Positions 1-64,000 of a DNA stretch of 64,000 nucleotides are shown here, one piece after another. Within the stretch, counting starts at the first letter, position 1; every line of letters starts with the position of its first letter. This stretch comes from a virus. The DNA is taken from IMG/VR virus record IMGVR_UViG_3300016665_000370, positions 29,978 to 93,977 of that record; one strand, given 5' to 3'. Under the pieces are notes generated by a model, which saw nothing but the letters and a program-made list of their open reading frames with translations, was not told the DNA's origin and ran no database searches. The position numbers and the translations under genes were made by a program.

Positions 1-917
1 CGCTTATTAACTAAAGCTAAATTCTTTATCTTAATACTTTCATTTAAATATTCTTTAAATATACTTTGATTTTTCTTACCATTAATTGATAAGGTATATA
101 GATCACTCCATTTACCTTTTCTTTGCTGCCTATGAATTGTTGAAATAACTCCAAAGGCAGAAAGTACATTCTGCATTGTTTGTAGGAATTTTTCATTTAT
201 AGATGCAACTCTATAATATTTCTTTTTTACAGAGACATTTCCGTCTGCATCAAAGAATCCAGAAATAAATGAGAATAAAACTTCTTTCTTTGCAGAAAGT
301 AAAGATTCTGGAAATACAATATCTTTTGATTTTTGCTTTAAAAGATTATTATGTTCTAGAAACTTAATAACTTCTTTTGAATGAATAACTACATCTGTAG
401 AGTTATCGTTTTCTTTAGTTTTAATGGTTGGACTTGTATTAAATACAACTTGAATGTTATTAATTAGCTTATCTTTAATTTCTGACCATTCATTAGATGT
501 ACATACAGAAATAGAATCTTTATAAACACATCCATCTCCATACATTTGACCAAGAACATATGCTAATTCAATAGTTAGAGTAGTTGGTTGAGATATATCT
601 TTCTTTCCAGAATAATCAATGGTTTTTAGATTAATTTCTGAACCTTCCCATCCATTGCCTATAATCTGAGAAACTTTAGATCCTACATGAATATCTTTTA
701 TTTGTTTTTCAGAATCAACGCAATGTAAAACATGATCTTTGCTAGCAAATAGTTCTTTACCATGTTTTGTTTTTACTTTTACTAAAGATTTTTTATTCTT
801 TAGTACTTTAAGTACATTTACCCATTTCTTAGCTGTCCAAACCTTGTCATTTGGATTTACTTGAGAAATTGGTTTTAGTCCATTTAATGTAAGAACTAAT
901 GTATCTCCACGTAGACA
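1..917 (-). mobile_element. Intein with LAGLIDADG homing endonuclease in the RNR (partial)
   Basis: After REVAQ the frame continues CLRGDTLVLTLNGLKPISQV (block A), ...LFASKDHVLH (block B), ELAYVLGQMYGDG and FSFISGFFDADG (two LAGLIDADG motifs). The C-terminal junction is outside the window. Confidence 0.92.
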
Positions 918-1433
918 TTGAGCTACTTCTCTTGTAGTATTAGAGAATCTTTCCATAAAGATTCCAATACCATCGGTTGTTTTAGCTGCGTTATTTGTTA
1001 CCATACCTTTTGGTCGAATGGTAGAAATATCAACACCTACTCCACATCTACGTTTCATTAGCTGAGCAAGCTCTTGATCAGTAGTTAGAATTCCACCATA
1101 AGAATCATAGGGAGGATTTACTACAAAACAATTTCCTAGTGATTGAACATAAATATTGTTTCCAATACCAAACATTGGACTACCTTGTGGAACAATATAT
1201 TTAAACTTATCTAGTAGATTGAAGATTTCATCTTCGCTCATTCCATTTTCGTATTTAGCTTCTATTCTAGCAAATTCTTTTGCCATTCTTTTATGCATAT
1301 CTCTTGGAGTTAATTCTAGATATTCTCCATTTTTATTTTGAAGCGCATATTTATCCACGAATACTTTTGCTGCTAATTCATCATTGTTAAAATATTTTAA
1401 AGACTCGCTATATACTTGATCGTACTTATACAT
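1..1433 (-). CDS. nrdJ: Class II (B12-dependent) ribonucleotide reductase, N-terminal part, interrupted by an intein; runs off the window edge
   Basis: Not in the ORF track. Manual translation from ATG 1433 (AGGA just upstream) gives MYKYDQVYSESLKYFNNDELAAKVFVDKYALQ...IVPQGSPMFGIG...SLGNCFVV...DSYGGI...QLMKRRCGVGVDISTIRPKG...NAAKTTDG...FMERFSNTTREVAQ. These are RNR large-subunit motifs of the NrdJ type. Confidence 0.9.
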   Translation of the reverse strand, partial: MYKYDQVYSESLKYFNNDELAAKVFVDKYALQNKNGEYLELTPRDMHKRMAKEFARIEAKYENGMSEDEIFNLLDKFKYIVPQGSPMFGIGNNIYVQSLGNCFVVNPPYDSYGGILTTDQELAQLMKRRCGVGVDISTIRPKGMVTNNAAKTTDGIGIFMERFSNTTREVAQCLRGDTLVLTLNGLKPISQVNPNDKVWTAKKWVNVLKVLKNKKSLVKVKTKHGKELFASKDHVLHCVDSEKQIKDIHVGSKVSQIIGNGWEGSEINLKTIDYSGKKDISQPTTLTIELAYVLGQMYGDGCVYKDSISVCTSNEWSEIKDKLINNIQVVFNTSPTIKTKENDNSTDVVIHSKEVIKFLEHNNLLKQKSKDIVFPESLLSAKKEVLFSFISGFFDADGNVSVKKKYYRVASINEKFLQTMQNVLSAFGVISTIHRQQRKGKWSDLYTLSINGKKNQSIFKEYLNESIKIKNLALVNK

Positions 1434-1447
1434 TATTCCTCATTTGT

Positions 1448-1484
1448 AAAAAATAAAGAATCTATTTTTTAGATAGATTCTTTA
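1448..1484 (-). terminator. Putative intrinsic terminator between the sigma gene and the RNR gene
   Basis: Perfect 12-bp inverted repeat TAAAGAATCTAT-N7-ATAGATTCTTTA (1454-1484), followed on the minus strand by T6. The stem is AT-rich. Confidence 0.5.
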
Positions 1485-1507
1485 CGTGGTTAATTTATAT
1501 TTCACTA

Positions 1508-2134
1508 TTACTGACTAATTTCTTTTAGTTTTTTTAATGCACAATTTAATTTATAATTAATTTTAGACTTATCTATTCCTGATTTTTTACTATATTCTTC
1601 AAATGATAATTTGTCTTTATTTATACCATAAAGGTTTTCTATAATATCTTTGTCTTCTTTTGATAATTCATTTATTTTTTCATTCAACCATTTATAATTT
1701 ATTTTTTTAATAAATTTATATTCTGGTGAATTGTTAGCATCTTCTAGGTTTAAAGGAATTTGATCTATTTTGGGAGGTGTTTTTTTAGCTACTGCAATTG
1801 GGATTCTTACTGTTGAATAAGCATTTGCTGATCTATAAATTCTTGTATCTATATATTTATGCAGCCACCAAAAAATAGATCCTTTTGAAGAATCAAAGTT
1901 TTTTAAACCCATTACCAAAGCTTCATATGCATCTTGATTTAAATCTTCATAATTTGAAAATTTCTTATATTGAGAAGTTTTTGATAAGACCATATACTTG
2001 AATTTATCAACCATTAATTTTTCATGGGAATTTAAAATTATTTTATCTTTTAAAGATTTAGTTTCATTGTATTTGTTTTTTAATTCAATTAATTTAGATA
2101 ATAAATCGTTTGCTTCTTTTTCAGATATAGACAT
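1508..2134 (-). CDS. Sigma70-family RNA polymerase sigma factor (regions 2 and 4)
   Basis: Region 2-like YEDLNQDAYEALVMGLKNFDSSKG...VRIP. Region 4 HTH LSKEDKDIIENLYGI...LSFEEYSKKSGI...ALKKLK. Confidence 0.88.
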   Translation of the reverse strand: MSISEKEANDLLSKLIELKNKYNETKSLKDKIILNSHEKLMVDKFKYMVLSKTSQYKKFSNYEDLNQDAYEALVMGLKNFDSSKGSIFWWLHKYIDTRIYRSANAYSTVRIPIAVAKKTPPKIDQIPLNLEDANNSPEYKFIKKINYKWLNEKINELSKEDKDIIENLYGINKDKLSFEEYSKKSGIDKSKINYKLNCALKKLKEISQ

Positions 2135-2140
2135 AATACC

Positions 2141-2326
2141 TTAACTGTAATTTGAAGACGCCCAACCGCCTCCTTTTAGTATAAATCCGGTACCCTTACT
2201 AATCAAGCGCCTCACGGCAGTTTCTAAATTATTTTTTTTACATTCTGGACAAAATTCAATTGTCTCAGAAATTTTATGTTCAATTTCCATTACTCCATGA
2301 ATAGAACATTCATACTCATAAATCAT
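2141..2326 (-). CDS. FmdB-family zinc ribbon protein
   Basis: YEYECSIHG...CPEC...RRLIS...FILKGGGWA. Confidence 0.85.
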   Translation of the reverse strand: MIYEYECSIHGVMEIEHKISETIEFCPECKKNNLETAVRRLISKGTGFILKGGGWASSNYS

Positions 2327-2652
2327 GACTTCCTCCTAAACATTTTTCCAAAATCTCTACGTATTTGTTCTTTTTGAACAGTATTAGATTGATATTTAGA
2401 TTCTCCTACAAGATTTGCTAAGTAATTTTCATTTCTTTCAGATTCTCTCTTAATCTTGTTTACTTCTTCTTTCATTTTTTCTTTAAACTCATCTGGATTT
2501 AGTTCCATTCTAGCTCCACCTTCACAATTAATTAATCTACGTACTGCTTCTGCATTACAAGCAGGACAGAACTTTGGTGGATTATCTTTAATTGAATATT
2601 CAGCTTCCCATTCATGATTACATGCATCACATTTATGTAAATACGTTATCAT
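2323..2652 (-). CDS. FmdB-family zinc ribbon protein with helical C-terminal extension
   Basis: YLHKCDACNHEWE...CPACN...VRRLI; ATGA overlap with the next gene. Confidence 0.75.
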   Translation of the reverse strand: MITYLHKCDACNHEWEAEYSIKDNPPKFCPACNAEAVRRLINCEGGARMELNPDEFKEKMKEEVNKIKRESERNENYLANLVGESKYQSNTVQKEQIRRDFGKMFRRKS

Positions 2653-2661
2653 TTTCTCCTA

Positions 2662-4047
2662 TTAAAATCCTTGTAAATCTTCCATATATTCTGACAAATC
2701 ATTTGCATCAATAAAGCTTTCTTCAAACTCAAGCTTATTATCTAATAATGTACCGCAAGATAAATTCTTTAATAAAGAACCTTTTCCTAATTGACCTTCT
2801 CGATTCTTTATAATAAAATACTCCATATCCGTATATTGAGATTCATTTTGTCTTGTATGTATTTGTACAGCTATATTTGCATTGGTTACAATCAAACTAG
2901 ATCTACCAATTCTATGCATACCGATTTTTTCTTCTGTATCTTTTGTTGGTTTTACTCTATTAAGCTGAACTGCACTTAATACAATTAATTTATGAACTCG
3001 ACCAAACTCATGAACTCCTTCGGATATCTTTCCTAGTTTTAACCAATCATCCATTCCTTTATCATTCTCATAATCCATTAGACCTAAATAGTCAATAGAT
3101 ACTACTCTTGGTAAGAAAGAAGATTTAGTTTCTTCATATATTGATTCTATAACCTCAACTGTAACTCCTCTAGGAGCATCTACAATTTCAAACTGATATG
3201 GATATCTTTTTATAAAGTCTAATGCTTTTTTTACTCTTAATTGCTCTTCTTTATTTAAAGAAGCATTCTTTAGTTTCTTTGTTTCTACATTAGCCAATCT
3301 TGCAAGAACTCGATGAAAACAAGGTTCCAATGGCATTTCTAATGAAAAGTATAAAACATTAGAACCTTCTGTAAAATCAACAGAATCTATTGTATTATTC
3401 TGTAACCACATCTGTATTGACATGTTCATCAATAACATTGACTTACCAGAATTTGATTCTCCACATATTAATACAAATTCTCCATCTTGAAGTCCATTTG
3501 TATATTCATCAAATGCAGAATAACCTGTTTTCACACTATCATTTAATTCTTTACCATTCTTTCTTGCTTCTAGTTTTGCATTATATTTTTCTGTAAAAGT
3601 AGAAATAGAATCTTTTAATGATTTCTTTTCAAATGCTTTTTTTCTATTTAAACTATTTACTTCATTAACTACTGATTTTATCTTTGGTAAAGAACTTAGT
3701 GCATCTGTAGAATTTAATAGTTCTTCTTTTAATGCTTCTAATTTATTAGAAGCATATCTTTGTTTTATCTTTTCAAGATCATGCTTAAATTCTTTTTCAT
3801 TGTATTGAATTGTTTCTAATTTGTTCCAAGTCTTTTCTATTGTTTCAACTAACTTTTCATTTTTTATTCTTTCTTTTAATACTCTTAATGTAGGAACATC
3901 TTTGTTAGCAGAAATATATTTTAAAACAGTACTTGCAAAGGAGAAGTATTCTGTTTCAAAAAAGTTTACATTACATTCATACAAAAAATCTTGAGCTAAG
4001 TTCTTATTAGAACATATTGCTTTTAAAATATTTAAATCTAAATTCAT
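2662..4047 (-). CDS. dnaB: DnaB-like replicative helicase
   Basis: TGYSAFD, Walker A GESNSGKS, YFSLEM, IDYLGLM, AVQLNR, IIKNREG. Confidence 0.92.
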   Translation of the reverse strand: MNLDLNILKAICSNKNLAQDFLYECNVNFFETEYFSFASTVLKYISANKDVPTLRVLKERIKNEKLVETIEKTWNKLETIQYNEKEFKHDLEKIKQRYASNKLEALKEELLNSTDALSSLPKIKSVVNEVNSLNRKKAFEKKSLKDSISTFTEKYNAKLEARKNGKELNDSVKTGYSAFDEYTNGLQDGEFVLICGESNSGKSMLLMNMSIQMWLQNNTIDSVDFTEGSNVLYFSLEMPLEPCFHRVLARLANVETKKLKNASLNKEEQLRVKKALDFIKRYPYQFEIVDAPRGVTVEVIESIYEETKSSFLPRVVSIDYLGLMDYENDKGMDDWLKLGKISEGVHEFGRVHKLIVLSAVQLNRVKPTKDTEEKIGMHRIGRSSLIVTNANIAVQIHTRQNESQYTDMEYFIIKNREGQLGKGSLLKNLSCGTLLDNKLEFEESFIDANDLSEYMEDLQGF

Positions 4048-4745
4048 TTACCTCTAAAGTCCTGACCTAATACTGGAATTGATTCTACATATCCAGAAAA
4101 TAAAGAAGATAAACTGCTTTTTAATTGACCAGAAAATGCATTTAATACATTTGGACTATTTGTAGCCATTAATGTTGGTATTTTGTTTTGAGATCTTGTT
4201 CTAAAGATGTTTTCTAATGTTCTTGCATATAAATCACTTGCACTTTCTGATCCTATAAATCTTCCATCAAATTCATCTATTACAAGAAAATCTACTGTCG
4301 TAAGCTCTTTTCTAATTATAAACTTTTCATCAATATTTGAATTAAATACACTTACAATATCACTCAATGTAGTGTATAAACATGTGTAATCTTTTACACA
4401 TGCAGCTTTCAATATATTGCATAAAACAGTACTTTTACCTACACCATGAGATCCGCATAAACAAATAGATTTTCCTTTTGTATAAGATTCTTTTAAATCA
4501 GCAACATATTCATCATGTTTTTTAAGTAAGTTTTTTTCTCCTTTAAAATCTTTCATCCAAAGATCCCAATATTCTACAGGAATGTTTGAATTATAAAATC
4601 TATTAATGGAAATAATCTTGATTGATTTTATTTTTTCACTAATATCATTCTGATTTTTTATTTCTTGTATTTTTAATTCTAATTTTTTTATTGGAATATT
4701 GTTTAGGGATTTTGAGTGCTGAAATGTTTGGAGTTCCATATGCAT
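4044..4745 (-). CDS. DnaC/IstB-like AAA+ ATPase (helicase loader)
   Basis: Walker A GSHGVGKS, Walker B FLVIDEF, R...PTLMATN, C-terminal GQDFR. Translationally coupled to the helicase gene. The start may be 4739. Confidence 0.85.
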   Translation of the reverse strand: MHMELQTFQHSKSLNNIPIKKLELKIQEIKNQNDISEKIKSIKIISINRFYNSNIPVEYWDLWMKDFKGEKNLLKKHDEYVADLKESYTKGKSICLCGSHGVGKSTVLCNILKAACVKDYTCLYTTLSDIVSVFNSNIDEKFIIRKELTTVDFLVIDEFDGRFIGSESASDLYARTLENIFRTRSQNKIPTLMATNSPNVLNAFSGQLKSSLSSLFSGYVESIPVLGQDFRGK

Positions 4746-5061
4746 TCTCTTTTTCTAAAATAACATCATCTTCAACTGTAGAAAACTCATCTTCATTTTT
4801 TTCAAAAGTAGAAAATAAATCTTTAATTTTCTTTTTTTCTATTTTTATTTCTTTTATTTTTTCATTTGCAACTTTTGTTGCATGTTCATGAATTAAATCT
4901 TCGTTTACTTTTTTAGTAACTTTTATAAAAAGTATTTTTGATAAATTTATATTTTCATAAACACAATCTTGATTTTCAATTATTAAAGGATTGATACTTA
5001 TAACCTTTCCTTCAATTGAACTTGATTCAAATGTTATTTTTATATTGTCATTTAAATTCAT
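4645..5061 (-). CDS. Hypothetical protein, possible N-terminal Sm-like beta fold
   Basis: ATGA-coupled ORF with IKITFESSSIEGKVISI...INLSKILFIKV. Its 3' end overlaps the loader gene by about 100 nt. Confidence 0.55.
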   Translation of the reverse strand: MNLNDNIKITFESSSIEGKVISINPLIIENQDCVYENINLSKILFIKVTKKVNEDLIHEHATKVANEKIKEIKIEKKKIKDLFSTFEKNEDEFSTVEDDVILEKENAYGTPNISALKIPKQYSNKKIRIKNTRNKKSE

Positions 5062-5603
5062 ACAACCCTTGAAATAAATGATAAATCAATTCCTAGATTT
5101 TTAATTGATTTTGATTGTTCATTATCTGACTGCATAATAAATGCTAGATCTCCATATGTCAAAATAGATTCATTTATGTCTTTTATTTTTTCAATCAATT
5201 CTTTTGGCAATGACATAGATCTATCTATCGTTGCAAAAATTTGATTTGAATAATATTTTGATTTAAATTCTCTTATATTATCTTCTTTTGTAAGAAAACT
5301 AATAGATGTAAACTTTCTTTTTAATTTTGTTGTTTTTGTAGCAAATAACCAATCTATATAAGTTTTTAGAACTTCTGGATCACTTGAAAGATTAATATAT
5401 AATTTGTTAATATTAAACATTTCAAATGATTTTGATGGTTGAGGCGCATTGAACTTAAATTCATAATCACATGAATATTTTTCTTTATACTTTTTACAAA
5501 AATATCCAAGAATTCCAGTCTTAGACCAAAACTTATGTTCTACAGTTTCGATTTCTTTAAATTTTTCAAATAGTTTTTCATAATGAATATTTGGTGCTTC
5601 CAT
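5058..5603 (-). CDS. Hypothetical protein in the replication cluster
   Basis: 181-aa ORF, co-oriented, coupled to the downstream gene. Confidence 0.65.
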   Translation of the reverse strand: MEAPNIHYEKLFEKFKEIETVEHKFWSKTGILGYFCKKYKEKYSCDYEFKFNAPQPSKSFEMFNINKLYINLSSDPEVLKTYIDWLFATKTTKLKRKFTSISFLTKEDNIREFKSKYYSNQIFATIDRSMSLPKELIEKIKDINESILTYGDLAFIMQSDNEQSKSIKNLGIDLSFISRVV

Positions 5604-5606
5604 AAT

Positions 5607-5629
5607 AAAAAAAGGGAGCTAAACTCCCT
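5607..5629 (-). terminator. Intrinsic terminator-like hairpin after the SF2 helicase gene
   Basis: Minus strand AGGGAG-TTTAG-CTCCCT followed by a T-tract. Confidence 0.7.
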
Positions 5630-5636
5630 ATCCTCC

Positions 5637-8306
5637 TTAATTTCCTAATATTTTAAATCCTGGTTCTTGTATATAAGTTTCATATCTTATTTTTGAATGA
5701 TTATCCAAAAATCTAACATTATCCATAAAGTCTACAATTGCTGCTTTTGTTTTATCTTTGTAAGCTCTAATAACTCGACCTATTCTTTGCAATGTTCTTA
5801 CTTTAGATTTTCCTCCTCCACATAAAACTAATGCAGATAATTTTGGCAAATCCATTCCAATGTCAAATATTGTACTAGCAATTATACAATCTATTTCTCC
5901 ATCATTTAATTTTTGCTTTATTATATTTCTTTTTTCCAAAGAATCATTTCCATACAAAAGCTCGCAATTAATTCCTTCATTTATAAATTCATTGTATAAC
6001 TTTTTACCATGCTCTATGGTTTTAAATAAAACTAATGGTTTATATTTCTTTTCTATAAGATATTTTGTATTCCTAACTATTAATGCGTTTCTTATGTCAT
6101 TATTTACAATATATTCTTTATATACTTCTTGAAATGTTCTTGCATGAATTGTTTGATGCGGAACATTTACAAATTTAATAACTGGTTGAGCTAATACTTT
6201 CTTTTCTATTAATTCAGATGCAGATACATTGCATATTATTTTACCAAGCATAGCTTCTGTTAATAAATCACTTCCATCATCTCTAAATGGCGTTCCTGAT
6301 AATCCATAAATTCTCTCTGGATCTATATATTTATAGATTTGTTGTAACGTATCGCAAGTACATGCATGACACTCATCTATAATATGAACCTTAGCTTCTT
6401 TTAAACATTGTAGGATTTTAAATTTATCTTTTATAGATGGTGGTAATTCTTTTATAGATTCATCATCCATTACAAGAGATTCTTTCTTTACTTCTAATGC
6501 TGAACCTAATGTCCACACAGATGCTATTGTTATTCTTTTTGGATTACAAATTCCATTTCCTATCCAACCTATTTCTTCTTTAAATAACTTTGAATATAGA
6601 TCATGAAATTGTTGCAATAAATCTAATCCTATTACATAAATAATTGTAGGTTTATTAAATTCTTTTACAATTTGAGCAGATACAAATGTATTATGATTTA
6701 TAAAACCATTTGAAACAAAGCTATGTGTTTCTGGTATACAGAAATCGTAATTATCAGAAATTACTTTTTCTATTTTAGAAACTTTTAAGAAAATTTTATC
6801 TTTTATAGTAGATTTAATTTCATTTACTTTTTCACCCTCTTCGCAATTATCTAAATATTTTTCTAAATTTGCTTTAGATGGGTTTCTATAACTACCCCAA
6901 GATTTAATTGTTTTTGTGTTTTCAAATCCAGGTTTTAGTTTTGTACTTTTAATATTTTTTCTTTGGAATGGAACACAATTAACATTTAAATTAAAATTTT
7001 TATTTGTAAAATTTACTTTTTTAATTTTATGACCATTTGGATCTAAACCAATTTCATTCATAAACTTTGGAATAAATTCATTATATATTGTTAATATAAA
7101 ACAATCATTTCTGCTTGTTTTTTTCATTCTTTTTGAGGCTACAATTCCAAAGTTTAATAAAATTGTTTGAATTTGATCTATTAATTTTTCATTAGATAGT
7201 CCTAGACATATAGATCTTGACTCTACCCATCCATCTGTTTCATAAATTCCTCTTATAAACATAGCAAGAGGTTCTTTCTTTAACATTCTTATATTCTTTG
7301 GAATTTCTTTATTTATAGATTTGCAGTATTTAAATCCATAATCATATAATTCTTTTCTATAGGATGTAGAATATATATTTAAAGATTTTGCCTTTGATTT
7401 TGTATTATATAATTTGTATTTTATATTTAATTTATTTAAATAATTAACTCCAAAATCTAAAATATGTTTATCCATATTTGTTAGAGTAACAACTCCTTTA
7501 GTAGTTAGACCTCCATCTCCTATTAATAAACCATACCAATAAGCAGTATCTAAATCTAGATCATTAGATCCAAACATTTGTGTATTATATGATATTGCAA
7601 CATAATCTTTTTCTGAAATTTCAGAAAGTTTTTTCCAAGCTAATTTACCATCAGTATTAATTATTTTAATTCTATGATTTGGAGTTCCAGTTATTGAATA
7701 ACCATATTTTGTAGTAATCTTAATAGACTCAGATACTCCATCATAATAAAAATGTGATGAAGTATCTTTATTATTATTTGTTAAAGGAGTTGCAAGCTTA
7801 AGATTAAGCTCTGTACTTTCTTTTTCTTTTACATTTAAATTATAAATTTCTTTTAATTCTTCAAAAGAAAGAATTCCTTTTTCTGTAATATTAAGAGAAT
7901 CTTTGGAAATACACTTACCGCTTCCTGTAGCCGCACGTACAATTCCTATTGTATTTTCTTTGCAAGCTTCAACTATTCTTTGTTGATAATCTCTTGCAGA
8001 AAATCCAATATCATTTAAAATGAGTTCTGGTTCTATTTTTGGTTTTTTTCTTTTATCTTCTATTTCATAAGCAATAGAATTTTCATCTAAGTATTTTTTT
8101 ACTTTATCTAATAATCCAATACCAAATTCATTTTTTTTATTTAAAAGGCGTACAATTCCATCCCAACCATTTTTGTATGCTTGTGTATATTCTACGCCTT
8201 GTTTTTTATAAGATAATAGTTTTGATATTTTTAATATTATGGATTTATCTTCTGTTATTAATTTAGCAACTTTGCTATTTTTTATTAATATTTTTAAATC
8301 ACTCAT
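5637..8306 (-). CDS. SF2 DExH helicase (UvsW/XPB-like) with intein
   Basis: RDYQ, Walker A ATGSGK/T split by the intein, IIDECH, LSGTP, FDIGMDLP, QRIGRVIR. Confidence 0.92.
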   Translation of the reverse strand: MSDLKILIKNSKVAKLITEDKSIILKISKLLSYKKQGVEYTQAYKNGWDGIVRLLNKKNEFGIGLLDKVKKYLDENSIAYEIEDKRKKPKIEPELILNDIGFSARDYQQRIVEACKENTIGIVRAATGSGKCISKDSLNITEKGILSFEELKEIYNLNVKEKESTELNLKLATPLTNNNKDTSSHFYYDGVSESIKITTKYGYSITGTPNHRIKIINTDGKLAWKKLSEISEKDYVAISYNTQMFGSNDLDLDTAYWYGLLIGDGGLTTKGVVTLTNMDKHILDFGVNYLNKLNIKYKLYNTKSKAKSLNIYSTSYRKELYDYGFKYCKSINKEIPKNIRMLKKEPLAMFIRGIYETDGWVESRSICLGLSNEKLIDQIQTILLNFGIVASKRMKKTSRNDCFILTIYNEFIPKFMNEIGLDPNGHKIKKVNFTNKNFNLNVNCVPFQRKNIKSTKLKPGFENTKTIKSWGSYRNPSKANLEKYLDNCEEGEKVNEIKSTIKDKIFLKVSKIEKVISDNYDFCIPETHSFVSNGFINHNTFVSAQIVKEFNKPTIIYVIGLDLLQQFHDLYSKLFKEEIGWIGNGICNPKRITIASVWTLGSALEVKKESLVMDDESIKELPPSIKDKFKILQCLKEAKVHIIDECHACTCDTLQQIYKYIDPERIYGLSGTPFRDDGSDLLTEAMLGKIICNVSASELIEKKVLAQPVIKFVNVPHQTIHARTFQEVYKEYIVNNDIRNALIVRNTKYLIEKKYKPLVLFKTIEHGKKLYNEFINEGINCELLYGNDSLEKRNIIKQKLNDGEIDCIIASTIFDIGMDLPKLSALVLCGGGKSKVRTLQRIGRVIRAYKDKTKAAIVDFMDNVRFLDNHSKIRYETYIQEPGFKILGN
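6690..7913 (-). mobile_element. 408-aa intein with LAGLIDADG endonuclease inserted in the helicase Walker A motif
   Basis: Junctions GSGK|CISKDS...TPNHR...YDFCIPETHSFVSNGFINHN|TFV. LAGLIDADG motifs WYGLLIGDG and FIRGIYETDG. Confidence 0.95.
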
Positions 8307-8341
8307 CTACTATATTATAGTAGATAATATCAAAAAGTCAA
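8305..8341 (-). promoter_or_regulatory. Sigma70-like promoter, probably leaderless, with an overlapping palindrome
   Basis: TTGACT(8341-8336)-N16-TATAAT(8319-8314)-N7-ATG(8306). Palindrome ATCTACTATA-T-TATAGTAGAT at 8305-8325. Confidence 0.7.
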
Positions 8342-8580
8342 TAAAACAAAATAATATTTTGGAATTTTTCTTTTTGTATAATATTACCTTCGCCTAATTT
8401 ATCATAATAATATTTTATTTGTTCTATTGTTCCTGTTAATATAAAATTTTCTACATCTATTAAATCTTGTTTGTCTTTGTTTTTTAAAATAAGATTTGCA
8501 GCAATATAATGTGCCAAATCATATTGCTTAAGCTTTATGATAGAATTTTTTATATAAATAGAAGAACAAAATTTATTCAT
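8338..8580 (-). CDS. Hypothetical protein
   Basis: 80-aa ORF abutting the upstream gene. Confidence 0.55.
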   Translation of the reverse strand: MNKFCSSIYIKNSIIKLKQYDLAHYIAANLILKNKDKQDLIDVENFILTGTIEQIKYYYDKLGEGNIIQKEKFQNIILFY

Positions 8581-8790
8581 TTAGTCTTTAGGTTTTGGTT
8601 TATCTAACAGATTATATCCAATACCTTCGACTTCAGAAACAAGAAGTTCAAACACATGAGCTTCATTTGCAGACATACTTCTTGTTAGTTCTAATACATG
8701 CTTTCCACATTTTGTTAATACACCAGATTTAGTAACTCCGCTTTTCATAAATACATTTACATCTTTATTTAATAGACTATCAAAATTCAT
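8581..8790 (-). CDS. Small Sm/Hfq-like fold protein
   Basis: LLNKDVNVFMKSGVTKSGVLTKCGKHVLEL...LLVSEVEGI matches the Sm1/Sm2 pattern; 69 aa. Confidence 0.55.
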   Translation of the reverse strand: MNFDSLLNKDVNVFMKSGVTKSGVLTKCGKHVLELTRSMSANEAHVFELLVSEVEGIGYNLLDKPKPKD

Positions 8791-10085
8791 TATTTTCTCC
8801 TATCAATTACATTACCTACTAATTTACCAAATGCAGAGTTTTTCTGTGCTATTTGGTTTTTAATTTTCTGAGCAGCAGAAACATTCTCTTCTTTTCCAAT
8901 ATCAAAAGAAAGATTTAATGATCGCTTTTCTTCTTTCTCTTTTACTTTTTGCATTTGTAGATTTACTTCTTTCTTTAAAGAATTTAATCTTGATTCTGGA
9001 AGGCTTAGTCCAGAAAAGAAAGAATAAACTTTTACTACATCTTCTTTTGATTCTGTTGTATATATTCCTTTAAAGATTCCAGTAGGATTTGAACATTGTT
9101 CATTAATCATTGCCATAGCATAATTTACGCTAGATGAAGGAATTTTATCCATTACGGATTTATTTCCTGCAATAATAACTCCAACATATTTTGCATCTTT
9201 AATATCAAAACCTTCTGCTAACATATTTGTTGTAAGATTAGAGATAACAGCTTCTGCAATTGCAGTTGGCTGCTCATAATCTTTTACAGAAAATTCTCCA
9301 TAGATAGATAGACCTTCTCCATCGGTTAAGATCCTTGCCCATTCTGTAGGATCAAGAGGTTTAACGCTAGAAGGCATACTGGATAGAGTATTAAATACAT
9401 CTACTGTATTTGCAATAGTTTTATTTGCTTCTGTAAAGAAATTTAATTGACTTACATCACTTAGTAAAACTTCTATCTTTGCATTATCTACAACAATAAG
9501 ATTAGAAATCTTTTTATTTTGAAGAAGTTTTGTTAACTTTGATATTGTTTCCAATGAATTAGATTTTGTTTGAACATCATCTGATTCCATAGGAAGAACA
9601 GTCATTACAATTAATGGCTTTTCTTGTTCTAGTAAACAATCAACAAGAGTTAATGCTGATCCAGCTCCAGAACCTCCTCCTAAGCTAAAACAAAGAATAT
9701 TTATTTGAGAACTATCTAGTTTTGATAATAGAACTTTTATATTTTCTTTGTTTACTTCTGCTGCTTCTGATCCTATTGATAAATCTTTTGCTGCTCCACC
9801 TAAACCATAATTTAAAAGAAGTTTATTATCTTCTGGCAAATCAATAAATTTAAGATCTTGAGGAGCAGTATTCATGCAAACTGCATTGTATCCAAGCTTG
9901 TAAAAAGATTCTACTATTTTTGATCCTGCTTGACCTGATCCAACAAATCCTAATTTAATAGACTTTTCTTTCTTTGTTTTATCAAGTTTAGATTTAAGCA
10001 TATTTAGTTTTTCAATATCTATTGCGGAATCTAAATCATTTAATATAGTTTCTTTTGGTTTTTCTTCTACTGAATTCTTAATCAT
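8790..10085 (-). CDS. Tubulin/FtsZ-superfamily GTPase
   Basis: GFVGSGQAGSKI, NTAPQDL, GLGGAAKD, signature LGGGSGAG, VLP, IVVDN, T7-like LDPTEW. Confidence 0.92.
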   Translation of the reverse strand: MIKNSVEEKPKETILNDLDSAIDIEKLNMLKSKLDKTKKEKSIKLGFVGSGQAGSKIVESFYKLGYNAVCMNTAPQDLKFIDLPEDNKLLLNYGLGGAAKDLSIGSEAAEVNKENIKVLLSKLDSSQINILCFSLGGGSGAGSALTLVDCLLEQEKPLIVMTVLPMESDDVQTKSNSLETISKLTKLLQNKKISNLIVVDNAKIEVLLSDVSQLNFFTEANKTIANTVDVFNTLSSMPSSVKPLDPTEWARILTDGEGLSIYGEFSVKDYEQPTAIAEAVISNLTTNMLAEGFDIKDAKYVGVIIAGNKSVMDKIPSSSVNYAMAMINEQCSNPTGIFKGIYTTESKEDVVKVYSFFSGLSLPESRLNSLKKEVNLQMQKVKEKEEKRSLNLSFDIGKEENVSAAQKIKNQIAQKNSAFGKLVGNVIDRRK

Positions 10086-10954
10086 TTAAACCACCATTTG
10101 TTATTTAAATACCATTGAGCGAATGACGTAAGACCTGAACTTAAATTAAATTCAGGTTGCCAACCAATACTTTTTAGTTTTGAATTATCAAGAATAATTT
10201 TATTTGTATTGTTGGACTGCACAACCAAGTCTTTTACTTCTAATATTTTTTCCAATTCAGTCAATACATCATGAAAAGAATGAGCATCTCCAGATAAATT
10301 AAATACTTCATTTGTTAGATTAGAGTCTATAATTTGAACTATTCCGTTTACCGCATCAGCTACGTATCCATAATTTGAGATTTTATTTTCTGTTTGAAAA
10401 TATTTTTGATTAGAAGTGAAACATTGAAAAGCTTTTAGCAATTCTGAGTTTTTGCTCTGCCTTGGTCCAAAATAATTAGATACTCTAATTATGTTATAGT
10501 TTATTTTATTTATTTTACAATAATCTTTTACTAAATTTTCACACAAAAGTTTAGATATTCCTTCTGATGAACTTGGATTTAAAGTTGAATTCTCATTTAA
10601 GAATGAATTTGATTGTCCATAAACTTCATCAGAAGAAATATAAATAAACTTTTTATTTTTAGATCTTTCTAGTAATTTTGTTGTTATTTCTAAATTTTTA
10701 GAAAGATTAGAATCAAATGCTCCATGAATGATAATATCAGGATTATCTGATAAAAATATAATATTTAGCAAATGATCATCAGAGCAATTACCAATATAAA
10801 AAGAATGATTTTTGTTTTGATAAACATTGCTTAATATATTGTTTGAAATAGAATCAATACTAGATATATTGTAATCTAATTTTTGAAAAATAGACTTTCT
10901 TATAAAATTAGAAAATAAGAAGCCACAAGATCCAGTAATAAATATTTTTTTCAT
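10082..10954 (-). CDS. NAD-dependent epimerase/dehydratase (RmlB-like SDR) with degenerate motifs
   Basis: IFITGSCGF, YISSDEVYG, RVSNYFGPRQ, YVADAVNG, LDNSKLKSIGWQP, WYLNNKWW. Confidence 0.85.
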   Translation of the reverse strand: MKKIFITGSCGFLFSNFIRKSIFQKLDYNISSIDSISNNILSNVYQNKNHSFYIGNCSDDHLLNIIFLSDNPDIIIHGAFDSNLSKNLEITTKLLERSKNKKFIYISSDEVYGQSNSFLNENSTLNPSSSEGISKLLCENLVKDYCKINKINYNIIRVSNYFGPRQSKNSELLKAFQCFTSNQKYFQTENKISNYGYVADAVNGIVQIIDSNLTNEVFNLSGDAHSFHDVLTELEKILEVKDLVVQSNNTNKIILDNSKLKSIGWQPEFNLSSGLTSFAQWYLNNKWWFK

Positions 10955-11778
10955 TTGTTTAAATATAAATTGTATTTTGAATTTGTCATATACTTTATTT
11001 TATCAGTATGATAAGTTTTTCCCCATTTGTTTAATAAATTATAAACATTATGATTCATAAACATTTTATTTACAGGATTCTTTTTTAAAGAAGCACTTTC
11101 TTCATGAAATATTTTTGTAGATCCACAATAAATAACTTTTTTATTTTGTTTATATTTTACACTTAAGCAAGCATCTACATCATCAAATGCCCAAATGAAA
11201 GATTCATCCATACCTTTATTTCCAGATTTATTTGTATGGATATTTTCATAACATTCTTTTCTTATCATAAGAACTGCTCCTGTAACAACTTGAAATTCTC
11301 TATCATAAGAAAAATCTTTTGAATCTTTTTGCCTTAAACCAAAATGAATAGGCATTCGCAATTGTTCATTAAATACAACTCCTCCATGTTGAATTAAATC
11401 AGTATCTTTAAATAATAATTTACATCCAACAATTCCTACATCTTTATTTTTAAAATAAGACATCATTTTTATTAGATCATCTTTTTGTTTAAAAACAATA
11501 TCATTATTTAAAAGCAAAATTAAATCTCCATCTTTTGGTTTGGAGATATTAAATAAATAATTCATTCCTTGAGAGAAATTATCATTATTATGAGGATACT
11601 TTATTAAGTTAATATTTTTATCATTCCAAGATTCTATTAATTCAATAGATCCATCTGTAGAATTATTATCTTTTATATGCCAAAGATAATCAAAGTTTTT
11701 ATTTAATTCATTAAATGAATGATAAAGTTCATTCATTTTATCTTTGCCATTCCAATTTAAAGTAAATATATGTATCAT
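10951..11778 (-). CDS. Glycosyltransferase family 2
   Basis: LNWNG, DNNSTDGS, LLLNND, QHGG, VTGAVLMIR, DDVDACL, HEESAS. Start reassigned to ATG 11778, just after the upstream stop. Confidence 0.9.
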   Translation of the reverse strand: MIHIFTLNWNGKDKMNELYHSFNELNKNFDYLWHIKDNNSTDGSIELIESWNDKNINLIKYPHNNDNFSQGMNYLFNISKPKDGDLILLLNNDIVFKQKDDLIKMMSYFKNKDVGIVGCKLLFKDTDLIQHGGVVFNEQLRMPIHFGLRQKDSKDFSYDREFQVVTGAVLMIRKECYENIHTNKSGNKGMDESFIWAFDDVDACLSVKYKQNKKVIYCGSTKIFHEESASLKKNPVNKMFMNHNVYNLLNKWGKTYHTDKIKYMTNSKYNLYLNK

Positions 11779-11779
11779 G

Positions 11780-12733
11780 TTAAAAAGATAATCCAAAGTT
11801 AATTCCAAAATCTATATTTTTATTAAAATAGATCCCAGTGCCCAATCCAATATAACTATTTTGGAAATATTTGCTAATAGTTTTTAAATTAAAAAATACA
11901 GGTACAATAACTACTTTATAATCTTGAAAGTTTGTTCCTATTCCAAAATTTAATAAAGCATAAGTTGGATTATTTCTAAATTGACCATATTGTATAAAAT
12001 TTGCATAAACATTTAAAGAATTATTAAATCCATTTGTTCCATAATTGGTAGAAGCTGCTAAAAATAGTTTTGGATAAAAATGAAATTTACTTTCTGGTAA
12101 AGATTGAATTGTTTCTGATTTATCCAATAGAATTTCATAATCTTTATTATTTGAATTAATTGTAAATTTATTATAAACTATTGTATTATTATCTTTATCT
12201 TTTGCAATTACATTTGTTATTTTATAATCTCTTTTATAAACTTCATATTCCCAAGGATTATTTCTCCAATAAGAAAATCCAACTTTTGAAGTTGGAATTG
12301 TTTGATTTATAAATTGCTCTCCAATTGTAATATATTGAGTTTCTTTTTTTAATTCTTCTGGCTTAACTTCTACTTTATCATTTGGTTTAGGAATTGAAAC
12401 TTGAGTTGGAATATTTGTTTGATTTTGATAATAAGAAACAACTTGAACTTTATTTAAAGATTCAACTTTCCCATCAAGAGATTTTAAATCTTTTTCAATT
12501 TTAGATAAATCTACTTTTGATTCTTTTATTAATTTATCTAGATCTTCTTTGGATACGCTAGAGCTTGAAGATCTTAATATATTATCTCCAATTTGTTTTT
12601 GTTTTATTTCTAGATTTTGTATATAACTTAATTGTTTTTTATTTTCATTGCATGATTGAATTGAAAAGATAGCAAACAATAAAATTAAAAATACATTAAT
12701 TGCTAAAATAATATTTATTTTTTTATCATTCAT
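11780..12733 (-). CDS. Envelope protein: N-terminal TM/lipoprotein-like anchor, coiled coil, C-terminal amphipathic beta strands
   Basis: IILAINVFLILLFAIFSIQSC; ends IDFGINFGLSF. Start reassigned to ATG 12733 (ATGA overlap, AGAGG upstream). Confidence 0.7.
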   Translation of the reverse strand: MNDKKINIILAINVFLILLFAIFSIQSCNENKKQLSYIQNLEIKQKQIGDNILRSSSSSVSKEDLDKLIKESKVDLSKIEKDLKSLDGKVESLNKVQVVSYYQNQTNIPTQVSIPKPNDKVEVKPEELKKETQYITIGEQFINQTIPTSKVGFSYWRNNPWEYEVYKRDYKITNVIAKDKDNNTIVYNKFTINSNNKDYEILLDKSETIQSLPESKFHFYPKLFLAASTNYGTNGFNNSLNVYANFIQYGQFRNNPTYALLNFGIGTNFQDYKVVIVPVFFNLKTISKYFQNSYIGLGTGIYFNKNIDFGINFGLSF

Positions 12734-13542
12734 AAAACCTCTTGCAATGGAGAAATAAAAGAGCAAGTTTTATCTGGATGTCTTAAAGAATATAAAACTT
12801 TGTTTCCTTCTATATCTTTTTCTTTAAAGAATATTTGAAGCTTATCAGAAAAATTACCTTTTATTTTTTTACCATCAAATTCTTGATCATAACATCCATT
12901 GTTTTTGTAAGATTCTATAGATAATTCTCTTGCAGCATCGCAAATCTTTTTAAAATTAGCTCTTGAAATATCTCTACCAATAGACTGAGGATGAATTCTT
13001 GCTTTAAAGAATAGCTCAGATTTTAAATAAGGTCCAACCGAACAAAATCCATCTCTTCCTTGAATTAATCTACCTATTGGAGCAACTTTCTTTATATGTT
13101 TATATAATGTTTCAAATTTCTCTTCATAATCTTCTGTAATTGAATCCCAAACCATTAAATTCATTTCTCTTTGGAATTCTTCTTTATTTAAAACTAAAAC
13201 AACTCCATAGTGCAAAGAATCAAGAAAGTATAATGTATCGTCCTCAGAAATTATTTTTAAACAATTATTTGTTTCAATTTTAGATTCTTTTGTATCAAAG
13301 AATCCAGAATTTCTTTGTTCAAATAATATATATTTATCTTTTGATATTTGAATATATGTTTTTTTACCTTTTGATCCAACATCAATAAAATGCATTTCAT
13401 CGGGAAGATTATCAAATCCATTTCTGTATCTTGATCTTGGATATGTATATATATATTTTATTCTTTTGCCAAGAAATTTCTCTTTAATTAAATTTGCAAT
13501 TACTTTTACTTCTGGTCCTTCTGATGGAAATAATTGATCCAT
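12730..13542 (-). CDS. Fpg/Nei-family DNA glycosylase homologue with atypical N terminus
   Basis: SEGPEV, VGSKGK, YFLD...G, H2TH-like VGPYLKSELFFKARIHP. No Cys4 zinc finger. Confidence 0.82.
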   Translation of the reverse strand: MDQLFPSEGPEVKVIANLIKEKFLGKRIKYIYTYPRSRYRNGFDNLPDEMHFIDVGSKGKKTYIQISKDKYILFEQRNSGFFDTKESKIETNNCLKIISEDDTLYFLDSLHYGVVLVLNKEEFQREMNLMVWDSITEDYEEKFETLYKHIKKVAPIGRLIQGRDGFCSVGPYLKSELFFKARIHPQSIGRDISRANFKKICDAARELSIESYKNNGCYDQEFDGKKIKGNFSDKLQIFFKEKDIEGNKVLYSLRHPDKTCSFISPLQEVL

Positions 13543-14183
13543 TTATCCTCAAATTTCTGTTTAGATTCTAAATATAATTTATATGTATTTAATTGTTTTG
13601 ATGTTTGTTTTCCAAAATGAAATACAGGAACATCTTGAATAATAAAATTAATATTCTTTTCTTTTATTCTAAATCCAAGATCTGTATCTTCAAAATATGC
13701 AAAGAATCTTTCATCAAAGAAAGTTTTTTCTTTAATTGATTCCCAATTTTTTCTAGAACTGCAAATGCACCAGCCGGACATGTAGATGTAAGGATAGCTT
13801 TCTATTTTAGAACTTTCCTTGATAAAGTTAAACTTTGAATCTAGGTATCCTACGGTCGGTCCAACGAATCCTTTGTCAGCGAATTCTATAAGTTTATCTG
13901 TCCAATTTTCCTTGTTTGCATTTACTCTGATATCATTGTTCAGCGTAATTAAAATATCAGAATTTGAATTCTCAAATCCTATATTTACAGCTTTTCCAAA
14001 TCCATAGTTATTATCTAGCTTAATATATTTTACATTAAATTCTTTTACAATAGATTCAGTATTGTCTGAACTATTATTGTCTACAACAATAATTTCATGA
14101 TCTTTTAAATGAGATAAATCTTGCAAACAAGATTTTGTAAAATGTGATTTGTTAAATACAGGAATTGTAATACTTGCTTTCAT
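13506..14183 (-). CDS. Glycosyltransferase family 2
   Basis: SITIPVFN, IIVVDNNSSD, NYGFGKAVN, LNND, FDERFFAYFEDTDL. Confidence 0.92.
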   Translation of the reverse strand: MKASITIPVFNKSHFTKSCLQDLSHLKDHEIIVVDNNSSDNTESIVKEFNVKYIKLDNNYGFGKAVNIGFENSNSDILITLNNDIRVNANKENWTDKLIEFADKGFVGPTVGYLDSKFNFIKESSKIESYPYIYMSGWCICSSRKNWESIKEKTFFDERFFAYFEDTDLGFRIKEKNINFIIQDVPVFHFGKQTSKQLNTYKLYLESKQKFEDKWINYFHQKDQK

Positions 14184-15307
14184 TTAATTAAACTTTCTAT
14201 ATCTTTAAATATTTTTGACCAAGAATATCTTTCTATTATTGGATTAAAATCTATTTTTGACAAAATAGAATTATAATTACTATAAGCATTTCTTAATTTT
14301 TCTACAGCATCATTTACATCGGGTTCAAATACATATGTATTTTGTTTTTGTTGCCAATATAACATTTTTGGATTTGCTCGAATCATTTTTCCATTGATTA
14401 ATAATGAATTTGAATCATTACAAAAATCTAATTGACCACCATAATTAGAACATATTAATAATTTTTTACTTACTAATGTCTCTAATGCTGGCATTAAAAA
14501 TGATTCTGCATTTGACATACTAAAAATTACATGACAAGATCTATAAAAATCAGAAATATCTTCTATAAATTTATCAATTACTATGATTTCTGCATGATTT
14601 TTATATTTTATTTTAAAGTCTTTTAATAATTGATTAAAGTTTACTTCAAATGGCTGATTTGTAATTTTTGTACTAACTTTAAATACTAAACATACATCAT
14701 CTTTATTTGTAAATGCTTTTCCCCATGATTCTAATATTCCTGGTATATTTTTTCTTAAATGAGGTTGAGCTATATTTGCTCCAAATATAAACTTATTTGA
14801 AATATTTAATTTTTCTTTTCTATTTATAAAAGATTCTGAATATCCATGAGGAATTACAGTAATTTTATTTTCAGGAATATTGGAATCAATAAAAACTTCT
14901 TTTGCATTATTTGATGGAGCAAGAATCTTATCTACAAATAAATGATTCTTTGCAAATCCTTCTGGCAAGGCATTCTTTCCAGCAAACTCATAACACCAAA
15001 TTCCAAATCTATTTCTAGATCCTCTAGAAAAGTAATTTGGGAAATTAGACATTGCTGTATAACTTAATTGTACATCATAATTTTTTAATAACTTACTTGT
15101 GCATTCAATGTATTCATGTTTTGTCATTTTTGAACTTGAAAAATAACCTTTTAGATTTTCTTTCAAATCTTCTGGAAAATGATCAATTCCATTTGTAGAA
15201 AATAAATCAATATCATAATTATTATTTTTAAATTCTCTTGATAATGATTGAGCTACAATGCTCCATGAATGTAAAGATCCTAAAAAACCTTGCCATAAAA
15301 CTTTCAT
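14180..15307 (-). CDS. Glycosyltransferase family 4 (GT-B fold)
   Basis: ILAPS, VIPHG, RKNIPGIL, ESFLMPALE (EX7E), NYGGQLDF, YSW. Confidence 0.9.
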   Translation of the reverse strand: MKVLWQGFLGSLHSWSIVAQSLSREFKNNNYDIDLFSTNGIDHFPEDLKENLKGYFSSSKMTKHEYIECTSKLLKNYDVQLSYTAMSNFPNYFSRGSRNRFGIWCYEFAGKNALPEGFAKNHLFVDKILAPSNNAKEVFIDSNIPENKITVIPHGYSESFINRKEKLNISNKFIFGANIAQPHLRKNIPGILESWGKAFTNKDDVCLVFKVSTKITNQPFEVNFNQLLKDFKIKYKNHAEIIVIDKFIEDISDFYRSCHVIFSMSNAESFLMPALETLVSKKLLICSNYGGQLDFCNDSNSLLINGKMIRANPKMLYWQQKQNTYVFEPDVNDAVEKLRNAYSNYNSILSKIDFNPIIERYSWSKIFKDIESLIK

Positions 15308-15320
15308 GGCATTATTTATA

Positions 15321-18300
15321 TCATATAAATAAATTTTCTGTCAAAGCTTCATCAATTAATGTTGGCTCATTATTAAATCCAGATTTCTTTAAAAATACAC
15401 TTATTTGTACTTTTGTTGATAATGTTGGTAATGTTGGATCTTTTAATATATTTGTAAAATTTAATCTCAATAAACCCGTTAGTTGATCTATATATACTCC
15501 CATTTTAGGATCAACAATGATTCCACTATATCCATCTGTATATCCATCTAATAATGGACTAAATGATTGCATTGATATATCAAATCTAACTTGATTATTT
15601 AATAGCGCATTTGATTGTACATATGTACAATCTCCAAACTTCATTGCTTTAAATCCTGATATTGTTTTTCCATTAGCATATTCATAAACAAAGTTACTAA
15701 ATAAATTAATTGTCTTTTCTGTACCAAAGAAATTATCTGGGACTTCTAATACAATTGTTCCAACTTCAAAGTCAACTTTAAAATGATTTTTGTTTTTATC
15801 TAATATTTGATTACCAACAATTAAGTTTCCTGGAACATAATAATTTACTACTCCAGGATCAAAAGATAAACCTAATGGATAGGTTAATACTTCTGGACAA
15901 TTATCTGTACATGATACATCAGAATATCCTGATGTCTCTATAATTGAGTTTGGTACATATACTAGTTTTGAATTTACTGCAATAAAATAATCTTTCCAAT
16001 GCAATCTTGGATCTGCAAAACTTGATACAGGATTTGCTGAAAAATCTCTATCTTGTAAAGAAACATTATCTTCAAATATATTTACCAAACTATGTAACAA
16101 TGATCTATCTGTATAATAATCATCATGTCTATCTACAAAATTTTCTAATCTTATTCTAAGAACTGAAAATGTAGTTCCTATTTTAGAATAAGGATTTGTT
16201 GTTGGTGCTGGATAAGATAAAGAAGGAAAACTTGTTATTTCATTTCTTGTTAAATAAGATTCTATTAAATATCCATCATCTGCATCTATTAAAAAGTCTC
16301 CATTAACATTGCATCTCAATAAAGACAATAATACATTTTCATCTATGTATTTCTTTCTTACTGTAACTGCTGAACCATTTAATCCAACAATTTTAAATTG
16401 ACCATTGTTTTCTGGATTTAATGGATCTGAAATTACTATACTATAATCTTCTACAGAAAAGTATAATGAAAAGTCTATATTTGCAGATTCAAACAAATAA
16501 TCTGTATTATTAATTGGAGTTAATTCTCCATCTGTATCGCTACTAATTATATTATTTACTAAAGAGCTATCAATAACTTCAAAGCTCAATCCAGTTGTTG
16601 CTGTAGATGGATTGGTTAAGAACTTCCATCCATTTGTACATGTTGTTGTAATTGTATCTGTAACAATATAAGAGTCTAAAGGAGGGCTGATATTTAAATT
16701 ATAATCTAAATATTTAGATAACTCAGCATAATCAGATTCATCTACAATACAATCTCCATTCCAGTCACCATAAGTCATGGTTAGTTTCTGAGCATCTCCA
16801 ACTCTATAGAATGTATTTGGATTTGCCAAATCTGGAGTAAACTTAGATCCTATTAATTCTCCATTAACAAATGCTGATAGCAATTCAGATAAATATCCAT
16901 CTTTTCTTGGATCAGTATTATCTTCTAATAATGGAACAATAATTTCATTATTTATAATTGTAAAATACTTTAAACTTAAATTATAATTTGTAGTTGATTC
17001 AAACTTTTTGTTTTTATCAGAAATAACTCCTAATTTTAAACTTGTTGCAAAAGAATCTAAGTTTGAAGTTTCAACTGAAGATAATAAACTAATTTGTGGA
17101 ACTTTCTTTTGTTTAGAAGCAGATGTTGTTCCTGTTCTTTTATCTTCTACAGAATCAGATAATTCTGTAATTGATTGAACTATTGCTGTATAAGTATCAT
17201 TTCCTTTAAAAGATAAATTATCTAAACAATAATCTATTGTTGTTCCATTATTATCTTTTATTTTTTCTATTTCTATTCCAAATCCATTTTCATAAATTTT
17301 TGCAGAACTGATTTTTGAAGAATCGGAATAAATTTCAAACCATAGATCTTCTGATTGAATATCTGTCCAGTAATTTCCATTAAATACAGTTAATCTTGAA
17401 TTCTCTACTAGATCCGATCCTGTATAAAGTTTAATGTCACATTTAGTTGCTGAACCAGATCTTTTTAAAGTAAAAGCATAATATTTATTTGCTTCTACTT
17501 TATTTGTAGCTAACCCTGTATTAGAGAATACAAAGTCAATTGGTTGTGGAGTATTTGATAATTCAAATCCTTTATCTAATAAAGAATTGTAATTTAAAGT
17601 TATTTGAGCTAATGGAGTTGGAATTGGATCAAATTCTATTTCTAAATTAGGAGCTAAATCTGTTGGGCAAGATATTGTAGATTGTAATGGATAAACAGTA
17701 AATACTAAATCTCCTTCCCAAGCTAAATCATTTTCAAATCCAGGATCATTATTTTCTACGGATAATAATAATCTTATTTTTTGAATATTATTTGTTGGAG
17801 ATTTAAATTTCTGACCAATCTCTGTAGTAATATCATTCTTAGCCAATTCTCTTACATTTTCTTCTGTAGTATATATTTGTAATGAATCAATATCATAATT
17901 TGGCAAAGCTGCTTGAATTAATTCATTTAGTGTTCCTGATGTTATTGGAAAAAAATCTCTCCAAAATAAATTTGGTTGAATGTTTTGTTTTAAAACCAAA
18001 CAATCTCTTGATAAAGAAGCATTTAAAGCTTCATATATTCTTACTTTACCACCAAGATTTAAAGATAATACTAGAGCAGAAATATCATTAATTAAAATAG
18101 ATAATATATTTTTATAATGTAATTTGGTAAATTGAGATTCATTTTTATGAAATGTAAATGTTTCATAAACTAAATCATTATTAAAGTTTAATCCAAATAC
18201 GACTATTTTTACAGTTCTTAGTCCAAATACTTCTGAGTTTGATAATTCTATTTCTAATTGATTTCCATAATCAGAATCAGATGGTTGAGTTTGTACATTT

Positions 18301-18512
18301 AGCGGAGTTCCATCTAAATTGCCAACTACTAATTCAGAATCAAATAATACTTTTTTTTCTAAGTTATCTGGTAAAATACCTTGACCTACATGATTGTAGG
18401 TCAAGCCAGATAATACTGTATTTGTATAATTTTGTTCTATAGATAAATCATCATTATCTACTTGCTGACCATTTAACCAAATATTTTGTTTAGTTGTTAT
18501 ATCTTTTCGCAT
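15321..18512 (-). CDS. Large putative virion/baseplate-associated protein with dockerin-like Ca-binding repeats
   Basis: Last gene of the baseplate block; GDWNGDCIVDESDY and CNVNGDFLIDADDG; beta-rich and acidic. Confidence 0.65.
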   Translation of the reverse strand: MRKDITTKQNIWLNGQQVDNDDLSIEQNYTNTVLSGLTYNHVGQGILPDNLEKKVLFDSELVVGNLDGTPLNVQTQPSDSDYGNQLEIELSNSEVFGLRTVKIVVFGLNFNNDLVYETFTFHKNESQFTKLHYKNILSILINDISALVLSLNLGGKVRIYEALNASLSRDCLVLKQNIQPNLFWRDFFPITSGTLNELIQAALPNYDIDSLQIYTTEENVRELAKNDITTEIGQKFKSPTNNIQKIRLLLSVENNDPGFENDLAWEGDLVFTVYPLQSTISCPTDLAPNLEIEFDPIPTPLAQITLNYNSLLDKGFELSNTPQPIDFVFSNTGLATNKVEANKYYAFTLKRSGSATKCDIKLYTGSDLVENSRLTVFNGNYWTDIQSEDLWFEIYSDSSKISSAKIYENGFGIEIEKIKDNNGTTIDYCLDNLSFKGNDTYTAIVQSITELSDSVEDKRTGTTSASKQKKVPQISLLSSVETSNLDSFATSLKLGVISDKNKKFESTTNYNLSLKYFTIINNEIIVPLLEDNTDPRKDGYLSELLSAFVNGELIGSKFTPDLANPNTFYRVGDAQKLTMTYGDWNGDCIVDESDYAELSKYLDYNLNISPPLDSYIVTDTITTTCTNGWKFLTNPSTATTGLSFEVIDSSLVNNIISSDTDGELTPINNTDYLFESANIDFSLYFSVEDYSIVISDPLNPENNGQFKIVGLNGSAVTVRKKYIDENVLLSLLRCNVNGDFLIDADDGYLIESYLTRNEITSFPSLSYPAPTTNPYSKIGTTFSVLRIRLENFVDRHDDYYTDRSLLHSLVNIFEDNVSLQDRDFSANPVSSFADPRLHWKDYFIAVNSKLVYVPNSIIETSGYSDVSCTDNCPEVLTYPLGLSFDPGVVNYYVPGNLIVGNQILDKNKNHFKVDFEVGTIVLEVPDNFFGTEKTINLFSNFVYEYANGKTISGFKAMKFGDCTYVQSNALLNNQVRFDISMQSFSPLLDGYTDGYSGIIVDPKMGVYIDQLTGLLRLNFTNILKDPTLPTLSTKVQISVFLKKSGFNNEPTLIDEALTENLFI

Positions 18513-18520
18513 ATTAGCTC

Positions 18521-21500
18521 TCAGAAGTAATTTAAGAATATCCTTGAATTAGCTGGCTTGAGTATCTTTAATAATCTTTCCAGTATTTTCTTGCTTTGAG
18601 GATTATCTTTTAATATATTAAAAGAGTCGAATATATCTAACGTAAACTCATATATTCCTGACTTTTTATTTACTATACTTGCAAAATCTTCAAAAAGCTC
18701 ATAACTTATATTTGAATCCAACAAATATGTTGTATACAAATCTTTTACTACTGGTAAAGAACTATTGCCTAGATAATTTATATCTATAGATTCATTTAGA
18801 TATTTAAATGGCTCTCTATATTTATTTGATATTCTTAGATTATCTATTAAAACATTTCCATAATTTTTATTTGTATAATCACTTCCTATTGTAAAATAAT
18901 TTAATGTATCTTTAAATACAATTGGCTCAAGAATTGAATAACCATCATATCCATCTCCTACATATGTAGATCCATAAATATATGGTTGATCTCTAAATAC
19001 ATCATTTTCATATGACAAAGAATTATACTTATATCCATCAATAAATAACAATAAGTTTTCATTTATTGAATTAAACTTATAGCTAGCTTTAATTCTATGC
19101 CATGAATTTCTTTCCCATACAATTGGTGCTCTTATAGAATAATTCTTATCAGATGCTTTTATCTCAAAGTTTAATAAATTATCTTCATCTTTGTAGATAG
19201 AAATTCTATCTCCATTAGATCCTTTTGGAATATAATTTACAACTACTTTTGTATTGTTTGATGGGAGTTCTTTTCCTAAAATAATTACTTGAGAATTTGT
19301 TTTTATAATTTCTTTTGGCTTATAAGATACAACAACACTTACATTATCATTAGGAAGAGATTTGTTTAAATAAATTGTTTTTCCATCAGACGCAATAACT
19401 CCATCATCAAAATAATCAATTACAGAATAATTGTTTGCTTTTACATAAAGTATTTGACTTGCTTCTTGAGAAATAACTACTTTATTTGAAGTACTAGATG
19501 TAACAATTTCATTTATAGAATCATTTCTATAATAATCTATTCTTCCACCTGAAAAGTAATTAATATCTGAATTTAATGTTTTTACAGATAATATTTCTTT
19601 TGCCTTGGAAGATAACTCTAAAGTCTTTTTAGATAATGAAGTTACTTCTTCTGATATTGCTGAACTTGAATCAAAATAATATCTTTTATTATAATCATAT
19701 ACAGTATCAAATATAGGACTTACCCAAAATTCTATTGTTCCTTCTTTTTTAGAATCTAAATATCCTAAATTCTCTACTTGTATATTTCTATTATTTAAAT
19801 ATACAGCATTTTCAAATTCTTCATTTAAACTTGAATTTGCATAAATTATATTATTATCTTTTATTGCTGCATAATACAAAGATTCATTTTCAAATGGAAA
19901 TGAATTAAATGTAGATTTAAAAATTAAATTCTTTGTATTTTTGGTTCCTTTGATTAAATTAAAGTTTTTTGTAACAGAATCAATATCAGAAGTAGATTCC
20001 CCTGCTCTTACATCCGAAAGAACAGTATTATATATACACAATTCATTTATAATTGAATTACAATGGTTTTCTGAATTAATATCAGAACCTATGAATAATT
20101 CTTTTGGTAATTCAAAATTAATAGAAATATAAGATGGATATAAAAATTCATAATATCCTTTTCTTAATAAATATTGCTGACCTGGATAGTCCAAAGGTTC
20201 AAAATTAAAGAAACCATTCTGAGTTCCAGATGGAACCTCAGCATGTCTCACAACTTTGTAATATCCATCCGTAAAATCATCTATAGGCAAAGTATAGCCT
20301 GTTGAGTATGGATCAATCTCTAGAATGTTATAGTTTACTCCTGTAATTCTATAGAATCCAGCCACTTCAACAGGCTCTTCAATTAACAAAGAATCTCCAA
20401 CATTTGAAATTGAAAATTTATTTTCTAAATCAATTACTGTATTGCTTGAATTCTTTTCTAATTTAGTACCTTGATTAACAACATAACTATATTTTAATAC
20501 TGGAGTAAAATAACTTATCTCAGGTTCAAATATTGATTCTGATTCTATGCACTTAACAGAACAAAATGGTTTTGATGTATTTATTGCATATCCATCAATT
20601 GTTATTTGATTTACTGAAAAGAATAAATTTGTTGTTTCTAATTCTCCATAATCTGTAAAAGATAGTATTTCTGATGTATTTATGTAATTAACATTTCCAA
20701 ATACTTCTATATTTACTGGATATGTAAAATCAATGTTTGATCCATTTAGTATTACTTTTACTTTTCTACCAGATTGTGAATTGATTGGATTATCTGTATC
20801 TACAGATCCATCAAACTTAGTTCCAAATAAACCTGATAATGTAGTATTTGTTGAATTAAAAGAATAACTATCTAATAGTATTTTCTTTATTATTACATCT
20901 TCTGTAGATATTGGTTTTGGTAATTGTGTTTTTATTATATTGGATAAGTTATCTGACCATTGATAGTATTTTCCTTTTACTATTTCATGATTTAATCCAA
21001 GACTTTCGGCAAATAATAATTCGTTTGAATTTAAACCATTTTTAACTATAATTTGATATCTATCAAATTCATAATCAGATACTTCTGCTCTTGGACTTCT
21101 TAGTTCAATTTCATTTGTTGAGTAAATGAAAAATTCATAATTTGTACCAGTTACAGGTAAAGTACTATCTAATGTTAATGTATTTCCAGATATTGAAACT
21201 ATTGTATAGTAATTATCAAATTGACTATCGTTAATTCTTATTAAATCACCAACAGAAGCAATTGTGTCAAAATCAGATAATAAAGAAGTAACTACATCTG
21301 TAGAATTTGTAGATAAATCTGATTCTGTATAATAATGAGAAAGCTTATAGAAATAATTATTGTTATTTAAGTAATATCTTCCATAACCATCAAATATAGT
21401 TTTATTTACGCTAAATTCTAAATCGGTTAATGATACTGGCATTGCAGTATCTAAAGTAAGATCTTGTCCTGAAATGTTTGTTATTTCATAACCAGCAGAA

Positions 21501-24500
21501 TCAAACAAATCATTGAATATATAAATTCTATCTCCTATAGATACATTATAGGCAGCAAAGTTAATTAAAGAAGAAACTATATTTGATCCAGAAGTTGTTT
21601 CAAGATCTATAGATCCAACAATATCTTTTCCAGAAACTCCTATAAATGATTCTTTGGATATTGTTCTAAATTCTTGATGAATGTAATTTCTTATATTATC
21701 TGAGTACTTAGATATATTAGAAACTTCTTGCCCATCTATAAATAGATGAAGTTCATCTTTCTTGGACTTGGAGCCTACTCTCCATGCAAGGTATATTTGA
21801 TGAGCTTCTCCCGAAATCCAATCAGAAACATCTTTTGATATTGAATATCTTTTACCTTTAGTATCTATTATTTCAAAAACAAGATAACCAGACTTATCCT
21901 TATATAAGGAAAATCTACTTTTATCTTTTTTCATATCAATAAAGTATTTTTTACTATCAGCAATAAATCCATACAATTCATTTTTTGCTGTAGAACTACT
22001 TGTAATTGATATTTTACTATTTGTAGATGTTGTGCTTGCTGGATATCCATCTATTATTCTAAAATCATAAAAATCAGAATTTAATTTTACTTTAAAAGTA
22101 TTTGTTGCTGTAGAATATCCATCTATAATTCTTAGATACCATCTTTCAAATAAATTAGATTCATCATTATCCAAGTAAAAATAAAGTCCATCTTTATTAA
22201 AGTTAGGAGATCCTTTAATTACATTAGATAATGTAAATATATTTGATTCTGGATGTAATTCTGTTGATCCAATAAATATCTTATCTGAAGATATAGCTAA
22301 ATTATCTTCTAATACTTCTACTTGAATTTCTTTTTGATTATCAATTCCATTCCATTGAGGAATTGCCCAAAATCCTAAAGATCCTTCTTCTATATTTAAA
22401 TTATTAAATGTATCAAACTTAATTGATCCATTATCAATTAAAACTCCATTACCATGTTTAGCTGGTAATATTTCAAAAGTACCATTTGTTTCTATAGATT
22501 TTGGCTTTAATAGACTTTGACCTAATGACCAAAAATTAAATGCAGATTCCTTTACATCTGGTTCTGTATGTACAATTTGTTTTACTATATTTTTTATAGC
22601 TGGAATCGTTGGACCTAATATAAAAGAACTTAAAGCTGCATAAATTGCATCTCTATATCTTTCTCTATTAAAAGATGGATCTATATTAGAGATTTCATCT
22701 ACATTAATTAATGTAGAGAAGTTTTTAGATAAAGCATCTCTTAATGCTCCAACTTTATAGCTAACATAATATTGAGAATTTGTTGGAATTGTAAGGCTTT
22801 CTCTAAAGTCTAATGAATTAGATCCAAACTCATAATTTACTAATATTTCATCTGCAAGATAATTGTAATCTATATATAAATCTCCTCTAGAATAATCAAC
22901 TACAACTCTAGATAAATTATTTATTGTAAATAATAAATCTATTTTTACTGTTTCTATTGTAGTTGTATCTAAGAATATTTTATTTGAGTTTTCTTCTATT
23001 GTATAAGAAAGAACATCTATATCTGTATTTAGCAAAACTGATGTTGCTGTAAATTCATAAGTAATATTTGAAGAGTTGTAATATATTTCTTTTGGAATCT
23101 CAACAAAATATCCATCAATAGAATATTCGCTAACTAAAAATAATGTTTTGGAAAATGAATTTGTTTCTATTGATTTATTTGAATAGTTAGAATAATTTGC
23201 AAAATTTATTGGATTTGTTGAATTTATGAAATCTTCATATTCATACAATCCATATATACTTGATACTTCATTCTTTACTTTATTAATAAAATTAGAATTT
23301 TCTACATATCCTACTTTTGAATTAATTAATAAATAAGGATTGCTATTTATAGAATCTTCTTTTGAATTAGGTAAATTATTTATTTCAATAGAATCTTCAT
23401 TAATAGAAACTACATCTACTTTAATTAATTCTGTTGAAGGTTGAATATAATTCAAAGAATTAACATACAATGGATTTTTATTTATTGTAGTTAAATTTGA
23501 ATATTTGTAATTAGCTTCTCCAAAGTTTTCTATTGTAAGAGAATTTACTCCTACATACAATAAAGAATTTTCATAGTCAACAACATATTCTCCAACATTC
23601 TGAATTGAATCTATGCTATTATAATTTCTTTCTGTAACAAAGATATTATTATCTAAAGCAAGACTTGTATTTTTAAAGCTTGCTATTCTATCATTTGTTG
23701 ATGAAATTATATATTTGTTTAATAATTCAAACTTAGCAACAATAATTGTATTTGCATTTGTTGAATAATTTGTAGGAATTAGTTTTTCTGTTGCTAATTT
23801 GAAATCTACAATTTCTTGAGTATTTAATATTCTTGGAGGTGTATTGTATCTAAAATATACTTTGTTTCCATCAAATCTAGATAACTGATAAACTTCACCA
23901 GAAGTTTCATTATATATTCTAAATACGTTTGTTATTGGATAGTTTTTTGTATTTAAAACATTTAAAGCTGTTAATCTATTATTTATTCTTTCATTTAAAG
24001 ATTCTTCATGTAGATTTGCTTTATAATCTTCTCCATTAACAAATACAAATTCAAAATTATAGTTTACATAAATTGTTTTATCAATTGCTTTTCCTTTTGG
24101 AAGAATAGCTAGATCATATGTATTTGAATCATATACATAATCTATTTCAGACTGGAAGGTCTGTTTATATGTGTAAGAGACTACTGGTGGTTCTGGACCC
24201 GAACCTATATTTGATGAGCTTGCTCCATAAACATAAATATTTCCATTCTCATAATTAATAGAATATTGTCCGGGAGCAAATGGCAACTCTTCATATCTAA
24301 ATTTTATTTCATATAAAAATGCTGGATGAGTTGTATTTGAATTTAAATTAATAAATGTTAATCCATTTGATTCTGGAGTATTATTATCTCCATCAATTAT
24401 ATTTGCATTCTTTAAAAAGAAATTTGTAGATATTGGAGGTAATACTTCTCTTACTACATTTTTCCTAGAAAAAATATCTACATTAGAAATTATCTTTCCG

Positions 24501-25486
24501 ATATTTTTATAATAATATTCTACATCAACTTTTACAATTTGTGCAATATCAAAGTTTTCATCTTTTAAGATTTCTTCATTTAATTTTATTTGATTTGATT
24601 CTAATGTAAAATAAGTTGATGCAAAATCAGAATCATATTTTGAATCTAATATTTGATATCCATATTTTTCTATATTGTAATTATAAATTGGATTTATTGT
24701 TGATAATGTAAATACAATTGATTTTACTTTTATAATATTTTGTTTTGATAAGTTTAAATTAAAATTCAATATATTAAAGAAACCAGAAGAATCTATAGAA
24801 TTAGGAGTAAGTATTTCTGTTTTATATGTTTCTTGTAATGAAACTAATTTGTATTTTGATGAATCAAAAATATAAGTATCTGTTGAAAATGTATTTGTTG
24901 GTCTTGGAGCAACTCTTATAATTTCATAAGCACTACCTTCATTTAATTTATCAAAAGGTCCAGAACCTCTTGTTTTTAATTCATCTGTAACTGTATAAGA
25001 AATATAATTTTCATTTTTTACATTCTTAATAGCATCTAATGCTACATCTAAATTCTTAGAAATAGAATTTATAATTGTAGATGTAACCGTATTATCTTCT
25101 AAACTATAAACTCCATCTTCTAATGATTGATTTATTAATTGCTTAAATATATTTTCTTTTTCTATTGGTCCAAGAATATCAAATCTATTACCTACATTAT
25201 CCTGTAATAAAATAGCTTTGTTATCTTTTGAAATAAATGGATATGAAATTGTCTTTAAGGCTTTTACATAATAAGTAATAAATGGAGTTAATGGTTGGCA
25301 TTTTACAAATAAAAGATTATCCTTAATTTTTACATTAAGAACTTCAGAATCAGGAATAGAAGAATTGCTTGATACTATATTAATATTTGCAGTCTTTATT
25401 CCTAATGTTAAGTTATGAGAAAATTCTAATATTAAGTCTTGACTTGATTTTACTTCAACATTGATTAGCCTTAAATTTTCCATCAT
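18521..25486 (-). CDS. Giant baseplate wedge protein (P2 gpI/T4 gp7-like core) with two LamG-like domains
   Basis: RERYRDAI...GPTIPAIKNIV and C-terminal LKPANSRIF. LamG motifs EGSLGFW/EGTIEFW, WHRIKASY, LFIDG, IGSD, IDNLRIS. Follows the baseplate J gene. Confidence 0.75.
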   Translation of the reverse strand: MMENLRLINVEVKSSQDLILEFSHNLTLGIKTANINIVSSNSSIPDSEVLNVKIKDNLLFVKCQPLTPFITYYVKALKTISYPFISKDNKAILLQDNVGNRFDILGPIEKENIFKQLINQSLEDGVYSLEDNTVTSTIINSISKNLDVALDAIKNVKNENYISYTVTDELKTRGSGPFDKLNEGSAYEIIRVAPRPTNTFSTDTYIFDSSKYKLVSLQETYKTEILTPNSIDSSGFFNILNFNLNLSKQNIIKVKSIVFTLSTINPIYNYNIEKYGYQILDSKYDSDFASTYFTLESNQIKLNEEILKDENFDIAQIVKVDVEYYYKNIGKIISNVDIFSRKNVVREVLPPISTNFFLKNANIIDGDNNTPESNGLTFINLNSNTTHPAFLYEIKFRYEELPFAPGQYSINYENGNIYVYGASSSNIGSGPEPPVVSYTYKQTFQSEIDYVYDSNTYDLAILPKGKAIDKTIYVNYNFEFVFVNGEDYKANLHEESLNERINNRLTALNVLNTKNYPITNVFRIYNETSGEVYQLSRFDGNKVYFRYNTPPRILNTQEIVDFKLATEKLIPTNYSTNANTIIVAKFELLNKYIISSTNDRIASFKNTSLALDNNIFVTERNYNSIDSIQNVGEYVVDYENSLLYVGVNSLTIENFGEANYKYSNLTTINKNPLYVNSLNYIQPSTELIKVDVVSINEDSIEINNLPNSKEDSINSNPYLLINSKVGYVENSNFINKVKNEVSSIYGLYEYEDFINSTNPINFANYSNYSNKSIETNSFSKTLFLVSEYSIDGYFVEIPKEIYYNSSNITYEFTATSVLLNTDIDVLSYTIEENSNKIFLDTTTIETVKIDLLFTINNLSRVVVDYSRGDLYIDYNYLADEILVNYEFGSNSLDFRESLTIPTNSQYYVSYKVGALRDALSKNFSTLINVDEISNIDPSFNRERYRDAIYAALSSFILGPTIPAIKNIVKQIVHTEPDVKESAFNFWSLGQSLLKPKSIETNGTFEILPAKHGNGVLIDNGSIKFDTFNNLNIEEGSLGFWAIPQWNGIDNQKEIQVEVLEDNLAISSDKIFIGSTELHPESNIFTLSNVIKGSPNFNKDGLYFYLDNDESNLFERWYLRIIDGYSTATNTFKVKLNSDFYDFRIIDGYPASTTSTNSKISITSSSTAKNELYGFIADSKKYFIDMKKDKSRFSLYKDKSGYLVFEIIDTKGKRYSISKDVSDWISGEAHQIYLAWRVGSKSKKDELHLFIDGQEVSNISKYSDNIRNYIHQEFRTISKESFIGVSGKDIVGSIDLETTSGSNIVSSLINFAAYNVSIGDRIYIFNDLFDSAGYEITNISGQDLTLDTAMPVSLTDLEFSVNKTIFDGYGRYYLNNNNYFYKLSHYYTESDLSTNSTDVVTSLLSDFDTIASVGDLIRINDSQFDNYYTIVSISGNTLTLDSTLPVTGTNYEFFIYSTNEIELRSPRAEVSDYEFDRYQIIVKNGLNSNELLFAESLGLNHEIVKGKYYQWSDNLSNIIKTQLPKPISTEDVIIKKILLDSYSFNSTNTTLSGLFGTKFDGSVDTDNPINSQSGRKVKVILNGSNIDFTYPVNIEVFGNVNYINTSEILSFTDYGELETTNLFFSVNQITIDGYAINTSKPFCSVKCIESESIFEPEISYFTPVLKYSYVVNQGTKLEKNSSNTVIDLENKFSISNVGDSLLIEEPVEVAGFYRITGVNYNILEIDPYSTGYTLPIDDFTDGYYKVVRHAEVPSGTQNGFFNFEPLDYPGQQYLLRKGYYEFLYPSYISINFELPKELFIGSDINSENHCNSIINELCIYNTVLSDVRAGESTSDIDSVTKNFNLIKGTKNTKNLIFKSTFNSFPFENESLYYAAIKDNNIIYANSSLNEEFENAVYLNNRNIQVENLGYLDSKKEGTIEFWVSPIFDTVYDYNKRYYFDSSSAISEEVTSLSKKTLELSSKAKEILSVKTLNSDINYFSGGRIDYYRNDSINEIVTSSTSNKVVISQEASQILYVKANNYSVIDYFDDGVIASDGKTIYLNKSLPNDNVSVVVSYKPKEIIKTNSQVIILGKELPSNNTKVVVNYIPKGSNGDRISIYKDEDNLLNFEIKASDKNYSIRAPIVWERNSWHRIKASYKFNSINENLLLFIDGYKYNSLSYENDVFRDQPYIYGSTYVGDGYDGYSILEPIVFKDTLNYFTIGSDYTNKNYGNVLIDNLRISNKYREPFKYLNESIDINYLGNSSLPVVKDLYTTYLLDSNISYELFEDFASIVNKKSGIYEFTLDIFDSFNILKDNPQSKKILERLLKILKPANSRIFLNYF

Positions 25487-28400
25487 CTAAATTCTGTGTT
25501 AATAGTTAGTTCATCTAACTCAAAATATTCATTATTTTGAGCAACTAACTTAACAACAGAACCACTAACTCCAGATTTATTGAAGTAAATTAATCTTGCT
25601 CTATCTACTCCTTCAACAGATTCAGCAGCTAATTGTAAATCTACATCTTCTAATGTTCTTCCTAATTCTAATGTATTTACTAAGTTTGTTATTGCATTAC
25701 TAACGTTTTGCTTTATTGTAGATTCTGTTAATCCATTTGTTAATGTAACTAGTATTAATAGTTCAATAGATACTTGTAACTTAGATGCTTCTTTTACTAA
25801 CACATCTGCATTAATTGGTCTTGTTGATTCTATTCTAAATGTAACATCTCCAATAAGTTTATTATAATTGTATCTTAATGTAATTCTTTCATTTTGTTTT
25901 GGTCCTATATAATCATAAAATACTTTGTATCTAGATGAAGAATTTGGTTGATTAAACAAACTAATACTTAATCTAGTAGATTGTGAACTTCTAAATCCAG
26001 AACTAGATATTTTGTTTATATATACAAAATTTTTATTTGTATATAATGTTCCATTTCTTGTAAAATTAATTGATTCAGAATCATTTTCTACAACAAAATA
26101 AAATGTTCCTAATAATTTATCTCCTATTGTAGTAGATTCATTTAATTGAAGATCTAATCTACTTAATGATTCATCATATACAAAATTATCAAAATACTTA
26201 TTATCTAGCAAACCAGTATTAAACAGATTGTAAGAATAATCTTTTGATAATACAATATCTCCATCTGTAGTTACCTTCTCTAATGAAACTACTTTTACTA
26301 ATTTTATAGAAGAGCTTATTGTAGAACTAGATGTTAATCCAAGATATTTTCTTATAGCTTCTGCAAAGTTTACTTTTCCATTAGAATAAATACTAGAGAA
26401 AACTATATCTTTTGCTTTGTACAATGTTGTTCCGCTTATTGTAATAGATCCTGGATTTACAACATTATCTGATAATGTACATGCTAGCTTACTTGATGAG
26501 TTTTTAATTAAATTATAAGAATATAAAACAAATAACACATAATCATTTACAGTATAAGATCCAGATAATATAATTTTGTTATTATCTTTATCTATTGTAT
26601 AAGAAGTAAGTTCTTTATTATCTTTTATTCTATTTAAAAATAAATTATTTGAGTTTATATTTGATACATCTTTTTTTATTTTAATAAAATTTCCAAATAT
26701 AGAATATGCAGTAATATCATAAATTCCTTTATTTAATCCAGATATTGATAATTTATAATTACCTACACTTGGAATGTCTATTACTGTAAAAGATGCTCCA
26801 AATAATGCATAACTAGAATAATCTGTTAGTGCGCCATCACTTCCAGAAAACAATACATATCCATCATCTTCTCTAAATACACTATATTCTATGGAAGTAT
26901 CATTAACAAAGCTATTTAGTGGTAAATAATAATTTGTTCCATCAAATTTGATTTGATCAAATCTATATAATAATAAATCATTTGAATAATTTATATTTTG
27001 AAATCTTGATAATTCTTTTGGATAATATACAATAATAACATTATCTCCAATGGCTGGAGTATTATATCCAGTAAGAACAGCTTGATATTTTTGACTTACA
27101 ATATCTAATGTACCTTCATTATCAGAATTCCAAAATTCTACATTATCAGTGATTCTAAATATACTAACAATATCAACTGAATTTAATGTTGTAACATCTA
27201 ATTCTGCATACAAATCTCCATTTGTATTTTGTTGAATTGTTGCATTTTGAGTTCTGATATTATTTGTAATGGATTGGCTTTGTCCGCCAGCAAACGAATT
27301 TAAAAATCCATTTGCTAATTTACTTGTTGGTAAACTTGTAATATTTCCATTAAAACTAGAAGATGCACTTGCTATATAAGCTACATCAAGATTTATCTTT
27401 GGTTCTAGCGTGTCTATATTGTTGAATGGAATTGTAATTGTAAAATTAGATGCAGTTCCTGAAATATTATCAACTGTAAATACATTCTGTTCATTTGTTT
27501 TTACAGTTACATAATTGTTTTCTGCTGCTGTTGTATCTGTTGGTAAAATAATTGTTACATTATAATAAACATCTCCATTAAATAATGTATTTGTATATTC
27601 AAACAAACCATCATTTTTATTTGATTTAAATAATTCTGTATTTAAATATCTTAGACTTACAGAATAAATTGATTCTGGTAAAGTATCTACATTAGATAGA
27701 ATTACTTGTAATCTATCTACATATCTACCAGAAGTTATTTTAGTAACAATACCACTGTATTGTCTATATTTATTACAATAGAGTATTGTATTGATTGGAA
27801 GACTAGAAGAACCAACAAAGAATGAAGATGTATTATCTAATTCAAAAGATATTGTTTCTTTTGATAAAGAGCTGTATCCCCAATCAATACTATCATCAAC
27901 AATTCTTTTATTATTTGTATTTTCTAATCCATCAAAATCTAAATGAGAGTCATAAGAAACTATCCAGCTATAATCTACTTGCAAAACATCTGTTGCTGTA
28001 GGTAATGTATTTCCAGATATTTTTATTCTTCCATTATTATTTATAGATCCATAACCATCTACATTTTGATTTGTAATTACATATCTTTCTCCAGTATTTG
28101 TATTAAATACTCTTGTAACATTTGTTACTGGATAATGAAGTAATTGTATAATAGATCTGTCAGATGTTACTTTTGAATTTTCATTTGTTATTAATATAGA
28201 TTGTTCTATTTTAGATATTCTTGATACATCAGTAAATGTTAATTGATCTTGTCCACTTACTTGATTCTTTATTCTATCTTCTGAGAAATCTTTAATTGTA
28301 TTAGATACCCATTTTAGTTTATCAAATCCCCAAGGACTTCCTGAATAATATCCTGTATCTTTTAGCAATTCATAGTTGCCAGATATTCTTCCATATTGAT

Positions 28401-29472
28401 CAACAGATTTTTCTTTAAAGTTAGATCCAGATAATGATCCTGTAATTTGTACAATATTTTCTACAGGTTGAGTTGGTAAAACTCCGTTTCTAATATTATC
28501 TACTCTTTTCTTTGAAACTGTTTTATTTTCATCTGCTAAGATTTGTCCAATTACATAATTATTTAATGAATTTGTTGGATCATTTTCATTTGATTTATCC
28601 AAATAAATAAATGAATCAGTTGCTTCTATTAAATTAGATCCAAGAATAATAATATCTACTTTACCTCCATCACCTTCTTTAACAATAGATAAATTACCTT
28701 CAGAGTCTTTATTTACTACAGTACCATCTCTTGTCATTAAAGGATCATTTGGTTCTACTACATAAGTATCAACTACTCCAGAAACACTAGATGCAGAATT
28801 AAAATATCCTAAATTAGTTCCTACACTTGATCCGCTAAATGTAGATAAAACTCTATCTCTAAATGCAGCATCATTTTCAGAATCTAATCCTCCATTAAAT
28901 GAATTTACATTGATAACATTACTAGCTCCAACTATATTTGTTCTTGCAAGACTATATTTAGCAATGTTACCAGATGTTCCTGTTGTATTTGCACTTACAG
29001 AAACTTCTACTGCAAACTCATCTGTTATTCTAAGTGCATCTAAATCAGCTCTATATTTAGTTGCTATTCCTCTATAAAAATTAGAATTTGAATTACTTAC
29101 AACACTACTTGTATTAATTGAAAATGGAATTCCATTTGTAGAGAAAACTAAATCTCCTCGATTAATTGCAACATTTCCTTCTATAGACTGAAATGTAATA
29201 ATAGCAATTCCTGAAGCAGATGTTGCAGTTTGTCTAGATAATCCAAAGTTTCTTGCTAGCTTATCTAAATCAGATCCAATAACAAGTCTTAATGATTGTT
29301 TTGAAGATATATTTGCAAGCTCATCATATAATAAAGATAATTGACTTGCTAATGGACCAATAAATATATCTCTTGTTACAGTTCCTGGCTTTGTATCTAA
29401 TTCAGGTTTTACCAATCTGTAAAAATCTATTAGATTAGAAATTATTTCGTTGGTATTTCTTATGTTAACCAT
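25483..29472 (-). CDS. Baseplate J / gp6-like wedge protein with large insertions
   Basis: KPGTVTRDIF, GSDLDKLARNFGLSRQTATSASG, GGLDSENDAAFRDR, GGKVDIII, VEGVD. Confidence 0.9.
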   Translation of the reverse strand: MVNIRNTNEIISNLIDFYRLVKPELDTKPGTVTRDIFIGPLASQLSLLYDELANISSKQSLRLVIGSDLDKLARNFGLSRQTATSASGIAIITFQSIEGNVAINRGDLVFSTNGIPFSINTSSVVSNSNSNFYRGIATKYRADLDALRITDEFAVEVSVSANTTGTSGNIAKYSLARTNIVGASNVINVNSFNGGLDSENDAAFRDRVLSTFSGSSVGTNLGYFNSASSVSGVVDTYVVEPNDPLMTRDGTVVNKDSEGNLSIVKEGDGGKVDIIILGSNLIEATDSFIYLDKSNENDPTNSLNNYVIGQILADENKTVSKKRVDNIRNGVLPTQPVENIVQITGSLSGSNFKEKSVDQYGRISGNYELLKDTGYYSGSPWGFDKLKWVSNTIKDFSEDRIKNQVSGQDQLTFTDVSRISKIEQSILITNENSKVTSDRSIIQLLHYPVTNVTRVFNTNTGERYVITNQNVDGYGSINNNGRIKISGNTLPTATDVLQVDYSWIVSYDSHLDFDGLENTNNKRIVDDSIDWGYSSLSKETISFELDNTSSFFVGSSSLPINTILYCNKYRQYSGIVTKITSGRYVDRLQVILSNVDTLPESIYSVSLRYLNTELFKSNKNDGLFEYTNTLFNGDVYYNVTIILPTDTTAAENNYVTVKTNEQNVFTVDNISGTASNFTITIPFNNIDTLEPKINLDVAYIASASSSFNGNITSLPTSKLANGFLNSFAGGQSQSITNNIRTQNATIQQNTNGDLYAELDVTTLNSVDIVSIFRITDNVEFWNSDNEGTLDIVSQKYQAVLTGYNTPAIGDNVIIVYYPKELSRFQNINYSNDLLLYRFDQIKFDGTNYYLPLNSFVNDTSIEYSVFREDDGYVLFSGSDGALTDYSSYALFGASFTVIDIPSVGNYKLSISGLNKGIYDITAYSIFGNFIKIKKDVSNINSNNLFLNRIKDNKELTSYTIDKDNNKIILSGSYTVNDYVLFVLYSYNLIKNSSSKLACTLSDNVVNPGSITISGTTLYKAKDIVFSSIYSNGKVNFAEAIRKYLGLTSSSTISSSIKLVKVVSLEKVTTDGDIVLSKDYSYNLFNTGLLDNKYFDNFVYDESLSRLDLQLNESTTIGDKLLGTFYFVVENDSESINFTRNGTLYTNKNFVYINKISSSGFRSSQSTRLSISLFNQPNSSSRYKVFYDYIGPKQNERITLRYNYNKLIGDVTFRIESTRPINADVLVKEASKLQVSIELLILVTLTNGLTESTIKQNVSNAITNLVNTLELGRTLEDVDLQLAAESVEGVDRARLIYFNKSGVSGSVVKLVAQNNEYFELDELTINTEFR

Positions 29473-29484
29473 ATTTTAATATGA

Positions 29485-29916
29485 TTATATTGTGCTTAAT
29501 CTAAATGCTGTTGTAATTGGTTTAAATCCTTTTGTTATTACTGTAATATAAATTTCATAAACTCTTGGATCAAATTGACTTCTTACTACATCAACAGATT
29601 TTATACTAGCAATTTGTTCATCAGCAGACATTTTTTGATTTGATTTAATTTGATAAATCTGTAAATCTTTTAGATTTTCAAGAGCTTTTGTAATTTGATT
29701 CTTAGAAATTGAATTTAATAAAGTTTCAGATTCTGGAGATCCAATAATACTTTTAGATAAAAATGATCCATACCATGGATTTAATTTATCAAAACCAACA
29801 GGAGTTAAACATATCTTTAATACATCTTGAATTAATTTCTCAGAATCAGTAATAGTTTTAATATCTCCATTTTCTATTACCAAATCTCCATTTTTTATTT
29901 TTAAATCAAAAGACAT
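29485..29916 (-). CDS. gp25-like baseplate protein (sheath initiator)
   Basis: DLKIKNGDLVI...KLIQDVLKICLTPVG...PWYGS...DPRVYEIYITV; located immediately before baseplate J. Confidence 0.85.
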   Translation of the reverse strand: MSFDLKIKNGDLVIENGDIKTITDSEKLIQDVLKICLTPVGFDKLNPWYGSFLSKSIIGSPESETLLNSISKNQITKALENLKDLQIYQIKSNQKMSADEQIASIKSVDVVRSQFDPRVYEIYITVITKGFKPITTAFRLSTI

Positions 29917-29917
29917 A

Positions 29918-31531
29918 TTATATCCTTATTCCAAACTGTTTTCTTTCTGTATATATAGTTTGCATTATATTATATACTTGAAAAACATTTTTCTGAATTT
30001 CTGCCAAAGACTCTTCTAATGTTGGTCTTGGTTCTCCAGATAATTTAAGTATTTTTATACATCTATCATAAGCATCATCATCTAATAATCCTAATAAGTA
30101 TCTTCTTTCAACAAGATATAATCCTGCTAATATAGCTACAATATCGCACAATCCTAATCCACTAAATTCTCCCATAATAAGTTCTATATTTTTAAAAGCT
30201 TCGGATGCTTTTGTATCAAAAGATAACTTTGTTCTTATTAATGATTGATATGTTGATCTAGATATGTCTCCAAATGCTTTTGTAATAATATCAATTCCTG
30301 GTGCAATAAAATCTGTAATAGATTTTGATATTCCTTCATTTTGAACTTTTGATGTTTGTGGTGTAATTTTATTTAATGTATCTTTTATTCTAAATCTTTG
30401 GATTTCATTATCTAATTCTGAATTGTATTTATTTTCAAATAATCCAATGTCATAACTCCTTATACCAGATTCAATTCCTTTTGTTCCGCAAATTGGTAAA
30501 TACCATGTAATACCATATACAAGATCAATATCGTTTTGAGCTGATATTAATTCATCTACCATAGAACTAATTAAATTTAAAAACTTTAAAAACATTTGTC
30601 TTTCTACAATCCCATAAGATGTAGGATCTTGTATTTTGCTAATAATTTCATCATCTTTAATTTCATCATTTGCAGAAACAAAGTCTATAATATCCTGTGC
30701 ATATGCTCCAACTTCTCCTTGCCTATTGGCTGCTAAATATCTAGATTCTATTACTTTTTGTAATAAAGGTATTTTAGCAGTTATTGTTGGATTTATTTGT
30801 AATTGAGATTGTTTCCATGTAAAAGGAACTGCTGGCTTTTTTATTGCGGCTAAATCTAATCTTGGATCAACAATTAATGGAAAAATATAATGATATCTTT
30901 TTGCCGTCAATTTTATATTGTTTGTAGAATATTCTAACAATGATCTATTTAATGGATCTGCTAGTTTTACCAAATAAGATTGATTATCAATATCAAAATC
31001 AAATATTTCTTGGTATTTATCTACATGATCATTAAAGTTTCTTATATTGTATGAACTTAATATAAAAGATGATGTAATTATATTTTGATATCCAAACCAT
31101 TCTTGTACTTTTGAATTATAATAAGATTCTCTTTTTACAGAAAAATCATAATATCCTGATCTTGGTGAATTTATTATTTCTAATTTTTTTGATATTTTTC
31201 TAGTTTTAGTAGTAAATATATTATCAAATAAATATTTTACACCATCATGTCCTGGATTATAAAAATCATTACCAGTACCAACTACAGGAAATCCAACTAA
31301 TCTAAGAAATGCATGTGCTCTGCTTTCTTGATAAGAATCGCTAACCTGTAGTTTATTTGTAACTCCACCAAAATCAGAAACTTTTAATAAATTTAGTTTT
31401 TTTAAATTATCAGGAGAAGAAATATTTACATACCCTCTTATTTCATCAATTTCTGAAACAACAGAGTTGTAAAACTCATTGATATCAATTTTGAAATTCT
31501 GATTATTCTTATAATTAGACTGATTTGTCAT
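29918..31531 (-). CDS. Hypothetical protein in the baseplate module
   Basis: 537-aa ORF tightly packed in the structural operon. Confidence 0.65.
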   Translation of the reverse strand: MTNQSNYKNNQNFKIDINEFYNSVVSEIDEIRGYVNISSPDNLKKLNLLKVSDFGGVTNKLQVSDSYQESRAHAFLRLVGFPVVGTGNDFYNPGHDGVKYLFDNIFTTKTRKISKKLEIINSPRSGYYDFSVKRESYYNSKVQEWFGYQNIITSSFILSSYNIRNFNDHVDKYQEIFDFDIDNQSYLVKLADPLNRSLLEYSTNNIKLTAKRYHYIFPLIVDPRLDLAAIKKPAVPFTWKQSQLQINPTITAKIPLLQKVIESRYLAANRQGEVGAYAQDIIDFVSANDEIKDDEIISKIQDPTSYGIVERQMFLKFLNLISSMVDELISAQNDIDLVYGITWYLPICGTKGIESGIRSYDIGLFENKYNSELDNEIQRFRIKDTLNKITPQTSKVQNEGISKSITDFIAPGIDIITKAFGDISRSTYQSLIRTKLSFDTKASEAFKNIELIMGEFSGLGLCDIVAILAGLYLVERRYLLGLLDDDAYDRCIKILKLSGEPRPTLEESLAEIQKNVFQVYNIMQTIYTERKQFGIRI

Positions 31532-31533
31532 AA

Positions 31534-33723
31534 TTAAATATCAGAAATATCTCTTCTTGGCTGTCCATCAGAATCAATGCCTTCGCCAATTCCTGTTCCT
31601 GCAACAGAAGCTACGAATCTATATTCTAATTTCTTTATCTCTGAAGTTGCATCTTGATCTAGATCTTCTGGTAATGTAACTAATGTTAAAGATTGGTTTG
31701 AATATGATAAATCTATTAAACCTATTCCTCCAGTAGAAGAAGATATTTCTCCTATAAAGAATTGTGTTCCATCATATACAAATTTACCTATCTCTCCTAA
31801 AGTTAAATTGGCTGTTAACTTATCTGCAACTTTTTGAGCTACACTTGCAGTTAGGTTTTGAGTTATTGGTTGATTATTCCCATCTCTTAAATCTACAATT
31901 ACTTTTATTTTCTGTGTTGTAAATTGTACAGATGGATCTAATCTAAATGTACTCTTAGATGCATCTATTCCAATATCAAATAACTCTTCCAAAGATTGAT
32001 TACATTTGTTTTCTAAATCAGTTAAACATGTTGTAGTTGTTGCTTGAAATGTAGCTAATGTAGTTTCATTAAGATCTGACCTTAATGTATCTAATGCTGT
32101 TTGCAAACATTGTTGAGTAAAATCTAAATCTGGAAATCTATCTGATCCAAGCAATTCTGTTAATAAATCTAATCTTAAATTAAAGTTTCCAGCAATAACA
32201 GTATTAACAAAATCTACATCATTTCTTAAATCTGGATTACATGCAGATGCAACTAAATCTTTTGAGAATAATACTTCAAAGTTTGGCTTTAATGTATATT
32301 CCATATTGTCATATCTATAGCCATCTGTACTTTCTAGTACTGGATTTTGCTCAAACTCTGTAGGGAAAAATATGAAATTCTCTAACGTTGCGGGAGTAGT
32401 TGTTTGAGTATAACCATCCGTATCAAACCCAAACAATTGTGTAGTGCCATCTGCTTCAAATCCTAAGCCGCCTGCCAAAGACAAAACTCCATTTGCAGCT
32501 CCGGTTGTTGAATTATTCCATAATATTAAGTTTGTTGTAGGTGGATTTAATACAATACAATCTTTAAAGATTATAAATCTTGGAACTCCATAATCAGGTC
32601 CAATTCTTCCATAATTTTGAGGATTATAGAATAGTTTTAAATCAACTGTATAAGCAGCTTGTTTGGGATTTGTGCTAGCAGTATATACAACATCTGTTGG
32701 GAAAAATACTGGCTTTGGATTTATAAAGCTAGGGATATCATATGCATCAACTATATTGATAAATCTTTCATTTACTTCTTGAGCATTATCATATAATTGA
32801 AATGATTGTTTTCTTATTTCATAAGATAGATTGTTACTGCCTCCTGGTATATTTGGGAAAGGAAGTATTACATTTGATTCTGCAATAACTGAATTATAAT
32901 ATTGTAATGATCCGGTTTGTCTTGATGTTGTTTTTAATACATAATCTGGACAAACATCTGAGTTACAACATTCATCAAGATATTGTTGTTCTGTTAATGT
33001 AGCTGGATCTGATTTTGTACATGGAGGAATTCTAAACTTAATATTTAAAATATCTTTTATTGTTTTAAACAAAATTGCAAATGCAGATAATAATACAAAT
33101 AAGTTTTGAAATATACAAAGCAATGCTGCAATCTTTTTAGAAATTGCAATAATAGATTCATTGTCTGCCTTTTGTATTGCTTTATTTAATGCTCTTATGT
33201 TTCTTAAAATAACATCAATAAGTTTTTGAATTTGATTAATTATATAAGCAATAAGTTCAAGCAATAATAATAACAAAGATATAATCATAACAATTAAAGC
33301 AAATATAGGAAACATAGCTAAAAAGTCTGGTAAACAAACTCTAAATAATTTTCTTATTGCTCTTAATAGTTTTACTGGATTCTTTAATGCACAAATTATT
33401 TCTATAATACAAACAATTAAGTTTAATATAGGTAAAAAGAATTTATATAACATTAAGAATGGGAAAAACTTATCCAATAACTTCATGATACCATCAAAGA
33501 TATCTTTTGCAAAGTTTGGATTTAATGCTGGTTGTAAAATACCAGAAGGTAATACTAATTTTAATCTGTTAAAGATACTTAATAAATCTTCAGGAAACCC
33601 ATTTGGAAATGGAAATTTATTTAAAGGTAAACTTATAGAGAATGGTTGACCAAATCCTGGTATAAAATTAATAGGTGGTGGATCTGGAAGATTTATATCA
33701 ATATCATTAACATCACAAGGCAT
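31534..33723 (-). CDS. Cys-rich protein with long hydrophobic segments in the baseplate module
   Basis: FFPFLMLYKFFLPILNLIVCIIEIICAL; FLAMFPIFALIVMIISLLLLLLELIAYII; IAALLCIFQNLFVLLSAFAILF. Confidence 0.65.
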   Translation of the reverse strand: MPCDVNDIDINLPDPPPINFIPGFGQPFSISLPLNKFPFPNGFPEDLLSIFNRLKLVLPSGILQPALNPNFAKDIFDGIMKLLDKFFPFLMLYKFFLPILNLIVCIIEIICALKNPVKLLRAIRKLFRVCLPDFLAMFPIFALIVMIISLLLLLLELIAYIINQIQKLIDVILRNIRALNKAIQKADNESIIAISKKIAALLCIFQNLFVLLSAFAILFKTIKDILNIKFRIPPCTKSDPATLTEQQYLDECCNSDVCPDYVLKTTSRQTGSLQYYNSVIAESNVILPFPNIPGGSNNLSYEIRKQSFQLYDNAQEVNERFINIVDAYDIPSFINPKPVFFPTDVVYTASTNPKQAAYTVDLKLFYNPQNYGRIGPDYGVPRFIIFKDCIVLNPPTTNLILWNNSTTGAANGVLSLAGGLGFEADGTTQLFGFDTDGYTQTTTPATLENFIFFPTEFEQNPVLESTDGYRYDNMEYTLKPNFEVLFSKDLVASACNPDLRNDVDFVNTVIAGNFNLRLDLLTELLGSDRFPDLDFTQQCLQTALDTLRSDLNETTLATFQATTTTCLTDLENKCNQSLEELFDIGIDASKSTFRLDPSVQFTTQKIKVIVDLRDGNNQPITQNLTASVAQKVADKLTANLTLGEIGKFVYDGTQFFIGEISSSTGGIGLIDLSYSNQSLTLVTLPEDLDQDATSEIKKLEYRFVASVAGTGIGEGIDSDGQPRRDISDI

Positions 33724-33726
33724 ATT

Positions 33727-34041
33727 TTAATCCTTTAAATTTTCTATTTTTGTAATTAATACATCTGTTAGCTTAGAAGCTATAAGATCTATATCTTTTG
33801 ATGATATATTACAATTTAAGTCACTACATAATTGTATAACAATTTCTGTTAGATCTTGTTTTGTATTCTCAAAAATATCCTTTTCAATAAAATCTTCATC
33901 TGAACTTTCTTTTAATTCTTCTTCACTTACAGAACCTAATGAATTTAATATTGAGTTAGCTAATTTTACTTTACCTAACATCTTTAATTCTTGAGCTTCT
34001 ATATACAATCTATTATACAAGTTTTTATTTATCTTTTTCAT
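33727..34041 (-). CDS. Hypothetical protein
   Basis: 104-aa ORF, ATGA-coupled to the putative spike gene. Confidence 0.6.
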   Translation of the reverse strand: MKKINKNLYNRLYIEAQELKMLGKVKLANSILNSLGSVSEEELKESSDEDFIEKDIFENTKQDLTEIVIQLCSDLNCNISSKDIDLIASKLTDVLITKIENLKD

Positions 34042-35963
34042 ATTGATCCTCCAAATTCTTTTAATAGCAATCTTCCATTTAATACCAAGTTTTCTGCTTC
34101 AATAGTCATAGTAGCATCTGATTTTAATACAAAGTCTCCATTTGCGTGCATAATGACTCTACCTGGAGTAAGTACTTGTACTTCTCCGTTTGAAGATATC
34201 CTAAATACAGTTGCTTGAAATCCAGGTCTTAATACCCTAATATCTAATGTTCCTCCTAAATATCCATTTTGTAATCCGCTAAATCTAGAATCTGAATCTA
34301 TTCCAACTCCGCCTATTTGTACAATTACATTTCCATCCATATTTAATACAGCACTGTTATTACTTCTATCTCTTCCAACATTTCCTACAATGCCTCCTGC
34401 AAAATCTAATAATAAAGATTGTCTATCAGAAGTATTTGCTCCTATATTAAGCTCTATAGATCCATCTAAGTTTATTTGACCAGATCTTCCACCTGCATTA
34501 GCATTTTCTCCAGATACAAATATTTCTTTAGAAACAAAGTCTTTGCTAATATATGTATTATCTAATGTTATTGTTTCATCATTTTGATAATTAATAAAAT
34601 CTAAAGATTGATGCGCTATACATGTTTTTGTTATGTCATGATAAGCTGTTCCATGCTTTATATGCTGATTTGTTATTCTATCTATTGGAGTTACTTCTCC
34701 ATTTTCATCTTTAATTGATATTTGACCTATTGCAAATGAATCATGCATAATATCCAAATTATCTTCTCTAAAAATCATTTTATTTGGATTATTATTATCT
34801 TCACTTGATACATGAGAAAAATTCTCATATCTTGTTAGCAAAGGAATATTTCCTTTTTCAGATGAAGCTGAAATATTAATTTTAAACTGACCTTCTTTAT
34901 CTATGTCAATAAAAGATCTTGATCTGTTTCTTGAATAATTACTTGTTTCATTTACATCAGGAGGTTCTGTTAAATCTTTTTTTGAATTCAATTCAGCATG
35001 ATATGCAATACCTTTTCTTTGCAATTCTTTTAGTTTAAAAAAAGTATTTGTCTTGTCTACTCCATTATCATTAGATAAAGAAACATCTCTAAATTGAATT
35101 GGATATCTATTTAAATCTAATACATTTCCAAAAATATCTGATACTGTACCTTTGATTGTTTCAAACAAATCATTTGGATTATTTAAACTAAGATTTAATG
35201 AATTTGATCTTAGTTTTCTTCTATCAGGATATGAATATGCATTTTTTACTTTTTGATTTTTATAATACAATGATTCAGAAAAATCATCTAATACAATAGA
35301 TGATCTTTGATATTCATAAACTACACTTCTATTCTCTACAAGTGGAGGATTTTTATTAAATGTTTCTGATAAATTATTTGGATTTAATTTTGGATCAAGA
35401 CCTATAGAACTTCTTTGTAAATAATAATTACTATCATTAAACTTTAAGCTATCAGATTGATTTGATAAATAATTCTTTTCTCTTTTGATTAAGCCATGAA
35501 TGGAATATCCAGATTCATTTATAGAATATTGATTACCAAATAAATTAGTATGATGATTTAAAAATGAATTTGATACAGTTTTTCTTGATTCTGATCCAAT
35601 AGAAATTTCTTCTTTTAATAATTCTATAGATGATAAATCAGAAATTTTTATTAAAATAGAATCTGTTTTTAATTCAGGAACATTTAATAGATTGTTTGAA
35701 ATAGAAGATACATAATAATATTGATTTCCACTTCCTTGCCCTACAATAATGTCAGATCCTTCTTTTGGTCTTGCTCCAATGAAAACTCCGTTATCAAACA
35801 TAATAGAAGAAGGAATAGGAATATCAATAAGAGCAGATGTTCCTTTTAAAGCATTTGATGTGTTTAACTGAATGCTTATTGTTTTTTCAAATTCATTATA
35901 TTTTATAATCTTTGCTCTTTTTAAAAGACCAATTGGATCATCAAACTTATTTATTCCATTCAT
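34038..35963 (-). CDS. Putative central spike (gp5/gpV-like)
   Basis: N-terminal OB-like segment (GARPKEGSDIIVG), C-terminal short beta repeats (GEVQVLTPGRVIMHANGDFVLKSDATMTIEAENLVLNG), position after the hub gene. Confidence 0.65.
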   Translation of the reverse strand: MNGINKFDDPIGLLKRAKIIKYNEFEKTISIQLNTSNALKGTSALIDIPIPSSIMFDNGVFIGARPKEGSDIIVGQGSGNQYYYVSSISNNLLNVPELKTDSILIKISDLSSIELLKEEISIGSESRKTVSNSFLNHHTNLFGNQYSINESGYSIHGLIKREKNYLSNQSDSLKFNDSNYYLQRSSIGLDPKLNPNNLSETFNKNPPLVENRSVVYEYQRSSIVLDDFSESLYYKNQKVKNAYSYPDRRKLRSNSLNLSLNNPNDLFETIKGTVSDIFGNVLDLNRYPIQFRDVSLSNDNGVDKTNTFFKLKELQRKGIAYHAELNSKKDLTEPPDVNETSNYSRNRSRSFIDIDKEGQFKINISASSEKGNIPLLTRYENFSHVSSEDNNNPNKMIFREDNLDIMHDSFAIGQISIKDENGEVTPIDRITNQHIKHGTAYHDITKTCIAHQSLDFINYQNDETITLDNTYISKDFVSKEIFVSGENANAGGRSGQINLDGSIELNIGANTSDRQSLLLDFAGGIVGNVGRDRSNNSAVLNMDGNVIVQIGGVGIDSDSRFSGLQNGYLGGTLDIRVLRPGFQATVFRISSNGEVQVLTPGRVIMHANGDFVLKSDATMTIEAENLVLNGRLLLKEFGGSI

Positions 35964-38900
35964 TAAATCTCTTTTGTTTCAAATGATATGTAGCAATCTA
36001 TTATGTTATTTAACAATGTTTTCTTTAATCCATATCTAGATTTACTTTCTAGTTTTTTACCAAAAGCTTCATCAAATATTCTATCCGAATCTAAATCATC
36101 TTTCATTGCTCCGCTTGAAATATAAATATCTCTAGCTGCTCCAATTGCCTTTTGAGATGGAGATCTTGGATCATTTTCATCAGATAAGTTTACATCAACT
36201 GTAGAATCTTTCTTTATAAACTTTGGATCTACTTTTATATTTATTTTTCCTGTTTCGCTTGTATTAAATGTTTCTTTTTGTCCTGTAAGTATTTGATAAA
36301 CATCTTCTCTTAATGCTGATAATTCTTGCGGAACAGGTTCTCCAAATGTATAAATTCTTAACTCTATTTTTGCTTCTATTGGATTATTTTTTATATTATT
36401 TATATTCATTTCATAAGCAACTTTATTTATTATATCTTGAATTGTTTTTGCATTTTCTTTGCTATATTTGCTTATATATTGATTACTATCATCATTAATT
36501 CTAAATGCAGAGCTTGCATTTGGATCTAATATAATGATTCCTATATTAGAATCATCAAGATATGAATCTTGTCTATAATTAATAAAATCTATATTGTCTT
36601 TGTTATTGTAAATAACTTTACCTACAGTATCAAATAAGTTTGGAATATAATCTCCTGGAGAATGTCCATATTCTAATGTAAGAGTAGTTGAAAATCCTCC
36701 ATTAAAAGAAAAATTATGATTTATAGATTTTACATAAAACAATAACTGATTGTCTTCTATATATACAACATCTCCTAGTTGATAATATTCGTTTCCAACT
36801 AATGTAACATTTCCTCTTAATATATTTTTTCTTGCTTTTGATAAAAGAGTAGATGCATATGGAGCTAATTGTGTTCTAGGATCTGATAGTAATGGTACAT
36901 TGATAGGAGACCCTGATCTTAAACCATAATTTCTCCAAGAATCATAATCTATTGCAAATGCAGAAGATAATCCATTATTTTGACTAATGGCTTGAGTTAA
37001 ATCAGAAGAACCTCCAATAGATTCAAATTGATTAAATGCTCCATTTACTTGAACAGATGTATATTCTGGTTCATTTTCTGAAAATGAATATTGTTTTATT
37101 TGAGAAGATTTAATTACATACCTAGAACCTGATCCTGGTCCTAAATCATCATAAGACTCATCTTCAATTAAGTGTTCTAGTATTTCTGGTACAGTATTAA
37201 AACTAACTTGTGGCGTTAATAATCCATTAGCTACATTTTCATTATCAATAGATCTTAATTCAATTGAGTTTTTTAATGATTCATAAAACTTTTTTAATGT
37301 TCTTTGTCTTTCTGAAAACTTTTTAGATATTTCATTTGTTACTGTAACTAAATCTATACCTTTTGTTGGCTCAATTAAAGCACTTGCTGTTTTAGTTGTA
37401 AGATATAAATTATCAGTATTTACTGGACTTCTTGTTTTTATTCTTAATCTTTGTTTTAATGAAGTAATTCTATCATTGTTTTCTAAAAATATAGCATCAT
37501 CATATTTTGCTCTTTTTTCTGGGCTTAAATAAGACAATACAACTTCTGATCTTATTTTTGGAGTAAATAAAGATTTGTTTGATAATGCTTGTGATGATAT
37601 TACTTGCAATGTTTCATTTTTTTCAAAGATATCTGGATCTGCTGATTTAACAAGTATATCTATTTGATCTATAATACCTTCTGTATTTGTTACAAAAGCA
37701 AATGGAAATGACTGTTGCAAATCCCCAAGACTTCCAATAAAAATACCAATATCAAAATCATCATTAATATCTAAATAAGCAAAAAATAATCTTATTTCAT
37801 CTTCTATAATTTCTAATCTTTGTTTTAATGTTTCAATTTGATCTTTAAATAAATTATCCAAGAATTTTGGATACAAATCAATTCCATATTGTTTTTTTAG
37901 ATTTGTTAATCTATAAAAAACAGAACTTGGCATTTTATTAAATTGAGGAGATCTTGTTCTTAAATGTCCTTGAGAATCGCAGAAGAATTCTAAATTTAAT
38001 AAATTAGCTGCTAATTTTATTTTTTCTTTTACATCTGTAAAATCATTATTGTATAAACTTAAACTATCATCAAGGCTTGATTCAAATGCTGCAAAATCAT
38101 AATCTTTATCATATGTATCATCTACAATAAAAAGATTATTATCAGTATTAGATCTTACTTTCCAAGGCAATCTTTTAGTAAGCTCATTTACTCTTCTTCT
38201 TAAGTTTCTTCTTGAATTTTCTTCTTTTAATATTTTGCTTGGATCTTCATCATTAATAAATCCATCTGGATTAAAAGTTACATCATTTCCAATAATAGAT
38301 AAACCATAATTTGATTGATCTTCTTTTTCAATTTCTTGTTGTAACTTTTCTATATCAATTTTTAATTGATTCATTGCTTCAATAATATTTTTTGAAGCTT
38401 CTGTTCCTATTCCTCTTAAAAATGGATCTGAAACTACTCTTCTTGCTCCTGACAAATATGCTGCAATATCTAGTTCTTGATATTTTTGTAACTTTTCATT
38501 AAGCTCATTTACTTTTCTATTTACAGAAATTTCTGCTCCTAATACTTTAGCATAAGCTTCTTCATTCATTGTTAATGTTTTAAATGGAATAAAGTTTCCC
38601 CAAAGAACATTGTTTTTTGCTAAATCATTTTGTAATGTTGCAAAATATGAATAAGCTCCTGACTTATTATTTGAATCTGGTTGATAGCCTTCTAGGTTAG
38701 TTACGGTTCTCCAATAATTTATAAAATTATAAGGTCTTCCTGTAACTAATAAAGAAATTACATTCATTACATCTTGTCCAGCAAATGGGTTTTTATATAT
38801 ATTTGGAACTCCAACTTTGTTTGGATCATTTATTTGATTTGAATTTCCAAATGCAACATATAGTCCAATACCTTGTTTCCAATTGTATACTAATCCATCT

Positions 38901-40840
38901 GGATTATACATGAATCTTTCTTTTTGACCTGTAGTTGGATTTGTTGTAATATCTGAAATAAAATTATCTTCTGTAACAAATAATCCTATTCCTGGTCCTG
39001 ACTTAAACTTAACCAATCCTACATCTGATGAATTTCCAAGAATCATTTTATTTTCATCTAACAGTTCTGGATTTTCATTATTAAAGTTTGTTGTAATGTT
39101 ATCAAACTTAGATTTAAATGGAGTTAATTGATCAAATATTGCTCCATTAAAATTATCTACTCCTGGATTGAAATTAACTTTTCCCATTTCTAAGAAATGA
39201 GTATTATCTACACAATCTATAGATACAGAAAATCCAGAAGAAGCAGCATAAGACTCTGTACCTCTTTTTACCAATCCACCAAATACGCAAATTCCATCAT
39301 TACTAGAAACAAATAGATTTCTTAAATAAACCCATAATCTATCTGGAAATTTAGATCCTACATAAGCTGCCTTTTCTGATTGTAAATCTAAATTTGAACT
39401 TGGATTAAACAAAGTACTAAATTGATTTTTCAAATCATAAACAGTAGAACCAAATTTTTGAATAATACTTAATCCATTAAAATTACTTTTTAATCCAGCA
39501 AGAACCTTACTATCATATTGACTTTTAGATTGTATAAATACTCTTATCTCATCCATTGGTTGAATTAAATTTCTTCCCAATAAGAATTGATGCATTTTTT
39601 TTCTCGCATAACTTGTTTTCTTATTTCTTAATTGATAAGAATTTTGCGATCCACTTAATAAAAATAATTTTGTAAATATTGTTGATACTATTTTCTTAAA
39701 CAATGATAATTCTGATTCTTTTGCAGATTTATATTCAAATATATTTTCTGCTACATTTGATTTTTCTGTTGGATCTAATCCATCATTACCAAGAACTTCT
39801 CCATTAAGCAAAAATTCTTGAGATACATTTATTGTTGGTTCTATATTTGGTATGTATTCAAATATTAATTCTATTCCTGTTCTATCTACAATTGAAACTA
39901 CTCTTTTAGATAAAACAGTATTTGCATTTGTCTTAAAATTAATAGAACTTGCTCCTCTTGCTCTTCTTAAATCATTAAATCTAGATAAGTAAGCATTAAT
40001 TAAATCATCTGTTTGTCTTAATGAAAATTTAAAAAAGTTCTTATTATAAAAAGAATCCGTAGCATCTGATATTGCTTTTTCAATATCAAATTCTGTTATT
40101 CTCATTTTATTATATGGATCTGATAATGTTAAACTTAATGTACCATCTGAGTCTATAGATATAAATGAGTCAATTGAAGATACATTTGTTAATTCAATAA
40201 CTCCAGAAGGATCATCATTTAAATCTGTTAGCCAAGTTGTTATTTTAGCAGGATTTGAATAAGAAAGAACTGATCTGACTTTATTAGTTACATCTAATAA
40301 TTTATCTATTCCATTTATAGAATTTCCTCCAATTTGGTTAAATGCAACCAATGAATCAACTGCTCCTATAATAGTTGGTAACAATGCTGTTGTATAATCT
40401 GAATTTAAATCTAATACTTTATTGATTTTTGATAATTGCTCTAATGCAGATATTTCTCCGCATTTATTTCTAAATAAAATTTTGCAAGCTTTATAGTATA
40501 GCTTTTCATCTTCGGACATAAAGTCTGGTCTAAAATTATTTGCCAAAGATGAAAACATTCTTTTCTTTACAAGAACTGTTGCATTTGGTTCTTGCATTAA
40601 TATTTCTAATTGTCTTGATTTTGAATTAAATAAATCTGTTTTTATAAATCCATCTTCTACATAAGATCTATTTGCAGATTTATCTACTTGCTTTGCAAAA
40701 TCCCCTAAAGCTCCAAATGGAATTGTTTTCCCATTCTCTACTGTACTTAAACTTTGAGTACTATTATTTCCAAAAGATGATTCTAATGCAGAATTATAAA
40801 AGTTTTCTAACTTATCTCCAACTTTTCCTAAAAATCCCAT
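35963..40840 (-). CDS. Putative baseplate hub (gp27/gpD-like) with large insertions
   Basis: VFGGLV, EFFCDSQGHLRTRSPQFN, GNVTLVGNEYYQLGDVVYI...FYVKSINHNFSFNGGFSTTLTLEYG. Confidence 0.75.
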   Translation of the reverse strand: MGFLGKVGDKLENFYNSALESSFGNNSTQSLSTVENGKTIPFGALGDFAKQVDKSANRSYVEDGFIKTDLFNSKSRQLEILMQEPNATVLVKKRMFSSLANNFRPDFMSEDEKLYYKACKILFRNKCGEISALEQLSKINKVLDLNSDYTTALLPTIIGAVDSLVAFNQIGGNSINGIDKLLDVTNKVRSVLSYSNPAKITTWLTDLNDDPSGVIELTNVSSIDSFISIDSDGTLSLTLSDPYNKMRITEFDIEKAISDATDSFYNKNFFKFSLRQTDDLINAYLSRFNDLRRARGASSINFKTNANTVLSKRVVSIVDRTGIELIFEYIPNIEPTINVSQEFLLNGEVLGNDGLDPTEKSNVAENIFEYKSAKESELSLFKKIVSTIFTKLFLLSGSQNSYQLRNKKTSYARKKMHQFLLGRNLIQPMDEIRVFIQSKSQYDSKVLAGLKSNFNGLSIIQKFGSTVYDLKNQFSTLFNPSSNLDLQSEKAAYVGSKFPDRLWVYLRNLFVSSNDGICVFGGLVKRGTESYAASSGFSVSIDCVDNTHFLEMGKVNFNPGVDNFNGAIFDQLTPFKSKFDNITTNFNNENPELLDENKMILGNSSDVGLVKFKSGPGIGLFVTEDNFISDITTNPTTGQKERFMYNPDGLVYNWKQGIGLYVAFGNSNQINDPNKVGVPNIYKNPFAGQDVMNVISLLVTGRPYNFINYWRTVTNLEGYQPDSNNKSGAYSYFATLQNDLAKNNVLWGNFIPFKTLTMNEEAYAKVLGAEISVNRKVNELNEKLQKYQELDIAAYLSGARRVVSDPFLRGIGTEASKNIIEAMNQLKIDIEKLQQEIEKEDQSNYGLSIIGNDVTFNPDGFINDEDPSKILKEENSRRNLRRRVNELTKRLPWKVRSNTDNNLFIVDDTYDKDYDFAAFESSLDDSLSLYNNDFTDVKEKIKLAANLLNLEFFCDSQGHLRTRSPQFNKMPSSVFYRLTNLKKQYGIDLYPKFLDNLFKDQIETLKQRLEIIEDEIRLFFAYLDINDDFDIGIFIGSLGDLQQSFPFAFVTNTEGIIDQIDILVKSADPDIFEKNETLQVISSQALSNKSLFTPKIRSEVVLSYLSPEKRAKYDDAIFLENNDRITSLKQRLRIKTRSPVNTDNLYLTTKTASALIEPTKGIDLVTVTNEISKKFSERQRTLKKFYESLKNSIELRSIDNENVANGLLTPQVSFNTVPEILEHLIEDESYDDLGPGSGSRYVIKSSQIKQYSFSENEPEYTSVQVNGAFNQFESIGGSSDLTQAISQNNGLSSAFAIDYDSWRNYGLRSGSPINVPLLSDPRTQLAPYASTLLSKARKNILRGNVTLVGNEYYQLGDVVYIEDNQLLFYVKSINHNFSFNGGFSTTLTLEYGHSPGDYIPNLFDTVGKVIYNNKDNIDFINYRQDSYLDDSNIGIIILDPNASSAFRINDDSNQYISKYSKENAKTIQDIINKVAYEMNINNIKNNPIEAKIELRIYTFGEPVPQELSALREDVYQILTGQKETFNTSETGKINIKVDPKFIKKDSTVDVNLSDENDPRSPSQKAIGAARDIYISSGAMKDDLDSDRIFDEAFGKKLESKSRYGLKKTLLNNIIDCYISFETKEI

Positions 40841-41706
40841 TATTCCTTAACTTCTCTTTTAAATGAATTGGATATTATATTTGTGTTATATGTATCTCCA
40901 TTTTTAATAGCATCCATTGTTGGTGAAAAATATGGATTTTTATGAAATGGAAAGTAATTTGTCCTATATCCTCTTTCTTGTGTTACTATAAATGAAATAT
41001 TATATTGGAAATTAAAATTCTCTGCTCTTTCTTGAACATTAAAAGATTCAAAATATCCTCTAAAAACAGATCCTCCATAATACATCTCTACTGTAAATGC
41101 ATATTGAGCTAATGATGGATTTACTCTTGGCATAATGGTTTCATTTTGACTTAATGCAGAACCTATTCCAGACCCAATAGCCGAACCAAGTTCTCCTCCA
41201 ATTATTCCTCCAAGTCCTCCAAATGCACCTTCTATTGCTTGCGTTGCTAAATTTTCTGCATTATTATTCGCAGCTTCTACTTTTAATGCAGCTCCATCTA
41301 TTGCATATTGTTCTGCTCTATAAATTTCTTTTAATAAATTAATACCTTCAATTCCAGAACTTCCTGTAGAACCTTCTATCCTTAAAGTAAGAAGATCTTC
41401 TCCTAAATACTGTAAAGAATATCCTCCCTTTGTTCGCTCTTTTGAAATAATCTTTCTATAATCATAACTAATTGAATTTGGATTTACATACATATTAATT
41501 ACGCCAAATTCGGGAACAAACCATTTTATAATATTTCTATTTAGTTTACCAGTATATAAATCTCTTCGCTTTGATGTTGGCAAACCATTTCCATCTGCTG
41601 GAATGTTTGATGGCAAAGAAAAACCATTTTTATTTGGATCTTCTGGTGTATTTGTTCTTAACAAATCACTAGCTGCACCTTTGATTTTATCAAAAATATC
41701 TACCAT
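40840..41706 (-). CDS. Putative tail tube initiator / baseplate tube-like protein
   Basis: MYVNPNSI...RTKGGY...GEDL...IEGSTG...FRGYFESFNVQE...YNISF; located between tape measure and hub. Confidence 0.7.
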   Translation of the reverse strand: MVDIFDKIKGAASDLLRTNTPEDPNKNGFSLPSNIPADGNGLPTSKRRDLYTGKLNRNIIKWFVPEFGVINMYVNPNSISYDYRKIISKERTKGGYSLQYLGEDLLTLRIEGSTGSSGIEGINLLKEIYRAEQYAIDGAALKVEAANNNAENLATQAIEGAFGGLGGIIGGELGSAIGSGIGSALSQNETIMPRVNPSLAQYAFTVEMYYGGSVFRGYFESFNVQERAENFNFQYNISFIVTQERGYRTNYFPFHKNPYFSPTMDAIKNGDTYNTNIISNSFKREVKE

Positions 41707-43781
41707 TATCTAACTCCTGGATTTACATAAACTCTAAAAAGATCTTCTATAGTTGATCCATTTTCTATTGGCTTGCCATTGTAAGTTAAATCAACTTGAA
41801 CTTTTACCTTTTGATCTTCTCTTAATTCTTTCTTTTCTTTTTGTGCTGGAGCTTCTGGAATCATAGCTATAGCTCTTGGTACTTGTGCATTTCTTTGCTC
41901 TTTAGCTAATTCTTTTTCAAAATTTTCTTTGCTTCGTGCTTGAGTTACTACATCGGCACCTAATACATTATTAATATTATCAATAGGAGAAGCAAATGTT
42001 GGTTTTAAATTCTTTTCCATTAAAGTAACTAAATCTCTTGTAGTTCCATACAATTTACTACTTAAACTATCTTTGTATAATTCTTCAGGATTTTTATTAT
42101 TATTTTCTATTATGTTATTAGCACCTTCAGCTTTTGCTGCGCTCATAGATTGTAACAAGTTAGATTTCATTTCAGCTTGACCTGTAGAAAGCTGTATTCT
42201 TGTATTTGAATCAGCATTTCCTGATGTAGCTGCAAGTGTATCTTGTGCAGTATTTAAAGATTGTATAGATAATCCTCTTTGTAAATTTGCAAGATCAATT
42301 CCAGCTAAACCAAATGTAGTTGCAGTTTGTTGTGTAAGATCTTGTCCTCTATTAATTAATTCGGCACCAATAGATTGATTTCCTTCTGCTTTAGCTGCTT
42401 CTTTCATAGAAATCTTTCCAGATTGAACCTTACTAAACATATCTAATCCTCTAGTAGCATCTTGTTCTGTTCCAAATAAACTACCATATGGACCTTTTGT
42501 TAACATCATTCTTTGTCTTTGAAATTGAGCCGCTAATCTAGGATCTTTTACTGCTTCATCCTTAGTAACTACTTTACCAAATTGTTTGGTTAAATCTTTC
42601 ATTACCATTTCTAATACTTTATGAGTTTGACCTTTTCTCATCATATCTTCAATTTGAAGGGCACCAACCAATCCTCCTGGTCCTCCCGATCTTGCTGATA
42701 AGAATCCTTTTTGAGCCATAGACATACCTGCAATAGATTTTGTCATTGTATTTAACATATCAGCAGATTGTTTGCCGCTAGCTCCAGCTTCTCTTAATGC
42801 ACCTACATATTTTAGCAAAATTCTTGCAGAAGCATCTGTATTATTTCCAAATTTACCTAATGTATCTCCTATATCTTTAACGAATCCACGAACAATAGAA
42901 AAATTAATTCCTAATTTATTAGTTACTTCAGACATTCTTGCAACATAATCAATTGCTTGATTAGATGTTGCATTGTAATCATTCATAGCTTCTTCCATAT
43001 CAGAAATAACTTCTGAATAATCTCTTCCAGCTCCTCTTGCAAAATTAATTGTTGCTGCAAGCATATCTATTTGTTCGTTTCCATCTGCTGTCAATGAAAC
43101 ATAATTTTCTAAAAATCCTGGTAATTTAGATAATGCAGATATATATTTTTCAACTTCTGAAGGTAATGTATTTGTTGCTTTGCTTGCTTTTGTTATGATT
43201 TCATTATAATCTGCAAGATAAGCATTTATATTTGTTAATTGTTCTCCTGATTTTTGATAAACAACTCCTAAATTACCAGAAGCAGATGCATTTGATATGA
43301 TTGAATCTCTAAGCCTTAATCCTGCATCAGCCGCTGCAAGTTGCTTTTTCACATAATCATCTACAGCTTCAACTCCTTTTCCAATAATATCAATAGGAAT
43401 AATTTTATCTAAACCAAAAGATTTTAATTTTTCAAATACACCACCAACTCCAATTTTATTTAGTTCGCTCATTGTTTTAGAAACAACAGAACGAATTGAA
43501 TTATATTGCTCTATAAATCCCGTAGAAAAATCAGCTTTCCCTAAATTATTAAATAAATTATTTGTTTCTGCTAAATATGCATTTACTTGAGAAAATCCAA
43601 GCATTTGCGCAGTTGTAAATTGATTAATTTTATCATTTGAGTCTATAATTGTTTCTTTTAATTTTTTATATAAACCTACAGCATCTCCTATGTTTTTTAA
43701 ATCTATTGTTGGAGCTGTTCCAGTAGAAGGTGTAGCAGGTGTAGTAGTTGTAGTAGGTGGAGGATTTAGTGGAGTCGTCAT
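41706..43781 (-). CDS. Tape measure protein
   Basis: Ala/Gly/Met-rich helical 691-aa protein directly after the frameshifted chaperone pair. Confidence 0.75.
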   Translation of the reverse strand: MTTPLNPPPTTTTTPATPSTGTAPTIDLKNIGDAVGLYKKLKETIIDSNDKINQFTTAQMLGFSQVNAYLAETNNLFNNLGKADFSTGFIEQYNSIRSVVSKTMSELNKIGVGGVFEKLKSFGLDKIIPIDIIGKGVEAVDDYVKKQLAAADAGLRLRDSIISNASASGNLGVVYQKSGEQLTNINAYLADYNEIITKASKATNTLPSEVEKYISALSKLPGFLENYVSLTADGNEQIDMLAATINFARGAGRDYSEVISDMEEAMNDYNATSNQAIDYVARMSEVTNKLGINFSIVRGFVKDIGDTLGKFGNNTDASARILLKYVGALREAGASGKQSADMLNTMTKSIAGMSMAQKGFLSARSGGPGGLVGALQIEDMMRKGQTHKVLEMVMKDLTKQFGKVVTKDEAVKDPRLAAQFQRQRMMLTKGPYGSLFGTEQDATRGLDMFSKVQSGKISMKEAAKAEGNQSIGAELINRGQDLTQQTATTFGLAGIDLANLQRGLSIQSLNTAQDTLAATSGNADSNTRIQLSTGQAEMKSNLLQSMSAAKAEGANNIIENNNKNPEELYKDSLSSKLYGTTRDLVTLMEKNLKPTFASPIDNINNVLGADVVTQARSKENFEKELAKEQRNAQVPRAIAMIPEAPAQKEKKELREDQKVKVQVDLTYNGKPIENGSTIEDLFRVYVNPGVR

Positions 43782-44101
43782 TCGTCTCTTGGTCTAGGTC
43801 TGTTTAGAGGTATATCTTTATATTGTTTTACAATCTCAAAAGACTCTTCAAACTCTTCATCAGAAGATACAAAGACTTTTCCTCCAACTAACTGCTTGAC
43901 TTTTTCTGGATCTATAAAAGAACCTATTAAATAACCAAGATTTTTTACCAACTCATATTTTTCTTCTTGATCTGCAATCCAATTTGCATGATACCATGAC
44001 TTAAGAACCGGGTCCATATTTTGGATCTCATCATCATCAGGATCTTTATTCTTCATCTTTGATAAAAAGAATAAAAATCTATGATCCGGTTCGTTTCTTA
44101 T
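43778..44101 (-). CDS. Tail assembly chaperone, frameshifted (GT-type) C-terminal part
   Basis: The -1 frame is open from the slippery site (IRNEPDHRFLFFLSKMKNKDPD...) into track ORF 43778..44056. Confidence 0.8.
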   Translation of the reverse strand: MRNEPDHRFLFFLSKMKNKDPDDDEIQNMDPVLKSWYHANWIADQEEKYELVKNLGYLIGSFIDPEKVKQLVGGKVFVSSDEEFEESFEIVKQYKDIPLNRPRPRDE

Positions 44102-44655
44102 TTTTTTAAATCATCTACTACTTCCTTAGCTACACTTTCTTTATTTAAAGAATATTTTTCATTTGCTTCTTTTACAAGCTCTTGAAATTTCAAATACATA
44201 ATATTCGCTAATCCTTCATCTAATGAATCTATAAACTTTAATTTATCTTCTAAATTAGATGATCCTATAAAATCATCAAAGTTCATTCCATGAATGGATT
44301 GCAATGATCTTGCTAAAAATTGTTTTCTTATTTCAAAATCTAATTCTGGAGTTCCTAAAAACTTTGAAGACTTTGCTACCGATTCTCTATTCTCAGATGA
44401 CTTTAATGTTCTTAATAAAAACTTAACATCGTTTACTTCAAACTCTTTTGTCATCCTTGTCAATCCCAAAAGATAATTAATTCTATCTTTTGATACTGGA
44501 CTCATTCTTTCTTTTTCTGGATTTCTTCTTAGCTCTCTATGTTGTCTTAATTCCTCCTCAAATGAAGAAGCATCTTCTGATGCGTCTTCAATATCTATTT
44601 CTTTCATTGTTTGTTTAAATTTTCTTGGACCTAATGGAGAATCTATTTCTGGCAT
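44098..44655 (-). CDS. Tail assembly chaperone (G-type)
   Basis: Acidic 185-aa protein between tube and tape measure genes. Ends DDLKK at a slippery site; AAGGA RBS. Confidence 0.8.
   Translation of the reverse strand: MPEIDSPLGPRKFKQTMKEIDIEDASEDASSFEEELRQHRELRRNPEKERMSPVSKDRINYLLGLTRMTKEFEVNDVKFLLRTLKSSENRESVAKSSKFLGTPELDFEIRKQFLARSLQSIHGMNFDDFIGSSNLEDKLKFIDSLDEGLANIMYLKFQELVKEANEKYSLNKESVAKEVVDDLKK
44101..44110 (-). other. Programmed -1 ribosomal frameshift site
   Basis: Minus strand GAT TTA AAA AAA TAA contains T-TTA-AAA (X XXY YYZ) directly before the stop. Confidence 0.85.
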
Positions 44656-44711
44656 ACTTTCCTTTATAACAAAAATGCTTATATTAGAAATATATAGCTA
44701 AATATTAGAAA

Positions 44712-45773
44712 ATGAAACTAGAAGATCAAATTTTAAAATTAAGAACAAACAAAAAATCAATCAATGAAATATCAAAAGAATTAAATATAGGAATTACTTA
44801 TGTATACAAAATACTAAAGAAAAATAATATCAAAACAAAACATTATAAAGATTTAGAAATTATAAACATTAACAATACAAATTACTATATTAGTCCATAT
44901 AGTATTCTTACCAAAGAAATAGTAACAAAAATAATTAACTTACATGAACTTTTTTACTCTATAAGAAAAATATCTAAAGAAATGAATTTAAATTATAGTT
45001 TGGTACATAACTGGTACAAATTAAATAATTTAAAAAGCTTAACTAAACCAAAAATTAATAAAGAAAATAAGTTTTGTAAAAAATGTAATTTAACAAAACC
45101 AATAAATGAGTTCTTTTGTAGAATAAGAAATGGTTTAAATATATATGAAAATTGTTTAATATGTCAAAAAGAAATTAAAAACAAAAGAAATAGAATATAT
45201 GAAAGCAACAAATTAAAAAATGATATTATATTTAAAATTAACAAAAATATTACAAATAAGTTTAGAGGATTAAGTAAAAATTGTTCAAAGAAAATATTTC
45301 TTGATTATTCAATGCAAGAATTAAAAGAACATTTAGAATCTAAGTTTGAATATTGGATGAGTTGGAATAATTATGGTATTTATAATCCTGAAAAATGGAA
45401 TGACAATGATCCATCTACCTGGACTTGGCAGATAGATCATATTATTCCTAAGTCTACTTTTAATTACAAATCTGTTAATGATGAGGAATTTAAAAAATGT
45501 TGGTCTTTGGATAACTTAAGACCTTATTCAGCAAAATTAAATATAATTGAAGGATCTAATAGGATTAGGCATAAAAATCAGAATACGTTTGATGAAAAAT
45601 CTACTAGGTCAAGTAGTCCGCCAGAATCAAGAGATCCTCTTCTTCCATTAGCTCCTCTATCAACAACTCTTTCAATATCATTGGTAAATTCTGCATTAAA
45701 TGGACCAGAAGCTTTAATTCCTAAATCTCCTCCAGTTGCAGCAGATGCTCCAGTTCCAACCAATGTTGAATAG
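44712..45773 (+). CDS. HTH / Zn-finger / HNH-type endonuclease, the only credible plus-strand gene
   Basis: HTH-like SINEISKELNI, CKKC...CLIC, WQIDHIIPKS...CWSLDNLRPYSAKLN. The last ~65 codons overlap the tube gene in antisense. Confidence 0.85.
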   Translation: MKLEDQILKLRTNKKSINEISKELNIGITYVYKILKKNNIKTKHYKDLEIININNTNYYISPYSILTKEIVTKIINLHELFYSIRKISKEMNLNYSLVHNWYKLNNLKSLTKPKINKENKFCKKCNLTKPINEFFCRIRNGLNIYENCLICQKEIKNKRNRIYESNKLKNDIIFKINKNITNKFRGLSKNCSKKIFLDYSMQELKEHLESKFEYWMSWNNYGIYNPEKWNDNDPSTWTWQIDHIIPKSTFNYKSVNDEEFKKCWSLDNLRPYSAKLNIIEGSNRIRHKNQNTFDEKSTRSSSPPESRDPLLPLAPLSTTLSISLVNSALNGPEALIPKSPPVAADAPVPTNVE

Positions 45774-46246
45774 ATTGTTTCTGCTTCCCATTGAACGTCA
45801 TCTTGAATAATCCATTCTGTTGCAGAGTAAGAATAGCTTAAGTTTGTTAGCCATACATTTTTTATTACAGTAGATATTTTATTTCCTGCTCTTCTATTTC
45901 TATCTATAATTACAAAGTCAAATGGATATGCTTGAGATTGTAAGTGCAAAAATCCTCTACCCATTGCTTCTGTAACTCTTAAGGCATCATATCTAATTCT
46001 TCTACATGATCCTGAAATTTTTGTAGATGCTGTTGGAGTAGAGTCCACGTTTCCATCAGTTCCTAACTCTTGAATCATTTGTACTTGTCTTTGCTCTTGT
46101 ACTCTTAATTCCTGAACTGCTCCAATTGGAATATCATTTACTAAAACTAATATATTAGTTGATAGTGAGGTAGACATTTTATTTCTACCGTCTAGATATC
46201 CTAGTGTTGATCTAGTATTTGCTGCGCTCGAAAAATTACCAGCCAT
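45578..46246 (-). CDS. Tail tube protein
   Basis: ILVLVNDIPIGAVQELRVQEQR...QELG...PFDFVI...IKNVWLTNLSYSY...WEAE; AGGAG RBS; located between sheath and chaperones. Confidence 0.85.
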   Translation of the reverse strand: MAGNFSSAANTRSTLGYLDGRNKMSTSLSTNILVLVNDIPIGAVQELRVQEQRQVQMIQELGTDGNVDSTPTASTKISGSCRRIRYDALRVTEAMGRGFLHLQSQAYPFDFVIIDRNRRAGNKISTVIKNVWLTNLSYSYSATEWIIQDDVQWEAETIYSTLVGTGASAATGGDLGIKASGPFNAEFTNDIERVVDRGANGRRGSLDSGGLLDLVDFSSNVF

Positions 46247-46304
46247 TTATTCTCCTAAAATTAATTCTATAATATGAATTGAAATTAATTGATATAATTA
46301 ATTC

Positions 46305-47180
46305 TTAATGTCTTGATCTTTTTGCACCTTCTATACAATTTAATTTAGCAGAATATGGTCTTAAATTATTTAAATTCCAACATTTTTTAAAATCTTCATC
46401 ATTCACAGATGTATAATTAAAATTAGAATGTGGTATTATATGGTCTATATTCCATGTCCAAGTAGATGAATCATTATCATCCCAAGTTTTAGCATTATAT
46501 TTTCCATAATTATTCCAATTCATCCAAGGTTCAAATAATGATTCTAAATGATCAAATAATTCTTTGTTAGAAAAATCTAAATATATAGATCTTCCCTTCT
46601 TGCTTTTAATAATAGAAGGTATTCTTTTTGAAATGCTAGCAACAATAGAATTTTTAGTTGTTTTCTTTAAATGATAATATTTCTTTTTGTATTCTTTTTT
46701 TCTATTAAGTCTTTTTGTATATATTAATTCAGCTTCATTTGTTTTGTTTGTTAATAAAAAATATTTTATATTTTCTCTTTTTATTTTTGTTTTTAAATAC
46801 AATTCAGAATAACTTTTTTCTTGATTATCAATAATATATTTTAAATTATCTTCATTATTATTTTTTGATTTAAAATAATACCAAGTTTTGTTTTTATATT
46901 CAAATTTAGAATTAAAAGATGGATTTCTTAATTTAACATTTGTTTTTTTTAAATAAATATTATTTGCAGAAAATAAATCATTAATATTTTTATAATTGTT
47001 TGTAAAAAATATATTCCAACTCCATGTAGAAGAATTGTTTGGATCATATTGTTTTAAATTGTTTGAATTAAAATTATTCCAATTCATCCAAGGTTCAAAC
47101 TTAGATTCTATAATAGAAATAATTAAATCAAGATTCATTTTAATTTTGTACTTATTTTGAAAGTACTTTTTAAATCTCAT
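46305..47180 (-). CDS. HNH-type endonuclease with an extra degenerate N-terminal HNH-like copy
   Basis: Intact C-terminal WNIDHIIPHS...NLRPYSAKLN. The N-terminal ESKFEPWMNWNN...WSWNIFF lacks the DH pair. Confidence 0.8.
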   Translation of the reverse strand: MRFKKYFQNKYKIKMNLDLIISIIESKFEPWMNWNNFNSNNLKQYDPNNSSTWSWNIFFTNNYKNINDLFSANNIYLKKTNVKLRNPSFNSKFEYKNKTWYYFKSKNNNEDNLKYIIDNQEKSYSELYLKTKIKRENIKYFLLTNKTNEAELIYTKRLNRKKEYKKKYYHLKKTTKNSIVASISKRIPSIIKSKKGRSIYLDFSNKELFDHLESLFEPWMNWNNYGKYNAKTWDDNDSSTWTWNIDHIIPHSNFNYTSVNDEDFKKCWNLNNLRPYSAKLNCIEGAKRSRH

Positions 47181-47803
47181 TTTTTATCGGCGGCTTCCAT
47201 TTGTTTTACTATTTTATTTGCCCAAGATCTACCAGCATCGCCTCCCCATAATAAATGGGAAATATAACCTTTATCTTCACTTAGGGATTTTCCTTTATCT
47301 GCTTTTTTATTTTTTTCATGTCTATCAAAAAAAGCTTTCATTCTTTTAACTGTATTTGGACTTAGTTTTTTTCTATTCTTTAAAGAAACTGCTCTTGCTA
47401 CTCCAGACCCAACTCCTTCTTTGTTTGCTTGTTGAGTAGACAAACCACCTTTTCCTTTATTCTTTTTTCTTAATTCAAGCCCTCTTGCAGCAGCTTTGGC
47501 AACGGATTCTGGTGGAACAAAATCTATATGAGAATATCTTGATGCCATTTTAAAAAATAAATGACATGTATCTATTAATGCTGTAACTGTTTTTTCATTC
47601 TTAACATATTCATTTACACTATCAATAGCATCTTCCGCAGTATTTAACTTTGCACTTGCCCATTGTGGCAAATCATCTTTTTCTGTTAATAAATCATCTA
47701 ACTCTTTAGAGTTTTCTATAATAGATCTTAAATCTTGTTTCTCCATATAAGATCTAGGTACACCTTTATGCTCTTCTAAAACTATATTTTTATCTACATT
47801 CAT
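47177..47803 (-). CDS. Phage protein of unknown function, two small domains, possibly virion-associated
   Basis: DLPQWASAKLNTAEDAIDSV; PPESVAKAAARGLELR...GVARA...TVKRMKAFFDRH...LLWGGDAGRSWA. Confidence 0.65.
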   Translation of the reverse strand: MNVDKNIVLEEHKGVPRSYMEKQDLRSIIENSKELDDLLTEKDDLPQWASAKLNTAEDAIDSVNEYVKNEKTVTALIDTCHLFFKMASRYSHIDFVPPESVAKAAARGLELRKKNKGKGGLSTQQANKEGVGSGVARAVSLKNRKKLSPNTVKRMKAFFDRHEKNKKADKGKSLSEDKGYISHLLWGGDAGRSWANKIVKQMEAADKK

Positions 47804-47829
47804 GTTTTAATTACTTATAATGCAATTAA

Positions 47830-48600
47830 TTATTTTTTTAAATGTCTTGTCCTTCTTGATCCTTCTATACAATTTATTTTAGTTTCTAATGGTCTTAAAT
47901 TATTTAATTCCCAAACTATCTTAAAATTATCATCTGTCATTGACTTATATGGATAATCTGATTGACACTTAATATGATCTAAACTCCATGTATATTTATC
48001 TTTTCTATATGGACCATAATTTTCCCAATTCATATTTGAATCAAATAAATTCTCTAAATGCTTTTTTAAATCTTCAAAAGAATAATCTAAATATTTTAAT
48101 ATAGATTCTCCTTGCTTATTTGATTTTTGATTCTTTAACATCTTTGCAATTGATTTTGAAATATTTGCTCTTAGTCTGTTCTCTTCTTTTAGTAAAAATC
48201 TTTTCTTATAAATTCTCTTATGCTCTAACAATTCTTCTTCTGTATATAATGGAAAATATCTTCTTTCTTTTGATTTGCACAATAAACATATATTTTCTTT
48301 ATAATCTCTTCTTTCATGAAACATATCTAACTTTAAATAACTTAAACATTTTATACATTTTTTTGTTAAATTACTCTTATATATTTCTTCAATTACTTGT
48401 TTATCTTTATTGTTTAAACAATGAAATGCTTTAACTGTAAATGTATTAAGTTTAAATAATTTAGCTACTTTTTCTTGTGTGCTATTTTTTAATTCTAAAT
48501 ATATTGCTATTGCAATATCATCACTTTCTATTTTCCTATTTGAATAATAAATATATTCTCCAAGAAAAACTCTATTTGTTGGATTCATGTATTTTCTCAT
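47830..48600 (-). CDS. HTH / Zn-finger / HNH-type endonuclease
   Basis: TQEKVAKLFKL, CIKC...CLLC, WSLDHIKCQS...NLRPLETKIN. Confidence 0.82.
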   Translation of the reverse strand: MRKYMNPTNRVFLGEYIYYSNRKIESDDIAIAIYLELKNSTQEKVAKLFKLNTFTVKAFHCLNNKDKQVIEEIYKSNLTKKCIKCLSYLKLDMFHERRDYKENICLLCKSKERRYFPLYTEEELLEHKRIYKKRFLLKEENRLRANISKSIAKMLKNQKSNKQGESILKYLDYSFEDLKKHLENLFDSNMNWENYGPYRKDKYTWSLDHIKCQSDYPYKSMTDDNFKIVWELNNLRPLETKINCIEGSRRTRHLKK

Positions 48601-49505
48601 CTTTTACAATTTTCCTTAATATTTAATTTAGCAGAATATGGTCTTAAGTTACTTAATGCCCAACACTTCTTAAAGTCTTTATCATTTACGGATGTATAAT
48701 TAAATTTAGACTTAGGAATAATATGATCTATCTGCCAAGTCCAAGTTGATGTATCATTGTCATCCCAAGTTTTTGGATTATATCTTCCCCAATTTTCCCA
48801 AGTCATCCAAGATTCAAATAATGATTCTAAATGTTCTTTTAATTCTTTCATTGTATAATCAAGAAATATCTTCTTTGAAGATCCTTTTACTACATCTCTA
48901 AAATTTGTTGTAAATATTTTATTTAATTTAAACTTAGGATCATTTTTGCATCTTATATTTACATATTTATTTTGTTTTTCTTTTCTTACTTTTTCTTGAC
49001 AAACTTTACAGAATTTACATTTCTTTCTAAGACCATATTTAGTATATAATTCTTTCTTTAAGTAAAAGTTACTTATTGTCTTTTTTACCATACAAATAGA
49101 ACATATCCTAAAACTAGGCTCTTTTGGTAACTTCTTTATTTTTATATTATTTAAATTAAGCCAACTATATATAGCTTTTCTTGAAAGATTTAATATCTTA
49201 CATATTTCTTCTATATATGTTTTTTCATTTATTAGTTTTAATATTTGTATAGCTTCATTTTCTTTGATTTTGTTAAATACATTGAATTTATAAATCTTAT
49301 CTTCATAATTAAACGTTTTAATTTTTTCTATTTTTATATTATTTAACTTGCACCACAATGAAATTGTATTGTAATGAATTTTTGTTATTTTATAAATTTC
49401 CTTAAATGTTACATTTTTTTTAATTAATCTTAAAATATCAATTGCAGATTCTTTACTTATGTTTTTTATTTTATAAATTACATTTTCATATTCAAATGTT
49501 TTCAT
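48597..49505 (-). CDS. Double-HTH / Zn-finger / HNH-type endonuclease
   Basis: Two KTF.YE...W..LNNIKI repeats, CSIC...CKVC, WQIDHIIPKS...NLRPYSAKLN. Confidence 0.85.
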   Translation of the reverse strand: MKTFEYENVIYKIKNISKESAIDILRLIKKNVTFKEIYKITKIHYNTISLWCKLNNIKIEKIKTFNYEDKIYKFNVFNKIKENEAIQILKLINEKTYIEEICKILNLSRKAIYSWLNLNNIKIKKLPKEPSFRICSICMVKKTISNFYLKKELYTKYGLRKKCKFCKVCQEKVRKEKQNKYVNIRCKNDPKFKLNKIFTTNFRDVVKGSSKKIFLDYTMKELKEHLESLFESWMTWENWGRYNPKTWDDNDTSTWTWQIDHIIPKSKFNYTSVNDKDFKKCWALSNLRPYSAKLNIKENCKR

Positions 49506-49539
49506 TAATTAAATGTAATTTTTTACTTATTGATGTCAA
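49506..49539 (-). promoter_or_regulatory. Sigma70-like promoter, probably leaderless
   Basis: TTGACA(49539-49534)-N16-TACATT-N6-ATG(49505). Confidence 0.65.
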
Positions 49540-51028
49540 ATTTTCTAGAATTCTCAATTACATTTAATTTAGCAGAATATGGTCTTAAATTACTTAATGC
49601 CCAGCATTTCTTAAATTCTTCATCATTAACTGATGTATAATTAAAATTACATTTTGGTATTATATGATCTATATTCCATTTCCAAGTTGATTTATCATTA
49701 TCATCCCAAGTTTTAGAATCATATTTCCCCCAATTATCCCAATTCATCCATGGTTCAAATAATGACTCTAAATGTAATCTCAATTCTTCTATTGTATAAT
49801 TAAGAAATATCTTCTTTGAAGATTCTTTTACTATACTTCTAAAATTTGTTGTAAGTATTTTGTTTAATTTAAACTTAGGATCAACTTTACATCTTTTTTT
49901 TATATACTTTTTAGATCTTTCATTTTGAATAAATTTATTACACAATAAACAATTTTCATATACTTTCTTTAATCCATATTTAGTATTTACTTCTTTTTTA
50001 AGAAAAAATTCTTCTACTGGTTTAGTTAAATTACATTTAGTACACTTCTTTATAGTTGGATTTTCTCTAATAATAGATTTAATTTTAATATTATTTAATT
50101 TGTACCAATTTAAAATAACAGATCTATCTACATTTAATCTTTTAGCAATTTCTCTTATAGAGAGGTTTTGATTCCTTAGTTCTAGAATAGAACTTAATTG
50201 CTTTCTAGAATTCTCAATTACATTTAACTTGGCAGAATATGGTCTTAAATTATCTAATGCCCAACATTTTTTAAATTCTTCATCATTTACTGACTGATAA
50301 TTAAAATTACATTTTGGTATTATATGATCTATATTCCATGTCCATGTTGATGGATCATTATCGTTCCAAGTCTTTTTGTTATACTTACCCCAATTGTTCC
50401 AATTCATCCATGGTTCAAATAGTGATTCTAAATGCAATCTTAATTCTTCTATTGTATATGGCATAGAATCAAGTTCAGTATTCGTTTTTATATTTTTAAG
50501 TATTTTAAATATTAATATTTTTCTAAGTTTATAAGATGGATCTTTTTCTATTTTTTTACTTAAATATCTATCTCTTACTATTTTAATTTTTTCTTTATTT
50601 TTGCTAACATAATTATTCCAATTTTGTTTTATTTTATCTTTATTGTTTTCTCTATATTTTTTGTCTCTAACTTTACTATATTTTTTTTGACAAATATTAC
50701 AATAGCAATTGTATATTGTATTCTTGGATTTTAATGACTTTTTATTCTTTCTTATAGAGAAATTATCTTTTGTTTTATATAATTTACATATTTTACATTT
50801 TTTAAAATCAACATCTAAAATTAAATCATAAAAATCTTTATTATTTAAATTAATAAAATCTCTTATAGTAGATTTATTTATATTTAAGTCTCTAGCTATA
50901 TGAGCTATTGGTTTTGTTTTCAAATCATTAAAAACTTTAATAGCTATTTCATCATTTTGTATTTTTGTTGAAATATTATAAAATATATAATTTTTGTTGT
51001 AATAAATCTTATTTGTTGCAGGTCTCAT
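49523..51028 (-). CDS. Tandem fusion of two HTH / Zn-finger / HNH units
   Basis: Two copies of WNIDHIIPKCNFNY.SVNDEEFKKCWAL.NLRPYSAKLNVIENSRK, each preceded by an HTH and CxxC...CxxC. Confidence 0.87.
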   Translation of the reverse strand: MRPATNKIYYNKNYIFYNISTKIQNDEIAIKVFNDLKTKPIAHIARDLNINKSTIRDFINLNNKDFYDLILDVDFKKCKICKLYKTKDNFSIRKNKKSLKSKNTIYNCYCNICQKKYSKVRDKKYRENNKDKIKQNWNNYVSKNKEKIKIVRDRYLSKKIEKDPSYKLRKILIFKILKNIKTNTELDSMPYTIEELRLHLESLFEPWMNWNNWGKYNKKTWNDNDPSTWTWNIDHIIPKCNFNYQSVNDEEFKKCWALDNLRPYSAKLNVIENSRKQLSSILELRNQNLSIREIAKRLNVDRSVILNWYKLNNIKIKSIIRENPTIKKCTKCNLTKPVEEFFLKKEVNTKYGLKKVYENCLLCNKFIQNERSKKYIKKRCKVDPKFKLNKILTTNFRSIVKESSKKIFLNYTIEELRLHLESLFEPWMNWDNWGKYDSKTWDDNDKSTWKWNIDHIIPKCNFNYTSVNDEEFKKCWALSNLRPYSAKLNVIENSRKFDINK

Positions 51029-51063
51029 TAGAACAAATATAAAATATTTGCTTTATATGTCAA
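51029..51063 (-). promoter_or_regulatory. Sigma70-like promoter, probably leaderless
   Basis: TTGACA(51063-51058)-N16-TATATT(51041-51036)-N7-ATG(51028). Confidence 0.7.
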
Positions 51064-51065
51064 AT

Positions 51066-51099
51066 AAAAAAAGCCCAGGAAAATCCTGGGCTTTTTTTT
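51066..51099. terminator. Bidirectional intrinsic terminator after the sheath gene
   Basis: A7-GCCCAGGA-AAA-TCCTGGGC-T8. Confidence 0.92.
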
Positions 51100-51113
51100 C
51101 TATTTTATGCTAA

Positions 51114-53870
51114 TTATAGAGTTCCGACGCTAACTCTAATAAGTACAAAGTTAACTGGATAGTTTGGTTGTACTCTTACTGTGACGTTATACTGTCTTGG
51201 ATCTACAGAATCTCTGACTACTGATAAATCAGCATATGCTGTAATTAAGTTTTGAGAGACGAAGCTGTTTAGGACTTGTACTGCTCTTGTAGTCATTAAA
51301 GTTAATGTATCTGGAGTTTCTGCTGTACCTATAAAAGATCTGAAAGCAGATCTTAATATTTTAGCTAATCTATCTCTTATAAATATAATTGAGATTTCTT
51401 CTTCTTCTGGGAAGCCTGACTGAGTAGTAGTTTTGCCCCAGACTACATTACCTCCACCTTGGACTGGTTGTAGAGTAGTCACTCCAGCTTGAGCTAATAG
51501 TTCTAATTGAGTTGTAGTATAGATTTTATCTCTTAATATAGAGAATCCAGTTAATGTTTTGTTTGTTAAAGGATTTTCTAATCTTAGATCAGCTACTTCA
51601 AAGCCTGCTGCTGCGGCTGCTATATAGAATCCATCTACTAATGTATTTGAACCATTTAGACTAACTACAACTTGATCTGGAGCAAAATAAACGCATCTAT
51701 AAGTATTACCAAAAGCATCTGCTACAGAATAGTTAGCTAGATCTTCTATATTACCATTAAGTACTTCGGTTACAGAATCGCCTTGAATACCTTCTAGGAT
51801 ACCAATATCTTCTACAGCAGCATCTTCTTCTCCTGTTAGATTTTCTGGAGTTAAGCCAGCTATTGCTCCTGTAAACAATACTCTTTCTTTTTTGTTTCTT
51901 ATATTGCTCATTACTTTACAATGAGTTAAAGTATTTTGGAAAATAATAGAAGGAGTTTGTCTTGGTAATGGAACAACGATATCGCATTCTACTTTTTCTA
52001 ATGATGCTAATGCAGCTACCCAACCAGAATCATAGAACTCAGCATCATCTGTATCAATCAAAGTAACTCTTAATGCATATCCATTTGGAACAACATTTCT
52101 ATTTACGACTATATAGCTACTTGTTTCAGTAGTATCTATTAATTGATATCTTAGATCTGATTCAGATACTAATGTTTTTCTTATTGTTAATGTATTAGAA
52201 AATGAATCATAAGCGGTAATATCATATAAACCATTATTGTCATCAGATCCAGATATATAGATTTTCTTTCCTAGGATATCTGTAAATGTGCTAAAGTCAA
52301 CACCTGTTGAAGTAAATGTAGCTGTTGCTGTAGAGGCTATAGAAGTCAATGTACCATCATTATCTGAAGCTAGAACAGATCCTGTTAATTGATCTCTTAA
52401 TTCAAATACAGTAGAAGATTCGTTTACAAAGTCAGAGAATGAGTCTAGAGTTAGATATAATTGACCATTTGATACAGCGGTGATATCAAAGTCTCCATTA
52501 TTAGCTACATTGAGGGCATCGGATATTCTTAGTACTTTACCTACTGCTGAGGCATCAAAAGTTTCGGATGCAGAGAATAAGCCTTTATTATTAAAAGCTG
52601 GATCTCTAGCTAGGTAACCATCGAATGCTGTGCTTATGGCAGCATCTCTTTGGATAACGGAATAAGAGAATGAGTTTCCGCCTGGAGGAGCGACGCTATC
52701 ATTAATGAAGTCGGATACGGTTGGGAATCCTGCTTCTCCTAGAGTAAAGTATTCAAATTTATTTGGTAATAATTGAGATTCGACTCCTGTTGTATTATTT
52801 GTAACAAAGAAATGTATATTTGAATTTGAATCAGGAGTTATTCCTAATGGCAATGCAAATATAAATTCTTCATCATTAGGAGAAAGAGAATTTATAGCAT
52901 CTGTTAATTCGTAGCTTACTCTTCTAGGAGTGGAAGGAGCTGCCTGAACGGTAACTAAGCTTGAGGCACCGTTAGCTATAGCTAATTGTGCTCCTAAGCT
53001 TAAAGTATTTGTTGTAGAAGGTACTCCATGTTTATCAACTATTTGACCTAAGCCTTGTAAAGTTTCGGGATCATTGATAAAAGATTCTGGAATATAGTTA
53101 GCAGTTAATGAATCATTAGCATTGAGGACTCCGCTAGCTACTTTGATAGTAAAGCCATCACCTTCTCTAAAGGGAGAAGTTGATACAAGAGCTACTTGAG
53201 TTTCTTGTATAGCAAATTCTAGAACTCCATTAGATACGGTTGTACCATCTGCTGTCCAGATTACTGGATTACCATTTGCGTCTAATTTTGGACCTGATAT
53301 AGATCCTATTGCAATAAACTTAGCAGTTTCTTGAACTGGATTATTAGAATTATCTCTTTGAACGGATACGCAGCGAATTGTCCAAGTTTCATTTAAAGCG
53401 TTAGCATCTTCAAGAGTTAAGCTATTAATGGAACCTAAGCCAACATTTGTTGATAATGGTTTATAATCTGCGCCGCCTTGGTCAACGATATAGGCACGTT
53501 GTAATTCTAATTTTCCTGTTGATGGATCTAATCTATAATCAAATCTTGTGCTAAAAGGATTTGAGTCTATATTAACTTCTGTACCATTTAAGCGAACGCC
53601 ATTTTTAAAAATAGAAGTTCTTTTTTTTATTAATGGAGCATTGCTTAATTTAAAGTGTCTTCCATCTGCTCCTGTTGTTGAAGTGTAACTTGAATTTAGT
53701 CCATCTTTGCCACCACCAACGGCAGTTGAAACGATTGTTTCATCTGTTGAGCCTTCGCCTATTATAGCTGCAATTCTAAGACCACCAGGAACAGATACGC
53801 CTCTGGTGTTTGTAGTTACATCTGAATAGGTTCCTGGAAGTGCGGTTGTTAATCCTGGTATATTAGCCAT
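51114..53870 (-). CDS. Contractile tail sheath protein
   Basis: LPGTYSDV, AAIIGEG, WVAALASLE, HCKVMS...ERVL, PLTNK, LAQAGVTTL, EISIIFIRD, FIG, VQPNYPVNFV. Confidence 0.93.
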   Translation of the reverse strand: MANIPGLTTALPGTYSDVTTNTRGVSVPGGLRIAAIIGEGSTDETIVSTAVGGGKDGLNSSYTSTTGADGRHFKLSNAPLIKKRTSIFKNGVRLNGTEVNIDSNPFSTRFDYRLDPSTGKLELQRAYIVDQGGADYKPLSTNVGLGSINSLTLEDANALNETWTIRCVSVQRDNSNNPVQETAKFIAIGSISGPKLDANGNPVIWTADGTTVSNGVLEFAIQETQVALVSTSPFREGDGFTIKVASGVLNANDSLTANYIPESFINDPETLQGLGQIVDKHGVPSTTNTLSLGAQLAIANGASSLVTVQAAPSTPRRVSYELTDAINSLSPNDEEFIFALPLGITPDSNSNIHFFVTNNTTGVESQLLPNKFEYFTLGEAGFPTVSDFINDSVAPPGGNSFSYSVIQRDAAISTAFDGYLARDPAFNNKGLFSASETFDASAVGKVLRISDALNVANNGDFDITAVSNGQLYLTLDSFSDFVNESSTVFELRDQLTGSVLASDNDGTLTSIASTATATFTSTGVDFSTFTDILGKKIYISGSDDNNGLYDITAYDSFSNTLTIRKTLVSESDLRYQLIDTTETSSYIVVNRNVVPNGYALRVTLIDTDDAEFYDSGWVAALASLEKVECDIVVPLPRQTPSIIFQNTLTHCKVMSNIRNKKERVLFTGAIAGLTPENLTGEEDAAVEDIGILEGIQGDSVTEVLNGNIEDLANYSVADAFGNTYRCVYFAPDQVVVSLNGSNTLVDGFYIAAAAAGFEVADLRLENPLTNKTLTGFSILRDKIYTTTQLELLAQAGVTTLQPVQGGGNVVWGKTTTQSGFPEEEEISIIFIRDRLAKILRSAFRSFIGTAETPDTLTLMTTRAVQVLNSFVSQNLITAYADLSVVRDSVDPRQYNVTVRVQPNYPVNFVLIRVSVGTL

Positions 53871-53925
53871 ATTTTTTATCCATTAAAAAGTTTATCTATT
53901 AATTAATTTTTTTTATTCCTTATTT

Positions 53926-54708
53926 TTAAAACAATTCAGAAAGAATTTGATCTGTAGTTATTGTTAGATTATAAGCTGGACTTGCAGTTGATTGAGACAA
54001 GTCATCAAATTCTACTATAAAGTTTATAATTTCAAGAAATGTATTGATTGGGATTGAGCGATGCCATTCAAATCGGGTTGGTATAGTCAAAGTGTATCTA
54101 AATAATTTATCATTTCTATCTTCTTGAGCAGAAGATCCGCCTATGCTAATAGGTTTAATTAACAAGCCAGCTTCTTGTAATTGATCGAAATATATTTCGG
54201 TTAAGCACATAGCACATAATTCTGCTAAGTCATCTGCTGCTCTTAAAGATCTAGCATATATATCTATGTTTAAATTTCCATCCCAAACTCCATCTGTATT
54301 AAAGAATTCGGGTCTTGTAACTTCTGTTTGGTTTCCATATCCATCTTCATAGATATATTTTTTGTATTGAATTGTTCCTTGATTTCTATTAAAAGAAATA
54401 GGAGAATAATTAGCTCCAGAAAATTTAACAATAATAGCAGGATAAAATATTACATCAAATCTATAATTTTCTCCTATAAATAATCTTGTAGTAAGATCAT
54501 TATCAACTCCAGATCCTAAAGAAAGACCAGTATGATCTGGAGTTTTGGGAAAGCCCCATGGATCTTGCACATATCTATAAAATGTATCTTTGCTGAAAAA
54601 ATCTTTTAATGTTGCAATCACTATTTCTTTAGGATAAACAATCATACTAGATTGTACTAGATGATGCAATGTTTGCAAATCGCTACGATAATGATTGTTT
54701 GTTGCCAT
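53926..54708 (-). CDS. Putative tail terminator / neck protein
   Basis: Immediately upstream of the sheath gene; YPAIIVK...LNIDIYARS...DDLAE pattern. Confidence 0.6.
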   Translation of the reverse strand: MATNNHYRSDLQTLHHLVQSSMIVYPKEIVIATLKDFFSKDTFYRYVQDPWGFPKTPDHTGLSLGSGVDNDLTTRLFIGENYRFDVIFYPAIIVKFSGANYSPISFNRNQGTIQYKKYIYEDGYGNQTEVTRPEFFNTDGVWDGNLNIDIYARSLRAADDLAELCAMCLTEIYFDQLQEAGLLIKPISIGGSSAQEDRNDKLFRYTLTIPTRFEWHRSIPINTFLEIINFIVEFDDLSQSTASPAYNLTITTDQILSELF

Positions 54709-54723
54709 ATATTAATGATAAAA

Positions 54724-57700
54724 TTACCATTTATATTTTAATAAAATAGGAGATATTAACATATTAAGCGTTCCAGAACTTACTTGATAATTTAATCTAA
54801 CTGCCAATATTATTGGAGTCCCATTATTTATTACAAAATTATTAGATGTTAAATCAGAGCTATCTATCTCTATTGTAATGCTGGCTCCTAAAACGGCGCC
54901 ATTATATTCCGCTCCTAAAACACTATCTGTTAAAGTTGTTCCAATATATGGATCGTCTGTTAATATTGTTGGTATAGCTACAGAAGAAACATTAATATTA
55001 AGCTCTTGATTTGAAAATGTTGTAGATAATTTTGTGCAATTTATTGAAAATAAACTTAGAAGATTTAATGTCCCAGTTTCTTTTCTAATATTCATTTTAC
55101 AACCAATTATTTTTACATTTGTTGGTAAATGATTATTTAAATTCCATTGCTTTGAATACCATTTTTCATTTGTATCAGCAGTACTTAATACCGTTATTAA
55201 TGATTCAATATCTAACTGATTTGTTTGTAATGGTACTAATGTTACGGTACTATCATTAGATATGTTTTTTATTGTAGATGCTGAATTGTATTCTACTTTT
55301 TCTGTATTTAAACTAAAATTAGCATATTCTACTTGATTGATATTTTGATTTACAATCCAATTTTCAGGAAAATTTGCTTTTAATAAATTATCTACAGTTC
55401 CATCTATTGTAGAATTATCAAAAGAATTATTAGTTACTATTCCAGTGGTGCTTGAGCCAGCATCTCCTGTTAAAAAGTTATTATATTTTATATAAGAAGA
55501 AATAGAAGCTGATCTTGATATTATATTATTTGTTATTCTACATAAATTAGCTCCAACTGTAACTAAATCTAATGTAGATCCATCTGCTGAATAGCAAGTA
55601 TTAGATTCTATGTTTGCTCTAGCATCTGATCTTATATATCCAGAAGGACTATATGATACTGGAGTTCCTAAAGAGTTTACCCAACCACTTCTAAAAATAT
55701 TATTATTTGATATTGTTACATTGCCTTCTCCAAATAATCCAGGAACAGCTAAACTATTTACAGCTATTGAGTATGCTGTTAAATTATTTAATGTAGAAGT
55801 AAAAGTAGAATTAACAAAAGGAGTAAACATTGCATAACTATTATCATAAGCTGGTAAATTGTTATTACTTATAATTTTTGTAGATAATGTTGATACAGAA
55901 TATACATGAATAAAACTTGCATTATTTTTTTCTATTTTTGTAGATGGATTTACTAAACTAGTTCTATTTGTCCCATCATCTGCACCAACTACAAATGTTC
56001 TTCCATATCCATCAGATGTTCTTATATATTTACAATTATTTCTGCTTATATCTAAATCAAATTCTGAAGAATTATTTGCAGTAAATGCTAATGGCTCAGA
56101 AACAGCATTTGATTCTTTTACGCCAACAGAAGCAAAATATCCTATTGATCCACAAATATTTCCATTTATTTCTACGCTTATTGGAACTAAGTTTAAATAA
56201 ATCTTATCATCTGAATGTATTGCAGGAGCAAATATTATGTTTTGATGACTATTTGCATAATTATTGTTTATCTTTGAATTTATTAAATAATTATAAATTC
56301 CTGTGGTATTTGTTGTTGATGTATATCCAACAACATGAATTGCTGCATTCATATCTATATTTGTAAATCCAGTAGAATAAAATTGGTTTTCCGATATGCT
56401 TAAGCTATTTATTGAAGATCCATTATTTGATAACAAAACTCCAATAAATGAAAGTCTATCTGTTACATTGTTACAATTAAATGTATTTTTTTCAATTTTT
56501 ATATTTTTTATTTGAGATGTACAAGATAATCCAACAACTCCACCTGATCTATAATTACATAAATAGTTAGAATTATAAGTTGAATCATTAGCTCCGCTAA
56601 AGCTAGTTGCAATTGTATTTCCAACTACTTCTACATTTGAACAGTTAGTTAATTCAATTGCTTTTCTAAAATCTCCAGAAAATGTACTATTGTTTATTTT
56701 ATTGTTTGATCCAGATGATGTTATGAAATTTGGTGTAGCATCTATAGATGCTGTGCAATTCAATGTACCATCTAAATTCTCAATAATACAATTACTTTGT
56801 AATGAAATTACTTTATCATTTAAATAAGTTGTTCCATCATAAGTTAGCTCTATGGTACAATCAATTAACTTAGATCCTGATAAAAATATAAAATAGCCAG
56901 ATGATGATAATGAATCATATAATCCATTTATTGTGCAATTTATTAGTTGACAATTATTTATAAAAAACAAATTTGGAACACTTGATTCAAAATTTATTGT
57001 CATGTTTTTTAACACAACATTATTTATTGAAAACTTAGAATTATTTGTAAATGTTAATGTTGCATCATTTTCTCCATCTATTTCTATTAATGAAGTAGAT
57101 GTTAATGTAAATACAGATCCATCATCAAAAGTTTCGTCTGCTCCTTTTATAGATGCTTTTGAATGATAAGACTTAGATAAATTCATCCAAGTAAATAATG
57201 ATTTTACAGATCTAAAGTTTCCAAATTCTTTATCAGAAGTATATTTTAATACTAATCCATCAGAACTATAAGAAAACTTTCTAGCATCTTTAGGAGTCAA
57301 TACTACTGTAAATGGAGCAGATGATCCTGATATGGAAGAACTTACTGTATATAATAACAATAAATCTTTTCTATTTAATAATGTATTTATATTTAAAGCT
57401 TCTATTTTATAAGAACTTCCTGTTGCTGGATCTATTGCTGTAAATCTTCTTGATACAACAACATTTCCTGTAGATGAAACATCTAATATAGGATAAGTTA
57501 CATATTCATTTTTATCATTAATACAAAGAGCCCAAAGTATATTGTAATTTGTTGATAAATACAATTCTTTTAATATTGGAATTTCTATTGTATCTGCGTT
57601 CATTAATACGAACTTACCATTAACAACAGCAATTCCTCCATTTAGATAAATTTGATTATTTGCTGGATTAGGTGCATATCCATCTAAATCAAATCCTTGA

Positions 57701-60540
57701 ACAACTCCATTTGTATGTAAGTATCTTTCTCCTGCACTAACAAAATCTAATGCTGATTTTGTTAATTCATTCTCACTTACATTACCAAATTCTCTTTTAT
57801 CTGCTAAGTTTTCAAATCTATTTGTTGATTGATTTAATGTGCATGATCCTAACAAAAATACTTCTTGATCTAATTCAAGACTTGAATATAATTGAATGTC
57901 TAAAATGTTATTTGTAAATGTTGATAATGAATGATCAACATTTAATTGCAAATCTATATAATCAATTTGAGATTCATCAAAGAATCTAGTTACTTCTCCT
58001 ACATATCCTGTAGTCAATGGACCTTGTTTAGTTACAACTCCATCATATCTACATAAATAACCAGAATACATTCCAGTTGTTTCATTGAAAGATAATATAT
58101 TAAATGCAATTTTGCTTATTTTTCCAAATTGATATCCTCTTAATTTCTTGGATACTTCAATTATATTAAAATTAGACAAATTAGATGAAGCATATAATGT
58201 TTCATTATTTACAACTAAATTAGATCCATTAATTGTAAATCTAGCTCTTTCGTGAGAGAATGTTTTTCCATTTGAATCTATATAAATTTCAAAATATCTT
58301 TTAAAAGATGCTGCTGTAAGATCATCATTTGCATTTTCTATATTAAAACCTATAGAATCATCTGAAAAATATAATCTTACTTGTGAACCAACATCTAATG
58401 TAGTTTGAGGACTTGTATTTTGTGCATGTACTGCATCATATACTGTGATTTCTGTATAAGCTGATGATGGGGAACAAACTACACAGCTAACATTTTCTAT
58501 TATAAATCTTCCAGAATCAATTGTATATCCATCTACTAATGGCTGAACAACTAATGTCTTTCCTATTTCTAGTTTAGAAGATCTAAGATCTAAATCTACT
58601 TGATAGGTAGTTTCAACTCTACCAAATGGACCTGGGAATGTATTTTTAGAAGTAACTGTACCTATCCAATAACCATCTCCATTATCATCTATTAATTGAT
58701 CTACTTCTAATCCAAAATTATCTTTTTCTGCTCCATTAACATAATAGTTATTTTTTGTTAATGGTAAAAAGACTTTTGTTGGAACAGCTTGTTCTGCTGT
58801 AGAATAGCTAGAGCTATATGGAGGGCTAGCTACATTTGCAGCAAAGATTCCAAAGCCTAATGCATCTTTTGGTTGTTGAACTTGAGCTAATGGATCTGTA
58901 TATTCAAATACATCTATTATATTATTTGGATAAGATGATTGAGTGGAAGATTGATCAAATTGACCGCTTGCATCTACAACTGCACTTACAATAGAGAATG
59001 ATGATCCTAAATATGGATCTGTCATTGCTATTCCAAATTCTCCATTGTATTCAAAAGCTGCAAATCTAATGTTTTTGCTTGATATTCTAAAAGCATCATT
59101 TGCAGATTCTATTAATGATTTTAATGTATATTTACCTGGAGTTGCTCCTTGATTTCCTGTAATATCTATTGCTGGAATAGATATTTCTCCATCTGCTGGA
59201 TTTCCATTTGGATATACTTTAAGATACAAATTGTAATGTGTACTATCAATTAAATTTGGATTAAATCCAATTCCTAATACAGAAGGAGATCTTGGATTAA
59301 TTGAAATTAAACTTGGCTTTTCTGAAAATTCATTATGTGCTTGAGCTAATGCTAAAACATGTTGCTTATTTGTATGATATTGTGGTTTAGATATTACTAC
59401 TGTAGCTGTAGTTGTATAAGCTAAATTTTTTCCTGCAATTCTTACAATAAATTTTTTAGTTCCACCAGATTGAATATATTTCTTTTCTTTTATAATAAAT
59501 TTAGTTTCTATTGAACCATAATTTACAGTAATAATATCTCCGGCTTTAACTAAACTAAATTGAGCATCAAATAAATTAGATGTAACAATTGTTCCTGTTG
59601 GTATTAGCTCAATAATATCATCGCCATTAGCAATATCATCTACTGGATTTGTTGAAGTACCATTTGTTCTTAGAAATGTAGTTGCTGTAACTTCTTCTAT
59701 TAGAATTTGACCATAACCATCATTTGTAAATGTAGATGATATTGCAGCTCTAGATATTCCATTTGAATAAAGATTTTGTACTCTTGATCCAAATAATAAT
59801 AAAGAAGATGTATCTATAAATTCTGCAAGTAATTGCAAATCATTTGTTGTTTTTGGAATAGAAATAAATCTTGTTGTATCTATATATAATCCAGCAGCAT
59901 GATGTGCAAAGTTATCTGGATAAACCAAACCATTTAATGTAGTTACATCGAGACCATCAGGACCATATCCATCTGCTCTTTGATGATTTACAAAATCAGT
60001 ATTAATATCTGATAGTAAAGTATAAAGATTTGTATTATCTCTAGCTGATTCAAATTTGTTATCTAAATAATTAGAAGTACTTGAAGAAACTAAAATTTGA
60101 TCTGTATAATGATTGTAAGAAGTACCAGCTATATGAGAAGATATTTTTGCAGAATTTAAATTAATCCAACCTAATGCTGTGTTTGAATCAATACCCAAAG
60201 AAATAATCATATTATATAGATCTTGTGTTGAATGATCTAATAATAATTTAGACTCAAGTATTGCAGCATTTGTTGCAACTTGAGTATCATCAATAGGTAA
60301 AGTAACTAATCCAAGTCCTGTTAAAGATGATGGATTTATAGTACCATCTGGATTTAAAGATACATCTAACCTATCTGATAAACTTGATAAAGAACCTGAT
60401 GCTGTAAATCCAATTTCTTCTTCTATTGCTATAACTGCTTCTTTTAATGCATTGATTGCAGTTGAACCAATTTCTGTTATGTTATCATATACAGATGGTA
60501 TTGTTGAATCATCATCTATTGAACCTGGAAAATTACTCAT
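54724..60540 (-). CDS. Large fibre/appendage protein with C-terminal right-handed beta-helix (pectin-lyase-like) region
   Basis: N-terminal SNFPGSID...INALKEAVIAIE, Asn-ladder repeats (IENNTF-type: VVGNTI, IEKNTF, ISENQF, ITNNII), GGAG RBS. Confidence 0.7.
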   Translation of the reverse strand: MSNFPGSIDDDSTIPSVYDNITEIGSTAINALKEAVIAIEEEIGFTASGSLSSLSDRLDVSLNPDGTINPSSLTGLGLVTLPIDDTQVATNAAILESKLLLDHSTQDLYNMIISLGIDSNTALGWINLNSAKISSHIAGTSYNHYTDQILVSSSTSNYLDNKFESARDNTNLYTLLSDINTDFVNHQRADGYGPDGLDVTTLNGLVYPDNFAHHAAGLYIDTTRFISIPKTTNDLQLLAEFIDTSSLLLFGSRVQNLYSNGISRAAISSTFTNDGYGQILIEEVTATTFLRTNGTSTNPVDDIANGDDIIELIPTGTIVTSNLFDAQFSLVKAGDIITVNYGSIETKFIIKEKKYIQSGGTKKFIVRIAGKNLAYTTTATVVISKPQYHTNKQHVLALAQAHNEFSEKPSLISINPRSPSVLGIGFNPNLIDSTHYNLYLKVYPNGNPADGEISIPAIDITGNQGATPGKYTLKSLIESANDAFRISSKNIRFAAFEYNGEFGIAMTDPYLGSSFSIVSAVVDASGQFDQSSTQSSYPNNIIDVFEYTDPLAQVQQPKDALGFGIFAANVASPPYSSSYSTAEQAVPTKVFLPLTKNNYYVNGAEKDNFGLEVDQLIDDNGDGYWIGTVTSKNTFPGPFGRVETTYQVDLDLRSSKLEIGKTLVVQPLVDGYTIDSGRFIIENVSCVVCSPSSAYTEITVYDAVHAQNTSPQTTLDVGSQVRLYFSDDSIGFNIENANDDLTAASFKRYFEIYIDSNGKTFSHERARFTINGSNLVVNNETLYASSNLSNFNIIEVSKKLRGYQFGKISKIAFNILSFNETTGMYSGYLCRYDGVVTKQGPLTTGYVGEVTRFFDESQIDYIDLQLNVDHSLSTFTNNILDIQLYSSLELDQEVFLLGSCTLNQSTNRFENLADKREFGNVSENELTKSALDFVSAGERYLHTNGVVQGFDLDGYAPNPANNQIYLNGGIAVVNGKFVLMNADTIEIPILKELYLSTNYNILWALCINDKNEYVTYPILDVSSTGNVVVSRRFTAIDPATGSSYKIEALNINTLLNRKDLLLLYTVSSSISGSSAPFTVVLTPKDARKFSYSSDGLVLKYTSDKEFGNFRSVKSLFTWMNLSKSYHSKASIKGADETFDDGSVFTLTSTSLIEIDGENDATLTFTNNSKFSINNVVLKNMTINFESSVPNLFFINNCQLINCTINGLYDSLSSSGYFIFLSGSKLIDCTIELTYDGTTYLNDKVISLQSNCIIENLDGTLNCTASIDATPNFITSSGSNNKINNSTFSGDFRKAIELTNCSNVEVVGNTIATSFSGANDSTYNSNYLCNYRSGGVVGLSCTSQIKNIKIEKNTFNCNNVTDRLSFIGVLLSNNGSSINSLSISENQFYSTGFTNIDMNAAIHVVGYTSTTNTTGIYNYLINSKINNNYANSHQNIIFAPAIHSDDKIYLNLVPISVEINGNICGSIGYFASVGVKESNAVSEPLAFTANNSSEFDLDISRNNCKYIRTSDGYGRTFVVGADDGTNRTSLVNPSTKIEKNNASFIHVYSVSTLSTKIISNNNLPAYDNSYAMFTPFVNSTFTSTLNNLTAYSIAVNSLAVPGLFGEGNVTISNNNIFRSGWVNSLGTPVSYSPSGYIRSDARANIESNTCYSADGSTLDLVTVGANLCRITNNIISRSASISSYIKYNNFLTGDAGSSTTGIVTNNSFDNSTIDGTVDNLLKANFPENWIVNQNINQVEYANFSLNTEKVEYNSASTIKNISNDSTVTLVPLQTNQLDIESLITVLSTADTNEKWYSKQWNLNNHLPTNVKIIGCKMNIRKETGTLNLLSLFSINCTKLSTTFSNQELNINVSSVAIPTILTDDPYIGTTLTDSVLGAEYNGAVLGASITIEIDSSDLTSNNFVINNGTPIILAVRLNYQVSSGTLNMLISPILLKYKW

Positions 60541-60552
60541 TTTTCTCCAAAA

Positions 60553-60948
60553 TTATTCTTTTATGCTATCTTTTACTTTATTTGCTAAATCTTCTATTGA
60601 ACTTGATTGTAATTCTTCTGCTTTCTTTAAAAACAAACCTTTAATTATTTTATATGCTAATCCAGAAAAAAGTCCTGCAACCAATCCAAAGAATCCTCTA
60701 GCACTATCGCTACTTATTCCTTCTGGATAAGGATATTGTTTTAATAATAGACCTAAAACTAATCCGCCTATTACTGGACCAACTGGTAACAATAATTCAT
60801 TCCATACTTTCTTTAATTTATTGTTTATTGTTGGTTTTAATGAAAGCAAAAATTCTACAGATGTTCTTGCTATATATGTAAAAGCTGCTATTCCTAAAGA
60901 AAATATTACAAATTGCCAGCTTATTAGTATTTGAAGTGATAAATCCAT
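60553..60948 (-). CDS. Small 3-TM membrane protein, holin-like
   Basis: Three hydrophobic segments and a charged C-terminal tail; 131 aa. Confidence 0.6.
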   Translation of the reverse strand: MDLSLQILISWQFVIFSLGIAAFTYIARTSVEFLLSLKPTINNKLKKVWNELLLPVGPVIGGLVLGLLLKQYPYPEGISSDSARGFFGLVAGLFSGLAYKIIKGLFLKKAEELQSSSIEDLANKVKDSIKE

Positions 60949-60976
60949 TTGTTACCCTAATTATTATGCTCTGATA

Positions 60977-62110
60977 TTAAACTTCATATATTGTATATTT
61001 TATATCCCCTAACCATACAGTTACATCAACGCTATCATATCCGCTTGTTATTTTTATTGTATTAGATACTGGTGTTATTGTCGGAACTGTAATAATCGAA
61101 CTTACTTCTTGATATTGAACTTCGGTTGTTCCAATTTGAGTCATTGATAAACCATCTGTTTCAAAAGATGCATTTAATATAAAACAAGCACTATTGCCTG
61201 TTCCAGCAATTGCAACTATTCTTGCACTAACTAAAATAATAGATGCATTTGATGTAGTAAATTCATCTAGTTTATCTGGAGAAGATGGTGCAACTGATAA
61301 TTGTTTTATTCTATTAATAGTACCAGCGGCTGAAGAACCATTTATCCATTCTGTAGGAGTATCTCCTATATTGAATGTATCCCCATTTGCATTTTTTACT
61401 TTTACTTTACCTGATCTTGAATATAAATGAGATCCGCCTACAGGATTTGATACTGGATCTGATGCTGTATCAAATATAAATAAACTATCATTTGCCGCTC
61501 CTGGAACATTTGATGTTGTAGCATCTCCAAATAAGCTTATTATTTTTGTTGTTGTTGACAACTCTTTTGCTGTAAATATATTTGCAGTATTTAAATTAAT
61601 ATTTAATTTTCCTATTAATGTTCCGCTAAAAGTATTTCTGCCTCCTGTTTGTAATACAACATCTCCACCATTACCACCAAATACATTAGTAGCAGATTGA
61701 GCAGTTATTTTAATACTTCTAGCAGTTGTTCCCGTACCAGAAAATTTAAACTCTACATCTGTAGATCCTGTATTATTAAAAACAACATTTCTTGGAGTAA
61801 ATATAATTTCATTTGTACCGTCTCCTGTTATTTGAACAACATTAGGAGATGTCGCAGTTCCTCCAAGGTCATTAGATAATTGTATAAATCCTTTTGTAGC
61901 TCCATCAGCATCAACATTAATTTCTGTTAAATAATCTGACAAAAGTTCTATTGCTTGCCTAACATTTTCTGCATCAGTTCCATTTATATTTACAAGTGGA
62001 TCTAATGTAATTGCAGCTCCCTCATGTTGATCTTGAATTCCATCAATATGATTTTTAAAAACACTTGCATTTACTACTAATCTACCTGAATTCCCTATTC
62101 TTTGAGTCAT
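60977..62110 (-). CDS. Putative fibre/whisker-type virion protein
   Basis: DADGATKGFIQLSNDLGGTATSP fibre-type repeat, GGNGGDVVLQTG, DPVSNPVGGSHLYS. Confidence 0.6.
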   Translation of the reverse strand: MTQRIGNSGRLVVNASVFKNHIDGIQDQHEGAAITLDPLVNINGTDAENVRQAIELLSDYLTEINVDADGATKGFIQLSNDLGGTATSPNVVQITGDGTNEIIFTPRNVVFNNTGSTDVEFKFSGTGTTARSIKITAQSATNVFGGNGGDVVLQTGGRNTFSGTLIGKLNINLNTANIFTAKELSTTTKIISLFGDATTSNVPGAANDSLFIFDTASDPVSNPVGGSHLYSRSGKVKVKNANGDTFNIGDTPTEWINGSSAAGTINRIKQLSVAPSSPDKLDEFTTSNASIILVSARIVAIAGTGNSACFILNASFETDGLSMTQIGTTEVQYQEVSSIITVPTITPVSNTIKITSGYDSVDVTVWLGDIKYTIYEV

Positions 62111-62111
62111 A

Positions 62112-63683
62112 TTATAATATGATCAAATGTGTATGACCCAAAACAGGTAATACTTCTAATTGACCAGTAGATTGATTATATTTAACTTGATGAGAATGAC
62201 CTTGAGATTGACTTGTTACTTGATTATATAATGAAATAGATTTTTCATTTATTCTAATTGTATGCTTATGAGGAATTAATCCAGTTGCAGAAGCTAATGT
62301 AGTATCTAAGTCTTGAGGAACTAATTCTGTATTTTTAAATACAGGAATTTGATAGGCAATATCTGTTTTTCTAATTCTTTGGACTCTCATTTTCTGTCCG
62401 CCAGTTTGTCTTAAAACTGTTCTTTGTCTATTTACTGATAATACTTCATATCTATATTCTTCATTATCTGCAATATCATATCTAACTAAAATATCTCTAT
62501 CTTTTATTTGAGGAACAGTTAATGTCCAAGCTTCTGTTGTAAATTCAGATTCTAATCCAGTTTCATACATCTTAATATCTTCATCAGCAGGACCAAATCT
62601 AACTAATATTCTTCCATCAGATCTTCGTGGATTAAAGAATTGATTATAAGATAAAACCATTCCTCTTCCAAAGCATTTTAAACATCTATCATCTGGATAT
62701 TCAGAAGATGGTTGAAAACATGAACATCTAATTCCTGTTGTTTGTAATGATAATAATACTACAGGATCTGCTGTTTGTTCTAACAAAACTTCTTGTCTTT
62801 GATTATTAGCATCTTGGAAAGATAATGGTCTTAATACTCTTCCTACTCCATCATATCCATCTGCACAAAATTGATATCCACCTATATAAGATCCAACACA
62901 TTCTCCAGCTAATAATTTAGAAGGATCTCTTCTTCTCCATCCTGTATATGAAAAATATGGAAAATTAATTTGCTCTTCATTTGTAGAAAGATCTGTATTT
63001 AAAATATCAAATTCATTTTGTTTAAATCCATATCCATCTCTATAAGCATAATTGGGATACTCAAATCTAGACTGGCACATCATTACTTTATCAAATGATG
63101 AATCTTGTTCTCCTATATATAATGATACATCTGGAGATAGATAATTATACCCATCATATCCATCTACTGTATGTAAAACTGGAAATGTATTTCCATAACC
63201 TCTTAATGTTGCTTGAAGATCTAAACCTGATATTCCATCATATTCAATTAATTCATATCCAATTTTAACAATGCCGCTAGCAGGAAAATTATCAATATCT
63301 TCTAAAGGTATATTTAATTGAGAATCATTAATATCTTCCCTTAATGTAGTAGAAGGAATTACTTTAAGACCATTTCCAATATCAATTAAAGTAGATAATG
63401 TACTTGTTAATGAATTGTATTCAACAGGTCTTAAATTAAAGAAATACAATTGACCAGGAATAAAATCTGTGAATGTATATTCTGTTTTAGAATCTACAGA
63501 AATATATTTAGGTAATGTTTCTAATACGTTATCTTGATCTGTATCCCAATAAATTGCATAAGCAATATCATTTGATGTAGAATTTGGATAAGCAGAATAC
63601 CATCTTAATTTTATAGAATATCCATCTCCGGTTGAATTTACATCTTGTAATCCAAACCTAGTTTTAATTAAGTATTGTGGCAT
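62112..63683 (-). CDS. Putative head-closure/neck protein with FN3-like N terminus and Zn finger
   Basis: IKLRW...YAIYW...YFFNLRPV (FN3-like), CSC...CLKCFGRG, PQIKDRDILV...RYEV, three C-terminal HxH motifs. Confidence 0.6.
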   Translation of the reverse strand: MPQYLIKTRFGLQDVNSTGDGYSIKLRWYSAYPNSTSNDIAYAIYWDTDQDNVLETLPKYISVDSKTEYTFTDFIPGQLYFFNLRPVEYNSLTSTLSTLIDIGNGLKVIPSTTLREDINDSQLNIPLEDIDNFPASGIVKIGYELIEYDGISGLDLQATLRGYGNTFPVLHTVDGYDGYNYLSPDVSLYIGEQDSSFDKVMMCQSRFEYPNYAYRDGYGFKQNEFDILNTDLSTNEEQINFPYFSYTGWRRRDPSKLLAGECVGSYIGGYQFCADGYDGVGRVLRPLSFQDANNQRQEVLLEQTADPVVLLSLQTTGIRCSCFQPSSEYPDDRCLKCFGRGMVLSYNQFFNPRRSDGRILVRFGPADEDIKMYETGLESEFTTEAWTLTVPQIKDRDILVRYDIADNEEYRYEVLSVNRQRTVLRQTGGQKMRVQRIRKTDIAYQIPVFKNTELVPQDLDTTLASATGLIPHKHTIRINEKSISLYNQVTSQSQGHSHQVKYNQSTGQLEVLPVLGHTHLIIL

Positions 63684-63700
63684 ATAATGATGTTCTTTTA

Positions 63701-63921
63701 TTAAAGATATTTATATTCAATTTCTTCTGCATCTTTAATATCAATTGGATCTGTACATAATATATGAGGTATTCCTCCAAACATTAATGGATCTTCATCT
63801 TTCTTCATACACTCAATATAATATTCTACAGTTTCTTTTGGTATTTCTTTTAATTCTTTATAAGTTTTTATATTTATTTTTTTATATGCTTTGTCTTGAT
63901 TTGTTTCAAAATTATCATCAT
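63701..63921 (-). pseudogene. 3' remnant of a gene interrupted by the IS element
   Basis: A start-less open frame begins right after the IS end: DDNFETNQDKAYKK...ELKEIPKETVEYYIECMKKDEDPLMFGGIPHILCTDPIDIKDAEEIEYKYL*. Confidence 0.7.
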
Positions 63922-64000
63922 GTGAATCACCCCACCCTAAAGGGTGGGGCTTCTGCTAAAAGCAAGGCTAATTCCTAGCCTTTTTATGTTTAAAGCAGCA
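63922..64000 (-). mobile_element. Right end of an IS200/IS605-family element (tnpB 3' end and omega-RNA/RE hairpins)
   Basis: Minus strand GAAGCCCCACCCTTTAGGGTGGGGTGATTCAC, a GC-rich subterminal hairpin ending in TCAC. A second hairpin AGGCTA-N5-TAGCCT lies upstream. Confidence 0.88.
63937..64000 (-). CDS. tnpB: TnpB C-terminus (partial)
   Basis: AALNIKRLGISLAFSRSPTL* matches the tail after the RuvC-III D-x-NAAxNI motif. Only 20 codons are visible. Confidence 0.75.
   Translation of the reverse strand, partial: AALNIKRLGISLAFSRSPTL

What the first reader, a model, noticed from the sequence alone, without database searches (positions are those of the whole stretch)
10082..63683. Candidate new system: a DGY (Asp-Gly-Tyr) sequon across virion proteins, next to a phage glycosyltransferase cassette
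SEEN: by hand count, DGY occurs 30 times in eight structural-module proteins: 15321-18512 x4, wedge x9, baseplate J x2, 31534-33723 x2, sheath x1, 53926-54708 x1, fibre 54724-60540 x6, neck 62112-63683 x5. Tandem forms include DGYTDGY (15528-15548), DGYDGY (18938-18955 and 63147-63164) and DGYDG. In these proteins about 30 of 75 DG dipeptides are followed by Tyr, whereas Tyr frequency is roughly 5%. I found none in the genes at 1-15.3 kb, and none in tape measure, tube, tube initiator, hub or spike, which are the predicted internal or injected parts. The Gly codon varies (GGA, GGT, GGC at 32320-32322, GGG at 63150-63152) and the flanks are unrelated, so the constraint is on the peptide and not on a DNA repeat. 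A GT4 gene starts 13 nt after the last baseplate gene, followed by two GT2 genes and a nucleotide-sugar SDR. KNOWN: Tyr O-glycosylation occurs on some bacterial S-layer proteins, and some phages glycosylate their own virions. INFERENCE: DGY is an acceptor sequon for phage-encoded modification that coats the particle surface. Alternatives are a docking site for a decoration protein, an Asp-Gly isomerisation or crosslinking site, or a metal-binding turn.
Basis: partly seen in the sequence, partly recalled or inferred. Interest (0 to 1): 0.92.

Follow-up and report, generated by a model that had tools for sequence, protein, structure and literature searches.

The report
DGY tag on huge-phage tail proteins
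The outer tail, baseplate, fibre and neck proteins of this uncultured phage (estimated genome about 430 kb) and its whole clade carry the exact tripeptide Asp-Gly-Tyr about ten times more often than chance, and the motif tracks one conserved phage sugar-transferase gene, so it is probably an undescribed modification tag, though no modification has been shown.

Summary
There are 30 DGY in eight structural proteins, and 30 of 75 DG are followed by Tyr (binomial p about 1e-19). There are none in the other 34 ORFs. DGY is the single outlier among all tripeptides and is encoded at the peptide level.

The enrichment is clade-wide: observed/expected is 13 in 607,000 residues from about 150 related loci. 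It is exact, because DGF, NGY, EGY and DAY are not enriched. Flanking residues carry no information. The motif is position-conserved, yet it also arises in inserted outer domains.

Sites were lost together in at least six nested lineages. There, orthologous sites carry unrelated residues between preserved flanks. This argues against a fold requirement and for a trans-acting reader.

Among the cassette genes only GT4 tracks the motif. It follows the last baseplate gene in 85 of 85 readable DGY-rich loci. It is missing from that site in the one DGY-free lineage that could be read. The two GT2 genes, the SDR and the unknown gene are each dispensable.

GT4 is a confident GT-B fold with the EX7E motif. 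Glycosylation itself, the modified residue and surface exposure remain untested. The GT4 link rests on one independent loss.

This scan has found the same motif before on other DNA of this clade (33 notes in at least 25 genomes).

The parts
62112..63683 (-). Neck protein, 523 aa, with 5 DGY of 8 DG. All five lie in the N-terminal FN3/beta-sandwich half. The C-terminal neck core has DGR and DGN only.
   Evidence: Model pLDDT 82.5. Foldseek matches the necks of phage 812, Pam3 and phiCD508, plus FN3 domains.
54724..60540 (-). Fibre-like protein, 1938 aa, 6 DGY of 18 DG.
   Evidence: No Pfam or PHROG family. Its role is inferred from size and position.
53926..54708 (-). 260-aa structural-module protein, 1 DGY of 3 DG.
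   Evidence: Orthologues are present in relatives.
51114..53870 (-). Tail sheath, 918 aa, 1 DGY of 7 DG.
31534..33723 (-). 729-aa baseplate-module protein, 2 DGY of 7 DG.
   Evidence: No family hit.
25483..29472 (-). Baseplate J-like protein, 1329 aa, 2 DGY of 9 DG.
   Evidence: Pfam Baseplate_J and phrog_6. Counts.
18521..25486 (-). Giant wedge protein, 2321 aa, 9 DGY of 17 DG. It has a LamG_3 domain at aa 2081-2182 that holds three of them.
   Evidence: In DGY-poor relatives the same LamG strand reads FIDGKE or FVDGRE.
15321..18512 (-). Last baseplate-module protein ('BP1063'), 4 DGY of 6 DG. It was used as the anchor for the synteny tests.
14180..15307 (-). GT4-type GT-B glycosyltransferase, starting 13 nt after the last baseplate gene. 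It is the candidate reader/writer of DGY.
   Evidence: Pfam Glycos_transf_1. EX7E motif E268..E276 conserved in 52 orthologues. Model pLDDT 95.5. Foldseek top hits are retaining GT4 enzymes. Present after BP in 85 of 85 readable DGY-rich loci.
13506..14183 (-). GT2 glycosyltransferase 'GT2a'. Dispensable for the motif; possibly extends a glycan.
   Evidence: Absent genome-wide in G005, which keeps DGY.
12730..13542 (-). Fpg/Nei-like DNA glycosylase embedded in the cassette. Present only in some relatives.
11780..12766 (-). Conserved 328-aa protein of unknown family. It does not track DGY.
   Evidence: Retained in DGY-free L214 and absent from the DGY-rich distant subclade.
10951..11808 (-). 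GT2 glycosyltransferase 'GT2b'. Lost together with GT2a and dispensable for the motif.
10082..10954 (-). Short-chain dehydrogenase of the nucleotide-sugar 4,6-dehydratase/epimerase type. It does not track DGY.
   Evidence: Retained in DGY-free L214 and L215.
35963..43781 (-). DGY-free control proteins of the tail module: 1625 aa, 288 aa and a 691-aa TMP_3-like protein, with 0 DGY of 9 DG.

Best explanation
DGY is a bare three-residue recognition tag on the outward-facing domains of the virion's tail, baseplate, fibre and neck proteins. A phage-encoded trans-acting factor reads it. The most likely reader is the GT4 glycosyltransferase encoded directly after the last baseplate gene, which would attach a sugar, most plausibly to the Tyr hydroxyl with the Asp as specificity determinant. 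Where present, the two GT2 enzymes and the nucleotide-sugar SDR would extend or vary the glycan. Shown here: the enrichment, its exactness, its clade-wide conservation, its recurrent gain and concerted loss, and GT4's phyletic pattern and catalytic motif. Inferred: that GT4 acts on protein, that Tyr is the acceptor, and that the product is a glycan coat.
For: (1) Enrichment: 30 DGY against 3.2 expected in the window. In 1097 proteins from related loci, observed/expected is 13.1, and the next tripeptide is at 4.8.
(2) Exactness: DGF 1.1, DGW 0.8, NGY 0.8, EGY 0.5 and DAY 0.75. A generic beta-turn preference would tolerate Asn or Phe.
(3) No flank signal: 565 non-redundant sites carry at most 0.12 bit per flanking position, and tandem spacings of 3-6 residues are common.
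(4) Conservation and gain: the five neck sites are nearly invariant at about 50% identity. Sporadic DG in inserted or variable parts is followed by Tyr in 55 of 123 cases.
(5) Confined to virion periphery: a complete 452-kb relative has 25 of 125 DG followed by Tyr in the tail module and 17 of 447 elsewhere. Within the neck protein the motif occurs only in the decoration half.
(6) Concerted loss: 11 of 56 BP representatives have zero DGY, against 2.0 expected. They fall into at least six nested lineages. Whole tail modules are near background in G057 (2 of 52) and L392 (1 of 24), and low in G056 (5 of 71). Orthologous sites become NGI, GGN or PPV with the flanks kept.
(7) Cassette dissection: GT4 follows BP in 85 of 85 readable DGY-rich loci, including lineages with only 28% identity. 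GT2a and GT2b are absent in G005, G007, G009 and G013 among others, which keep DGY. The SDR, the unknown gene and TubZ are absent at the locus in a DGY-rich subclade. In the DGY-free P0157 lineage, BP (0 of 18 DG) is followed directly by the SDR and UvsW, with the unknown gene in between in L214, and no GT4.
(8) GT4 is a high-confidence GT-B with a conserved EX7E motif.
(9) A ThyA-family hydroxymethylase candidate occurs in only 2 of 5 complete relatives. T4-style sugar modification of hydroxymethyl bases therefore cannot explain a universal GT4.
Against: No modification has been observed. The clade has no cultured member, and no mass spectrometry exists.

The GT4 link rests on one independent co-absence. 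It was seen only at the syntenic site of two fragmentary, rearranged contigs, so GT4 could sit elsewhere in those genomes.

The other five or more DGY-free lineages could not be read, and presence in 85 of 85 has no discriminating power by itself.

GT4's structural neighbours act on small molecules, lipids or sugars, not proteins. No GT-B enzyme is known to me to glycosylate Tyr.

Two relatives (G004, G040) have a split GT4 yet keep DGY. This may reflect recent decay or assembly error.

Some loci with GT4 have low DGY, for example L288 with 4 of 35.

The cassette is fused to replication genes and contains a DNA glycosylase homologue, so a DNA target is not excluded.

Surface exposure of the sites could not be computed.
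Confidence: 0.45

Rival explanations
1. DGY is a small binding site in its own right. Asp carboxylate plus Tyr ring/hydroxyl would form a weak glycan-, metal- or partner-protein-binding patch. Displayed in many copies on the virion periphery, it would serve multivalent adhesion to host surface polymers or docking of a decoration protein. GT4 would be unrelated.
For: The motif is exact, confined to outer domains, often in tandem, and gained in inserted LamG and beta-sandwich domains. Asp plus an aromatic residue is a common sugar-binding pair (general knowledge). Concerted loss could follow a host switch.
Against: A three-residue site with no flank or fold context is unlikely to form a defined pocket in so many unrelated folds. 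This reading does not predict the absence of GT4 in the DGY-free lineage. It also does not predict GT4's invariant place after the baseplate genes.
Confidence: 0.2
2. DGY is a structural idiom of this clade's beta-rich virion domains: an Asp-Gly turn followed by a Tyr that packs or hydrogen-bonds like a tyrosine corner. It would be inherited and spread by domain duplication and carry no signalling role.
For: In the neck model the sites lie at strand-turn-strand junctions. Some sites overlie generic structural DG, such as the LamG 'lyvDG' strand and Kelch 'DGxxYxxGG'. Positions are conserved. T4 structural proteins show a mild excess, 7 of 51.
Against: NGY and DGF are not enriched. Tandem DGYDGY cannot be two hairpin turns. 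Flanks carry no information and the sites are not one domain family. Several lineages lost every site at once while keeping the proteins and the flanking residues. Phage G has 2 of 32.
Confidence: 0.15
3. DGY marks a different chemistry: Asp-Gly isoaspartate/succinimide formation, a Tyr-based cross-link, or phosphorylation, sulfation or nucleotidylation of Tyr. The agent would be an enzyme encoded elsewhere, or the reaction would be spontaneous.
For: Asp-Gly is the sequence most prone to isomerisation (general knowledge). The requirement for Tyr rather than Phe points to the hydroxyl. Concerted loss fits any trans factor.
Against: No candidate enzyme was identified. Spontaneous chemistry would not explain loss in whole lineages or the link to GT4. 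NGY, which isomerises as readily, is not enriched.
Confidence: 0.1

Closest known systems
Virion glycosylation of mycobacteriophages by phage-encoded glycosyltransferases (Freeman et al. 2023, known here only as cited in PMC12619734)
   Same: Phage-encoded soluble glycosyltransferases sit beside structural genes. The proposed targets are the phage's own virion proteins, modified in the cytoplasm.
   Different: In the mycobacteriophages, glycans were shown experimentally at the C-termini of capsid and tail-tube subunits. Here nothing has been shown. The candidate sites are internal DGY tripeptides on baseplate, fibre and neck proteins, the tail-tube region has none, and the phages are unrelated huge myoviruses.
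Tyrosine O-glycosylation of bacterial S-layer proteins (Paenibacillus alvei SpaA, Thermoanaerobacter; PMC2943079)
   Same: A sugar on the Tyr hydroxyl of a surface-array protein, at several sites per protein.
   Different: S-layer glycans are built on a lipid carrier and transferred by a membrane O-oligosaccharyltransferase during secretion. No sequon is defined. Here the candidate enzyme is a soluble GT4, the substrates assemble in the cytoplasm, and the motif is an exact tripeptide.
Minimal bacterial sequons: Bacteroidota D-(S/T)-(A/I/L/V/M/T) O-glycosylation and Campylobacter D/E-x-N-x-S/T
   Same: A three-residue motif beginning with Asp, with no further context, is enriched on surface proteins.
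   Different: Those systems are periplasmic, use oligosaccharyltransferases and target Ser/Thr or Asn. DGY has Gly at the centre and Tyr as the only hydroxyl residue.
Retaining GT4 glycosyltransferases (MshA, BshA, PimA, PglA, WaaG, GlgM; PBCV-1-like virus GT 3oy2)
   Same: GT-B fold and EX7E motif.
   Different: Sequence identity is 10-16%. The known acceptors are small molecules, lipids or glycans, and none is a protein Tyr.

Membership tests
Short linear modification sequon (generic definition) | Exact short motif with no requirement in the flanking sequence | tested here: met
   Observed/expected is 13.1 for DGY against 0.5-1.1 for one-residue variants. Flanks carry at most 0.12 bit per position over 565 non-redundant sites.
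Short linear modification sequon (generic definition) | Enriched on one class of substrates and at background elsewhere in the proteome | tested here: met
   Window: 30 of 75 against 0 of 36. Complete relative G005: 25 of 125 against 17 of 447.
Short linear modification sequon (generic definition) | Sites are gained and lost independently of the fold | tested here: met
   In sporadic columns and inserted domains, 55 of 123 DG are followed by Tyr. Orthologous sites are replaced by unrelated residues with flanks kept. There are 11 zero-DGY representatives against 2.0 expected.
Short linear modification sequon (generic definition) | Presence and absence across genomes follows the modifying enzyme | tested here: inconclusive
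   GT4 is present in 85 of 85 readable DGY-rich loci. It is absent at the syntenic site in the one readable DGY-free lineage (L214, L215). That is one independent event on fragmentary contigs.
Short linear modification sequon (generic definition) | Covalent modification demonstrated at the motif | not testable with these tools
   There is no cultured member and no proteomic data.
GT4 family of retaining GT-B glycosyltransferases (window 14180-15307) | Two-Rossmann-domain GT-B fold | tested here: met
   AlphaFold model pLDDT 95.5 and pTM 0.92. Foldseek top hits are GlgM, MshA, BshA, PglA, PimA and WaaG at E 1e-15 to 1e-11.
GT4 family of retaining GT-B glycosyltransferases (window 14180-15307) | EX7E motif in the C-terminal domain | tested here: met
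   E268 is invariant and E276 is at least 90% conserved in 52 orthologues, in the context AECFxMPGLE. The motif definition comes from PMC2943079.
GT4 family of retaining GT-B glycosyltransferases (window 14180-15307) | Pfam Glycos_transf_1 above the gathering score | tested here: met
   26.5 bits against a cut-off of 26.4, so only just above it.
Mycobacteriophage-type virion glycosylation | Phage glycosyltransferase genes next to virion structural genes | tested here: met
   GT4 starts 13 nt after the last baseplate gene. This arrangement is kept in 85 loci.
Mycobacteriophage-type virion glycosylation | Acceptor sites at the C-termini of capsid and tail-tube subunits | tested here: not met
   DGY sites are internal and lie on baseplate, fibre, neck and sheath proteins. 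The tube-region ORFs have none. No capsid genes lie in this record.
S-layer-type Tyr O-glycosylation | Lipid-linked glycan transferred by a membrane O-oligosaccharyltransferase | not tested
   No such gene is among the cassette's Pfam hits. The relatives' genomes were not scanned for Wzy_C/PglL-type enzymes.
Generic Asx-Gly beta-turn / tyrosine-corner structural motif | Tolerance of Asn for Asp and of Phe/Trp for Tyr | tested here: not met
   Observed/expected is 0.77 for NGY, 1.14 for DGF and 0.76 for DGW, against 13.1 for DGY.

The most novel reading that the evidence does not exclude
A soluble phage GT4 enzyme O-glycosylates tyrosine in a context-free Asp-Gly-Tyr sequon on folded outer virion proteins. 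That would be the first defined Tyr sequon, the first Tyr-directed GT-B protein glycosyltransferase, and a glycan coat on the tails of a widespread clade of 350-480 kb phages. The two GT2 genes would act as lineage-variable glycan extenders.
Probability: 0.35. Interest if true: 0.9.

Novelty: new variant of a known kind. Interest (0 to 1): 0.78.

Why it matters
If DGY is a modification sequon, it would define a new enzyme-tag pair. A three-residue tag recognised on folded proteins in the cytoplasm is attractive for protein engineering. It would also reveal a surface chemistry shared by a large, globally distributed clade of huge phages that nobody has cultured. Finally, it would extend phage self-glycosylation from a few actinophages to jumbo myoviruses.

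Even without a known mechanism, the pattern shows a selective force that standard annotation does not see: a 13-fold excess of one tripeptide, confined to the virion periphery and lost all at once in several lineages. The hypothesis can be tested by co-expressing two genes from the sequences alone.

Tried and rejected
- **DNA-level motif:** rejected. All 34 coding-strand matches are in frame, the other strand is at chance level, and Gly codons follow usage.
- **Composition artefact of a 26% GC genome:** rejected. Markov-1 p is 4e-8, and the excess holds in relatives from 27 to 48% GC.
- **One homologous repeat domain:** rejected.
- **General property of myovirus tail proteins:** rejected. Phage G has 2 of 32 and T4 has 7 of 51.
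- **GT2a and GT2b as the responsible enzymes:** rejected. They are absent genome-wide in G005, and absent at the locus in at least seven other lineages that keep DGY.
- **SDR and the 328-aa unknown as linked genes:** rejected.
- **T4-style DNA glucosylation as the reason for a universal GT4:** weakened. The ThyA family is present in 2 of 5 complete relatives.
- **Cultured phages or cellular genomes with this GT4:** none. Hits were only 21-31% GT4 homologues, apart from two phage-like contigs (40-43% identity) filed in bacterial MAGs.
- **Other DGY-free lineages:** I tried to fetch P0182/P0186 and P0142/P0131/P0141/P0126 from IMG/VR and found only more distant relatives. The DGY-poor contigs G056, G057, L392 and L272 end before the GT4 site.
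- **P0157 lineage in genome contigs:** nothing found.
- **Papers:** Zarschler 2010 and Freeman 2023 are not held.


Full report
**What the window is.** The window is the last 64 kb of a 93,977-bp IMG/VR virus record. CheckV rates the record about 22% complete, which implies a phage of roughly 430 kb. GC is 25-31%, and almost all genes lie on the minus strand.
- From 63.7 kb down to 15.3 kb lies a contractile-tail module. It holds a neck protein (Foldseek matches the necks of phage 812, Pam3 and phiCD508), a fibre-like giant, the sheath, a TMP_3-like protein, a sheath-initiator-like protein, baseplate J, a 2321-aa wedge protein with a LamG_3 domain, and a 1063-aa last baseplate protein that I call BP.
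- GT4 starts 13 nt after BP. Overlapping reading frames then run through GT2a, an Fpg/Nei-like gene, a 328-aa unknown, GT2b, a nucleotide-sugar SDR, a TubZ/PhuZ-like tubulin, an intein-bearing UvsW-like helicase and DnaB.

- The hand count of 30 DGY in eight proteins, out of 75 DG, is right protein by protein. So are the coordinates of the tandem forms and the rare Gly codons.
- Tyr makes up 5.1% of these proteins, giving a binomial p of 1.5e-19.
- Among all tripeptides DGY is the sole strong outlier: 30 observed against 3.2 expected from per-protein composition. Against a first-order Markov expectation that already includes its own DG and GY counts, the expected value is 9.2 (p 4e-8).
- The other 34 ORFs of the window have 0 DGY among 36 DG.
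- At the DNA level all 34 coding-strand matches to GAYGGNTAY in the 94-kb record are in frame. The opposite strand has 3, the chance number, and Gly codons follow overall usage.
- Windows of 60 residues around the sites are no more similar to each other than random windows from the same proteins. The sites are therefore not copies of one repeat domain.

**The motif is a property of a large clade.**
- The neck protein has 756 homologues, many on contigs of 350-480 kb. At about 50% identity its five DGY positions are nearly invariant, and homologues average 4.9 DGY among 8 DG.
- In 78 IMG/VR loci around the neck gene, with GC from 27 to 45%, 13-54% of DG are followed by Tyr.
- I pooled 1097 distinct proteins (607,392 residues) from about 150 loci. 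DGY occurs 1613 times against 123 expected, an observed/expected ratio of 13.1. The next tripeptide reaches 4.8.
- One-residue variants are not enriched: DGF 1.14, DGW 0.76, DGH 0.63, NGY 0.77, EGY 0.49, DAY 0.75, DSY 0.88. Permutations stay between 0.9 and 2.2.
- Over 565 non-redundant sites no flanking position carries more than 0.12 bit, and spacings of 3-6 residues between sites are frequent.
- Controls: the phage G tail module has 2 of 32 and T4 structural proteins have 7 of 51.

**Where the motif sits.**
- In a complete relative of 451,956 bp with terminal repeats (G005), the tail module has 25 DGY among 125 DG. The rest of the genome has 17 among 447, with Tyr at 3.7%.
- Within the neck family every conserved DGY lies in the N-terminal FN3/beta-sandwich half. 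The C-terminal neck core has conserved DGR and DGN instead.
- Sporadic DG, mostly in domains inserted in some homologues, is followed by Tyr in 55 of 123 cases.
- In the neck model the sites lie at strand-turn-strand junctions of confidently modelled regions, except one in a low-confidence loop.
- Some sites overlie generic structural DG. The LamG strand reads LFIDGYKY here but FIDGKE and FVDGRE in DGY-poor relatives.

**Concerted loss.**
- A profile search with BP over 1.84 billion cluster representatives found only 221 relatives. Among 56 near-full-length ones, 11 have no DGY at all, against 2.0 expected if all shared one rate.
- On a tree of the conserved N-terminal 640 residues, DGY-rich proteins lie on both sides of the midpoint root. 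The DGY-free ones form at least six nested groups.
- Whole tail modules can be near background: G057 has 2 of 52 and L392 has 1 of 24. G056 is low at 5 of 71. A neighbouring lineage, G058, has 19 of 120.
- At the best-conserved BP site (xDGYxG[VI]), DGY-free homologues read NGI, GGN or PPV between preserved flanks.
- Losing every site in several proteins at once, while the proteins and local sequence persist, argues against a folding requirement. It argues for a single trans-acting reader whose loss relaxes selection on all sites.

**Which neighbouring gene tracks the motif.** The order BP-GT4-GT2a-(Fpg)-unknown-GT2b-SDR-TubZ-UvsW is kept across the main clade.
- Among 100 distinct BP loci, 85 have a GT4 match starting a median of 0.6 kb after the BP stop codon. 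They pool to 1069 DGY among 3110 DG. The per-locus minimum is 0.11 and the median is 0.34. This includes lineages whose wedge, BP and GT4 are only 28% identical to the window's (L398).
- GT2a and GT2b are lost together in G005, G007, G009, G013, L137, L138, L196 and L201, where DGY/DG is still 0.19-0.28 in the BP loci and 0.24-0.35 around the neck gene. G005 lacks them genome-wide.
- The unknown gene, the SDR and TubZ are missing at the locus in a DGY-rich distant subclade.
- The one DGY-free lineage I could read is the P0157 group. It was fetched from JGI metagenomes as L214 and L215. BP (0 of 10 and 0 of 8 DG) is followed directly by the SDR and UvsW, with the unknown gene in between in L214. 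There is no GT4 and no GT2.
- By elimination, GT4 is the only cassette gene whose presence and absence fit the motif.

**Caveats on that link.**
- This is one independent event. Both contigs are fragments, and L214 is rearranged upstream of BP, so GT4 could lie elsewhere in those genomes.
- The other DGY-free or DGY-poor lineages were either not in the collections I could scan or were cut just before the GT4 site.
- Two relatives have a split GT4 yet keep DGY.
- L288 has GT4 but only 4 DGY among 35 DG.

**What GT4 is.**
- It scores just over the Pfam Glycos_transf_1 threshold.
- With 52 orthologues it folds at pLDDT 95.5 into a GT-B enzyme. Its closest solved structures are retaining GT4 enzymes: GlgM, a chlorovirus GT, MshA, BshA, PglA, PimA and WaaG.
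- The family's EX7E motif is conserved as E268...E276 (motif as described in PMC2943079). It is therefore probably active.
- Nothing in its fold says that the acceptor is a protein.
- No cultured phage has an orthologue. The best matches are 24% identical, in Streptomyces phages. Cellular genomes hold only generic GT4s, apart from two phage-like contigs filed in bacterial MAGs.
- A ThyA-family enzyme that could make hydroxymethyl pyrimidines occurs in only 2 of 5 complete relatives. T4-style DNA glucosylation therefore cannot explain a universally kept GT4. Other DNA targets remain possible, and an Fpg/Nei homologue sits inside the cassette.

**Reading.**
- My best explanation (about 45%) is that DGY is a bare tag on the virion periphery, read by a phage factor. 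The most likely reader is GT4, adding a sugar to the Tyr hydroxyl with Asp as the determinant. The GT2 enzymes would be optional extenders.
- The rivals are a self-contained adhesion or docking patch (20%), a clade-specific structural idiom (15%) and another Tyr or Asp-Gly chemistry (10%).
- The closest known systems are mycobacteriophage virion glycosylation (cited in PMC12619734) and Tyr O-glycosylation of S-layer proteins (PMC2943079). From memory I add the Asp-initiated minimal sequons of Bacteroidota and Campylobacter.
- It differs from all of them in enzyme class, cellular compartment, acceptor residue and motif.
- Full-text searches found no paper linking DGY to phage tails, nor any on Tyr glycosylation of phage virions.

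**Relation to earlier notes of this scan.** The same motif has been reported before on other members of this clade: 33 notes in at least 25 genomes. Several of them state that the motif is lost together with a neighbouring transferase gene. I tested that claim independently here. I can confirm it for GT4 in one lineage only, and I can exclude the two GT2 genes, the SDR and the unknown gene.

Noticed in passing
window 44712-51028: Five paralogous HNH/endonuclease-VII-like genes sit between the tube region and the sheath gene. One is on the + strand and one has an internally duplicated domain. They share the motifs EPWMNWN, STWTWxIDHIIP and FKKCW, and their products have 0.6-1.7% Gly. They account for the secondary tripeptide outliers PWM, MNW, KCW, CWA and WTW.
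   Followed up: partly
window 5637-8306: The UvsW-like helicase is interrupted by an intein with a LAGLIDADG homing-endonuclease domain (Pfam Intein_splicing and LAGLIDADG_3). In G005 the helicase matches as two separate pieces.
   Followed up: no
window 8790-10085: A TubZ/PhuZ-like tubulin gene overlaps the end of the sugar cassette. It keeps that position in most of the main clade at 53-64% identity.
   Followed up: partly
window 62112-63683 (protein residues 320-337 and 472-519): The neck protein family has an invariant CxC...CxxC cluster and three invariant HxH pairs near the C-terminus. These resemble the metal-binding HxH motifs of T4 fibre and spike proteins, which I recall from memory.
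   Followed up: no
window 12730-13542: An Fpg/Nei-like DNA glycosylase homologue is embedded between the glycosyltransferase genes, with 37-nt overlaps on both sides. It is present in only about half of the relatives.
   Followed up: partly
L209:7432-8646 (G005) and G000:C1:1616-1966 (upstream of the window): A Kelch-repeat protein among DNA-metabolism genes of G005 has 4 of 4 DG followed by Tyr, including the tandem TDGYGIDGYS. A 116-aa protein upstream of the window carries the similar NDGYSGIDGYNS. These may be unrecognised virion proteins.
   Followed up: partly
G004:C1:165184-166292 and G040:C1:51728-52730: The GT4 orthologue matches as two pieces in these two relatives, from a frameshift or an assembly error. 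Their tail proteins still carry DGY at 0.29-0.50 of DG.
   Followed up: no
L136, L137, L138, L141, L164, L184, L196, L201: GT2a and GT2b are always lost together, which suggests that they work as a pair.
   Followed up: partly
L291 and L292: Contigs carrying the clade's GT4 at 40-43% identity are filed in MAGs labelled Gammaproteobacteria and Thioploca. They are probably phage contigs binned with bacterial genomes, and they give only a weak host hint.
   Followed up: no
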